Below are positions 1-64,000 of a stretch of DNA of 64,000 bases, one piece after another. Origin of the DNA: Convolutriloba macropyga (lineage: Eukaryota); assembly GCF_964194025.1 (NCBI RefSeq), contig NC_134468.1, positions 79,236,001 to 79,300,000 of the forward strand, given 5' to 3'. The notes below the pieces were generated by a model. It made no database searches and had not been told where the DNA came from. It saw only the letters and a program-made list of their open reading frames with translations. How positions within the stretch are numbered: position 1 is the first letter of the stretch; every line of letters begins with the position of its first letter. A program made the position numbers and the translations under genes.

Positions 1-2714
1 TTTTATCTCAAACCACTGTTTTTTGTATTATATTTCTTTCAAATTTCTCAGGTGTGGTCACGTCAACTAATCAAAATAACATAGAATACTCACTTAACTG
101 AAAAACTTGCTTTCGTTTAGCATCTTGCAGTAATTATTGAAAAAAAGACATTTCTACCTGAACAAAAATATACCTTTTGTTGTCAAGTAAAAACATATCA
201 AATATCGATTAAAATTTTCAATTGATGAGACTGCTAATGAGAATGCAAGCATTTGAACAGCACAGGGATCAATGTTACTTTAGTTCTGAACTCAGGGCAG
301 TTAATGAAGAAAAAAATTCGATATCTCTTATAATGTTCTTTTTTCAATATGTTACCTTCTTATGTTGTTTATCAATTTTTTTTATCTCTCCGCAATTGTT
401 GCTTTTTGATCTCTCTTACAGAATAAAATGCGTAATTCTGTAATATTAACGCCCGAATGTTTTTCATCAAAGTATATATCTAATGAGAAAATTTGTCCCT
501 TAATTTGTAAAAAAAATAATTTTCAACATTGCCAAAGATTTTCCTGATTTTTTATTTTTTACTCAAATGAAAAACATAGCAATGATATGTTCAAGTTTTT
601 TCGATATTTAAGAAAAACCAACAAAAAATACAATTTGAAAAACACAAATGTTCCACCTTTCTCATCAAAATCCATTTTTCTGTTGATCTCGTCCCAAATA
701 ACTCAGGCAATTCTATGAACAATCAACAAAACTGATATTCACATGAGATAGGTGAGTTGGGTTTGAAAACAGCAGCGGTGCCCATTGAATATCTCTATTT
801 CTTTCTTGTTTTAATGATTTTGCTTATTCCTCCGTACTTTGACTTGGAATTGAAAAATCTAAGAAAAAGAAGCGCTAATGTTCACATTTTTTTTGGAGGA
901 CAGACAAAACACATAACAGACAAAAAAGATTTCTAAATTGTTTTATTCTTTTCATTATCCCTAGAAAAATTGTCTTCTATAGTTTTCTTGTACATGGGGA
1001 GTATCACAGATGTTTATGATTTTCACTTGATTTTGCGATTAAGCGTCCGTTTCAGGTTTTTATCAGCGTTAGCGTCAGTTAATTTTTTCCATTGTGATTT
1101 TGTATGAAATTTATTATTAAATCAAAATCCTATTGATCTACAAAAAATAAAAGCTTAAAATTTGTAGTAAGAAGAAAAATTACCCCCAAAATGTTTAGAA
1201 AATGTCGATTCACTTTTTTCTTTCTGATGTTTTCCTCTCATTTTTTCCTTCACCACTTTTGTTTTCAGCCTGCTCTAAAATTTGTAGTTCTTTCTCTTTT
1301 AAAAAAACAATATTTTTTGATAGCTTCAAAATTGTAATTTATATCTTTTCTAACGTGATTTTATAAAAAAGATGAAATTTGACCGCAGAAAACTCCCACC
1401 TCGCTTTTATGAATGAATGAGCACAAAACCGTAGTTCACAACTCAGTGCATGCACGGGAAAGGTGTGATGACGATGTAATGGCGGGAACGTGTGAAGTGT
1501 CAGTGTCAGTGTCCATGTGGGTCTCAGTGTCAGTTTCAGCAATTCAACACTTGAACAACCTTGAAACAACCTTTGGATCTCTTAAAACAGGCAAAAAACA
1601 AAACTTTTTATTGATTTTTATCAAAAACTGCAATTTTGAATGATTATTTCACATTATGCACTCTATTAATTGAACTTTTTTTAGTTCAGACAACGTTTTT
1701 CTCTTAACAAGAAATAGGCTGAACGTCTTAATGTTCAGAAAAAAACCAGTCTGAATTTTACGCTGTCCAGAAAAAATTCAGTGCATGACTCATCAAAATT
1801 TCATTCTGTGCAGACCAAACCCAGTCTATTTTTCAGTCTGAGAAGAATAAAATCATAAACAGTTTCTGAAATTTCTTACAATTATCAGGCCATAAAATGC
1901 CCTGTCAAGAAATCTTGAAATAGAAAAAATCAGAATGGATTTTTCATGATTCAGTACTGAATTATTATGACACTCAGATCCGGGAAACCTCATCACAGAG
2001 GTTTTTTGTCCTTTATTATACGGAAATTGAATGTTACGTATTTGTAAATAAAATTTCAGGATCTTTTCCGTTTGTGCCAGCTTAGTAGTTTCTACTAATA
2101 TAGTTTCTGTATGCCAGCTTATTGTCATCACAGGAAATCAAAAGAATTGTTCTGGGTCATTTTGTGTTATTCCTACAATAATACGTGACCGAAGATTTGT
2201 TTCCGATTTCTGCAAAAAGGGTATTGAGTTCCTGTATAGTGTCTCTTTTTCAAAGTTTACATTTTTGTTGGTATCTTCCAATTAAGGAATCGGTTTTCAG
2301 CTTTGCCAGCACTATCACTTCCACTATTTTCCAGGAGTTTATGGCAATTCTTTTTGATTTTATGGATAAACTAATAAGATACTTCGGTGTTGTTTTGAAG
2401 AGTTCATTCTGATAACATCAATGTATTAGATGCACCAAACGAAATACGTCCCTAGAAAAATGAAACAGATCATATTTTTCGTGAATTTTTTTGTTAAAAA
2501 AGAAAGAGGCCTTCGAACACATTTTTGGTTTTCAAAAAATTATTTTTTGTTGAGAAACATCGAATTTCAAAATTTTCAAAACTTTTTCAAAATTCCATCA
2601 TATTAGGATCATAACCAAGAACTTTTCGATTTTAGTATAATTTAAAAATTGTTCTCCTTTGAATTCAAACTGACCTCCTCATAATAAAAGTAATCATTTC
2701 GTGATGTAAACTGA

Positions 2715-2720
2715 TTTATT
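2715..2720 (-). promoter_or_regulatory. Candidate polyadenylation signal AATAAA
   Basis: TTTATT on the + strand just past the stop at 2792. The hexamer is common in this AT-rich DNA. Confidence 0.4.
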
Positions 2721-2791
2721 GTATTTTGCATAGTATGAAACAGATTAAATCATAATTTGATCCTCAGTTATAAAGAAGAGTGATTGTGTCA

Positions 2792-3591
2792 TTACAAAAT
2801 GCTTTCTCTGTCGTTATCTGTGAAAGCTAAGTAGACATCGCTGTGACGTAACACCGGATCCTGATTCCCTATCGATTCGGGTGGGGAGGGGTACTGATCG
2901 GAGGAGTCCTCACTCGGAATATTAGCCGAACATCCCTGGGCAATATCCATGGACATTTGGTTTTTCCAGGGTGGCTCGTACGACTTAACAGGAGAAGTTA
3001 TACCTCTGACGTCACAATTCCTGCTCGCGCTATCGCCGCGTTTGTGGGCGGAGCTTCCTACTCGGTGTTTTACAGCCCGAACTGTTGTATGTTCCGAGTT
3101 GCTGGTTCGACTCGTCTCGTATCGCCTCGGTGACGTCATACTCGTGTACGCATATTGGTTCATTCGTCGTTCGATGTCGGCCATCCGAGACATCGTACTG
3201 GACGTTGTCGGTTCCTGCCCAGACGAAGTGAAATCAACACCAGTCGGAGAACTGTTTTCATAGTACTCCGGGTACAAACTGGGATCGGGCGGTAGTCGTT
3301 TTTTGCGTTGTACAGAAGTCGTAGAACCCGGAGACGATAGAGGTTGTTCAGTATTATTATTATTGTTATTGTTATTTAAAGTTTGTGCCCTGTTTGAGTT
3401 AAAGTTTGGACTGTTTTGAAGGTTTCTGTAGGAACTCTGGATGGTCCGGTTACTTCCAGAAGATAAACCAGGTGAATGTATAGTGCTATGATGGTCATGA
3501 TAGTGTGGTTGTTGTTTTGTTTGGATCAGGTATTGTTTACCCTTGTGAGTTAAGTCAGCATACTCGTGAGCTTCGTCTGTATTTTGATAGC
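2792..3591 (-). CDS. Terminal coding exon, low-complexity tail ending ...DNDRESIL*; putatively exon 9 of the SLC16-like gene
   Basis: TTTTTCAG acceptor at 3592; phase 1 matches the 7042 donor. 800-nt open frame (G)YQNTDEAHEYADL...poly-Asn...KKRLPPDPSLYPEYYEN...DVYLAFTDNDRESIL*. AATAAA 72 nt downstream. Confidence 0.85.
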
Positions 3592-5730
3592 CTGAAAAAC
3601 AGTCATTAATTTATACTTGCGTCTCAAATTAGGCGAATCCCTGGTTTAGACCTCAACTTATGAAAAGTTCATGCTGGACCGAAAAGTGACGACGAAAGAC
3701 CGTGCTCGACCCAATGATTTGAGCTCGGCGCAAATTATTCACGCTAGACCTTTTGTGTCCGACTACAGCCTGACCCACTTTTCTACGCTGGGCGTTTTTT
3801 CGACCTATAATGTAATGCTGGACTCAAAAATGTAGAAATGAAAAAAAAAATGCTGAACTGTTGTCACATAATAATATCATAAACGATTTTTTCTTCAGTC
3901 TGTTTTTCGTCTCGAAAAATTATACGTGCAATTCTTTTGCAAACTGTTCTTTATAACGTATTCATGCTCTTTCTTTGGTCGCATTTTGCAAGAACCGCTA
4001 TACAGTGAAAATCTGCGATGTTATAAGAAAATGATTTCTTTGTATTTTTAACGGTAAAACATATAGAAAATGCCATACTTTCAACAAGGATAATCGGAAG
4101 ATGACTATTACACTTACGCTAATTATTTCCAATCAATTATGTAATACGTCAATTTTATCCAACTGCAACAACTGATTTATCTCAAGAATTCAATACATTG
4201 TTTCAGAATTTTAGCATTTTTCAGCTGTTTTTAAGTTTTATTCCTCTGTTGCAATGCTGTTTAGCATTGCTTCTATGGTTCTTCAGTATAACAGGAAACA
4301 AAAAAAAACATTTTCCGAATTGCACGGAATCAGACATATGGAAAGATTTTTTGCTCGCGCAATGGAAAAACCAAGGTCCGCTCACAAATTTTGCATAGGT
4401 CCACCGTTAAAGTACTCTTTCTTGGCTGATGTAAAGACTACACTTCAACCAAAAAGCCCATAAAAATCCATGTTCACCAAACCGATCATGAAAAAACTTT
4501 CGCTTGATACAAGGAAAAAATTTAACTAGCCTTTGCGTAGGGAGCCCCATTGTATAATTTAAGTCAAAATAGGCCTCCACTAGAAATTTTAGGTGTTTTT
4601 TAGTTGGGGGTGAAACATGGGATACTGTTCGATATCAATAAACTCGCATTTTTGATTTGCAGTACAAACTTGTAGAAAAATTTGCATTTAAATCAGAAGG
4701 ATAAAAAAAGGAAAATAGCTCGATCAGTTGAATCAATTTCAGTTTTTCAGGCATTTTATCGTCACAATTGTCACCGATTTGTTAGCTTGTCCTAATGTTC
4801 ATCCATTCTTTATTACCTTTGTTTTATTCTCTTAAAACTGTATAATTGTTTTTCCTTTTAAATTCTAAGACAATTTCAGTTAGCAGACAATGTGGAGCTT
4901 AATTATACTGCTATAAAAATTTGGGCAAATTGAGTATCACCATCAGTTCAAGGTTACGCTGGCTTAGATGTTCCAATTGTTTATTTTTAGTTTCAGGTAG
5001 ATTTCAGGTTGAAGTAAAGAATATTATTAACCAGCGTACTGGGTTCAATTCAATCCGCCCTGAATAATATATACGCTCGTTCACCATTTTGATACTCAAC
5101 GGTTATGCGAATAGAATACCAAGTTTTTTTTCATGAAACGTTTTTTGGCTTTTTTAATTTAATACAGAGCAAGATTATGTTGCAAAACATTCACAAAGCT
5201 CAATTTAAAGAATTTAAGATAACCTTCCAGTGTGATGCTTCATAAATGAACTAGGCTTTTGCAGTTGAAAGGAAATCAGCTGATTAGCGCTTCAATAATA
5301 TGAAATCTTTATTTTGATTCATTTCGTTCAAACCAGTAAATTTATTGAAAAAAGTTTCGAAGAAGTTTTGTAAACTGGAGATTAAAAACCTCCGATATAA
5401 GTCATTTCATTGTTTTTTTTCTAGAAGTATCTAAATTGTGTGCGATTATGAGTACAGCCCGCGAAAACAAGAACACTTCACACCTAAAGTTCTTGACAAT
5501 CAAATTGATTGTTATTTAAAAGAACAACAAATTAATAGGCAGTTCCAGTTTTCAACAAACGTTTTCAGTTTGGTTTTTATTTTGAATTGGAATTATTTTT
5601 TTTACTTTGTTCTGATCAACCAGAAACGTGAATAAACCTTTAAAAAATTATCCTAAAACTGTGAATAATTTTTTGAATTCACAATTTTGTCCCAATTCTA
5701 GTGCTTCTCGATTTCATCCGCCTTAGAACC

Positions 5731-5949
5731 TACCCGTAAGAAGAACGAACATCTAGGGGGATGGAGAGCGTGGGTTCAATCCCCGTGCAGAACTTTGTTT
5801 TCGCACTTGGATTAAGACTTGCCAAGTCTTGGCCAGGTCTGACAAGTCTTAAATTTGTTATGATCATAGCTCTGAATCAGTACTGAGAAATATAGACTTG
5901 GAATTAGACTTGCCCAGTACTGATATTGACTTGGCGTTAGGTACGGGTA
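5731..5949. mobile_element. Short derivative of the 13406-14345 MITE family with a tRNA-like B-box
   Basis: 5806-5949 closely matches 14205-14345. Bounded by TACCCGTA...TACGGGTA; contains GGGTTCAATCCC. Confidence 0.65.
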
Positions 5950-7041
5950 CAGTCACGGCCAATTATGGACCTCAAACGAATTATGCTGGAAGCGTGTGAG
6001 TTTAGTTTTTCGACGCACGTTTCACTTTTATCTCACTACTTACGTCACTCTCTGACGTTAACAGTAGTTAAAGTCAAGTGAAGATATCTTAACTTAAGTG
6101 AATGTTATTTGAGGTCAAATTCATAGTTTATAAAATTGAACCAGTTGCAAGCATCTCAAACGAAATTTGTATAAAAATTTTCTCGTTCGAATTTTTTAGG
6201 TGTGTTTTTATTTGTATTTTGAGTCTGCAGGTTGTTGAAGCTGTATATTTTTGCATTCTGCTAGCCATGTTTATTTAATTGCTTGATCTTTATATTATTT
6301 CTTTCATCTAGTGAAGAGAGGGAGTTTTATATAATTGGCTGCATACGAGAATTCGAGATAGGTTGCTCATTATTTGAAAGCTGTTGTTCATTTTTTTTAA
6401 ATATGCTACCATAATCCTTTTGAAAACCGGGAAATCGTTGCGTCAAAAAAATCTTTAAATAGGCATCGATGTTTCAAACTTAGCTAGGATTAACATCAAG
6501 GCTGAGGGTAAGTTTTAATTTGATGAACACTTATTTCAAATAAATAATTTCAAATCATTTGAATTGTTTATTATTTAAAAGGTTGGAACATTGTGCAAAC
6601 GCTCATTACGTTTTCCATGTTCATTTCCAGCCTGATTCAGATCGTAGCTGAGGAAGTTTTGCACAAAGAGACCATGAAAGAGTTCGCCAGAAATATTTTT
6701 GCTCGTTAATGCTCTCAAATTAGGTAAACTAACCAGCTTGTTTGCGTAGTAAGAACGCGCGTCAAATTTCTTTCCATCCGTGCTCGTTGTTATTTGTCTG
6801 ATGGTTAGAAACCAAAGCTGATACCAGAGCAGAAACCAAACCCCATTTCTTTGTTACATAATTAGCAAGTGGCGAATCTAATTTGAATATATTACGAAAC
6901 AAAAAAAAAGATAAGTATCGAAATTTGGTAAATTTAGGGGGGAAATTAAAGCAAAATGAGACCGACACTGACTTGTAAAGATGATTAATTAAGGCGCACC
7001 TCGACATAAGAAGCTGCATATAGTGATAAGGCTATACCTAC

Positions 7042-7363
7042 CCATAGGATTGTCTATCGAGTCATCGGCATCCAAGTCGAAACTCTCGTCATGCTGTCTC
7101 ATTCGTTCGATGTACTTGTCAGTGTTCGGATCTCCACTCACGACGGCAGTGGTCACGTGATGCTCATTCACTTGCTTATTACGCAACATTGCGGCATTTT
7201 CCACAGGCGAGGAGTTGTCGGTTGGAGTCACGAGAGAGATCGTGGATCCGATGCTCTGTTTGATTGATTTGAGAACTGAAGAACCCAGACTGGAGGGTCT
7301 GACAGCCGAAGATTCGTTTTGGTCTGGAAGTCCCAAGTATGTGCCACATTTGGTTGCGTCTTC
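7042..7363 (-). CDS. Internal coding exon, Ser-rich disordered; putatively exon 8 of the SLC16-like gene
   Basis: TTTTCAG|EDATKCGTYLGLPDQNESSAVRPSS...DSIDNPM-G|GTAGGT. GC-rich island in AT-rich DNA; phase 0/1. Confidence 0.8.
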
Positions 7364-8164
7364 CTGAAAAATTGTGATAATTACAACACTTGAAAAGTTG
7401 TGAACCCTAAAAATGCAATTTTTATTCGAAACGGTCCATGAAGAGAACTTGCTGTATCGGAATCGAGAGGAGAAAATTGGGAGAATTTGAACTCATCGTT
7501 GACTTTACCTCTACGTAGATATATTGTTCATAGCCATTGAGAAACTGGACCAAAATACTTGCTAAGAACCCTGAAATTTGATACTGACAGTAATTTTGAT
7601 TTTGACATGAATTGAGACAGCACTTCGATTTAAATCGTTTGAGAAAATATCTTATAATCTGTTGATTCCCTCATATTTCTGGGCAAAAAAATCTAACAAT
7701 AATAAATTGTTTACGGATTACGCATGATACAAACGGGCATTTACATAATTTATTTATTTTCAAATGTTACATGCGCTCCGAAAGGACACCATTGACCCCT
7801 ATGGATCGTTTTCAGGCGCCTTTGTGAGGAAGATAAACAAAAGAGTTTGTTGGGTTTATGCAGGGAAAAGGAATACTATGTGTCTAAAAAAAGTTTCAAA
7901 TAAAACCAAAACACAATTCTTGGATTTAAACGGCAGTATACAACTTACAAATATCGATCGTTCCAATCAGCAAAAATATAGTTTTTTATGTCTAAAGAAC
8001 CAATAACATAGTTTTTAAGGAAACTTGTGGAGAAAGCTTTAACCTGTTTTTCTTTCATTTTTCTCAGGCTTTTGAAAAAAGTAGGATCTAAACCAAGCAA
8101 GCAGTTGCATAGTTTTCTCAACCTTACTGTGATTGAGCAATTACTTAGTTTAGGGTAACTCATT

Positions 8165-10850
8165 TTAAGTTATTTTTTTTGTTTTTCTCATCCCATCAAT
8201 TTCAATCAGCTCTTTTTCTGCGATTGCTTTTTTCAGTTGTTCGACATTGCATTCTTTTCGTATCACTTTTATCAGCAACTTTAGCAGTTCGTAAATATGG
8301 AGTTCTTGTGTGCTGTAGATGTTGTTTTCTTCTCGTATTTTTGTAGTTGACTCAAATTTTTTCTTAAAAAAGATTGTTCTAAGCAATCTGTTTACTTTGT
8401 TATCATTAGGCTGTAGAATGCTTTTTGTCGACGACCCATAAGCTATGACTCCGTACTGTATGATTGGCTGTACATAAGTCTTATAGACTCTTATCATATG
8501 CGATACTTTTAGGAACTTTCTCAGACGATAAAACATAGCAGTGAACTGGTTCAGCTTCTTCTGGATAATATTGCTATGTTCGGAAAAGCTTAAACGGTGA
8601 TCTAGAATGATGCCTAAATACTTGAAACTGTTTACATTTTCTATTTTTTCCGCGTAAAGTGAAAAGCCGTCTTCACTGGCTTTCTTTTGCCTGAAAGACA
8701 TTGTCTTTGTTTTTTTGATATTTAGTGTGAGCCCATTTTGCTCTAGCCAGTGTGTAACATTGTTTAGAGCCAATTGATGCTTGCTATCTATTGTTTTTGG
8801 AGTTCCAATGGTTTTTATAGCGGTATCGTCAGCAAAAAGATAATCTGTACTATTTTCATTGTTTCATGAAATGTCGTTTATATAAAGAATAAACAGCAGT
8901 GGTCCAAGGATGGAACCCTGCGGTACTCCAAACAACACTTGTCTAGATTTTGAAGATTTTCCTTTCACTTTTACTACCTGTGTTCTGTTGTGCAGAAAGG
9001 AAGCTATTATGCTTAAAGTTTTACACCTCAATCCATAATCTTAACATTTCTCTAGGAGAATGTGATGGTCGACAGTATCAAGTGCTTTTTTCAAGTCCAG
9101 AAAAGTAACCTTGATTTCATTTGCGTTATTTTGTTTATTCATTCTGATATCCTCCAACAATGAAACAATTGCGTCGGTAGTGTTGTGGTTTGATCTAAAC
9201 CCAAATTGATTAGCTTTTAGTATCTTGAATTTTTCTATATAGTTTTTAATTCTATCAAAAATTAGGAACTCAAATATTTTGCCAATGATAGGTAACAATG
9301 AGATCGGTCTGTAATTCTCTGGTTTGCTCTTGTCTCCTTCTTTATGGAGTGGTGTTATGGCTGCTATTTTAAAAGGCTTCGGAAAATTTCCCTCCTCAAA
9401 ACATTTGTTGAAGGGCATCGTGAGAACCGGCGAAACACTTGCCGATACAGCTTTGATATAGACGTAATTCAAATTATAGCAATCTGTGCTGTACTTTTTC
9501 TTAGTCTTAGCGATAGCGGCAGTAACTTCTTCTTCATCAATTGTCCTGAAAAACATAGAATTTATTTGTTTTGCTCTCTGTGTCAGTTTTGGTGAAAAAA
9601 TTTTTTTGCTAAGTTAGCTCCTTTTGTAGCAAAAAATTATTGAATTTATTAAGATCATCAACAGCGTTCTTTTCTACTGTTTTTTCATCTCCATTGATAT
9701 TGACTACTTCGTTAACAAACTGAAAAAAATTCCTGTTTCTGTTTCCAGCTTGTCTTTATTTGGTTTTCATAAAAATCTGACATCTTTCCTCTTATTTTTT
9801 TCCTCAACAATTTGGAATGTTTTTTGTACGCTTCTTTATCACTTTGGGATTTTGTTGTTAGGTAACGCTTCCAGAGTTGGCTTTTTTTAGCTGAGCATTT
9901 TTTTACTTCTCTGTCAATCCAATCTTTCTTGGCGCCTTGTTTTGATGGCTTTACAGGTAAAAAAGTATTGAGTGCCTCAACCAGTTTCTCATGTACGATT
10001 TCTGCACACCGGTTGGTATCACTTGTTGATAATTGGCCGCTCACTGATTCGAATTTTTTCTGGAGAAAAGAATTGAGCTCAAGGAGGAGATGATCATTGT
10101 CTAGTTTATTCCAGTTTCTTCTCAGTACTTGAACACTTTCAAAATTTTTCTCTCTTTTTACAAGCTCGAGTCCCACCGTGTAATGGTCGCTGATTTTGGT
10201 TTTTTCAACAAAACTTTTTGGTTTGAAATTTGTGAAAAAAAAATCAATACAAGTTTTTGTCCTAATTGTTTCGCGCGTTGCTGTTTGAGGGTCTACAAGA
10301 GCCAAAGCATTCATTTCCATTTGGTTAATTATTAAGGTCGATTTTGCCAATTTCTTCAAAAAATTAACATTTAGGTCGCCACACACGATATGTAGAGTAC
10401 CGGGTGTCATACTTATTTGATCAATATAGGAAAAAAATTTTTCAAAGGTTTCTGCTTTTTTAGCATTGGGCGGAATGTATATACAAGTCACTAAGTGTGT
10501 TTTATCGGAAAAGTTAATCTCCTCAAACTAATAGCTTGCAGACTGTTTGTATCAACTGATGCAATTGTTTTCTTTGTCGCTTTTTTGTGTACAAAAATGC
10601 CAACACCACCTCCTCTTTTTTTTCTGTTGGATGTTTCTATCTTGAGGTAGTTCTGCAGAGAAAAACAATCGCTTTCAAAGCTATTTTTTAACCAAGTTTC
10701 AGTTAGGCAGATTGCCAATGGCTCAACCTCTGTCTGACTAATAAAAACTTTGAATTCATCAAAATTTTTTGTTAAAGAACGAATGATTTAAAGAAGTATC
10801 CACTCCTTTGCCGTTTTAACTGAGGTGTCCTTGTTTTCTGAAACCTCCAT
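8165..10850 (-). pseudogene. LINE ORF2 (AP endonuclease + reverse transcriptase), frameshifted
   Basis: APE motifs AICLTETWL, CIYIPP, VCGDLNVN, SDHY. RT motifs ENYRPISLLP, NQFGFR, FLDLKKALDTVDH, GVPQGSILGPLLFILYIND, LFADD, FKYLGIILD. Spread over at least five frame segments. Confidence 0.93.
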
Positions 10851-11519
10851 ATGTTCTTTTGTCTGCGTTTTTAGCATTATGCCTGTCTGGTTTTTATCAG
10901 CATCTCATCCTAACAGCGCATGACTGTTAAAAAAACAAAACAAAAAACATAACAAAACAAAAAAAAACAAAAAAGGAACTTTGGAAAACTGCAAGAGAAA
11001 AAATGTGAAACAAAAGTTTTGAACAAAACTACAAATTTTGGATAGTTTTTAGAGTGTTCCTAGTTGCTTTAATATCTCCGCGGAGATCGCAGAGTTTTTC
11101 TTTTTCTGTAGGCTTCAACTCCCCTTCTTCCAACCTGTGCAGGTTGCGGAGATCGCAACTAGGTTGAAAGGCACCAGCGGAGATCACTGGTAGGTTCGTA
11201 GAAACCTAAAAAAAAGTTGCTCTGTCAATATACAGCTAGATTTATCTATTTGTGCTTTGTTCCTACCAAATGTGTTTATCTTCCCGTGAGAAATCAATTT
11301 ATTTTTGAACAGAAAAATAATCGAAAGTTCTTTGAAGTCAATCAAAACCAAAAGGTTGAGATAAGCATTAAGTTTGTCTTAGTTCCTTTACTCTCTACCG
11401 AAGCAGTGGCGTTTGTTATGTGGCGATAGTTTTTCGACGCTGTTGCGTTCAGTTGCTTGTCTTTTTTTGACGGCATCTAAGTTGTCCAACTTCTTGTACT
11501 TAGACAAACTTAGTTTTTT

Positions 11520-12400
11520 CGATTCCATCATGAACCAAAACTGAGACAACACAATTGTTGGTGCTCGTAATCATGTCTCGCTTGTGTGCCTCGTTTCGTA
11601 TTTCCTGTTCACATTCAGGCAGCGACTCGTACATGTATATATTTAGCTTAAATTTTTTTTGTTTCGTAGGCTCCTGCGTTTTTTGTACACATCAATTTTG
11701 TCCTGGTAGAATATGAACTTACAGATAACAGTGGAATTTGTTTTGGCATTGTTACCGGGTAATAGGTGGCAAGCTTTTAACCGATTATAGTCTATTTTCA
11801 TACCAAGAAAATTTTGAAAAAATTTCAAAGTGTCTCGGGTGACGTCTGCACTATTCCTTGCTTCAAATGGGGGATTGGAAATCAGCACACAATCTTTCCT
11901 GGAATACCGTTCCTGACACCGCAGGCGATCGTTCATGTTTTTTTTATTTTCCCGCAGTTTGGCAATTTCTTGCTCTTGTTGTTCGGTTTTTGAGCGCAAA
12001 AAACGAACCTCCTTGGTTAATTCGCTCACCTTTTCGGAATTGCTACTCACGAGACCCTAATCGCAGTTTGAAGATGTTGCTTCCATCTGCACCACAGCCA
12101 CAAATAAGTAAGAAGAAAAAAAACAATTAAATTCTGTAAATTGCAATGATGATGTAATCTAGTTAAGGATGTTGTTCAAATCGATGTTCTTTTTGTAGGC
12201 TTCTGCTAAAAAAAAACGCGTGTTTTTAGAACACAAATGTGAAGGTCAAAGCCGACTGAATTGCGCTTGCTTTTTTGCTTTCTTTGCTTTTGGGAAATCT
12301 GTGCACTTTCGACTAAAAGGCTTGAAACTGAATCTGCTGGTCTGCTTTTCTTGTGTTTTAAATGTTCAGAATCTCAAATGCCAAGCAAGTGTGCTGAATC
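11520..12400 (-). pseudogene. LINE ORF1 (coiled coil + RRM, L1-ORF1p-like)
   Basis: Heptad-rich segment, then QERYSRKDCVLISN..ACHLLP..VICKF; continues after a frameshift as IYMYESLPECEQEIRNEA. Confidence 0.75.
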
Positions 12401-12499
12401 CAATCTTAACTAATAGATTGTCCAGATGCTTAGTCACACCGATTACGTGCAATGATTAGTCAAAATTGTCATTCAATTAGAATTTTTTAATTGAAGGGA

Positions 12500-12660
12500 A
12501 CATTGTTGACAACATTGTTGAATGCTGCCCAATAAATGCTTTACGCTTGGCCCCTGTTCAGCACTTACAATTTTGTGACCTACAATTAATAATAATAATG
12601 TTTGGTTTCTGCGTAATCGCAGCGGCCTATTCTCAGCTGCCCTTTTCTTCTTAATAATAT
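12500..12660. repeat. Dispersed repeat fragment, with an inverted copy at ~31435-31690
   Basis: The reverse complement CAGCTGAGAATAGGCCGCTGCGATTACGCAG matches 31449-31500. Confidence 0.6.
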
Positions 12661-13405
12661 CCCCACATGCAATATTTCGTCAGGGCTTTCACACAAAAGT
12701 TTTCTCACTCTAGTTATTCATGCAGGAATTTGTAGCCCGTCCCATTTTACTTTTGTAAATTAATTACAGTTACACTGTTATTCCTCTGTTACGCTGCTAA
12801 AATCTTAATCCTTCCGAAGCCACGAACTTAAATGCAGTTCACAAGTGCATTTCAGAACACAAGCATAAACAAAGACTGCGATATTTATTCAATTCGAGAG
12901 AAATTTTGCACGAATTTGTATGGCTAGAATGTTTGTCAAGTAGACAGTAGTGTATCCAAATCGCTTACAAAAGATTAAATGTTGTCAAAAATTCGGTCAA
13001 CTTCAAGCGTGCTCATATTATCTCTGTCCTTTCCATGGACCAAGTGGAAAGTTTTACGATATGAAAACTTTAACAAGAACATAACTGTTGTAACTTCATT
13101 TTCTTTTATTTTTCGAAGTAGCGGCCACTAATTTTGACAATGAAAAGCTTTGAAAAAATGATAAACTATTATCTATCCAAAATCTATGCTTAAAAATAAT
13201 CGAAAAAATAAACGCGATATATAGTTTCAGAAACGGTAGTTTTTTTTCAGCTAAAATTTATTGTCTCTTCATTTTATAATTTTTCCCAAAAAACACATTG
13301 GAAATAGTCCGAGAGCTGAAATATAGCCCAGAATTACTTATCTACCACAGAATTGTTGTTAAAACGTTTGGCAGATGAGGAGCTCTTTCTTTTCATTTTT
13401 CTTAG

Positions 13406-14345
13406 TACCCATACCTTACTCCAAGTCTATATCATTACTGGGCAAGTCTTAAAACAAAACTTACAAGTCTGGGCCAAGACTTGGGTAACACTTGCAAGTT
13501 GATTCCCAAGTCAAAATCAACTTTTCAAAAAATTTTGAGTGAAAATTCGAATTCCAAAAAAATTTCGCAACGTGCTACAATTTTTGCATTAATTTTTGGC
13601 CACGTTCCCTAGGTGTTATAAAATGATGCCGGAGGCACACCAAATTGTATATTAGCACCCCGGGGAAGAGGGGTCTATTCAACGCAAATTGAGGGTATTT
13701 CAGTTGTTCTGGGCCGTTTTCAGTCATTTTTCAGCCGTTCCAGCCACTAAAAAAGCCGAAATCACCAAATGTTTGTACTTTTCAGATAAGCCAAATGACG
13801 AACGTTTCCAAACAAGGAAAAATTGTTAAAAAGGGGTGCAATTGTGAGAGTCCCCATGATGAAGTTTCTTTGGCCATTTTTAGGCGTTTTCGCGGCTAAT
13901 TTTAACGTTTTTTTGCTCTGTTTGACGTTTTTCGGCTATTTTTGACGTTGTTTCGGCTTTTTTTGCCGTTCATTTCGGCGATTTTTGACGTTTTTTCGGC
14001 TTTTTTTGACGTTTTAGGACTTTTTTCGCCTTCCAAGACTCGGATTTAGACGTGTCAAATCTTGGCCAAGACTTGAATTTTGAAGTGCCAAGTCTTGGCC
14101 AAGACTTGAATTAAGTTTTGCCAAGTCTTGGCCAAGACTTGGATTAAGACTTGCCAAGTCTTGGCCAAGACTTGGATTAAGACTTGCTAAGTCCTGGCTA
14201 AGTCTTGGATTAAGACTTGCTAAGTCTTGGCGAAGTCTGACAAGTCTTAAATGTGTTATGATCATAGCTCTGAATCAGTACTGATACCTAGAATTGGAAT
14301 TAGACTTGCTCAGTACTTATATTGACTTGGCGTTCGGTACGGGTA
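13406..14345. mobile_element. MITE with ~43-bp imperfect TIRs (TA-CCC...GGG-TA) and internal minisatellites
   Basis: TACCCATACCTTACTCCAAGTCTATATCATTACTGGGCAAGTC versus the reverse complement of 14305-14345. Confidence 0.7.
14030..14250. repeat. 33-bp minisatellite built of 11-bp CCAAG(A/T)CTTG subunits, partly palindromic
   Basis: About six copies of CCAAGACTTGGATTAAGACTTGCCAAGTCTTGG, preceded by ~19-bp TTTTTGACGTTTTTTCGGC repeats (13900-14015). Confidence 0.9.
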
Positions 14346-14476
14346 TGTTTTTGTTAGCTATCTCTCTGGTACTGGATTAGGTGCACTGGCAAAAACTTGT
14401 GGGCCAAACTTGAATTTCTCTATTGATCTTTCTTTCAGCACTAGATGAAACGCTCTCCAGAAAATTTGCAATTCAA

Positions 14477-14636
14477 TGGTGAGTAGAATAACACTCAATT
14501 TTTCAGACACTGATTATATACACTGATTTAAGGAGAATAACACTGATTCTGGTGAGTAGAATAACACTCAATTTTTCAGACACTGATTATATACACTGAT
14601 TTCAGACACTGATTTAAATAATCAGACACTGATTTC
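14477..14636. repeat. Direct repeat (72-bp period) with CAGACACTGATT subrepeats
   Basis: TGGTGAGTAGAATAACACTCAATTTTTCAGACACTGATTATATACACTGATTT occurs twice, with further ACACTGATT units. Confidence 0.85.
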
Positions 14637-15633
14637 TTAAATTCCAGAACTTAACTTTTCACAAATTTTCATTTCGATTAAAGAAAATTTGCTTTCTCAT
14701 TATTGCAAGTTTAGGTTTAACTTGTATACAGTAGTGAATAATGCAAAATTTTTTCACTAGAAGTTTCGTCGTGACGTCACATGTCCGCATTCGACCTGTT
14801 AAATTACCAGAAATTAAAATTTAACTGGACATTGACGTTATTCGTCCTATGTTTACTGTGCTTTGATCTTTCCAAGCTAATTCATTTCATTAACATTTCT
14901 AAGGTCAACTTTGTTGGTAAATATCAGATATAAACATTCTCAGTTTGGCTATAAGTTGGTGATGTAAACTAATAACTCAAGCTTATAAATGAAATTTGTA
15001 TGACATAAGTTAGACTTGACCAGAATCCATTTTGCTCTTATTAATGCATTTAAATCCCGAGAGAGTATTATTGTGTTATTGGGTAATATTTTACCCCTCT
15101 TTCATCTCCCACTCAAAAGGTAACTTTCATCTTTGGCCTTGTTTGGGGAGGCCCGGGGGTGCAAGATATCCTCAAAAAGGTCGCTTTTCCATTGTTTTCT
15201 GCATCAAAAATGCCTTTCAGTCAAAATAAACACAATAACTTTTTGCCTCAAATTCCTGTAGTAACCTGAGGCGCCCTTATACGCTTACGCATCTATAAGA
15301 CCATAAACAACGTTCCCCCTTTACTTTTCCTGAGATATGATTGACCTTTAACAAACGCTTTTCTCATAACCCTCCCTTGAAAAAAAATGATTTGGCGTAA
15401 ATTTGTCTCTTTTTTCCTCGTCGGTAAACGCCGTTAAAATCCATAGCGCCTCCTTGCAAATTTTCTATATAAAGACGATAAATTTTTGATATAAGTAAGT
15501 TTGACTCTCTTTTCTCGTTTGTAAAAACCGTTGACATCCATTTATCATCTTTATACGACAAATTTACGATAAGTTCTTTATGCATTGTGTTTGTAATATA
15601 GATTTGAAGCTTTCGTTTCCTCATAAAACAAAA

Positions 15634-18170
15634 CAAGGCGGCTCAGCAATGTGCGATGGCACATAAGGTTCCGAGCCCTCCCATCCACAATTTTGGCATA
15701 ATTGTCTACCAAATAAGGAACAGATAGAGAACCCAAAAATTATTTTTTGGGAATACCAAAAAACCCAAAAAAGCCCAAGTATTTTTTGAAAAAAAAATTG
15801 TGTATGAACGATAAGATAGCCTCCAAAGCAAATAGCTCAGTGGAGTAAAAATTGAAGTATTAAATTGCTGTGATATGCCAATATTAAGAAAGTGAGTCAA
15901 GACGAACAACAAAATCAAACAATAACAACAACAACAACAACAACAAACATTAGTTACATCAAAAAGTTTTTGTCCGTTTTAAAAAACAAAATTTAATACC
16001 AAAGTCAACATACCGTCAGATGAATCTAAAACTAAACAAAATAAGCTATAAATCACCAGAAAAGATATGGACCGGTTAACAAAAAGGTTTGGTAACAATT
16101 AGACCATAAAGAACAAAAACAGTAAAGTTAAAAAAATTCGCTTATTTTTTTTTTTAAAACAATTAACTTCAAAGTAATTAAAACCATTAGAAATCAAGTA
16201 AAATATCCCAAAAGTTTACGATTACTAATGCTTCTATAGAAGGGCATTAGGACCTGTCCGTATTCATTTCTTTAAGCGGCTAAAAGAACAACAAAAAAAC
16301 ACCAAACAAAAATTCAATTGAAACTTGACAGAAAACCCTGTCAAAACCGTCAAGCCATATTTCAGTCCTCAGAATATATTCGTTTGCGCCTTCTTCAAAC
16401 ACTGATAAGGTAGTATTTGGCCATTTATTAGTAAGACTAGGTAACAAGTAGACAAAAATGAGAAAAGGGCAAAAGTATGTAATAATTTTGATTTTTTTTT
16501 CGAAACAAAATTATATCCAAAGTCATGAAAAACATTAATTACAAAATGAAATATTTAAATAGGGCGGTTTATCCGTCTAAAGGAATTGTTTGAGACCTGC
16601 AATCATCCAGAATAATTCTTGCGCCTACAAAAAGGACGTCAAACATGAAAAAATTCAAATTAATTTTTCTTTTTTTTTGTAAAAAACCGGTGTCGAAGTC
16701 AGTAAAGTCGTAACGCATTTTTTTTAAAAAAATAGATTTTGCGACATGAATTCCTTTTGACACCTTCCCTTGACATCCATAATGAAATATTCGACCTGTA
16801 ATTAACGAGATTAGGTACCAAAAAGAGAAATAAAAAGAACAAACTTGCGAAGTTAAAAAGTTTTTATATTTAATTTTGGAAAACGATTGTTTTCAAAGTC
16901 ATGAAAGCCATCAGCTATCTAAAAACGATAATCTATATTTTTAAGGATTTTAATATGTTCAATGGTGTTTCATTTTGAACTCTAATAATGTGATATGAGA
17001 ACTGACAATAATGTGATAATGTGACTAGAAAACGTGAAAAATTGGCAAATTTCTAAAAACAAAAAAAACTGAAATCTAGTAGTATCAAAGCCAGAAAACA
17101 ATAACTTCAGCCTTAAAAATGCAATCGAGACTAAATCTCAGACCAGTAGAATGAAGAAGCATTCTTTTTTTGCTGACACTAAGCTGCAAGTTGACCAAAT
17201 TAAGAAAAAAAATGGAGGAAAAGTTCATTAAGCCATTATTTATTTAAAAATCAATTATTTTTAAAAGTCGAAACGGTCATAAACTTTCACGTAAAAAGCC
17301 AAATGCAATAGTTTTAAGCTGCTTAGGAAGCCAATTGGACCTATCACTCCTGAGCTTTCATTTGATATGTTCTGTTCTTTATTATTAAAAAAGTTCTTTT
17401 TTCAAAAGAAGACAGACTGATTGCAATCCGAATTCTTTTTGGATTGCAACAGCCCAAGATTGGACCAGAACTATTTCTGCTAATGCCTATTGTCCGTTAG
17501 GAACTATTGATTTTCCGAATGTTGTTGATATAGATAATTTGTTAGTTGAAAAACTCAAAAAAAAAATTCTGCATTTTTGATAATAAACGAGTAAAGCTAG
17601 CAAAAAACGGCAAAGTTTTAATTACAGAGCTCTCTCCGCGAACTTTGAAGTGGGAATAGCCCCCTCTGGGTCTACAAAGATTTTTTTAGTGTTGTTCGGG
17701 GGTGTAGTCCCGGCAAATTTTATCAAAGTGGACTAAAGTAGCTTATTTCGTGCTGTTTGTGATGAAAAAGGCTGAAATTTGAAATATTTATCCAGATTTT
17801 TTGACAAAAAAACAAATCAGAATAATCACCAGTGCTTGTTTGTCCTTAAAAATAAACTCAACGACACTATTCTGCTAAAATTTCAACAAATTTTAGCATA
17901 ATTGACGAAAAATTAGTCAAAAATTTCGGAAAATGTGAATAAAACAAGGTGAGTTCACTCTACTTTTCTCAGAAGTTGAAACCTCGATAACTCACTGTAG
18001 AAATTAAAAATTAAAAAAATCTTTTTAATTCCATACTCTACGCTGGACGAGCTTTTTAATGATACCAGTCTCAACTCTCTACGATGAATATATCGATCGG
18101 CGAAAATTGACTGAACAAAAAAAACCCATTTGAGTATATAGTTCCTCTCCCCTCAAGAGGGGTCGGAACA
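15634..18170 (-). mobile_element. Helentron-associated non-autonomous element (HINE/DINE-1-like), copy 1
   Basis: Reverse complement is collinear with 40323-42903 at both ends and internally (e.g. 17150-17240 vs 41270-41350). SubTIRs GTTCCGAGCCC (15668) / GGGGTCGGAAC (18159); terminal ATGTGC..GCACAT hairpin. Confidence 0.72.
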
Positions 18171-18499
18171 AAAAGGTTTTAGAAACGGACTAAGTAAACT
18201 GCAAAAGGTCATTTTTTGTATTTGTAATGCATGATCTCTCAAAAAAGCGTATGCACATATTTCTGACGTTTTATATTTGGCGATATGTTTAAAGAAATTT
18301 TTTCGCGTTTTTTCATTGATAAGGATTTTCTGAGCTGGCGATAAAACACATTATATCTTTATTGGCGTTGTATTGCTTTAGCAAGGTAAATGTTTTCATT
18401 GAACAAGACTTATTGTCAAAGTAAAATTTAAACGAGATCTGTAGAAACGATTTTAATATGGGGTATGATTTCGTAGGAGGCTATAATGAGAGACAGCCC

Positions 18500-19050
18500 C
18501 AACCTGGACTTGCACAAGTCGCAGAGCATTTCAGCGCTGAATCAGCACAGTTTTAAAAGTAAAAACTTTATTCGGTTCTGAAACCTTACATAAACAGAAT
18601 ATTTCACGTTTCTTTATATGCAGTTTTTCTTCATTATGATTATATTGAGGTCAGAGAATTCGCCCAGTCTAAGATTATCTTGTATAGTCTGAAAGTTACC
18701 CAAAATTAAGACTGGACAGAATAATTTCATATTTTTAAGCTTATAACTGGTAATATTATAGTAGCTTACACAATCAGCACGGAGCCCATTTAGCTTAGTC
18801 GTTACGAAATATTACATAAATTAAATGTTACAAGTACCAACGCGGGCCTTCCAGTGGCTTATGAAGCAGAGCTTCTTGGCGGGAGTTAAGCTAAACATAT
18901 TATTTTTCATGCAGTAAATTTTACTAAAATACCAAGACTGGCCAGTATAAATTGTGATATGAACAGAGTTCTGGCCATCTTAAAAAAAAAACAAAAATTC
19001 TCTAGTCTGATTGAGCGCTGATTTGCTCTGCCACCAAATTCGGTGAAATA
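18500..19050. mobile_element. ~560-bp MITE (CAGAGCATTTCAGCGCTGA TIR family), copy 1
   Basis: Collinear with 33538-34103 and 35480-36046. Ends GCAGAGCATTTCAGCGCTGAATCAG / CTGATTGAGCGCTGATTTGCTCTGC. Confidence 0.72.
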
Positions 19051-19215
19051 CGAAAAAGAGAGAGACCCGAAAACAAAAGAAACAACTCAAAAAAAAGAAA
19101 GACAACATGAACTGATTGCAGGCTTTTTTTCGAATTGACAAAATTATTTTCATAATCAGCTGATTAAAAGTTCAAAAGTCAAATATAATTTTTAGATTAC
19201 AGTAATATTTTCCAG

Positions 19216-19457
19216 TACAAATATTTCAAATCAAAATAAGAACTTCCGTGTTCTGCTAAACATTCTTAACTGTTGGTTTTGTTTAGTTTGGGCGAGAGAA
19301 TGTACGCGGTCTCCCATTGGCCTCATGCAAATGTCCAAAGGAATCGACATCACAGAGCTGGACTTAGACGACTCAAAAGGAACAACCTCTGGATTCAAAA
19401 AGTCTCTCTTTGACTTCACTTGCAATGTTGAACATAACTACTCCTGGACATGGGCAG
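19216..19457 (+). CDS. MACPF/perivitellin-2 67-kDa-like gene, first visible coding exon; not in the ORF track on this strand
   Basis: Frame ..NFRVLLNILNCWFCLVWA-RECTRSPIGLMQMSKGIDITELDLDD..GFKKSLFDFTC.. has a signal-peptide-like segment and resembles the PV2-67 N-terminus (C..P.G...GVDITKLDL..GF....D.TC). Donor CAG|GTTTAT. No in-frame ATG, so the start is uncertain (acceptor 19215 or 19286). Confidence 0.8.
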
Positions 19458-19681
19458 GTTTATAACGCTTGGGCTGTTTCATTCATTCATATATTGCTAT
19501 TTCAGGGAAAAATAATGCTCTCTTTGGAAAACTTCTTATCCATAAAACGGACCGTATATGGAAAGTTAGTTAGATTACCATAGCAAGATCATAAAACGGA
19601 AAATTAAATAACTTTTACGGACCATATGTGGTCCATTTCATGGTAAGTAAGTTTGGTCAACCCGGGTTACTACTTCTTTGT

Positions 19682-20041
19682 NNNNNNNNNNNNNNNNNNN
19701 NNNNNNNNNNNNNNNNNNNNNNNNNNNNNNNNNNNNNNNNNNNNNNNNNNNNNNNNNNNNNNNNNNNNNNNNNNNNNNNNNNNNNNNNNNNNNNNNNNNN
19801 NNNNNNNNNNNNNNNNNNNNNNNNNNNNNNNNNNNNNNNNNNNNNNNNNNNNNNNNNNNNNNNNNNNNNNNNNNNNNNNNNNNNNNNNNNNNNNNNNNNN
19901 NNNNNNNNNNNNNNNNNNNNNNNNNNNNNNNNNNNNNNNNNNNNNNNNNNNNNNNNNNNNNNNNNNNNNNNNNNNNNNNNNNNNNNNNNNNNNNNNNNNN
20001 NNNNNNNNNNNNNNNNNNNNNNNNNNNNNNNNNNNNNNNNN
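19682..20041. other. Assembly gap (N run); others at 55354-55632 and 57055-57196
   Basis: N characters in the sequence. Confidence 1.
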
Positions 20042-20145
20042 GCACGCCCTGCAACACTAAGTGAGGACCTACAAAGGGAAAGAGAGGGTTCTTCTCAAAA
20101 CCAAAATACCTTGCGGATTTTTTGCTTCATTGTTGGACTTTTTAG

Positions 20146-20481
20146 TTCCCGAGCAGCTGTCTATTATCGACAAAACGCCCAAAAACAACTTTCAAGTTAC
20201 AACTCAAGTGTTGCGATCTTTCCACGATTTCAAGAAACGAATGGCGAGGCGAAGTGGGCTAATTCTAACCGAAGGCATGTTCTCCAGGAATTCTCAATAT
20301 CGGGCAGTGAGTCGAGAACTGATTGAATACTCGACTGTAATCACAGAAATTCGGGCAATTTTTAACACTGTAGATGTCGAATTGAACACGTCGTCTCTTC
20401 TGGGTGACCACGTGCAAAAACGACTTTCAATTTTGCCCGACAACTTACACGATAATCCGGAAGCATATCAAGACTTCATAG
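20146..20481 (+). CDS. MACPF gene exon 2
   Basis: TTTTTAG|(V)PEQLSIIDK...GMFSRNSQYRAVSRELIE...RLSILPDNLHDNPEAYQDFI; phase 1/1. The required donor reads AG|GGATGT (non-canonical). Confidence 0.8.
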
Positions 20482-21380
20482 GGATGTTTGTTTCCTTTTT
20501 AACCCTCACTAATTATTTTCGGCTTTTCTCAGGTTTTTTTGTTTTAATTTTCATGGGTTCAATATGTTTAAATATAAAAAATTGGATAAATGACTCGAAA
20601 TTTTCGGGTTAGGGTTTATTATATTAGAGGACAGATCTGTTCCGTTTGCCCCCCCCCTAGCATTTTATTTGCACCAAACCCCCCCCCCCAGACGCACAGG
20701 TCATAATATTTTTGCATAATGATTTACTGTAATGGTAAATGTGCTCTGTAACTAGAGTTACTCTGTATAACATATATGGGGAAAAGATCCTAGAGGACTA
20801 TTAGAATTCGTCATAACTTAATGCAGTCATCACTTCGGCAATTGCAACCAGACAATAACAGAGACCATAGCAAGCAAGTTAGTCAAACATGGCTCTTGGG
20901 TTAGAAAATTTTGGGTTAGAAAAGCCCAAAATTTAGGCAAAAATATCTTAAAAACCTTCATTGCCTTCAATTCTCTGGCAGCGTTGCTTTCCTGAAGTTA
21001 CACTAGTTTAAACTTAATTAATACATCTGAGCGCCTGGATATTAAGGCAGGAGAACTAAGTGACTAGGAGAATAATTTAAATCGCGTTTTTCACTCGAAG
21101 AGATGTTCTTGATTGATTAATAAGGTATATTTACTTCAATTTAATTATGTCAAATTTTTTCATTAACTCAAATTAATATAATTTCACTTGAGTAATTTCA
21201 TGTAATTTTCACCTGGGTGGTTTGTGAACCCGAGTTTGTTTACATTAACCCAGTATAGGTTAATCATTTACCTTCACTTTTTGAAATTATAACCATTATC
21301 TGTTGAAGTATAAAAACCACCAAAACATTTTAACTGAGGTCGCGAGAAGGAAATATTAATCCCTTTTGGAATGTTATTAG

Positions 21381-21629
21381 ACACTTTTGGAACACATTTC
21401 ATCTATAAGGCGACATTTGGTCAATTTCTGCAGAACAGATTTTTAGTCTCAAAGGATTTTCACCTCTCGTCATCTGATGACGAACTCCTTCAACTGAGCG
21501 TGAAGAGTTTCATGAACAAATACTGGAGGGTGGCACGACCAAGAACGAGCAGAGGTGAAATTAAACCACCATTGGACGTTGATGAAAGTTTTTTGTCTGC
21601 AACTCGAATTCAAGAAGCAACAAATTCAG
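21381..21629 (+). CDS. MACPF gene exon 3 (MACPF signature)
   Basis: TTATTAG|(D)TFGTHFIYKATFGQ is a variant of [YW]G[TS]H[FY]x6GG. Donor CAG|GTAATG; phase 1/1. Confidence 0.88.
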
Positions 21630-22047
21630 GTAATGTACGGCAGTTCGAAAACTCACTTTCTAGCTCTGACTTTATTGAAAAAAAAACCTAAATCAACGGA
21701 GTCATGAGAGCGAATCTCTGAATAAGTTACATTACAGACATTAGCGGACCTCGAATAGCAAAAATATCTCAAAAACTTAAAGAGATGCCCGAAATGTTTG
21801 TGAAAAACCTTGACAAGAGATGATCTCAGCAAAATTTGAATTAACTTACTACAATCCTGAAATAGCAGATCAAGCCTTGAAAGTTTTTCAAAAATTCACC
21901 ATTGTATTGCCCACAAAAAAACTAAAATTTCGAAATTAACATTTTATGAATTCGGTTCCACTGCAAGCAATTTTTGAAACAAATTAAGTAATACATTATT
22001 GCTTAGGAGACAATTTCTCAGATTTTCTGTACCTTTTATAAAGTGTG

Positions 22048-22897
22048 ACTTACAACTAGGTGACGTACGATTAAGCCAACGCACAACTGTGCCGATTGTA
22101 AGAGTGCCAAGAATTCATTCAATTGTTGAAGCTTCTTTCTTTATTTAATCTTCCAAACCAAGTAGATAAATTTAACTGAAATGAGGGCACAAACCAGTCA
22201 GATTGAAGTAGTGAGATTTTTAGTTCTATAATTCATCAGGGCAATAAAATTGGAGCCATATAAACTTTAAATAAAGCAAGACCATGCCTGAGCGGACCGT
22301 GAAACAATGTATGAATATATCACAACCGAAATATTGATTATCTTGCCTTCGAGGCTTTGAAAATTTTTTCGGCGTGCATTTTAATTTCTCTTATCGGTTT
22401 GGGATTTTTAAAATGCATTGCAGTTTCAGCACTCTAAAAAGTTGGCGTAATATTGCGTCGGTATTGTTGTACGTAACCGCACGACTGTAAACAATGTTTA
22501 GCCCCAAAACTGTAAACAATGTTTAGATTATCAGAATGCCAAAAAGTTATTTAAATGTTTGCCTGGTATATTTCAAAACTTGACTAAAAGAAGCAAAAAA
22601 ACTGAACAATGCAGTGGCGAGAGTTTGGATTTAATCTTTCATTCGAAAAAGGAAAATGGAGTGAAATTGAAAAATCAGCAAAAGTTGATAACTGAGGAGC
22701 GGCACATGGCCGTACCGCAACAGCCAGTGGGACTTGATACGAAACTATTACTTTGAAAATTTTTCTAGTTAACACTTATTTATAATTGTTCCCTGCTTAT
22801 GATTAAATGCTCCTAGCAGTTTTGGCACTTTCGGAATCAATTTTGGGTTCATAAATCTGATAGGTCGGCATAAATTTAAGTCGGCATAGTTGTAAGT
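22048..22897. mobile_element. Probable MITE in MACPF intron 3
   Basis: ACTTACAACTAGGTGACGTACGATTAAGCCAAC versus the reverse complement ACTTACAACTATGCCGACTTAAATTTATGCCGAC of the right end. Confidence 0.55.
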
Positions 22898-22922
22898 AAT
22901 TTTTCGTAACTATTCCTAGTTT

Positions 22923-24457
22923 TCCGAGTCAAACAGATGTCGCTTATTATTACTCGATTAGATATTTAGTAATTACGAATCTTAATGTTGGGTTATAGCT
23001 TTGAAGTGGCAGCCAATAAAATTAACTGCATCAAATTGTGCCCAATCATTACATCAGAAAATGCAAACCATTTGCGTGAACCTAAATTTTTTACTTGTTT
23101 ATTACAATAAATATCACTTATAAATTAACAAATGAAGTCATCAACATATTTATGTTAGTTTTGAAGCAGTGTTAACAGTAAAAAAAGGGTATGTTAAAAG
23201 CCAATACGTTAGATGATGAAACTGTCTCCTTCAACAGTTTTTAATTGAACGTAACCTATTTTTATTCAAATTATAGTTGATCGGTAAGCTTCCAGTCAAT
23301 GTTACGTTCACATTTCTCATTTCTCTTCACATTTTAAAAATGTGTTGTTTCACTGTACACACTTTAAATGCTTTATACTCCACAGTGTAAAGAAGCTTCT
23401 CTTCGACTTATCATGGGAAAACTCTGGGTTAATATTTTTGGTACTAAAACGTATTTTTTAGGGAAACTTGTAAAATTAAAAGAGCACAATCGTTAGGTTG
23501 AACACTTACATGTTCAAAAAATATCGACTTCAAAATACCTCATCGAGCCGGTCTCACTTCTTTTGAGCCCAATTCATTTAACTCTCCATTAAAAAAACAT
23601 ATTATTACTCCTCCATTTTTCACCTCGCAAATTTGCAAACTTTTCACCTCAAAGCCCTTTCCCCAAACCCGACGTATATCTGAGTACGCATCCGAGTCAA
23701 ACAGATGTTGCTTATTATTACTCGATTAGATATTTAGTAATTACGATTCTTAATGTTGCGTTATAACTTTGAAGTGGCAGCCAATAAAATTAATTGCATC
23801 AAATTGTGCCCAATCATTACATCAAAAAATGAAAACCATTTGCGTGAACCAAAATTTTTTATTTGTGTATTACAATAAATATCACTTATAAATTAACAAA
23901 CGAAGTCATCGCCAAATTTATTTTAGTTTTGAACCAGTGTTAACAGTAAAAATAAGTATATTAAAAGCCAATATGTTAGATGATGAAACTGTCTCTTTCA
24001 ACAGTTTTTTAACTGAACGTAACCTAATTTTACTCAAGTTATAGTTGATCGGTAAGCTGCCAGTCAATGTTACATTCACATTTGGCATTTCCCTTCACAT
24101 TTTAAAAATTTGTTGCTTCACTGTACTTACTTTAAATGCTTTATACTCCACAGTGTAAAGAAGCTTCGACTTATCTTGGGAAAACTCTGGGTTAATATTT
24201 TTGGTACTAAAACGTATTTTTTGGGAAACTTGTGAAATTAAAAGAGCACAATCGTTAGGTCGAACACTTACATTTTCAAAAAATATCGACTTCAAAATAC
24301 CTCATCAAGCCGGTCTCACTTCTTTTGGGCCCAATTCATTTAACTCTCCATTGAAAAAACATATTATTACTCCTCCACTGTTTAACCACGCAAACTTTGC
24401 AAATATTTCACCTCAAAACCCTTTCCCCAAACCAGACGTATATCTGCGTACGCATCC
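22923..24457. repeat. Tandem duplication, 2 x ~768 bp, moderately diverged
   Basis: Units begin TCCGAGTCAAACAGATGT at 22923 and 23691. TCC microhomology at the junction. Confidence 0.95.
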
Positions 24458-24961
24458 TTTTTTGTATGTTAATTGTGCCAAATATTCCAGGAATTTATAT
24501 CAGAATGAAATTATAGGGGTCAAAGTAGTGGTGTGAAAAAGCGAGTACCAATCTAGCCTTGTCAAGATTTATTGAATCTTTTCTATTTCGCCTCCCCCGC
24601 CCGTGTTTTTTATGCCCCAACCCACAAATTTTGTGTTGGTATACAGCACATTACTATCTAAAAAAGCAAAAAGCACGTGCTCCTGGGGGAGATAGAAGTT
24701 AAATGACCACTAAACGGGGAAGGGGCGAAGCAGAATAGATCCAATTAAATTTGCTAAGAAACGCGAATGCATTCAAAATTGCGTCAAGAAATTCAAGATC
24801 TTGCATGTCTAGGCAATTAACACGTTTCAAGTTTCGTTCAGCTGTTTTCGCATTGATTAGATACAGAAACAGACTTCCCCATTTGAGATCAGACGGTTAT
24901 CTTGCAAGATAACCATTCGATTTCGACCCAGGCTGTTATTAACTGATCTTTTTTTCTTCAG

Positions 24962-25932
24962 ATGTTAAATCAATTCCTCCAGAATACAAAAACGATGCTA
25001 CTTTATCAACAGTTTTCATTCGAAAGTTCCCTTTGCCTCTGTTCATAGAAGTCAAACCCATATACGAATTAATCGATGACGAACACATAAAAATGGCAAT
25101 GTTTCTAGCCGTTCAAAATCACATTGCACGCGCTTCTTTATCAGACATCGAATTCCAGGTACGAACTACTATTGGTCACCTTGAAAAATTTTCACAATTC
25201 TTGAAACCAAAATATGAAAGCATCAATTTATTGCTCAACGAAATTCTAAACGAGTCTTTGAAAACTTTTGTGAATTATTCGCACGTTCAAGCGTTAGGAC
25301 AGTTTGTTAACTTCCACTTGGTCAAACCCTCATGGTGGTATGACACTCGTTTATGTTTCGAATACAAAAGCGACATGCCTGGTAAATTCTGCTCAGGAAC
25401 GACGCCCTCTTGCGCCAAAATTAATCATTACACAAGCACGTTTAAAGATTGGTCGAGATCTTCGGGTGGCTGCAGTTTATCGTGGAATATTAACACGTCT
25501 TTAACAGAACCAAATCATTGGCTCAGACATGTTAAACTGTGTTACATGTACAAACCGATAACAAAAAGGGATTCTTGTAAAATCGGGAGCGAAGTCGATT
25601 ATTGTACCGATTTTACCGAGGGAATCGCATCAATTCCGACAAAACCCTACTATGACCACAGCGATAACAACAAAGGCGGGTGTTATTTAACATGGAAACT
25701 AACAGTGCCCAATGAAATTGCGCCCACTTGGTTTCTCAACACAAAATTTTGTGTTAAGTTTGAAGTTGGAAGCAAAACTTTGCCCCACTATGGAAAGAGC
25801 AAGGCAAAAGAATATTGCGCGTATGTGAACCGTTATACAATGTTTTATCAGGACAGGACGTACTTCAGGACGCATTGGGATTATAGGGAAAACTTTGTTC
25901 AGTGGGGAATATTTGAGGGACTATGGCAATGA
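24962..25932 (+). CDS. MACPF gene terminal exon (end of MACPF + three-repeat Cys/Trp accessory domain)
   Basis: TTCTTCAG acceptor, in frame with ORF 25033-25932. P....EVKPIYELI MACPF end, then three W...x[LF]C...C....T..[YF].D......GGC.L.W-type repeats as in the PV2-67 C-terminal domain. AATAAA at 25988. Confidence 0.9.
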
Positions 25933-28469
25933 AATGATATTTCGAGTTCATTAGTATCTAATAACTGACAAGTTTAGCACTCAATTGAATAAAAATAATT
26001 TGTGTGATATGTATTTTTTCAATATTTTAAACAATTTATAACAAATTAAATCATTTCTCAAAAACTGTTCAACAATTTATGTTGCGTAGGGATCGGTTTT
26101 CAAAATGAATTATTCTCTTGAAGATGGAAAAAAATTTCAAAAGGAAACGAATAATGTAATGTCTAGGATATATATTAAATTACCAAATAAATTTTTTTTA
26201 GACAGAGCACGACAAAAATCAACTGACTTGGACGGCAGGCTCAAACAAAGTATTTAAAAAAACAAAAAAGTTCAGTAGTCTTTGAGGTATTTTCTGTTTT
26301 ATTTAACGCGGAAATCCGCTAAAAATAAGTCTTAACTTCTCTTCAACTTTTTTCTTTATTTCATTTACCAAAAGATTGGGGTCTTTCCTATTAAAGTCTC
26401 CACAGCTTAGTGGTCAGATAACCTACCCCCCTCCCCAATCAGGGTAAATATACAATAACGGGGGGCTATAATTTCATGGGGGGTTATAATGGGAAAGAAA
26501 TAAAGATTGTTCGATGTAACTCTTTGATCTTATTAAAGCTTTCACTTTCCTTCAGTTTACTTTTATTTTATACAAAAACAAATCAATTTGGCAAGTTGAA
26601 GTTGAATCCAATTCATGAAATTGTCTTTAGCTGCAGTTTTCAACCAAAGTCAGCAAAAGAATTTGCAGAAAATGCATATTTTGAATCGTTTCTGAATTCG
26701 AGTAAACAATTTTTTTCAAGATGAGAAATGAGAACATATTCATCTCATTGTATAAAAGAAAAGTTTCAAAATGAGAACAAGTTAAACGTCGAATCAAAAG
26801 TCAAGAAATACTTTCAAATATTTAATTAATATGAAGGAAAAAAATTTCCCCTAAAAAAAAACTTCTCCCTAACACAAAGACATTCTTTTAAATTTTTTCT
26901 ATCACAAAAAGTAGAACGCGTTCCGAATGAACACCTGCAGTTTTCTACTGTAGACAAAAATCATAATGTAGTGATGCAAAGTTTCATTATTTTTAGAATG
27001 TTTTTTTGGATGGAAGTTCTCAGTTCATAAGCGCATTTTCTGTGTTTAAAAAAACCAAAATTTTACTAGTTTAGGTGAAATGAGTTTATGAAAAACCAAA
27101 TAGAGTTTTTGAAATTTTGAGAACAATAGTTTTCCTTTGCTTTCCGTCGGAAAATAAAAAAAGTTTTGCGGCGGTCAGAAATCAATTCTAAAAAGTAATC
27201 TCCTTTTTTCATGACAACCAGTGCAGTTTTCAACAGATAATTGTAAATTTGATGAAATATTTTGCCTGCTTTTCAGCCAGATCTAGGGCACTGTGACAAA
27301 AAACTATTAACTCTTATTGACAATGTTCATTTTTCTATTTAAACAAAAGTTTCAAAAACACATTAATAAAATTTTGAAGAAGTCATTTTGCTTGTTAATT
27401 TTAAACGCTGTTAGTTCACATACCGTTTATCAGCATCAAATCTAATGATATCATTCATTATTTTCGTCGTTGTCTTGATACTTTCAGTTTGTAACCAAAC
27501 ATGACTGTTTGAAAGATAATAGTGATTTAGAGGAGCACTTTCTCCATTCTAAAAACCAAAATGCAGTTTAGCTTATTCTTCCGTTTCTCATATTTTTAGT
27601 TGAGACGTATACGTCGGTCTTTTTTACAATTAATTTGACGCTTTTTGCCACCTGGTATCGAAACTTGTCGAACGTTAAAATCTGCACAGTTATTAACCAT
27701 GTGTTATTGAAATTTTCTCCTAAAGTGGAGAAGTTATTGAAGAGAACATTATTTTAATAAGTAAATACTGTTCAAACTGTTCAACTGACAGAAACAAGAC
27801 TGTAATGAAATACAAAACTAAAAACAATCATCTACAGTAAACAAGAACATTATAGAGATTTTTTTGCTTCGATTATTCTGTACAAAGACATACCATGGAT
27901 TCCACTTTCTTTTTTGCGCAAACCCACCCAAATAAAAATGAAGAGCAGAGTTGTATTTTTGGCGAATTGGATTATAATCTAGATAAAAAGTTTTTTTCTA
28001 ATTTTGTACGTCATTACAAACCACTGCACAGCTAATTTGTGTTCTCTCCCAATATCGAAAGTATCTGATAGCATTTTCTTGATAGCATTGAGCAGATACC
28101 ATTTTCTTCCAGTTTGGAGTTTTTTGGTCTCGTCGTCAGAAAACTTTTTTCGTTAAAAATATTAGTTTCTAACGGACCATGGATTTGTTGAATGCAAGCT
28201 ATATTATATAACCTGCCTAACATTTTGCTAATATTTGATAGCCCTGGGCAAAACCTTGAGTATTTTTGTTCAAAAAAAATTGAAATTGAAAAATTATTGA
28301 ATGATTTGACTTACTACGAAGTATGGATTAATCAGTTATTTAAACAATACATGCAAAAGGTTGTGAAAAATCTTGAAACTAGAAAAAATTATCATAAACT
28401 GTTCGCCGACAATAATTTGCGTAATTTAATTTATTTTATTTCTGCCAGCCAAATAAAACTTAGTCTAAC

Positions 28470-28828
28470 CTGTGCCTGATTGGGTGATATTGTCTGATAG
28501 AGACTGTCATGTGACTCTTTCAACGACACCTGATTGGTCAGCTGAGACTTGACAGCTACTGACTCGTCACCCGACATTAAATTAACATGTTCGAACTTGC
28601 TCACTTTCATATCGGAGTCAAAGTCGTTCTTAATGACGTCACCATTGACAGTGGACGAAGTAACATATGTGGTCGGGGGGTAGTCCAGTGTGGCCAGGAA
28701 TGCCCTGGAGGGGTCTTGCATTGTTCGTTTCATACCGAACATGAGAAGGGTGCTGATGAGATAGGCAATCGCGGAGAAGAGAAGACTCGTGTATTGATAT
28801 GAACCAGATAGAATGTCTCGAATGTAGA
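28470..28828 (-). CDS. SLC16-like transporter exon 7 (TM12 + start of cytoplasmic tail)
   Basis: TTTTTCAG|(I)YIRDILSGSYQYTSLLFSAIAYLISTLLMFGMKRT...DSLYQTISPNQAQ, then CAG|GTTAGA donor (phase 0). If unspliced it reads to TAA at 28431, giving a 536-aa product. Confidence 0.85.
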
Positions 28829-29823
28829 CTGAAAAATAAGAGAATCGTTCATACAGGTTTGAGGTTCAAATATGAAGCTGTTTCATTTTCTACCGTGAAC
28901 AACATTTCTCGTTCTCATAACAAAGTGTGAATCAACCGATGCTTCCCAGGGTGAGGTGGTAGAGAAATAAATAGAAAATTAGCCTCTGGGGGATACCCTC
29001 ACAGACGATAATTCTATGGTCTGGATCGTACTTCTTATCGCACTAATTCAAATGATAGTCGCGTTATGTCAATTCTTAAGCTGACACTTTCGGGCAGTAT
29101 CGCTCTAATTTGATTCGTAAAACCCGCAGTTTCGAACAAAAGAACGCTACTTCGAATCATAAGAATTGCCTTATAGCTAGAAAAATGATTTGTATAGCGC
29201 ACTATGGTGCGCTCGAATCCACCTCTGTCCAGACCGTTCCAGACCTAACTGACCTATGATCAGACCGTTTCCGGACCGTTGTCCAGACTTTCATTCACTC
29301 AACTCCTTCCAATTTTCTCCAGACTATGTAACTCGAGCGCCAAAGACTTCTCGGGCGTGCGCTCTAAGATGGTCTGATCAAAGGGAATGCAATATTCTAT
29401 TGGTTTGTTTGCTTTCAAGTTTATGCCTGATCAAAGTGGCGCACTAGGATTAGGCCTCAGGTCTAAAAATAGTTGTCGGTGGCTCACAAAAGACAAGCAT
29501 GCGCTCTAGAGGGGATGGGGGTTTGCTGAGGTGTCCAGACCAAACAAACTAAGAACTATATCTAGCTAGCCATGGGCAGGAGCGAACAACTTTTACTAGC
29601 CCCAAACCCAAACTTGGATATCTCTATAATTCATTATCTGGTTTCTTTTTCTGCTCATCAAGGATTCATCTCTAGGGCCAAGGCTAATTTGAATAGTTTC
29701 CATTAAGTTTTCTGAAGCTTATTTCATGTAAAATCTAAATTTGTGCTCTCAACTTCTTTAAGATTTGAGAGGATTTCTATCCACAAAGAGAGAAACAATC
29801 CAGAATAAAGGAAGGAAACTAAC

Positions 29824-29939
29824 TTGCGACAGGGAGACCCAACATGTATCCGACGCCTGTGATGCAGTTCTGGAGAGCCCACGAATGAGAGAAAAGTTTT
29901 ACCCCCATCAGCTCATGTAGAAATGCCACACTCAGACAC
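29824..29939 (-). CDS. SLC16-like transporter exon 6 (TM11)
   Basis: TTTTAG|(R)CLSVAFLHELMGVKLFSHSWALQNCITGVGYMLGLPVA|GTTAGT. Phase 2/1; matches the MFS TM11 pattern G..G...G.P.A. Confidence 0.88.
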
Positions 29940-29968
29940 CTAAAATAACATTTATTTCATAATGAACG

Positions 29969-30260
29969 TCCGGGGTTGACAAAACTTGCGTATAATAAAA
30001 TGTACCATATATGGTAACTTACTTACCACAGAATGGACCATATATGGCCCATCATAGCCATAAAAAATCGTTTATGTTATTGCTATGGTTAGTAAGGCAC
30101 CATATATAGTATTTTTTACGGTACGCTAAATTTTCATATGCGTTTTGAACTGAAAGTTTTTTGAATGGCGTTGGATGGCGGACCCATATATGGTCCGTTC
30201 TATAGTTAGTAAGGTTCCACACATGGTACTTTTTATGATACAAAATTTTTTCATATACGG
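29969..30260. repeat. CCATATATGG-rich repeat element, with an inverted related fragment at 19545-19666
   Basis: Repeated ACCATATATGG palindromes. ACTTACTTACCA..AATGGACCA matches the reverse complement of 19630-19653, and both end in CCC/GGGTTGAC. Confidence 0.55.
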
Positions 30261-30697
30261 TTTGTCCCTCGCTTTGAGAATTAAAAATGGCATAGCAATT
30301 TAATAACAGTTGGATAACAACTTAACTGTTGCATAAAAATTGCATAACTATTGCATAACTTAGAGGTAAAATAACTTCTTTGGATGGACACCTGATGGAC
30401 ATTACAAAATCTGCCATTTGAAGAGAGGTGCGGAAAAGGTGGCGACAAGAATTAGTATGTTACGTGTTTAGAAAACTTGCTTTCCAGAAAAGAATGATTT
30501 TTTAACGTTTCATTTAAATTTCAAATATCATACTAAAATTTTTTTCACACTATAGAATTTCAGCTGAACAGCATTTTCTCCGATGTCTGCAAAATGAAAA
30601 TCGAATATAACAATTATATGATACACTGTTTTTTGATTAATAAATCTATTAGTGGATTGAAACGAGGTCGCAGTCCCAGTGAAACGATCGATAACGT

Positions 30698-30767
30698 GGC
30701 GTGATAGCCGAGAAGTAAGGTGTGTGCTTCACACGCCAATGATCGAGAGTTCAATCCCCTGCCTCCG
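30698..30767 (+). pseudogene. Degenerate tRNA-derived sequence (Val-CAC-like; possible SINE head)
   Basis: A-box-like TAGCCGAGAAGT, TGC-TTCACAC-GC anticodon-arm-like segment, B-box GAGTTCAATCC. Stems are mismatched. Confidence 0.5.
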
Positions 30768-30851
30768 TGAAGCTGTCTGTGTGAGGATGAGCTGTTACAT
30801 AACCATAGCTTCAGGTTGACCATAGTATGATCAATGTGGGCTGCAATGATG

Positions 30852-31437
30852 GTACCACGTGAAAGTTTCAGACGCAAAAAAATCGGCAATAGTCACCAAA
30901 AAAGAGCGATGCTACTCATAAAAAGATCAGTCTGAAATAAGGCGAATAATTAGAACATATCCAGCAGATTGCCGGAATAGCTGCGGAAGAATAGACCTGC
31001 GTGCCATATAATAGAGATAGAAACAGATACAGATCTAAATTGAAAAAAAAACGCCGCTCAAAAAAACTAGGTAAAAAACATTCAGCGATAAATTAATAAA
31101 GCTTATTAAATTTCATTTCTGAGAAGCCTCTTATTAGGGACCTTTACTGCACAAATGAGTTTCTTTGACCTTAAACAAATTCAAATTAAACTTAAGTTTT
31201 AAAGTGCAAAAGTCATTTTATTGAGTGAGGTAAGTCACGTATGATCAAAATCTAATCACGCAATTAAACTAAAAAGTTTTGCTAAAGCGAGTGAGAAATG
31301 ACGTCACGCGCGCAAATGCTGTTAGTGAGAGGAAGAAGTACCACGTGAAAGTTTCAGACGCAAAAAAAATCGGCTTTAGTCACCAAAAAAGAGCGATGCT
31401 ACTCATAAAAAGATCAGTCTGGAATAAGGCGAATAAT
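30852..31437. repeat. Two ~100-bp direct repeats (30852-30950, 31338-31437)
   Basis: GTACCACGTGAAAGTTTCAGACGCAAAAAAATCGGC...AAGGCGAATAAT occurs twice. Confidence 0.9.
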
Positions 31438-33537
31438 AAGAAAAAAGACAGCTGAGAACAGGCCGCTGTGGCCTAACGCTGATCCGCTGCGATTACGCAG
31501 GAACCACAATTATTATTATAACAATTGTCGAAAACTGTAGTGGACAGTGTTTCAATTACAATGGTAAGCATTTCTGCATTTGTTAACTTAGCTGCTCTAC
31601 GAACAAAACTATTCATCGATACTAAAATTTGCGTCGACTCTCCTATAATAGACATTATTGTTGGGCAGTTTAAGTAATGCCTAATAGCAATGGACAGTCA
31701 GGGAAACAGGATGCTGAATTGCGAGATTGATGACTTAATTTATCAATTATAAAATACCAATGTCACTTGAAAAAATGACACAGATCTGTGAATACAAAAT
31801 TGTTTCCTGTTTTTTAAATTCTGCTAACTGGTTCAATCCTGGAAAGAATATCGCAAAACTAACAAAGCCCATCAAAACCCTGTTTTTAATTCGTTTTGAA
31901 AAACAAGAATAATTCCCTATTTTTTGCTGATACAAAAATAATCTCTATACGGCAAAAGAATTATATCTTTGTTCTAATAAAAAAGTTAAACAATATAAGT
32001 AACTGGTTGTCTTATGGTAACAATTACAAAACAAAATATTTATTGCCATCGTCCATTAATGCGCGATCAGATTAATATGGCTCCAATCATATCATTTCTT
32101 TGAGATTAATTCTACATCTACTTTGCTACGGCCTGAAGCTCAGTGGGCACATAACTTAAAACACCGATGTGCACATTTTAAAATGCCTAAAGTCTGCAGC
32201 GCCGGAAGTTATAATGCCAGAAATTGCTACTTAGCCAGAAGTTAACTTCCGTAATTTTAAAACGTGCGCGTTTCGTGTTTTAAGCATGTTTAAGTGACTA
32301 TATAGAAGTCACTCCGAAATTCTGACTTAATATCTCGAACCGCTTCGTGGTTCTCGATAAACACCAGAAATTCTCAGTGAATTCAAGCAGAGTCACTTAA
32401 CTATTACTTCTACGCCCCTGGCATATTAACATTCATTTGTAACTGGCGGACGTAAATACAATGGGGGCCGAAACATATTTGATCCATCTGTCCATTGATT
32501 TCTTGGTAATTTTTTAACTTCTGTTTTTCGGTGATTCAGAAATAAACTTTTTATCAAAACCACACCTGCAAAAACTCGTAAATAGTATAAAGCCATTTAC
32601 TCAACTCCAGGGAAGTAAAGAGTATAAAAATTCCAGGGTAAAACGAATTAATAGAATCAACATGGTGAATCAAAATGAAAAGTTTCTTGAAAAAATTTCG
32701 TCTTCGTCTACAAGAGATTTCCGAAACCCTTGAGATCATCAACATAAAAATTGCAGCCAAGCGACTGCTTTGAAATTAATGCTTTAATTGTTGAAAGAGG
32801 TGGCATTAAAAATATTTTCATGGGAACAAATGATCTTTGGGCTCTAATATATTGAACCAAGTTTAAGTTAATTTGCTCTTGTTTTTTTAAATTGCAGTAT
32901 AGAAAACTTGAAAAAGTTTTTTTAATTGATAAGAACATAGCTGCGTGCGACACGTCTAGTATATAACTATGGAGTATTATTTCAAAACAAATTGAAGCCC
33001 CTTTCATGAAACGTTTCAGAGGTTTATACAGCTAACAACAATTTGAGGTTAAGATTAATTGATTAAAGTTGAGAAAAAAAAGCTCAAAACGAAAAAAAAA
33101 CAAATCCACCTTGCAGCGTAATACATAGGTCCACAATTGCCTTATTGTCGTTGCGGAACACTGGTTTCCACCGTTACCATTATTAGGAGGATCAAATTTT
33201 CGATTAAAAAAATCTATTTCTCTGAGCACCGAGGAATAATTTTTTTGTTCTTAAAAAAATAGTTTTCGGTCACAAAATGAAGTGAAAGTTTGATTGCCAT
33301 TGATTCCTAATTTTCCATTAGGATATAGCTGCATTTTTTATTTGAAAAACAGCGGTTTTGCTAGTGAAATAAAACATGAAACAATTTCAAGACAAGTGAA
33401 AAAATTTTCTTAATGTAACTTGATCTATCAAGATATCAGTAATTTAATTTTTGATATACATGCAAAGATTTTGTAGTCCTTTCACATCTTAACATTTTAT
33501 GGTGTCAAGATAAAACACCCAATGCCAAAAATATCCA

Positions 33538-34103
33538 CCCCGACTTGAGTCTCAGAGCATTTCAGCGCTGAACCAGCATATTCCAAGTGTTGAAACCTAA
33601 TTCAGCTCTGAAACACGGCATCTCCAGAATAATTTAATTTTCTTTATGTGCAGTTTTTTTTTCATTTTGATTATATTGAGTTCATTGAATTAGCCCAGGC
33701 TAAAATTGCTCTGTATTGTCTGAAAATTACCCATACACCAAAATTAAGTCTGAGCAGAGTAATGTCAAATTTTTGTAGCTTACAACTGGCAATTACTATG
33801 GTAGTATACCCACTATTTATTTATAAGCTAGTTTACAGGCAATTACCACAAGGCCCATTTAGCTTATTCGTTACGACTCAAATTAAATTTTACAAGTACC
33901 CACGCGGAAATTCGAATCGCAAATAAATCAAAACTTATTGGCGGGATTTAAGCTGAGCATATTATTTTCCATGCAGTAAATTTTACTCAAAAGTCAAAAC
34001 TGGCCCGTGTATATTGGGAGATGACCAGAATACTGGCCATCCTAAAGAACAGAATGTCTCTGTACTGATTCAGCCCTGATTTACTCTGCCACCAAACTCA
34101 GGG
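33538..34103. mobile_element. Same MITE, copy 2 (inside tandem duplication unit 1)
   Basis: Imperfect TIRs and collinearity with 18500-19050. Confidence 0.72.
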
Positions 34104-35479
34104 CAGTGTCAAAATGACACGAATTACCCAAAAGATACCCAATACTTTGCTAAATTTACCAGAAGGGATGTTTTAGCTTAATCATATCTCAGATATTTCA
34201 TTATGTAACAAAGTATTCTTAACAAATTTTATGAAAGACTAGTTCATTTGGCCATTCCTCAGAGGCCCATGGGACTTGATATAAAACTATCACAACTATA
34301 CGTGATAAAATTATCAGCTTATGTATGATAAAACTTGCTGGTAATCCTACTGTTATTTTGTAACTGGATGATGTAACGCAAATATCGACGGGAACAAATT
34401 GGATGTTATGGCATTGGGTAAATTGTCATGAAACCGTTTTTTTGTCAAGCATGTCAAGTTCTTACCAGATACGCCAAGTTCCTTTTCACTGAGATGTGTC
34501 ATCGCGGCATGACATTTTTTTTATTTCACACTCTCTATGCTCATTTTTTTAGTACGGTGATACTATGTTATGCATTCGTAGAAATGATACATAATCCAAG
34601 TATTATTTGATGTGCAGTCAATATACGGAGTGACCTGTGGTTCCCAGAAGATATTCCGAATAGAGTGACTCTTGAGATCATCAACATAAAAATTGCAGCC
34701 AAGCGACTGCTTTGAAATTAATGCTTTAATTGTTGAAAGAGGTGGCATTAAAAACATTTTCATGGGAACAAATGATCTTTGGGCTCTAATATATTGAACC
34801 AAGTTTAAGTTAATTTGCACTTGTTTTTTTAAATTGCAGTATAGAAAACTTGAAAAAGTTTTTTTAATTGATAAGAACATAGCTGCGTGCGACACGTCTA
34901 GTATATAACTATGGAGTATTATTTCAAAAAAAATTGAAGCCCCTTTCATGAAACGTTTCAGAGGTTTAGACAGCTAACAACAATTTGAGGTTAAGATTAA
35001 TTGATTAAAGTTGAGAAAAAAAAGCTCAAAACGAAAAAAAAACAAATCCACCTTGCAGCGTAATACATAGGTCCACAATTGCCTTATTGTCGTAGCGGAA
35101 CACTGGTTTCCACCGTTACCTTTATTAGGAGGATCAAATTTTCGATTAAAAAAATCTATTTCTCTGAGCACCGAGGAATAGTTTTTTTGTTCTTAAAAAA
35201 ATAGTTTTCGGTCACAAAATGAAGTGAAAGTTTGATTGCCATTGATTCCTAATTTTCCATTAGGATATAGCTGCATTTTTTATTTGAAAAACAGCGGTTT
35301 TGCTAGTGAAATAAAACATGAAACAATTTCAAGACAAGTGAAAAAATTTTCTTAATGTAACTTGATCTATCAAGATATCAGTAATTTAATTTTTGATATA
35401 CATGCAAAGATTTTGTAGTCCTTTCACATCTTAACATTTTATGGTGTCAAGATAAAACACCCAATGCCAAAAATATCCA

Positions 35480-36046
35480 CCCCGACTTGAGTCTCAGAGC
35501 ATTTCAGCGCTGAACCAGCATATTCCAAGTGTTGAAACCTAATTCAGCTCTGAAACACGGCATCTCCAGAATAATTTAATTTTCTTTATGTGCAGTTTTT
35601 TTTTTCATTTTGATTATATTGAGTTCATTGAATTAGCCCAGGCTAAAATTGCTCTGTATTGTCTGAAAATTACCCATACACCAAAATTAAGTCTGAGCAG
35701 AGTAATGTCAAATTTTTGTAGCTTACAACTGGCAATTACTATGGTAGTATACCCACTATTTATTTATAAGCTAGTTTACAGGCAATTACCACAAGGCCCA
35801 TTTAGCTTATTCGTTACGACTCAAATTAAATTTTACAAGTACCCACGCGGAAATTCGAATCGCAAATAAATCAAAACTTATTGGCGGGATTTAAGCTGAG
35901 CATATTATTTTCCATGCAGTAAATTTTACTCAAAAGTCAAAACTGGCCCGTGTATATTGGGAGATGACCAGAATACTGGCCATCCTAAAGAACAGAATGT
36001 CTCTGTACTGATTCAGCCCTGATTTACTCTGCCACCAAACTCAGGG
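35480..36046. mobile_element. Same MITE, copy 3 (inside tandem duplication unit 2)
   Basis: Near-identical to 33538-34103. Confidence 0.72.
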
Positions 36047-36573
36047 CAGTGTCAAAATGACACGAATTACCCAAAAGATACCCAATACTTTGCTAAATTT
36101 ACCAGAAGGGATGTTTTAGCTTAATCATATCTCAGATATTTCATTATGTAACAAAGTATTCTTAACAAATTTTATGAAAGACTAGTTCATTTGGCCATTC
36201 CTCAGAGGCCCATGGGACTTGATATAAAACTATCACAACTATACGTGATAAAATTATCAGCTTATGTATGATAAAACTTGCTGGTAATCCTACTGTTATT
36301 TTGTAACTGGATGATGTAACGCAAATATCGACGGGAACAAATTGGATGTTATGGCATTGGGTAAATTGTCATGAAACCGTTTTTTTGTCAAGCATGTCAA
36401 GTTCTTACCAGATACGCCAAGTTCCTTTTCACTGAGATGTGTCATCGCGGCATGACATTTTTTTTATTTCACACTCTCTATGCTCATTTTTTTAGTACGG
36501 TGATACTATGTTATGCATTCGTAGAAATGATACATAATCCAAGTATTATTTGAAGTGCAGTCAATATACTGAC

Positions 36574-36713
36574 CTGTGGTTTCCAGAAGATATTCCGAAT
36601 AGAGTGACGAATAGGATTGTGGAGAAGAGAGACTGGTTGGGGAGGATTAAAAAAGACACTGCCACAGTTGAGAGAAAGAGAGAAAGCTGGATAACTGTAC
36701 GCAGTTGCAGAAG
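36574..36713 (-). CDS. SLC16-like transporter exon 5 (TM9-TM10); not in the ORF track
   Basis: TTTTCAG|LLQLRTVIQLSLFLSTVAVSFLILPNQSLFSTILFVTLFGISSGNH(R)|GTCAGT. Phase 0/2. Confidence 0.85.
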
Positions 36714-37404
36714 CTGAAAAAAATTTATATAAATTATATAACTTATGAAGTTTTATTCTTAAAGAAAAGAAAATCGCAATAAACAAATTTTTGGCCGAAA
36801 ACAAAAAGTCCGACTGTTTGTTGTCAGTTTTTTTTCACTATTTATAGTAAGAAAGCTTAGAGTTTATCGTCTTTTTTAAGAAGCCAAACCAACTGACGAG
36901 TTTCCACATTTATAAACTGAACAAACCCAACTTTTATCCGTTTGAAACTGAGTGTTAAGCAGCCTTCTTCTTATTTTTTGTCAGTTATATTCGATTTCAT
37001 TAACTTGGTTAATTAGTTTGACATAGCTCGATAAACGGCTCAAATTCAGATTAAACTTTGCAAGCGAAATGCCGTGAAATGAGCTGTTATTTTTACCACT
37101 AATTTCAACTAAGTTGCAGCAGGTAATTTCCAACTTTGAAACATTGACAGAACACCCCCCCCCCCCCCCGGGGGGGCGCGGGTCATCGTCATTCAACGCA
37201 AAAAATATGCAAGATAAGCGGTGAATGCGGTGAAATTACATAAATCAGCCGGTGAAAGCGGTGAAAAAAATTATCGACGGGACAGGCCTGAACAGATCGA
37301 CACTGAACTGAACTACAATTTCGTTCCTTCCAAAAGTGATCGGTCAATAATTTTAGAAATTGGATTTGATGTTAACCGAACTATCGTGTAGTTACAGTGC
37401 ATAC

Positions 37405-37536
37405 CTGTTTGGCGGTGTCGAACTCTGCGTAGGCTGCAGCTAAAGCACATCCGAAAGAGAAGAAGGTGCCGAAGATGACGAGCATTATGACAGAGTTACT
37501 GGACGACAGGCTGTCTGCGCTCACACACACGTCTAT
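37405..37536 (-). CDS. SLC16-like transporter exon 4 (TM8); not in the ORF track
   Basis: TTTTAG|IDVCVSADSLSSSNSVIMLVIFGTFFSFGCALAAAYAEFDTAKQ|GTATGC. 132 nt, phase 0/0, hydrophobic helix at the expected position. Confidence 0.82.
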
Positions 37537-40322
37537 CTAAAACATAGAGAGGTTCAATTGAGTATGACATTTCCAGAGAAACTGTGGAAACGGCTGCAAA
37601 TGTGGATTCGGTCTGTTGTTGATATAGATTGGTAAATCCGGCTTTATAATGTATACATAACAACAAAATGAATGGTCGGGTACAAATTGAAAAAAATTTT
37701 TGGACATTTTTGTATTTTTTAAAGAAAACAAAGCTGTCCAGTGTTCTCTATTCTGGCTCACAGTTTTTATGGAAGTGATCAAGTTCTTAACACAAAACAG
37801 ATAACTTTTCCCAACTCAAGTAAATTCTGTCCACAACCAACCATAGATAAAAAGACAGCTTATGAATTTTTCAACACTAATTGGTTTCACATGATAAGGA
37901 TTTTCCTGGGTCGAGGTGCTAAAAACGTCTCAAATATCACGCGTTGAATAATTTTAATTAATAATTGCGTTGAATAGTTTCAAAACATGCAAGATAAGCG
38001 GCAAGCGCGGTAAGAAACAAACATTACGGAGTTTTAGCGGTTGTCATACATAATTAACAGTCATTTACGTGGAAAAATAAAAAAAAATTACGATATTGAA
38101 GCAAATTTGGAAGATCACAATCATTTTGGTGTTGATCTTGCATAAATTTGACTTTTCTTCACTGCAAAATACAACTTAACTTACATATTTTTGCAATAAT
38201 TATCGACAAGGGTCCTGTTTAAGTATTTTTTTAATATGATATGTTAAATTTCGTTTTAATTAAGATAGATGTGTTAAATTTTTCTAAGTTAAACATAAGA
38301 AAATAGAAAGATTTCAACAACATTATAAGTAAAAAAGCACAGGTTCTTAGAGCTTGTACCGCTCACCAAAAACTCAATTCTGGAGGAAAACAGTTTGACA
38401 TGACATTAATACGAGTTACAAATTTTGAGAAATTCTTGAGCAACCATAATAAATTTAATCACTATTCGGATACCACTAATAGTACTAATTCAACTAAAAT
38501 AATCTGAGAAATGCAGCTTAACTAAAATAACAGAAAAAATTGATTGTTTTCAATGATGGTTTTTTTTTAATGTTGAACAAACAATCAGTTGTTAACAAAT
38601 TTTAGAAGTATTTTTATACAACTTCTTGTGGTTTTGATGACACACCTAATATCAGCTTGAATCAGGAGGCACTTTAATAGGAGCTTGAAGATAATCTCTC
38701 AATTCCGCATTATTGTTAAAAACTATGACAAAATCAGAGAAAATATTACTGAAAAATAACAAAAATTATCACCCGGATTTTTACTAAGATATTACTAGAT
38801 TTTCGGTTAACGACATCACCAAAACAGCAGCACAACAAGAAATTGCTTACTTGAATAATTAATGCAGGGATTTATTATGGTTTCAAAATAGCAATCGACT
38901 AGATCGAAGGAGGAAAAGGACTCAAAAACTTTACACACTTTTTAGTAAGAAGCAACAGAATTGGATGGTCACGGTAAAAAATACCAATAGGATATTGTAG
39001 GATAAAACCTTCTCTATCCTTAGAAGCCCCTATTTCTAAATCGTCTTCCTGTAAATTTCTCGTAAAAATTTTTACTTTGACGAGAAGAAAGTGCATAAGT
39101 GTACAACGGTAGCTAGTACATAAAACTTATCTATTAATGAGGAAAAGTAACGAAAAAATTAATCCGAAAATTAATGATGTTTACTAATTCCTGGTGTTTT
39201 TTTTTAAATTCTAAGAATATACTTGTCCCTCTTCTAATTTTTCTGAAGAATGTCCAAACCATTAAAAGACAGCAATTATGTGTATTAAAATATCAATATA
39301 TGAAAATTGTCCAAAAAGTCTTTAAAAAACGAAAACGAAAAAAAATAATGCTGTTTATATTTAAAAAACGAGACGTGTTTCAATTTCGAGAGTTTAACTT
39401 TTCATCGTTATTCATTTGGATAAAAAAAATACTCAAATTAGAATAGCCAGCTTGCTCCAATAGCAAAAATGACTGATAAACGTCGTTCACATAATCACGG
39501 AGTAGAACAATAAAAACACAATACTACATACTTTGGTTTTCTTCCTCAAAGTGTTTCTTGTTAATTGTCTAAGTTAAACATCATCCAAGAAGAAATCTTG
39601 GATTTTATTTTGGTTTTGTTGGATGTTTGGTCATTTGCAAAAATGAATACGAATTCTAAAATACTGTCAAAGGTTAAAAATTTTCAAAAAAGATCAATCA
39701 ATAATTATTGAAACGTTTTCTTTTATTAAACACCCTTTTTAGATTCCATTCCATGCCATAACTTGACACTGCATGAGTGAAGATTCAGTTTTAAAACCAT
39801 AGTTAAGAGTAATAGCTATCAAGAGACATTGCTTTAAAAAACGTCGGAAAAAGACAAAAAGGCTGAATTCTTTTGCGAAATGAATTCGGCGCGCAAACTC
39901 TGCCACCGGAAAGAACGAAGGCAAAATGTTTTTACTCTGTCCTTAATAGGCTTTAACAATTAAAATAAAACCAATTATTAAAACAAATTAACAATATTGG
40001 TCGGAAAATATTTAAAACAGCAAACTTAGGCTCTTATTGGTCAAAAAATAATGTAGGACTATATGACAATTGAGTGATGGAACAGCACTGCCTTCCAAGC
40101 ACACATCACCTTAAAAAAAGCATAGCATTTCAATTTTGCATTTATATTTTATAAACTTTTTGAAATTTATTTCTCTAGATGATATCAAATAAAAATTATT
40201 ATTATTAAATCCTTTTTTCGCAGTCCGTAACGACATATCATTTTAATTTATTCCATCTATCAGCATCTAATATTGCATTCAGTGAAAACTATGTAAAAAG
40301 TTTCCCGTAAAAAGGTGAATTA

Positions 40323-42903
40323 TTGTTCCGACCCCCACTTTTAGTGGGAGGGAGGAACTATATACTCAAATGGGTTTTTTTTGTTCTGAAAATTTTGGCC
40401 GAACGATTTATTCATCGTAGAAAGTTGTGAGTGGTATCATTAGTAAACTCGTCTAGCGCAGAATATGGAATTCAAAAGATTTTTTATGAATTTTATATTC
40501 TAGCGCGAGTTATCGTGCTTTAAAATTTTGTGAATATTACAACAATTTGTGAATATTAGACCGATTTTTGTTCACCTTTTCAGGAATTTTTGCCTAAAAT
40601 TTTGTTAAAAAAAATATGTGAAAATTGTTAACAACAATACTGTTGATTTTCCTTGAGAGCCAACAAAATTTTGTTGACTGTCTTTATTAAATTTTTTGGC
40701 TAAAATTTTGGCTAAAAATTTCAAATTTCAGCTTTTCTTCAACAAGAACTGCCCGAAGCTCCTTTAGACCAATTTGATTCAATTTGATGGAAGTACACAA
40801 CAAAAAAACATCTGACAAAGTCCTTGCTAATTCGAAAAAGAGCCAGCTCTACTTCTACTTCTATTGACAGTAGTCTGGAATTAAAATTTTGCTGTTTTTT
40901 TTCATACCTTTACTCTATGATAATCAAAAACGCAGCAACTAATTTTGATCTTTTAACTAACAAATTAACAAGATCTATTACATTCGAAACAATTGAGTGT
41001 TCCTAATGGACAAACAGCAATAGCAAGGCTGGTTTTGATGAAACCTTGGACTGTTACAATCGAAAAACAATTCGGATTGTAATCAGTCGGTCTTTTTAAA
41101 GAAATCAATTTTTTTATTTTACTTAAAGAAGAGAACGATTCAAATTAAAGCTTTCTGTTGATAGGTTTAGTTGGCTTTCTAAGCATTTCCAAAATTCCAA
41201 ATAATTTATCTTGTTTTTTAATGGAAAAGTTGTGGTTGTTTTGACTTTTAAAAACGTTTGTTTTTTGAATAAAAATGGCTTAATGAAAGTTGCCGCAATT
41301 TTTCTTTTAATTCGGTCAACTTGTTGCTTAGTGTCAGCAAAGAAAAAATGTTTCTTCTTCATCTTCTGTTCACTAATTTTTGTAGATGGCTGATGGCTTC
41401 ATGACTTAGAAAACAATTGTTTTCACAAAGAAAAAACATTTTTAAATTTTCATTTTAAGTCTTTTTTGTATACATTACCTAGTCTTCTTAATTACAGGTT
41501 CCATGTGACATTAGTGTTTTCAAGAGTGCAAGTGTAGGAAATCTAACTTTTTGAAAGAATTCGTGATGAATTTACTGGCTACAACACGGGCTTTTCGCAA
41601 AAAAAGTGTAAAGTAATTTTTGATTTTTTCTATATTTGATCTTCTCTTTTTAAAGGTGAGACAAATTCACAATAATTACAGGCATCGAGCTTTTTTACGA
41701 AAATAGAAGAACGTATTCAATCAATTCAATTTTTAGCTGCTGGCTTTCATGACTTTGAAAATAATTCTTTTCGAAAAGTACAAAATTTTTACTTATTTTT
41801 GCCCGTTTATTCTCTGTTTTTTCCAATGGTTACCTATTATCAAAAACGATAGGTTGAATACTGTATTATTGGAACTCAAAAAAGCTCAATTAATAAGATT
41901 TTCAGGGGCAAAATATAGGTTTACAGCTTCGGAAGCGTTTTCTCGCAATTTTTATTTGAATTTTTGTTTGTTGTCTCTGTTTGTTGTTCTTTTTGTAACT
42001 GCATTCAAAACAGAATAAAGCCAGTCTAAAAGCTTTCCTATAGAATTGTTTGTAATCAAAAGCATGTTGAATGTTTGCAATTGTGGTCTAATGGCTTCCT
42101 TCATGACTTTGAGATAATTATTTTCGAAAATTTCGAAAGTCTAACTGAATTTTGCATTTTTCCCCTTGTTTGTCTACTTGTTACCTATTCTCACTAATGA
42201 GAGGTCACATGCCACATCCACATCCACATTATTGACATTTGAAGGCTCATTTGAACATATTTTGAGGGGCAGGGTTGGCATTACGTCTTCGGAAGTGTTT
42301 TCTCGCAAGTTTTGATTGAAGTTTTGCTTGTTGTCTCGATTTGTTGTTCTTTTTGTAACCTAATAAAAAACGAATAACTACAGGTCCTAGTGCCCTCCTG
42401 TAAAAACGTATGTGATCATAAACATAGTGGATGTTTTCAATTGCTATCTAATGGTTTTCATTGCTCTGAAATTATTTTTCTTTTAAAATTTAAGCTAATT
42501 TTTTTTAAATCTTTCTTTTTGTTCGTTTTTGTCTAATTGTTACCAAGCCTTATTATGGAGTGGTCCCATTTTATTCTAGTGAAGTACAGGTTAATTTTTT
42601 TTATTCTCTGTTTTTTCTGACGCTATTTTGACCTTGCTAATAATTAAAAAAAAGCCGACATAAATTTTGGATGTAATTAGTGCTTGTTGTTTTTGTTTGA
42701 TTTTGTTGTTCATCCTTTTTTTTTACTCCACTGAGTCATATGCGTTGGAGGCGATCTTTTTGTTCGTACATTGTTTTTGAAAATTACTTGAAAAAAAAAC
42801 TGAAATACTATCGGTTGTTCAATTGGTAGACATTTATGCCAAAAATTGGGATGAGCGGGGTCCGAACTTTATGTGCGAACGCACATTACCGAGCATCCTT
42901 GTT
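40323..42903 (+). mobile_element. HINE/DINE-1-like element, copy 2
   Basis: 5' subTIR GTTCCGACCCC (40325) with a nearby partial inverted copy; 3' subTIR GGGGTCCGAAC (42857); perfect stem-loop ATGTGCG-AA-CGCACAT (42871-42886); T-rich flanks; internal ~370-bp diverged tandem subrepeats (41720-42480). Confidence 0.78.
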
Positions 42904-45084
42904 TTCTTTTATATCCGCATTCAAAATTTCAATCATAAGTTGTTAACATTCTGATACCCACCATCACACCAAGTGGTCATAAGCTCTCGGTTATTAATAT
43001 CTCTTATAATACATTCTCTTGTTTTCTCGGTCCTCAGTTTTTCAAATTTCTTACAAAGTTTTCATTGAACAAACAGTGCTTATTGTCAAGCTATGTTAAG
43101 CTAGCTTTAAGGCACAGTAAATTAGGCTAACCTATCTTAATCTTTGCACATCATTATGTTTTAGCGTCTATTGAAAATTATTTTAAAATTATTTAAAAAT
43201 TTGAAGAGAAAGCAGGCGGAAGCTTCTTTTCCGTCATTTCATGATTTGACAAATGCAAACTTCAATTGACCAATTTTGAGCGCCTGTTTTGGTTCCAATT
43301 CTATTTCAGAAATAGAAGACATCCTCGTTCTTTCGAAAAGTGATACCGAATTGCGGAACCCTTCTTCAAATCATAAAAAAAGTACAAAAATGACCTCAAA
43401 CAGCGCAGTGAATTAGAGTAAAGGAAAGGCGCTCAACTTCCTACTGCAGTCAAAAAAGACTGAACACAATCTAGTGGATGTGGTGAACACAGTGTGACCT
43501 AATTTGTCCCATTTTTTCCTCTCTCTTCAAAACAATGGGAGGCCCCGGGCGTCTTTCACATGAATGGCAAATATCTCTTAGATTAGGCCAGATTATCGAT
43601 CGTATAAACAGATTTAGCCTCGCTTTATGAAGGATTTTTTGGTCTGTTCCCCAAAACCCAATTTAAGATAGTTCATATTTGAGATCTCATCTTTTCAGCA
43701 TCCTTGATAACTAGAGAAAATGACCTTAATATCTTTATTTGTTTGTTCTAATAACCAATTTTAATCACATGAAAATAATAACAGCCTGACGCTTTATATT
43801 TTGTGTTTTTACCAACAGAAAGGCTCATTATTCGCATGATTGTTGTTTTCACGATAGATTAAAACGGCGAATCTTTACAAGAATGATTGTTACTATTTCA
43901 GCATGAAATGAAAAAAAAATCAAATTAGGTCAAGAAGGAGGCAAATGATAATATAGGAGTTGAAATGAGAATGGAATTGAATCAAATATTACACTATATA
44001 ATGAGCCCCTAACATCCGGTTTTGGATTTTAGTGTTCACGTGGGCTGAAAGGGGAGGGTATAAAATGAAATGATTTTTATTCCTGCTATGTATATGAAAT
44101 GTTTTCTATTCAGCAGCAGGTTTAGAAAAAAAAACTGATCAAATTGGTTATTTCAACGCTTGTGCCCTATTTTAGCCCCATTAATAACTTCTCTGACCCA
44201 AAAAAGTGATGATTTATGAGAACTGATCACACCAAAAAATACATATTAAAATTCCCACCGATATGCCGAATATAAGTTCATTGACATGTGAAGCAATTAT
44301 AGCGTGAAATCATTACAGTATAAAATTTCACGGTTACAAATAAAAGTACGGTATAAAAAAGACTTTTGTTAACGCAGGTCAATGAAATCAGCCTTTTATT
44401 TATTTTTGTTCCTCTCTCTTCAAATAAAACGAATAAAATAAAGATGAAGTTTTAGAGTTTATAAATACGCGAAGCAAATGCTTGCTTCCCTATTACCTTT
44501 CAACTCGAACAAATTTCAGCGTATGCTTTTTCAAACAATAAACGGCCAATGGTATGGTCATATGATGTTCTATTAGCACATTGATTGTTAGGCAACCGCA
44601 TTTTTTGAAAACATCAGGTAAAAATTCTGAAAATAAACGTTGTGGAGAAGTTTAAATCCCCGGAGGTTTGCCTCAGTTCAAATCAGTACTGAATCATAAA
44701 AATTTCATTATGTTTTTTTGCATGAGCAGTTGGCTGTTCATGTCACTTTTTGCAATTTACAGTCTGTGTTTTAATTGTTTTAACACTCACCGTCTGCGCA
44801 TGAAATTAGTCAGCTCTTATCGCGTACTGCCTTTTGTCTGACCCGTGTTAATTACCGCCTGCCACTTATCGGGCCAGAACTATTTGCCGACTGCCTTTCA
44901 TCTGCCCCGCGCTAATTACCTGAATTACTTGAATAAAGCCGCGGCTATAAAGTTGTCAATTTCAAGTCGGGGCTTTAAAAACGTCAATTATAACTACCAG
45001 TAGAGTCTTAAAAGAACTTCGAAGAAATTATTTTCTAGAAAATACAGTTTCCGAAATATTGCTTTTGAGGAAAAAATAGAAAAA

Positions 45085-45386
45085 TGGCGAATGCAAAGTA
45101 AGCCGATAGGCAAGCAAGCCGACAGAAAAGCAAGCCGAAAGTTATGTAATAGTTATGTAATCTATCAGAAATATTACATTGTCAGCCGTTACAATCAATA
45201 CTGCGCGTAGTATTAGTGCATAATGTATTCCAATGCACCAAAGAAACAAAAATGCGTCAATTTTTAGACATCTACCGGCCCGCCAGGGGCAACTTAAAAT
45301 TCGAGGGGTATCCGAAAATTTTTCGGCTTACTTGACCTCATTTTCAAAATTCGGCTTGCTTGCCTATCGGCTTGCTTGATCGCCAC
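45085..45386. mobile_element. ~300-bp MITE with long TIRs and AAGCAAGCCGA subterminal repeats
   Basis: AAGCCGATAGGCAAGCAAGCCGA (45100) and TCGGCTTGCTTGCCTATCGGCTT (45351) are perfect inverses. It sits ~30 bp into the intron after exon 3. Confidence 0.75.
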
Positions 45387-45416
45387 CTAGAAAAATAGCG
45401 TCAATTACAAACTAAC

Positions 45417-45666
45417 AAGTAAACTGATTGGGATGTAGAAGCCAAGTGATGAGAAGAAAGTGACCAGAAGCCACAACTGGAACGCCTTTATGCCCATTGG
45501 GTTCACGGGAGGCACAGTGTCCAGCAGTTTGGCACTCACTCTGGGTCCCTGTGGCTTCAGTCTGCCGGGGTAGTACATCTCTACAGGGCGGAAGGCGCAT
45601 GCCAGGGGTATTAAAAGGAGTGACAAGAGGCTGGGTACTAAGAGGGCCAGGAACCAGCCAGAGTAC
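45417..45666 (-). CDS. SLC16-like transporter exon 3 (TM6, short loop, TM7)
   Basis: Acceptor TTCTTAAG, phase 2: (R)YSGWFLALLVPSLLSLLLIPLACAFRP...KAFQLWLLVTFFSSLGFYIPISLL. Donor |GTTAGT, phase 0. Confidence 0.9.
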
Positions 45667-47832
45667 CTTAAGAAACAACGTATGTCGTGATTCTATCAAA
45701 ATAATTGCAATAATTCTATTGCGCATCAGGCGGTGAAAACTCTAATAACTTTAATTTTAGATTGAACGAAGTCAAAAATTACTGAGCTATAACTAAATTG
45801 GTCAACAATGTGTTAACCGACCTTGATTTGAACAAATCGACTTCTGCAGACGAAAATACAGAATGTGTATTCTCCAATATTTTCCACCAATCACTGACTT
45901 AGAAGACTCTATTCTCTTTTAAATAAAGCATGCACACTTTATTCCTGTCAGTCTGTTAGATAGATCCACTGTGTGAATACCATTGACTCTGGTGCTATAT
46001 ACTACCACGATTATAATTGAAGCTTACCGTCAGTGTTTTCCGGAGTCGGTTAGTCAGATAAATTTATGCAAATCCAGATCGCGCGCAGAAATAAGTAGCC
46101 CTAGCTCTATACCCCCTAAGGCCGTAAAAGGAGTCCAACCAGTGTCTGCCTTACAACCCCGTTTCGACTCAGAAGAGAACCAAACTTATCATGATGAAGA
46201 AAATGCCGGATAATGAGTAAAACATGGTCTTCGCATGGGTCTGTTCAGCAAGAAAAATTCCTCAAAAACTATCCTAAAATTAAGAACATTCTAAGGCTCA
46301 TCATATAGCAGAAATGTTTTTAAGGTTAAGATTTATTGTTATGAAGCACTATTTAGTGATGTCAGTTGACTTCGCTGCATCGATGTATATGAGTAGCTAT
46401 ATTTTCAACAGAAATGTTAGCTTTTCTTTAATTGCGGAATAAACGGCAAAATTTAATTCAATTTAACGCTTCCAAATTTTATTTTTTGAACAAAATGTGA
46501 ACAGCTAAGATGGCATCTAGACTGTTGAAAATTTTTGTTTCATCAAATTGACCTATCAAAAGACATTGTTTCAACTTTCGGTTGTTGATCGGCCGGACAA
46601 ATTCGCTTATTAAAGTTGCTCAGATCCCTCAAATTTTTTGGATTCTTGCAAAGAGTTCAAACTTTAGTTAAAATTTCTTTCTAGACGTCTTGTTTCAAAA
46701 CAATTTTGGAATTTCTTGTTAACCAAAAAAATATTGAACTCGAAATAAAAGTACAGGATGTCTGCAATTAAAAAACAAGCAACAAGCAATTGACTCTGGA
46801 TCCCAGTACAAGTAGATAATCATTAAAAACTCACCAACTACTCACTAAAAAAGGATCTCCTACTTAATGAAACTAATCATTTCAAAATATTTTAAAAAAC
46901 GGTACAATTAGAAAAAACGAGTCAAGGAAAGGAAGAAGAATAAAATCAAAAAATAAATATTCAACAAAAAACTAAAATGCTACTTCTCCGTTATAACATT
47001 GTAATTTTTTAATTATTTCGTTTCGATCAATGACTTTTCTAATGTACGACAGAGACGAGCTAATCAACAATTTTTACAAAAAAAAACAAAAATCCTGGAA
47101 AATATTTTTAATTTCTATCATTTATTCATTCATTTCAATGATAACTGCATACCATAAAATGTCCCTTTTTAGCAGTCAAACCTAAACAACAACTCCAAAT
47201 CAGAGATTGGACCAGAAAAATTCTCTGAAAAGGTCAAAAGCAGTAAAATAGGCACAAAACATCAAAAATTAATTTACACTAAAAAAAAAACAAATAAAAA
47301 TGATTACCAAAAAGTCTGGAAACCGGAACATTGACCAACTAGTTAAGAGTATAGAACATCAACTCCTCGATAGCACTAAGAGTTTGACAAAGGATGCGGA
47401 AATTGCTCAAAAAAGTTTAAAACTGCGAAGTGAAGAATCAAATAGCTCAAAATTGCATCTAAAACTCGAATATTTCCTTCAGATGGTGAATAATGCTTCC
47501 CAACGTACATGTAGTAGATAATTATAACTAAGAAAAACCCCTTGGCCAATAATTTAGCGTTTAATGTGAAAAACAGCTTAGAGAAGGCCTCATATGATCA
47601 GAAAAATTTTTCCACGCTGTCTGTTGTAGACCAGCTTGAACAAAACGACTACTGTCTCTTCTCTTTGCTCTTCTTTTTCGTTCAGCAATAAAAGACAATC
47701 ATGATTTTAACACGTATTGCACTATTTTTTACATCCTGCTTTAGAACGACTCGGTAGTTTTTAAAAATTTAGATCGCTCTAACTCATCTACGAGTCGTAA
47801 CAAACAGAATATCAACTTGTGGTTTTATTTTT

Positions 47833-47890
47833 TGGTTCCGACCACATAAGGCGGCAGGAGGAACTATATGGTCAACGGGTTTTTTTTCTT
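47833..47890 (+). mobile_element. Isolated 5' end of the same HINE-like family
   Basis: GTTCCGACC...GGAGGAACTATATGGTCAACGGGTTTTTTT matches the start of 40323. Confidence 0.55.
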
Positions 47891-48002
47891 TAAAATTTGA
47901 AAACGGTGAAACAATTTTTTAGATCTTATTAATTCTTTTTTTAATATTACATAGGTGAAGAAAAAGCAGAAAACTAATCTTTAAAAAAGGACTAAATCGA
48001 AC

Positions 48003-48366
48003 CTTGCACATTCGAAGAGTAGCGGGGCCAATAAAGCAGATCCAAATCCAGCACCACTATGTACAATCGCAATCACTCGGATCCGTTTCTTCGAGAAATA
48101 CTGACACAGAATAATAAATGACGTCACCAAACACATAGAAGAGGCCACTCCGAACAGCAGCCCATAACATAAGACAAAAAGAAGCGTGGAAGTTGTAAAA
48201 CTGCAGAGGAGTAATGATGCGAATGTTGATAGAGAGGAGAATAGAGCGACCTTTCTGGGACCGAATTTGAAGGTCAAACAGAGGATAACTGGAGATAAGA
48301 GGTGGCATAGACCGAAGGAGAAAGAGCCTGACCATGCTAAAACGGGCGAGAAGAGATGAGAGGAAT
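48003..48366 (-). CDS. SLC16-like transporter exon 2 (TM2-TM5)
   Basis: Acceptor TTTAG, phase 1: DSSHLFSPVLAWSGSFSFGLCHLLSPV..KFGPRKV..YGLLFGVASS..QYFSKKRIRVIAIVHSGAGFGSALLAPL, carrying SLC16 motifs AWxGS and YFxKxR. Donor AG|GTTCGA, phase 2. An in-frame alternative acceptor at 48336 is possible. Confidence 0.92.
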
Positions 48367-48839
48367 CTAAACGAATACAGCATTCAAAGAATATGTATTC
48401 ATGTTGATTTTTTCAAACTGTTTCTTTTTCCCCGTGAATAATTTTTTATTCACATAGAACAAACTGATGCAAGTTGAAAGAACAAACTGATGCAAGTTTT
48501 GCATTGATAATGATATTATCGCACAGTAATAGGTAGTAATGGGTGTTACAATTTGCAAGTCAAAAACTCAATAACACAACAGTACAGAAAACCGATTTAA
48601 AAAATACAAAAAGGACAAAAAAATTAACAAGAAATCTTCTGTACTTCCGTCAAACGTTACGGATCTTTAGTTCAGTTGGTTTGTTCAGTATTCCGGTCTC
48701 AAGCGACAGAAATCTCGGGTGATAATTGTTAGAAATCATTATAGTATTCGGTTTTGAAATTCGGTTTTGAGAGCATTGGAAAGGGCTACGGTGGAGGAAA
48801 AAAATTGCTGCTTTTAAAACAGTTAACTATTTTTAAGAA

Positions 48840-50586
48840 ATGTTCCCAACGCACCTTAGTATGGGGAAACAACCATATGCTCAACTGAATTTTTTGTTAG
48901 CGGCCAATATTAACCGAACGATATATTCATCGTACAGAGTTGTGAGTGATGTCATTAGAAAATCTGTCTTAAGTAGAACATCCTGTTTAATAAAATTTGA
49001 ATTGTGCTTTTTCCAACGAGCATTGGGGTTTGAAAGCTTAGTGAACAGTAACCAAATTTATTCACATTCCATGTAATTTTGGATATAATTTTGATTAATT
49101 TTGCTAAAAACACTATAAAATTTTTATTTATTGGTTTTATCTTTAGATATAGAGCAGAATTTCTGTATTGTTTGAGCCGATTCTTTTTGACTAAAAATTG
49201 GGCCAAATCTTTTAATATTTTAATATTTCTTTTTTTCATGAAAAACAAAGCCATGCCCCCGTAGCCAACTTTGTCCGATTTTACTGAAAACAAAAATTGT
49301 CATCACCAACTTCGCTTACCAATGTGGGAGCTATTTTACCTGCAGTTCCTAGGAAAGTGTTCTGAAACTAACAATTTTTCTAATTAAGTTTAATTCAAAA
49401 GCATCGTTTTTTGATATATTAAGACTCAGTTTTGCTGAATTATCTGTACAAAAACTTTTTGGAACAACTAAAAATTTTAAGGGACTTGATTTTTACAAAC
49501 AAAAATGATTAGGATTCCATTTTGGCCTTGTCCTTATTTTAAAAACTCGCTGTTTTTTCATCCCAAGTACGAACAAATCTTTTTTCACAGGATTACTGGT
49601 AAATTTCAGTTTTCAGTTTTCAGTTGAAATCTAAAGTTTTCAGTTGATGCTTAATGGCTCATATGAATACATTTTTTTCGAATATTTATTTTGAATTTTT
49701 GATCTTTTGTTTCTTTCTCACCTGATTTCGTAGCTAAGTTCTTCTAATGGCTGCTCGTTTTTCCTAGTGAAAAAAAATTATCTGTACGTTTTTGTTTTAA
49801 CTACTTACTCTTATGCATTGAATTTCATTATTTGAATAAAAAAATAAATTATTGATTTTTCCAGCTCTTTAAATTTTTTTCAAATTTTAAATTAAAATTG
49901 TTACAAACAGGTCTCATGGGTTTTCGTGAGAAACAAAACTCAACTTTTCAACCATTGGTCTTATCTTTTCCAATCTACGAGTTTTCATAAAAATTTTCAC
50001 GATTTTTGGACATTTGGCTTTATTTGTGGTTCCTTTTTGGACTATCTCTACTTGTTTTTATTTCTATCCTTCCTTTTATCACCTTGACATTGAGTTTTCA
50101 TATGAAAATTTTTAACCTATTGATACTCGTTTTTATCTATCTCTACTTGTTTTTATTTCTATCGTTCCCTTTTTACTTTGACATTGAGTTTTCATATGAA
50201 AATTTCCAACTTATTGATACTCGTCAATAATTGTGGATCTTTTGTTGTCATTTCACACTGCCCGTTGAAAACAACTGCTTATGATACTAATTTAATATAT
50301 TAAGTTTTAACCATTTTTATTAATGTTTTTATTGTTTTATTTTAATGTTTGTCTTGTCTAGTGGTTTCCTTGATGGCATGTCTCAACGGTACGCTTATCC
50401 ATTATTATATATATTTAGGGTTTAAAATTTTGCTAATTCTTAAACTTATACACGATCTGTTTTCGAACAGTATTTGAATTTTTGAACGTTTCCTATCTCT
50501 TCCTCATTTGGTAGGTAATTTCTTCAAAATGTGAATGACCGCAGAGGAAACATTATATGTGAACACACATTACTGAGCCTCCTTGA
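48840..50586 (+). mobile_element. HINE/DINE-1-like element, copy 3 (shorter, more diverged)
   Basis: Shares the 5' core (CCGAACGATATATTCATCGTACAGAGTTGTGAG..TCATTAG) and the 3' end (ATGTGAACACACATTACTGAGCCTCCTTG) with copies 1 and 2. Internal ~90-bp direct repeat at 50043-50224. Confidence 0.65.
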
Positions 50587-51640
50587 TGGAATTATTATCT
50601 TTTTATAAGGCAACAACCCAAAAAAAATAGATGCTGGTTTATATTTTCATTTTGGTGATTGCTGTCTGATTTTTTTAAGCAAAAAATTAAAAAAGGGACA
50701 AAAAACTGCGCTCTTTTATTAAACTAAGAATATTATCATATTACCTAACTAATTATAATGATACCGTTAGAAATGATACGTGATGGAGTGGAAATAAGGT
50801 GAAATTCAGTTTTTTTTAAGTTTGTTTCCGTAATTAAGATAATAGAGTGCAATGCGAAAGTCGTCAAAGTCAAATTGTTTGGCTTTCCCTTTTTTTCTGT
50901 ATAAATCTTCTTTTTTTATTTGATCAAACTTGCCTATTTTAAGGATTTGACATTCCGGCTTTGCCATTCTCTATCATTACTCCAACGTTAACACCGTAAC
51001 TACTGGGTGTAAGCGTATTGTTAATTGCAATGGGAAAAGGTTTTACAAACGTTTAAAAATTTTGCTGAAATTTTAGACCCTATTGTTTAAATGGACAGCA
51101 TCCCTAGTTTCAAACCTGACATACAGAAAATTTATTTTATCTGAAAAACAAACAAACCAAATTTTTCGACATTTGGAAACCAAACATAACGTTCATTTTT
51201 GACGTTTGAAAGCCAAATTTTTCGACGGCGATTTACTTTTGAACAGACCAACAACTTGATACGTTCTAAAGTGGAAATTTCCGTTGATTTGAAAACCATC
51301 AATAGTAAAGATGCCAAAGGAAAAACGTAAGGACTCTTGTCATTTTTGTCAAAGTAAAACAAACAGTCCTACGAATTTCTTAACGTTTACAAGTGACAAT
51401 TTCTCGACTATAGAAGATAGTATTCTATCACGGGAAAAGGAAACAATTGCGTGATTTTAAAAAATTCATTAGATTTTTTTAAAAGATTGATCTATTAAGT
51501 CGTAAATATGAGTAAATTTGCGGAGACAGAAATTATTTCGATCATTTAAAGGTTTCAAGTCAGGATTTTCTCATCTAAGATGATTTCAAAAAATGAAATG
51601 AAATCTGAAAATGATCGGAAAGACAGAAAAACAACTTTAC

Positions 51641-51851
51641 CTGTTAAGTTGCGGTCAGCGTAATTGACTATTTGAAACACGTAAAACGTCACTCCGAAGC
51701 TAAGATGAAGCCCGAGTGTTATAACTTGAGTAATAAACACAGATATTACAACAATCCAACCCCAGCCACCCTCTGGGTAATATTTGAGCCCGCTGGACGA
51801 TCGGGTTCCGGGCAAATTTGGAACTGGAGCTGTTGTCGCTGCGTTTGCCAT
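51641..51851 (-). CDS. SLC16/MCT-family MFS transporter, coding exon 1 (N-terminus + TM1)
   Basis: ATG at 51851 gives MANAATTAP...YYPEGGWGWIVVISVFITQVITLG, the P[D/E]GGWGW motif typical of SLC16. Ends at donor ACAG|GTAAAG (phase 1). Upstream acceptor TTTTCAG at 52023. Confidence 0.92.
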
Positions 51852-52022
51852 GAGAATATTCAATACTGATCGGGATTATTCGAGAACATTGCCATATGGT
51901 TGAATATTCTAGAAGTTTCTAGAAGATGTGTCCGGGCAGTTAATGTGGCGAGTTTGTCATCGATTAGGTAGATAATGTTTTCCGTATTTTTCCATAAAAT
52001 AAATCGATTCTTGAGTAGCCGC
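51852..52022 (-). promoter_or_regulatory. 5' UTR part of the first coding exon with three uORFs
   Basis: uORFs 51957-51995 (MEKYGKHYLPNR*), 51940-51960 (MTNSPH*) and 51860-51895 (MAMFSNNPDQY*) lie between the acceptor at 52023 and the main ATG. Confidence 0.6.
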
Positions 52023-52657
52023 CTGAAAAAGAATATTATTTACACGTCTATGCAAAGAAGAAAGTACTGAACTTTATATCGAATTATAATTAATTTATAA
52101 ACTGGTAATAGCTTTTGAAAGCCGCTCAAAGGGAAATGAACTCGGACTGATTTGAGAGTATTTTATCGTCTTACCAAATCAATAAATATTAGATGGTTAG
52201 ACAGATGATTACGTCTGAAGGGGTTTCGCGAATGGCTATTTTGTCTGAATAAGAAGAAAAATTTCCCACATAGTTACTGAATTTCTATGGATTTGATAAA
52301 TTCAATCTATTTATGGTCACAAATTTTGATGCTTCAAAAATTTATTTTACTGATAAAAATCTGACCACTGGTTGGGCTTAAACTGTTACATTTTGCTCAA
52401 TGTAAAATATGATTAGGATAAAATTTACAAAAAGCGTCGTTATTGTATTGAATATTTGCCAGGATGTAATTTGAGGCTGTAGTTAGCTTGTTACTAAACA
52501 ATATGTTGTTGTTTTGTGGGGGTATGTGGAGAGCAGGCTTATTTTGAAGGTTTTTATCTGAAATTTGACGATGCATGTCTGGTAGAATGAGGAAAAAATC
52601 GACATTCTAGCATCTTGAGCCGGAGCTATAGCACAAGGGGGGTCTATGAGTGGAAAG

Positions 52658-52706
52658 AGGGTGGGGTGGGGGGGGGGGGGGGAGGGGGGAGGGGAGGGGG
52701 TAGTGG
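52658..52706 (+). repeat. G-rich tract (G-quadruplex-capable)
   Basis: More than six G-runs including a long poly-G, ~640 bp upstream of the UTR acceptor. Similar G/C tracts at 37154, 53946, 54394, 55085 and 56736. Confidence 0.7.
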
Positions 52707-54111
52707 TAGTAAAAGCCGCTCCCAAAAATGATACCTTTTGTTCAGACTGAGCTTTGAAGAGCTGCGGTTGAAATAATAAAAATAAAAATACGGATTCTGA
52801 GTTGAAAACAGTAAAAACAAACGGCCGCCCGCCTTTGGGACGGATTGTGGAAATCTTGTTTGGAAAATACTGAAAAAATTACAATTCAACTGCGATTACT
52901 ATGTGGTAAAAGGCCTAACATGTTGAGGTCTGTTACGAATAAATTAGTATAACGCAATTCAAACCCGCTCAATTGACAGAATGTTTGTTTCGCAGAAAAT
53001 TTCTACATAACGCCCTAAAAACGAAAAAAATATATTTGAGAAAAAACTTCACCTTAAGCTAGAAAAAGAAACCTTGAAAATCTTGTTTCTGATTATGGCA
53101 AAATTTATTCTGAAACCCTCGGATAAACTAATTTCCATAGGTAACAATTTTAAGCATCTTCAACAAAAATTTGCAAACTATATTACGCTGAGATTACTAG
53201 CAAACAAATTTAAATTTTTAATAAATTATCGTTATTTCCTAAGCAATAAGCATAAAATAAGTGTTATATTTCCCGTTTCGTAAAATTACGCAGTCGGAAA
53301 AATCAGCAGAGAATGAAAAAATAGTACAAAAATTTATTTGTTGCGTTGTTCAACTGAACAAAATTTTTTAACACATAGATTCTAATTTTGTTTGCTGGGG
53401 GCAAATTCGGCTAGATTTTTCAGTACCCCCTAATGGATGATTCAAAAGTGTTTGAATATACGACAAAAACACTCTTCAAGTAAGTGGGGGTAAGATTTGA
53501 ATTGCGAATTTTGAGCGATTTTCATTCTCATTGCCCCGTTTTTTGCATTGCAATATGAACCACCCACGTAGCTCATGCTTAATTAGCCGAAATGGTTCTT
53601 AAATTTACATCATCAGCTTAAAGTCTGCAAAAAATGATATGTTAATTTGAGAAAAGGACTAAAATAAACGAATAAATAAAGATATGTTGAATCAATGCTT
53701 GCCAAGATACATGATCTAAAATTACTTAATATTCAATTAATAACTTTTAATTATCAATTTAAAACTTATAACTTTTCACAAAAATTATAAATAATTTTGA
53801 TAAATCGCAAAATTGTCAATTTTTTGAATTTATTCATTGCTACACTCAATTAAATTGCAATTATCTCCGTCTCATTCTAATAAGGTTACAAAAATATCCT
53901 ATTATTGCAAGACTGCAATGCGGTTCTTCTGTTTTCATAGCATAACCCCCCCCCCCTTCGCATCAGGGGAGGGGGGATCGGTTTTTCGCTTTTGTTTCAA
54001 GATTCGCTTACTATCAAAATCGAGATTCACTTTTCATGAACAGAGTGGTTTAAAGCGACCGAGGCGGCAAAGGCAAGACTGAAAACGAAATTACAAAAGA
54101 ATTTATGGTCG

Positions 54112-57100
54112 ATACAACGGAGGTAATTTGGTTGCAGTTTATGATACCTTCGTCTATACTGAAGATGAATTCAAGTATCTATACGAATCCTAAAGTTGTC
54201 TACAATTTGAGCTGTCAAAACAGGGGAACGTCTTTACGACCCACGTTGACGATCTAAAGGGATTAAAACGCGTGAACAACAAAGAAAAATTTTTTTTTTC
54301 AGCATACAGACTTAAAATTCAGAAAATTGTAGTTTGGTGCAATCAAGCTTGATTAATAATGGCAAACAGTTAAAATTGGAAACTCCATTTATTGAGGGGG
54401 GGGGGGGGGAGGGGGGGTGAGGTGAGGTTAAAGATAAAAGTCTGAAGAAAATGTATTGCATTGCGTAATAAAAATGAAAAAGAGAAAGAGAGGCGTGTCT
54501 GGTCTGATTTGTGGTGAATTTAGAAACTGTCAATCAATTCTTAGACATGTACTCGGCGCTTTCAAGCGGTTTCTTCTTCAGCGTCAGATCCATCTACGAA
54601 AATGGATGAAGCTGCGCTGACTTGGTCCACACAAGTGAAAAAAAAATTGAAGATTTGTGAGAATACGAACTCAAATTTTTATCAGCTGAAACGATATCAT
54701 TTTCGATGTATTTGAAGCTTGTTCACATGTGCGAGTCCGGTTGAAGTGATGAAGCTTGTCGGTATGAAAAAAACTATATACACGGAGAGCCTTTCAACTA
54801 TATAGAAAAGTATACATAACAAAAATATAACGCCGGGGGTTAAGGCTGACCAAACGATTTTGAAGTTGGTATCGTAACTATAAATCAAAAATTTTTTCCT
54901 GAATTATTGCTTCATTTTTCACTTTTAATTTCAAATAAAAGTTTTTCCAAATTTTACGGATAATCTGAGAACCAAAAATTAGAGTTAAAAAACAAATAAT
55001 TTTCCTCAAATATAAATCTCAATTTAAAAGGATCTTGTTGTACAGAGTTTTGAAACTGCGCGAAAAGTACGAACAACCGAACAACCCCCCCCCCACCCCC
55101 ACCCCACCCCCCACGGGGAAAAACAAAAACGCAGAGAAATAAGATTTTTACACCGTGAGCTCTTCTAACAGAAGTTTGCGCTCAAAGAGAAACGTGAACC
55201 GCTAGTGAACAAGAGCGCAATTAGGCTTACAGAGCTTTCGAGTTAAGGTTCGGTCAGTTGAAGTGAGATGGGCAAGATAGCGGAAAGATGTTTGGTCAGA
55301 TATATTTTGTAAAGGTGTTTATGCCTTATCACATCAATGCCTCACTTCAACCANNNNNNNNNNNNNNNNNNNNNNNNNNNNNNNNNNNNNNNNNNNNNNN
55401 NNNNNNNNNNNNNNNNNNNNNNNNNNNNNNNNNNNNNNNNNNNNNNNNNNNNNNNNNNNNNNNNNNNNNNNNNNNNNNNNNNNNNNNNNNNNNNNNNNCN
55501 NNNNNNNNNNNNNNNNNNNNNNNNNNNNNNNNNNNNNNNNNNNNNNNNNNNNNNNNNNNNNNNNNNNNNNNNNNNNNNNNNNNNNNNNNNNNNNNNNNNN
55601 NNNNNNNNNNNNNNNNNNNNNNNNNNNNNNNNCAAAAACACTCATACGACTAGAAACACACACACACACCCACTGTGGAACTTATACTTCAAATCGTTGA
55701 ACTTACATGACATTGAAGCTTCGATATTGGGTGGTTAATTATTTTTGCACAGTTTAGGAGCTATACAACAGAGAAAATTTGGTTGCTGTTTATGATACTT
55801 TCGTCTATACTGAAGATGAATTCAATCAAGTGTCTAAACGAATCCTAAAGTTGTCTGCAATTTGAGCTGTCAAAACAGGGGAACGTCTTTTCGACCCACG
55901 TTGAGGATCTAAAGGGATTAAAACGCGTGAACAACAGAACAAAATGTTCTTTTTTTCAGCATAGAGACTTAAAATTCAGAAAATTGTAGTTTGATGCAAT
56001 CAAGCTTGATTAATAATGGCAAACAGATAAAATTGGAAATTCATTTATTGAGGTAGGGGGGATGAGGTTAAAGATAAAAGTCTGAAGAAAATGTATTGCA
56101 TTGCGTAATAAAAATAAAAAAGAGAAAGAGAGGCGTGTCTGGTCTGATTTGTGGTGAATTTTGAAACAGTCAATCAATCCATATACATGTACGCGGCGCT
56201 TTCAAGCGGTTTCTACTTCAGCTTCAGATCCATCTACGGAAGTGGATGAAGCTGCGATGACTTGCTCCGCACAAGTGAAAAAAAAATTGAAGACTTTTGA
56301 GACTACGAACTCAATTTTTTGTCAGCTGAAACGATATCATTTTCGATTTATTTGAAACATGTTCACAAGTGCGAGTCCGGTTGAAGTGATGAAGCTTATC
56401 GGTATGAAAAAAACTGTATACACGGAGAGCCTTTCAACTGGATAGAAAAGTATACAATACAAAAATATAACGCTGAGGGGTTAAGGCTGACCAAACGATT
56501 TTGAAGTTGGTATCGGAACTGTAAATCAAAATTATTTTCCCTGAATTATTACTTTATTTTTCACTTTTAATTTCAAATAAAAGTTTTTCCAAATTTTACG
56601 GATAATCTAAGAACCAAAAATTAGAGTTAAAAAACAAATAATTTTCCTCAAATATAAATCTCAATTTAAAAGGATCTTGTTGTCTTGTTGTTCAGAGTTT
56701 TGAAACTGCGCGAAAAGTACGAACAACCAATTAATCCCCACCCCCCACCCCACCCCCCACGGGGAAAAACAAAAACGCAGAGAAATAAGATTTTTACACC
56801 GTGAGCTCTTCTAACAGAAGTTTGCGCTCAAAGAGAAACGTGAACCGCTAGTGAACAAGAGCGCAATTAGGCTTACAGAGCTTTCGAGTTAAGGTTCGGT
56901 CAGTTGAAGTGAGATGGGCAAGATAGCGGAAAGATGTTTGGTCAGATATATTTTGTAAAGGTGTTTATGCCTTATCACATCAATGCCTCACTTCAACCAT
57001 TGCCCACACTCCATTGAAATACACACACACACAACACAAACACACACAGAGAAANNNNNNNNNNNNNNNNNNNNNNNNNNNNNNNNNNNNNNNNNNNNNN

Positions 57101-57273
57101 NNNNNNNNNNNNNNNNNNNNNNNNNNNNNNNNNNNNNNNNNNNNNNNNNNNNNNNNNNNNNNNNNNNNNNNNNNNNNNNNNNNNNNNNNNNNNNNNTTCA
57201 AATCGTTGAACTTACATGACAATCAAGCTTTGATATTGGGCAGTTAATTAATTTTTCAGAGTTTAGGAGCTAT
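54112..57273. repeat. Tandem duplication, 2 x ~1.6 kb, each with an N-gap at a (CA)n tract
   Basis: 54112-55763 versus 55764-57273 are collinear throughout. Confidence 0.93.
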
Positions 57274-60200
57274 TCATGAGCATATTGACTATGAAAACAA
57301 AAGGAACGAACTTGAGCGATGTGAGTTGGAGCGAATTGATTAATTGTTTGTTAAGTAAACAAAAGGGGGACTAGCTTTGCAAAGTAATCAAGTTGTCAGA
57401 AATAGCCAGAATGAAACTCAGAGGTCATTAAACGAAAAAACCAAACATGATTACAGCAGAAAAAAAAGAATGGAAGCTTGGGAAATGCAATGATATTTGT
57501 TTAAATGAATCCCTCCAAAACCAAAATCCAAAACTGCACCCCATAAAAGCCATTTTGGTAGGTTAAAAATGAGTATTTATTCCCTATAAGTAGCTACATG
57601 TTTGGGGTTACCGATTAGAGTTTTCAGGAAGGATATAATGACTATGTTAAAAGGAAAAAATAGTGCTTAAACAAGGGAGAAAAACAAAAGATATGCTTTG
57701 AAGGATTTGTCGGCCAAAGTTATTGAATTTTTCCCAGCAAAAGGATGTTTATTTGAAGATCACCCCTAGCAGGAAAAAAACAAAAAACCAGATAAAAGGT
57801 TTGGTCACTAACTTGATTGTGTGAAAAAGTAAAGCGTACTAAATGGTACAAATTACACTTACCACTTGTTTTTTTGCGAATGGTATTAAAAAGGAACTTT
57901 GATAACTAAAATTGACTGTTTTATTGTGTATTTCAGCGAGTGACTCGTTTCTGTGTAGAATAACTGGACAGGTTTGGTATCAAAACGCAATTAAAAAGAT
58001 CAGAAGGTCGGTTGAAAAGAAATGACTGAAGATTTGAAACTGAAAACAGAAACTGAATCGAACTTTTGTTTGTTTGTTTGTATAGTTGTAGATTTGGATG
58101 AAATGTCGTTAGGCAACCAAAAGCAACATCCAGTGGAATGATATTTTCAAAGTTAATATGAGATTAAGGGGCACATGCGGAACAAATCTGAGTAAATAAG
58201 GCAAAAAATTGTTGGTGTTCTGATATTCAAATTGTCATACAGTTGAGTGTATCAGGTGAAATTTGGGAAATTTACAGAACCTAATTGAAACCAGAGATAG
58301 GTAAAAGAAACATAACTATAGTTTTGGCAAATATACAGTGAAAACAATCAAACTCAACATAAAAAAAACGGTAATTAAAGTATTGGAGGTTCCAAAAGCG
58401 TTAAACCATAATTTTTAGTAGAAATCAAGAGTTATGAATTAACTTTGAAAATTGAGGTACATTGAATAGAGAAATCACCTGTTAGAACTCAAGCTAAGAC
58501 TCAGTTGAAGCAAACAAAATAATATAAAGGTTGTTTGAAGGAAATGCTGATAGAGAGAAACTCAAACGCTAGAAAATCAAGCGTCCATAATTTCACCACA
58601 ACCACCCCGCAAGTCCTGAGAATCCTACTTCTTCAAGTCCGATTGACCTCAAACTTTAACTGTCGACTCTTTGGAGAATTGCATATGCAATGAGCAGTAC
58701 AACGGGTTTCTTCCAGTACCTGAAACCGTTCATTTCGACTTTTAAATCCAACAAAAAAGCGGCGATAACTGATTTTTTTTGTGCTTCTATGAAAGGAACA
58801 ACACCTTTACCAGAATCAAAACATCTACCACAAACTACATTCAAACATGAAAAAAGGAGATTAGTTATCGTTCAGTTTCATGATAATATAAACGCTAAGG
58901 AAAATTCTACAAAGATAAAGGCAGAAAGATCTTAGTTTTCCCTGATTTTTTTCGTCATTGAGATTATCAGAATATAGATAAAAGTTGATTAAAACAAACA
59001 ATGCTTGATCCACAGGTAAGCAAACGTATTCTCAGGCTAAATCAGGGAAGTATCAGTAACGTGGTAAAGGATAAAAAGAGAATGCATGTACTTGTATAAG
59101 AACTGTTGAACATGAAACATAAATTTTGTTGGATCTTGAACTTATCAAAGCAAAATTCAAGTCATATTAAGCAAACATTTATATAAGATAAACTGCAGCG
59201 CGTGACCAAATTTCTACGCCCACTTTTGCAGTTATACGTTAGGTCAAAATGTTCTAAAAGGAACGACACGTGACATTTTGCTGATGAAAACTGATGAGGT
59301 TGAGTACCCTTAAGCACAAGAAAAACCATCAGACGCGAGAGAGCAAGTCTGAGAGACTTAGGCTGAAGAAAAGTGGTTTTTCAGTCAAAATTGAGAGATA
59401 GAAATCTCAAGTGGAGCAGATGGTTCTCAGAGTGAGAAAATTGTAGATGTTTAGTGAGTTCTTTGTGAAAGAAAATAGTTTGGCAGTTGCAGTGAGTGAA
59501 ACTGCAAATTATTCAAAAGTGTTTGTTGCGAAGAGTATAGCTACTGGTAGGCAGAACTTATTTTAGTTATCAGGAATAGGGAATAAAGTGACGGATTTGT
59601 GGAAACTTGCGGAAATAGTGATTGTATTAGTTAGTGTTGGCCATCAATTAGTTTTGATAGAAAAATTCCTTTTGATTGTTGAATTCACTCAACTAACTGT
59701 CTCTGGCTACAGCATTACTTGTTGCTGTTATTACATATTTTGATTATCAATTCAATTATCCAGAGTGAAGTTTTCAAGCAGCCGAGGGAGCAACATTTTT
59801 TGGGGACAACAAAGTACACCCCTTACAACAAGAGGAACTACCAAATAAATCTTTCGGAATTTTGATAGAGTTTTGGGCGCTATTCAGTCCCCAGCTAGAA
59901 GCCTTCTAACTGCAAAAATACAAAATTCTACACACACACACACATATATATACACACGAACACACTCATCTCCATTTTTCAGAAGTCTGGATTCCCCCAC
60001 TAATATCAATCTGATACCACCAATTAAATTCATCTTGTAGAACATTAGAGAGAAATAATTTGTCATAAGGTTTTGTTTGGCGTCGTGTAGGAATGATCCT
60101 CATCCGCAACCCCCTCCCGTCTCCCTTCCCTACCAGGCCAAATAACAAAGAAAACTTTTTTCCAAATACGTCTCCCCATTTCCCTTCTGCTATTTTGTGC

Positions 60201-61512
60201 ATCACTCCCTCCTTCCCCGACGCCTTGTTCCTCTTTCATATGGTTTTACCATCCCCACTTCCCAAAAAATGAATCCTTCCTGCCCTCCCACGCCCTTTTG
60301 ACACTTTGCGGTCACGCTTGGGCTTTTTTGTACCTGACAAAATTATCACGGAAGAATGCACGTGAACAAAAGTGGAATCATTTCATCATATTCTCACAAT
60401 TGTAAAAGTGGCCATTAACACAGTTTCTACCAGACATTATTCAATCTATTTTCAAAACTAAATAAGTTAAACACCTCAACTGAATCATTCCTATTAGCAT
60501 TAAATAGGCAAAAGTCGGCCAAAAGTCGCGTGACGTCAACTTTTTCATAGTACGAACATAAGAGAGTACTCTCATCATGACTTTGAGGTCATAATGGTTT
60601 CAGCAGAAACAAAATTTCTCCAATTTTTCTATTTCATTCATTGTTTTACACGAAAGCAATTATTCGACAAAAGTTAACCCAACAAAAATGAACAATTCGC
60701 TCATGGTTCTGAACCCCTTTTTAACGGAAGGCTGAAAAAAAATATTTAAATTTTAATAAATATCTATAATTTGTTTCTCCAACCCTTTATATGGAAGCCA
60801 ATAACTTTTTTATACAGTTATTAATCGAAATTTTTTGCCATTTGGCGTACTCATCAGATGACATACAAGCTGTTTAAAGTTTTTACACTTTTTTCAGAAA
60901 CATAAATTTGGCTTAACCTTTCAAAATTTAGTCAGACATTGCAATAACCTTGTAATATATATCAGTGAGAAAAAGTTATATAAGCGCCCAAAGCGAGTAT
61001 AAAATCAACTTGATTTCCGACCATTTTCAATAATTTATTATAATAGCCATGTTTCTCAAAGAACCAAATTATTTATTTTAGTTTTAAATTAAGTTTAGCC
61101 TGCTGTAGTTCTATGACAGCCAAAATTCAGATATAACGTTGTCAAAAAATAGGTTTTTGCAGTTGGACAATATGCTTAGCACATATTTTTTCTAAAAAAT
61201 ATTTTGCCGCTTTCTGGGATTTATAGTAGAGCAAAACAAAACTGCTTTTAGATATCAAAATTAGAAGAAGATGCTATTTTGTCTTGAAATTTGTCATTAA
61301 AAATAGAAAGTTTCAATAACCGTTTTTTTCCTCATTTTTTGTGTTCTTATTGAATAATAGTTATGACGATTGGATATTAGGGCGATGAGATAAAATTATA
61401 AATGAGACCTTATCAGAGTTTTCCTTTTAATTTTTTATCTATGCATTGTCTCTTTAATACCTCAGTCTAATGTTGAATAGAACTTGATGGTCGCAATTGA
61501 TAATAACATAAA

Positions 61513-62937
61513 GTTTTTCAATTGTTTTCCAATTAAAAAATTAGAAAAGCAATCAAATTGTACACTAAGAAAAACTTTCATTTAAACGCTACAAAAATAT
61601 TATAGCTGTGAAGCAATGATCATAACTTTTTTTCTCATTTGAATTTTACAACTCTGACCTAAAACCACTTGATTAAGTTGGGATGCGCAGAAAGAATTCA
61701 AAAACTGCTAATTTTTCAATTATCAAAAATTTGATTCTTCTTTAAACCCGTTGATTGCGATGAAATGCGTTGATTGCGATGAATGCGATGAAAAAAAATT
61801 CAACTCATTTCACTGCATTTCTTACAAAATTTCATCGCGAAATTCACTGCATTTCTTACAAAAATTCACCGCATTTGCTATCCAACATTTACCCAATCTG
61901 ATTTAAATTCACAAGCAATATTTACAAAGTAAGTGACAGTTGGAGTAGTGGAATAAGCAGTAGAAGGCATGCAGGAGGGCATAGGTTCAAACCCGTGTAG
62001 GGAGATACTTTTTTACTGAGAATGCGGTGAAAATAAATAATTCACAGCAATTCATTGCATTCACCGCAAAAAGATGTAAGAAATAAGCGGTGAAAATTAT
62101 TTTTTTAACCGCATTTCACCGCATATCTTACGAAAATTCACCACCGAACCTCGACCCAGGAAAAAATTCTCTTTCCTCAAATAAAAACCCTTTTTTCAAA
62201 CGTGTAATCTTCTTCATTACATTGTTTTTCAATTGTTTTCCAATTAAAAAATTAGAAAAGCAATCAAATTGTACACTAAGAAAAACTTTCATTTCAACGC
62301 TACAAAAATATTATAGCTGTGAAGCAATGATCATAACTTTTTTTCTCATTTGAATTTTACAACTCTGACCCAAAACCACTTGATTAAGTTGGGATGCGCA
62401 GAAAGAATTCAAAAACTGCTAATTTTTCAATTATCAAAAATTTGATTCTTCTTTAAACCCGTTGATTGCGATGAAATGCGTTGATTGCGATGAATGCGAT
62501 GAAAAAAAATTCAACTCATTTCACTGCATTTCTTACAAAATTTCATCGCGAAATTCACCGCATTTCTTACAAAAATTCACCGCATTTGCTATCCAACATT
62601 TACCCAATCTGATTTAAATTCACAAGCAATATTTACAAAGTAAGTGACAGTTGGAGTAGTGGAATAAGCAGTAGAAGGCATGCAGGAGGGCATAGGTTCG
62701 AACCCGTGTAGGGAGATACTTTTTTGTAAGAATACTGAGAATGCGGTGAAAATAAATAATTCACAGCAATTCATTGCATTCACCGCAAAAAGATGTAAGA
62801 AATAAGCGGTGAAAATTATTTTTTTAACCGCATTTCACCGCATATCTTACGAAAATTCACCACCGAACCTCGACCCAGGAAAAAATTCTCTTTCCTCAAA
62901 TAAAAACCCTTTTTTCAAACGTGTAATCTTCTTCATT
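61513..62937. repeat. Tandem duplication, 2 x ~711 bp, near identical, containing a CACCGCATT/AATGCGGTG-repeat element with a tRNA-like core
   Basis: Units begin GTTTTTCAATTGTTTTCC at 61513 and 62224. Confidence 0.96.
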
Positions 62938-62939
62938 CC

Positions 62940-63420
62940 ATAGTTGGCAGACACTGTATATATGAGGACCTTGGAACAACAAAACATAGGTATTGATTTG
63001 CCCAGATTTGACCTTGAGAATTTCTTTACTAGACATGGCCATTAAATTTAAGCAGCTTTCAGTAACATAAAAAGACATCAATTTTGAGTCCTGGCAAAGG
63101 GCAAAGAGTAGGAAAACGTTCAATAACCCCACAAATGGTATAAACAGATTATCCCAATTGAAATGTATGCCAAGCAATCGACTCTAACCTGTCTATAATT
63201 TTCAAATCACTGTATTTCCATAAGCTATTACCAAAAAATTAAGCGACTAAATATAGAATGAACACATGCGCCTTCAATCGGGTATACATTGAAAGGTATT
63301 TAATTCTCCCCTGTGTCCCCATTTGCCTGTTTGCCTTGTGCAAATGAGGTATAAAATTGGGATTACCTTATTTATCATACCCTGTCATTAATTTCCTCCT
63401 ACTGCAAATAACACAATTGA
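62940..63420 (-). pseudogene. Possible very old LINE RT C-terminal fragment
   Basis: RLLGIHFNWDNLF...YVLLFQGPHIYSVCQLWN loosely resembles K.LGV.FD..L.F...LY....RPH.EY...VW. Confidence 0.25.
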
Positions 63421-64000
63421 AATATACTGACCTACAGTGCCCCCTTCAGCAGAGATTAACAGTGGAAGAAAAATTATTGAATAGGGGAACTATTATACAG
63501 TGTGCCATTTAATGTGTTTTTATATCAGTTTATTTTTTTACACCGTAGTGCGAAAGACACAAGGGACAAAGTCGCAAGTACAAAATTATAATATAAAGAA
63601 GCACTATTATGTCAGAAATCTAACGCAAAGATGTCGTGCAGATATCAAAAATTGTGTCTCTAAGTAAATTTCTTTTACCCAAATGGTCCAGGAAAAGATT
63701 ATTTTTGACTACTTCTCAGTTTTGAAGTTCATAAAATCTAGTTTGGCTAACAAACCAACTCTGCAGCACATTTTGTATGGAAATTATTTAGTTAATTGAT
63801 GCAAATTTTATCAGAACGTTCAGGAAGAATTCGACACTATTGTCTCTGGTATCTAGGTTTCACTGTTATGAACACAAACATAAAGCGAGATGGATGATTT
63901 TGAAAGAACTTCAAGAAACGTAGAAGTTATTCTTTGTAACTTTTCAGAAAGCAAAAGCAGAACTCACAAGACGAACTCTTTTGATATATCAAAAAATAAG

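What the first reader, a model, noticed from the sequence alone, without database searches (positions are those of the whole stretch)
2792..51851. SLC16-like transporter apparently fused to a ~460-aa signalling-type tail (candidate transceptor)
Seen: seven exons build a complete 12-TM SLC16 fold. Exon 7 has a CAG|GTTAGA phase-0 donor at 28469, after which the frame becomes AT-rich and stops within 12 codons. The exons at 7042-7363 and 2792-3591 are on the same strand, start in phase 0, and I found no upstream coding exon or ATG for them. Joining gives 2694 nt = 897 aa with no stop. Known: SLC16 C-termini are usually short, and their size variation normally lies in the TM6-7 loop, which is very short here. 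Inference: an MFS core plus a long disordered scaffold suggests a sensor or adaptor role, analogous to the long-tailed yeast glucose sensors Snf3/Rgt2.
Basis: partly seen in the sequence, partly recalled or inferred. Interest (0 to 1): 0.8.

Follow-up and report, generated by a model that had tools for sequence, protein, structure and literature searches.

The report
Acoel SLC16 transporter with long tail
The nine exons form one real gene of the acoel worm Convolutriloba macropyga: a divergent monocarboxylate-transporter-type (SLC16) membrane protein with a 456-residue disordered cytoplasmic tail, already in RefSeq as an unnamed protein and conserved in a related acoel; a sensor role for it is untested.

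Summary
Nine minus-strand exons reproduce it, including the 28470->7363 junction.

The N run at 19682-20041 lies inside the 21.1-kb intron 7 and touches no exon. Another assembly's contig of the same species carries exon 7 and exon 9 on one strand, spaced within 12 nt of the window. An antisense nested gene with exons on both sides of the N run is collinear in an ungapped Symsagittifera roscoffensis contig.

S. roscoffensis has an 860/871-aa ortholog (62-67% identity) with the same core plus tail, the same splice positions and phases, and a canonical GTAAGT donor at the critical junction.

The core folds confidently as a 12-helix SLC16 protein; its best structural matches are MCT8, MCT1, MCT2 and MCT10. 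It carries Cys where the family's substrate-binding TM8 arginine sits.

The tail is predicted disordered and matches only acoel proteins. It diverges no faster than the core and keeps short motifs across three species, ending in ...DNDRESIL.

The Snf3/Rgt2-like sensor idea is neither supported nor excluded. This is a lineage-specific variant of a known transporter family, of moderate interest.

The parts
51641..51851 (-). Coding exon 1: ATG, N-terminus, PEGGWGW motif and TM1
   Evidence: The exact exon table reproduces XP_075250804.1. The N-terminus is conserved in S. roscoffensis.
48003..48366 (-). Exon 2 (TM2-TM5). An alternative acceptor at 48336 gives isoform X2, 10 aa shorter.
   Evidence: It hits MFS_1 and MCT10/MCT8. 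The same X1/X2 pair is annotated in S. roscoffensis.
45417..45666 (-). Exon 3: TM6, the short TM6-7 loop and TM7
37405..37536 (-). Exon 4: TM8, including Cys305 at the position of the family arginine
36574..36713 (-). Exon 5: TM9-TM10
29824..29939 (-). Exon 6: TM10-TM11
28470..28828 (-). Exon 7: TM12 and the first ~85 residues of the tail. Donor CAG|gttaga, phase 0.
   Evidence: Conservation with S. roscoffensis ends exactly at the donor, which there is AAT|gtaagt.
7364..28469 (-). Intron 7, 21.1 kb. It holds the N run 19682-20041, a decayed LINE and an antisense nested gene.
   Evidence: The counterpart in S. roscoffensis is 7.9 kb and also holds the antisense gene.
7042..7363 (-). Exon 8 (tail, 107 codons plus 1 nt): phase-0 acceptor, phase-1 donor
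   Evidence: The S. roscoffensis homolog has the same acceptor context and start, tttcag|GAAGA.
2792..3591 (-). Exon 9 (tail, 265 codons plus stop), with conserved motifs and the C-terminal ...DNDRESIL. An AATAAA lies about 70 nt downstream.
   Evidence: The same phase-1 acceptor is seen in a third species.

Best explanation
This is one protein-coding gene, C. macropyga LOC142343004, on the minus strand with nine coding exons.

What it encodes: a divergent SLC16/monocarboxylate-transporter-family MFS protein. Its twelfth helix is followed by a ~456-residue cytoplasmic tail that is hydrophilic and predicted to be intrinsically disordered.

Shown:
- The exon structure, and its identity to the RefSeq model.
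- Physical continuity across the intronic N run.
- Conservation of the whole architecture, splice positions and phases in S. roscoffensis.
- A confident 12-helix SLC16 fold.
- A tail with no relative outside acoels whose amino-acid divergence (dN ~0.32) equals that of core exons, while third codon positions are saturated.

Inferred:
- The tail is a platform of short linear motifs. These are YQTI and HxY[AT]D[LI] (YxxPhi type), KRLPPDP (class I SH3-ligand type), YEPPWKNQxSM, an acidic serine cluster, and a C-terminal -ESIL (class I PDZ-ligand type).
- These motifs would control sorting, endocytosis and anchoring of the transporter to a submembrane scaffold.
- Because Cys replaces the TM8 arginine that binds the carboxylate in MCT1, MCT8 and MCT10, the substrate or coupling probably differs from classical monocarboxylate transport. 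An arginine conserved in both acoels in TM10 (R365) may substitute for it.
For: - An exhaustive phmmer search with exon 9 returned an 887-aa protein at 100% identity, with the tail at residues 623-887. It and the 897-aa form are RefSeq isoforms X2 and X1. X1 carries four XP accessions.
- The exact exon table was reconstructed. Three of the gene's eight donors are of the GTTAG type, so the exon-7 donor is typical for this gene.
- The S. roscoffensis ortholog XP_063721508.1 is 860 aa, 62% identical and covers 100% of the query.
- One ungapped 47.9-kb S. roscoffensis contig carries exons 7, 8 and 9 on one strand. The donor is AAT|GTAAGT and the acceptor tttcag|GAAGAT.
- tblastx of intron 7 between the two species finds only the antisense gene. 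It finds no conserved sense-strand coding block that could be an alternative first exon.
- Continuity across the N run is supported.
- Fold: the AF2 core, residues 29-441, has pLDDT mostly 80-94 and the tail about 30. The top 16 Foldseek PDB hits are MCT8, MCT1, MCT2 and MCT10 with TM 0.81-0.87. phmmer gives MCT10 at 4e-19. TIGR00892 is the best NCBIfam hit.
- dN and third-position identity were computed per exon.
- Motifs are invariant across three species.
- Cys305 aligns to the arginine in both the HMMER and MAFFT alignments. The role of that arginine is taken from bioRxiv 10.1101/2024.10.17.618737.
Against: - No transcript was seen directly. RefSeq models are predictions, and I could not inspect their RNA-seq support. 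No transcriptome-derived protein spanning the junction is in the searched collections.
- In C. macropyga an AATAAA pair lies 30-45 nt past the exon-7 donor, so a short isoform ending there is possible. However, AATAAA occurs 1.7 times per kb on this strand and is absent at the S. roscoffensis site.
- The motif assignments are consensus matches read from the sequence, not tests of binding.
- In the third species only the last exon was found. Its linkage to an SLC16 core is unknown.
Confidence: 0.8

Rival explanations
1. Chimeric gene model. The SLC16 gene ends at the TAA 12 codons past 28469 and uses the nearby AATAAA. Exons 8-9 belong to a separate downstream gene whose short or non-coding first exon lies somewhere in 7.4-19 kb. 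The arrangement would be tail gene (-), MACPF-like gene (+), SLC16 gene (-).
For: - A stop and AATAAA follow shortly after exon 7.
- A complete gene on the other strand and a LINE lie between core and tail.
- Gene predictors do fuse neighbouring genes.
Against: - Exon 8 starts at a strong acceptor in phase 0, with no in-frame ATG upstream in C. macropyga.
- About 60 residues before the first Met of exon 8 are conserved in S. roscoffensis.
- Conservation of exon 7 ends exactly at the donor, and the read-through peptides are unrelated in the two species.
- Donor and acceptor positions and phases are conserved. The S. roscoffensis donor is canonical GTAAGT, and no AATAAA follows it.
- No conserved sense-strand block exists in intron 7.
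- The two RefSeq annotations agree.
Confidence: 0.07
2. Transceptor. The SLC16 core binds a metabolite but transports little or none of it. It signals occupancy through the long tail to cytoplasmic partners, as Snf3/Rgt2 do in yeast.
For: - A long conserved cytoplasmic tail sits on an MFS core.
- The family's substrate-coordinating TM8 arginine is replaced by Cys in both acoels.
- Tail motifs are of protein-docking types.
Against: - The tail has no homology to Snf3/Rgt2 tails or to any signalling domain.
- The motifs present (YxxPhi, PDZ and SH3 ligands) are typical trafficking and anchoring signals of working transporters and channels.
- A beetle SLC16-like protein also has Cys at this position, so the loss of the arginine is not tied to the acoel tail.
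- The rest of the core is well conserved and folds as a normal transporter.
Confidence: 0.1
3. Two products from one gene. The long 887/897-aa form coexists with a short ~535-aa form made by intron-7 retention or polyadenylation at the AATAAA just past exon 7. The tail would then be an optional regulatory module.
For: - The stop comes after 12 codons, and two overlapping AATAAA lie within ~45 nt of the donor.
- GTTAGA is not the strongest donor, and the intron is 21 kb long.
Against: - No such isoform appears among the RefSeq products.
- The AATAAA is not conserved in S. roscoffensis.
- AATAAA is common in this AT-rich DNA, at 1.7 per kb.
Confidence: 0.15

Closest known systems
Human MCT10 (SLC16A10) and MCT8 (SLC16A2), PDB 9GSZ, 9HHQ, 9FKN, 8ZKN
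   Same: - 12-helix MFS core.
- Best sequence matches (4e-19 and 5e-16, covering residues 25-446) and best fold matches (TM 0.81-0.87).
- GGWGW motif before TM1.
- No counterpart of MCT1 Lys38.
   Different: - About 20-25% identity.
- Cys305 replaces the substrate arginine (MCT8 R371/R445).
- Ser replaces MCT8 D424/D498.
- The TM6-7 loop is short.
- A 456-aa C-terminal tail stands where the human proteins have a few tens of residues.
Symsagittifera roscoffensis XP_063721508.1 / XP_063721505.1, 'monocarboxylate transporter 8-like'
   Same: - Ortholog with 62-67% identity over the full length.
- Same core plus tail.
- Same exon 7/8/9 junctions and phases.
- Same alternative exon-2 acceptor.
- Same antisense gene inside intron 7.
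   Different: - Intron 7 is 7.9 kb instead of 21.1 kb.
- The donor is the canonical GTAAGT.
- There are several indels in the poorly conserved parts of the tail.
Yeast glucose sensors Snf3 and Rgt2
   Same: An MFS core carrying a long cytoplasmic C-terminal tail. This is an analogy of architecture only.
   Different: - A different MFS family: sugar porter rather than SLC16.
- No sequence relation between the tails.
- Loss of transport and signalling are shown for the yeast proteins (established knowledge). Neither was tested here.
Carabus blaptoides CBL_09749 (656 aa) and arthropod SLC16-like clusters of 600-1100 aa
   Same: - Nearest non-acoel homolog found: 27% identity over 96% of the core.
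- Short TM6-7 loop.
- Cys at the TM8 arginine position.
- A C-terminal extension of ~190 aa.
   Different: - Its tail is unrelated to the acoel tail.
- Other invertebrate SLC16 proteins that were aligned keep the arginine and carry their extra length in the TM6-7 loop.

Membership tests
SLC16 / monocarboxylate transporter family (TC 2.A.1.13) | 12-helix MFS fold closest to solved SLC16 structures | tested here: met
   The AF2 core has pLDDT 80-94 with 12 long helices. The top 16 Foldseek PDB hits are all MCT8, MCT1, MCT2 and MCT10.
SLC16 / monocarboxylate transporter family (TC 2.A.1.13) | Signature [D/E]G[G/S][W/F][G/A]W before TM1 (motif recalled from the SLC16 literature) | tested here: met
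   PEGGWGW at residues 26-32. It is invariant in the six-sequence alignment.
SLC16 / monocarboxylate transporter family (TC 2.A.1.13) | Signature YFxK[RK][RL]xLAx[GA]xAxAG before TM5 (motif recalled from the literature) | tested here: inconclusive
   The sequence YFSKKRIRVIAIVHSGAGFG begins at residue 160. The YFxKKR and GxG parts are kept and the middle differs.
SLC16 / monocarboxylate transporter family (TC 2.A.1.13) | TM8 arginine that coordinates the substrate carboxylate (MCT1 R313, MCT8 R371/R445). The cited preprint calls it highly conserved across human MCTs and 'likely a defining residue'. | tested here: not met
   Cys305 aligns to the arginine in the HMMER alignments to MCT10 and MCT8, with high posterior probability. 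It does so too in the MAFFT alignment, where three invertebrate SLC16 proteins keep GR.
SLC16 / monocarboxylate transporter family (TC 2.A.1.13) | Score above the curated cut-off of NCBIfam TIGR00892 | tested here: not met
   It is the best NCBIfam hit, but at 57.5 bits against a cut-off of 586.1. This marks a divergent member, not an equivalog.
Nutrient transceptors of the Snf3/Rgt2 type | Long cytoplasmic tail attached to an MFS core | tested here: met
   There are 456 residues after TM12, with no hydrophobic segment and pLDDT about 30.
Nutrient transceptors of the Snf3/Rgt2 type | Homology of core (sugar porter) or tail to Snf3/Rgt2 | tested here: not met
   The core is SLC16, not sugar porter. 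The tail matches only acoel proteins among 1.84 billion representatives.
Nutrient transceptors of the Snf3/Rgt2 type | Ligand binding without net transport, and ligand-dependent signalling through the tail | not testable with these tools
   This needs expression, flux assays and interaction assays.

The most novel reading that the evidence does not exclude
The acoel protein is a metabolite sensor derived from an SLC16 transporter. It has lost the family's substrate arginine and reports occupancy through an acoel-specific 456-residue docking tail. Both species where the full protein is known, Convolutriloba and Symsagittifera, host photosynthetic algae, so the sensed metabolite could come from the symbionts. 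This would be the first SLC16 transceptor.
Probability: 0.08. Interest if true: 0.75.

Novelty: new variant of a known kind. Interest (0 to 1): 0.35.

Why it matters
SLC16 transporters are normally compact proteins, and their regulation comes from partner proteins such as basigin or embigin. A member with a long tail that matches only acoel proteins, keeps its motifs and ends in a PDZ-type ligand, and that also lacks the family's substrate arginine, would be a natural experiment. It shows how a transporter can acquire its own scaffold or trafficking module, and possibly a new substrate.

The practical value now is modest. The gene model is already public. What this work adds is:
- evidence that the fusion is real and conserved;
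- evidence that the N run is harmless;
- a concrete list of motifs and residues to test.

Tried and rejected
- Pfam on single exons: only exon 2 hits MFS_1, and the tail exons hit nothing.
- ESM Atlas on the tail: the best score was 0.80 with low recognition, so it is uninformative.
- C-terminal half of the core alone against the PDB: no hit. The full-length alignment was used instead.
- Third species (L001, ERZ26859043):
  - Neither tblastn nor a two-sequence HMM finds an exon-8 homolog or any core exon in the 10 kb upstream of its exon-9 homolog.
  - I could not walk further up that contig. Its called genes read through stop codons and may not be passed by reference.
  - Whether its tail is linked to an SLC16 core stays open.
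- Tail of the beetle homolog against the acoel tail: no similarity.
- dN/dS: not computable because synonymous sites are saturated. Only dN and third-position identity are reported.
- Literature: there is no paper on monocarboxylate transporters in Symsagittifera, and none whose title or abstract is about an SLC16 transceptor.
- The letters under the N run were not read in any copy. Only coordinates were compared.
Full report
**Source and gene model**

The window is AT-rich animal DNA. An exhaustive phmmer search with the 265-residue translation of the last exon (window 2795-3589, minus strand) against 1.84 billion representative proteins gave two hits. One is an 887-aa protein, 100% identical, with the tail at its residues 623-887. 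The other is a 241-aa ORF at 36% identity.

The first hit is RefSeq XP_075250837.1, "uncharacterized protein LOC142343004 isoform X2" of the acoel Convolutriloba macropyga. Its cluster also holds the 897-aa isoform X1, which carries four XP accessions. The gene lies on chromosome OZ077299.1 of assembly GCA_964194025.3.

A search constrained to GT/GC-AG boundaries reproduces the 897-aa protein exactly from nine minus-strand exons: 51851-51641, 48366-48003, 45666-45417, 37536-37405, 36713-36574, 29939-29824, 28828-28470, 7363-7042 and 3591-2792. This is 2694 nt including the stop. Isoform X2 uses an acceptor 30 nt further in, at 48336.

**The junction**

- Exon 7 ends ...CAG|gttagact. The read-through frame gives VRLSFIWLAEIK and a stop, followed by two overlapping AATAAA.
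- GTTAG-type donors also end exons 3 and 6 of this gene, so the exon-7 donor is typical here.
- Exon 8 starts behind atcacaatttttcag in phase 0. The open frame upstream of it holds no ATG. It ends ATGG|gtaggt in phase 1.
- Exon 9 starts behind gtttttcag.

**The N run**

The run at 19682-20041 lies inside intron 7 (7364-28469) and touches no exon, so the reading frame does not depend on it. I tested continuity without reading any letters, in two ways.

- The exon-7 ORF and the last 54 codons of exon 9 are both called on one ENA contig from another assembly of the same species (ERZ25071359:ctg35110_46x_l, 177 kb). They lie on the same strand, 25,627 nt apart against 25,639 nt in the window.
- tblastx shows an antisense (window plus-strand) gene with exon matches at 19259-19384 and 20178-20489, either side of the N run. 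These map collinearly onto an ungapped S. roscoffensis contig.

The ENA contig may derive from the same reads, so it comes from another assembly but may not be independent data.

**Orthologs**

Searching with the whole 897-aa protein found XP_063721508.1 of Symsagittifera roscoffensis, "monocarboxylate transporter 8-like isoform X2". It is 860 aa, 62% identical and covers 100% of the query. There is also an 871-aa X1 form.

The alignment is collinear through core and tail. One 47.9-kb S. roscoffensis contig without N carries exons 4-7, then exon 8 about 7.9 kb downstream, then exon 9 about 3.1 kb further on, all on one strand.

- The exon-7 donor there is AAT|gtaagt, at the aligned position and in the same phase.
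- The read-through peptide (VSLNLFDP*) is unrelated to the one in C. macropyga, and no AATAAA follows.
- Exon 8 begins tttcag|GAAGAT, also in phase 0, and ends in phase 1.
- Protein conservation therefore stops and restarts exactly at the proposed splice sites. It includes about 60 residues of exon 8 that precede its first methionine.
- tblastx between the two versions of intron 7 finds only the antisense gene, with no conserved sense-strand block that could be another first exon.

The 241-aa hit comes from a third, more distant sample (ERZ26859043). It has the same phase-1 acceptor (ctttag|AC) and the same C-terminus. No exon 8 or core exon was found within 10 kb upstream, and the contig could not be followed further.

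**The core**

- Hydropathy and AlphaFold2 give twelve long helices between residues 29 and 441, with pLDDT mostly 80-94.
- The 16 best Foldseek matches in the PDB are MCT8, MCT1, MCT2 and MCT10, with TM 0.81-0.87 by target.
- phmmer gives MCT10 at 4e-19 and MCT8 at 5e-16 over residues 25-446.
- TIGR00892 "monocarboxylate transporter" is the best NCBIfam hit, but far below its cut-off.
- The GGWGW motif is present.
- The TM6-7 loop is only about 35 residues. Mite, nematode and nemertean SLC16 proteins carry 250-300 extra residues there and have short C-termini.

One feature is unexpected. The TM8 arginine that holds the substrate carboxylate is MCT1 R313 and MCT8 R371 (R445 in the long isoform). 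It is described as highly conserved across human MCTs and "likely a defining residue" (bioRxiv 10.1101/2024.10.17.618737). Here it is Cys305, and it is also Cys in S. roscoffensis and in the nearest non-acoel homolog, a beetle protein. The residue aligned to MCT8 D424/D498 is Ser. An arginine three residues further along TM10 (R365) is conserved in both acoels. That it might substitute for the TM8 arginine is my inference only.

**The tail**

Residues 442-897 are rich in S, T, N, D, P and Q, with net charge -14 and no hydrophobic segment. AF2 gives pLDDT about 30, with three short helices. Pfam finds nothing in the tail. It has no relative outside acoels in the exhaustive search and is unrelated to the beetle tail.

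It is nevertheless under constraint. Between the two acoels, third codon positions are saturated (33-42% identical), while dN is 0.32 for exons 8 and 9. Core exons 7 and 5 give 0.25 and 0.29.

Conserved blocks are listed below. All are invariant or nearly so in three species, except YQTI, for which only two species could be compared:
- YQTI;
- HxY[AT]D[LI];
- Q[RK]KK[RK]LPPDPxL[YF]PEYY;
- YEPPWKNQ[LM]SM;
- an acidic serine cluster;
- SD[VI]YLAF[ST]DNDRESIL at the C-terminus.

By consensus these read as YxxPhi sorting signals, a class I SH3 ligand ([RK]xxPxxP) and a class I PDZ ligand ([ST]-x-Phi-COOH). These are readings of the sequence, not tests of binding.

**Interpretation**

The fusion is real with high probability (about 0.9). 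The most economical function is a transporter whose localisation, turnover or clustering is set by its own disordered docking tail, and whose substrate chemistry departs from classical monocarboxylate transport.

The Snf3/Rgt2-like sensor reading is not excluded. However, it rests only on architecture and on the missing arginine, which a beetle homolog with an unrelated tail also lacks. A short isoform ending just past exon 7 is possible but has no conserved signal.

Direct transcript evidence was not available to me. Public poly(A) RNA-seq exists (PMC13650328) and would decide the matter.

**Verdict**

This is a lineage-specific variant of a known family, of moderate interest.

Noticed in passing
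window 19259-25932, plus strand (inside intron 7 of the SLC16 gene): There is a conserved nested antisense gene. Its exon blocks are collinear with the minus strand of the S. roscoffensis intron 7. RefSeq splits the region into two models, of 237 aa (15044-20612) and 409 aa (21371-25932). The cross-species collinearity suggests a single gene. The exon at 21338-21688 has only a faint MACPF match around GTHF (E 0.029, below cut-off). The large last exon has no Pfam or PDB hit.
   Followed up: partly
window 8168-12056, minus strand: A decayed non-LTR retrotransposon lies in intron 7. It is frame-shifted and has endonuclease (Exo_endo_phos_2) and RVT_1 pieces. It accounts for about 3.9 kb of the intron's extra length relative to S. 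roscoffensis.
   Followed up: partly
window 32726-34000 and 34668-35900: A near-identical (99-100%) tandem duplication with a period of about 1,942 nt lies inside intron 5. It could be a recent duplication or an assembly artefact.
   Followed up: partly
window 48336 / 48366: Alternative acceptors of exon 2 add or remove 10 residues in the TM1-TM2 loop (isoforms X1 and X2). S. roscoffensis is annotated with the equivalent pair, 871 and 860 aa.
   Followed up: partly
window 13860-14238: There are tandem arrays with periods of 21/43 nt and 33 nt in intron 7. The 33-nt array creates a spurious open frame with the repeat QDLASLNPSLG.
   Followed up: no
L001, L004 (ENA contigs): The gene calls on the ENA contigs read through in-frame stop codons. 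On L004 the codon read through is TGA, and on L001 the stops were seen only as '*' in the translation. The calls are mechanical ORFs from a caller using a non-standard code, not evidence for genes.
   Followed up: no
window 55354-55632 and 57055-57196: Three more N runs of irregular length (145, 133 and 142 nt) lie upstream of the gene. Their irregular lengths, and the close agreement in spacing across the 360-N run, suggest masking rather than scaffold gaps.
   Followed up: no
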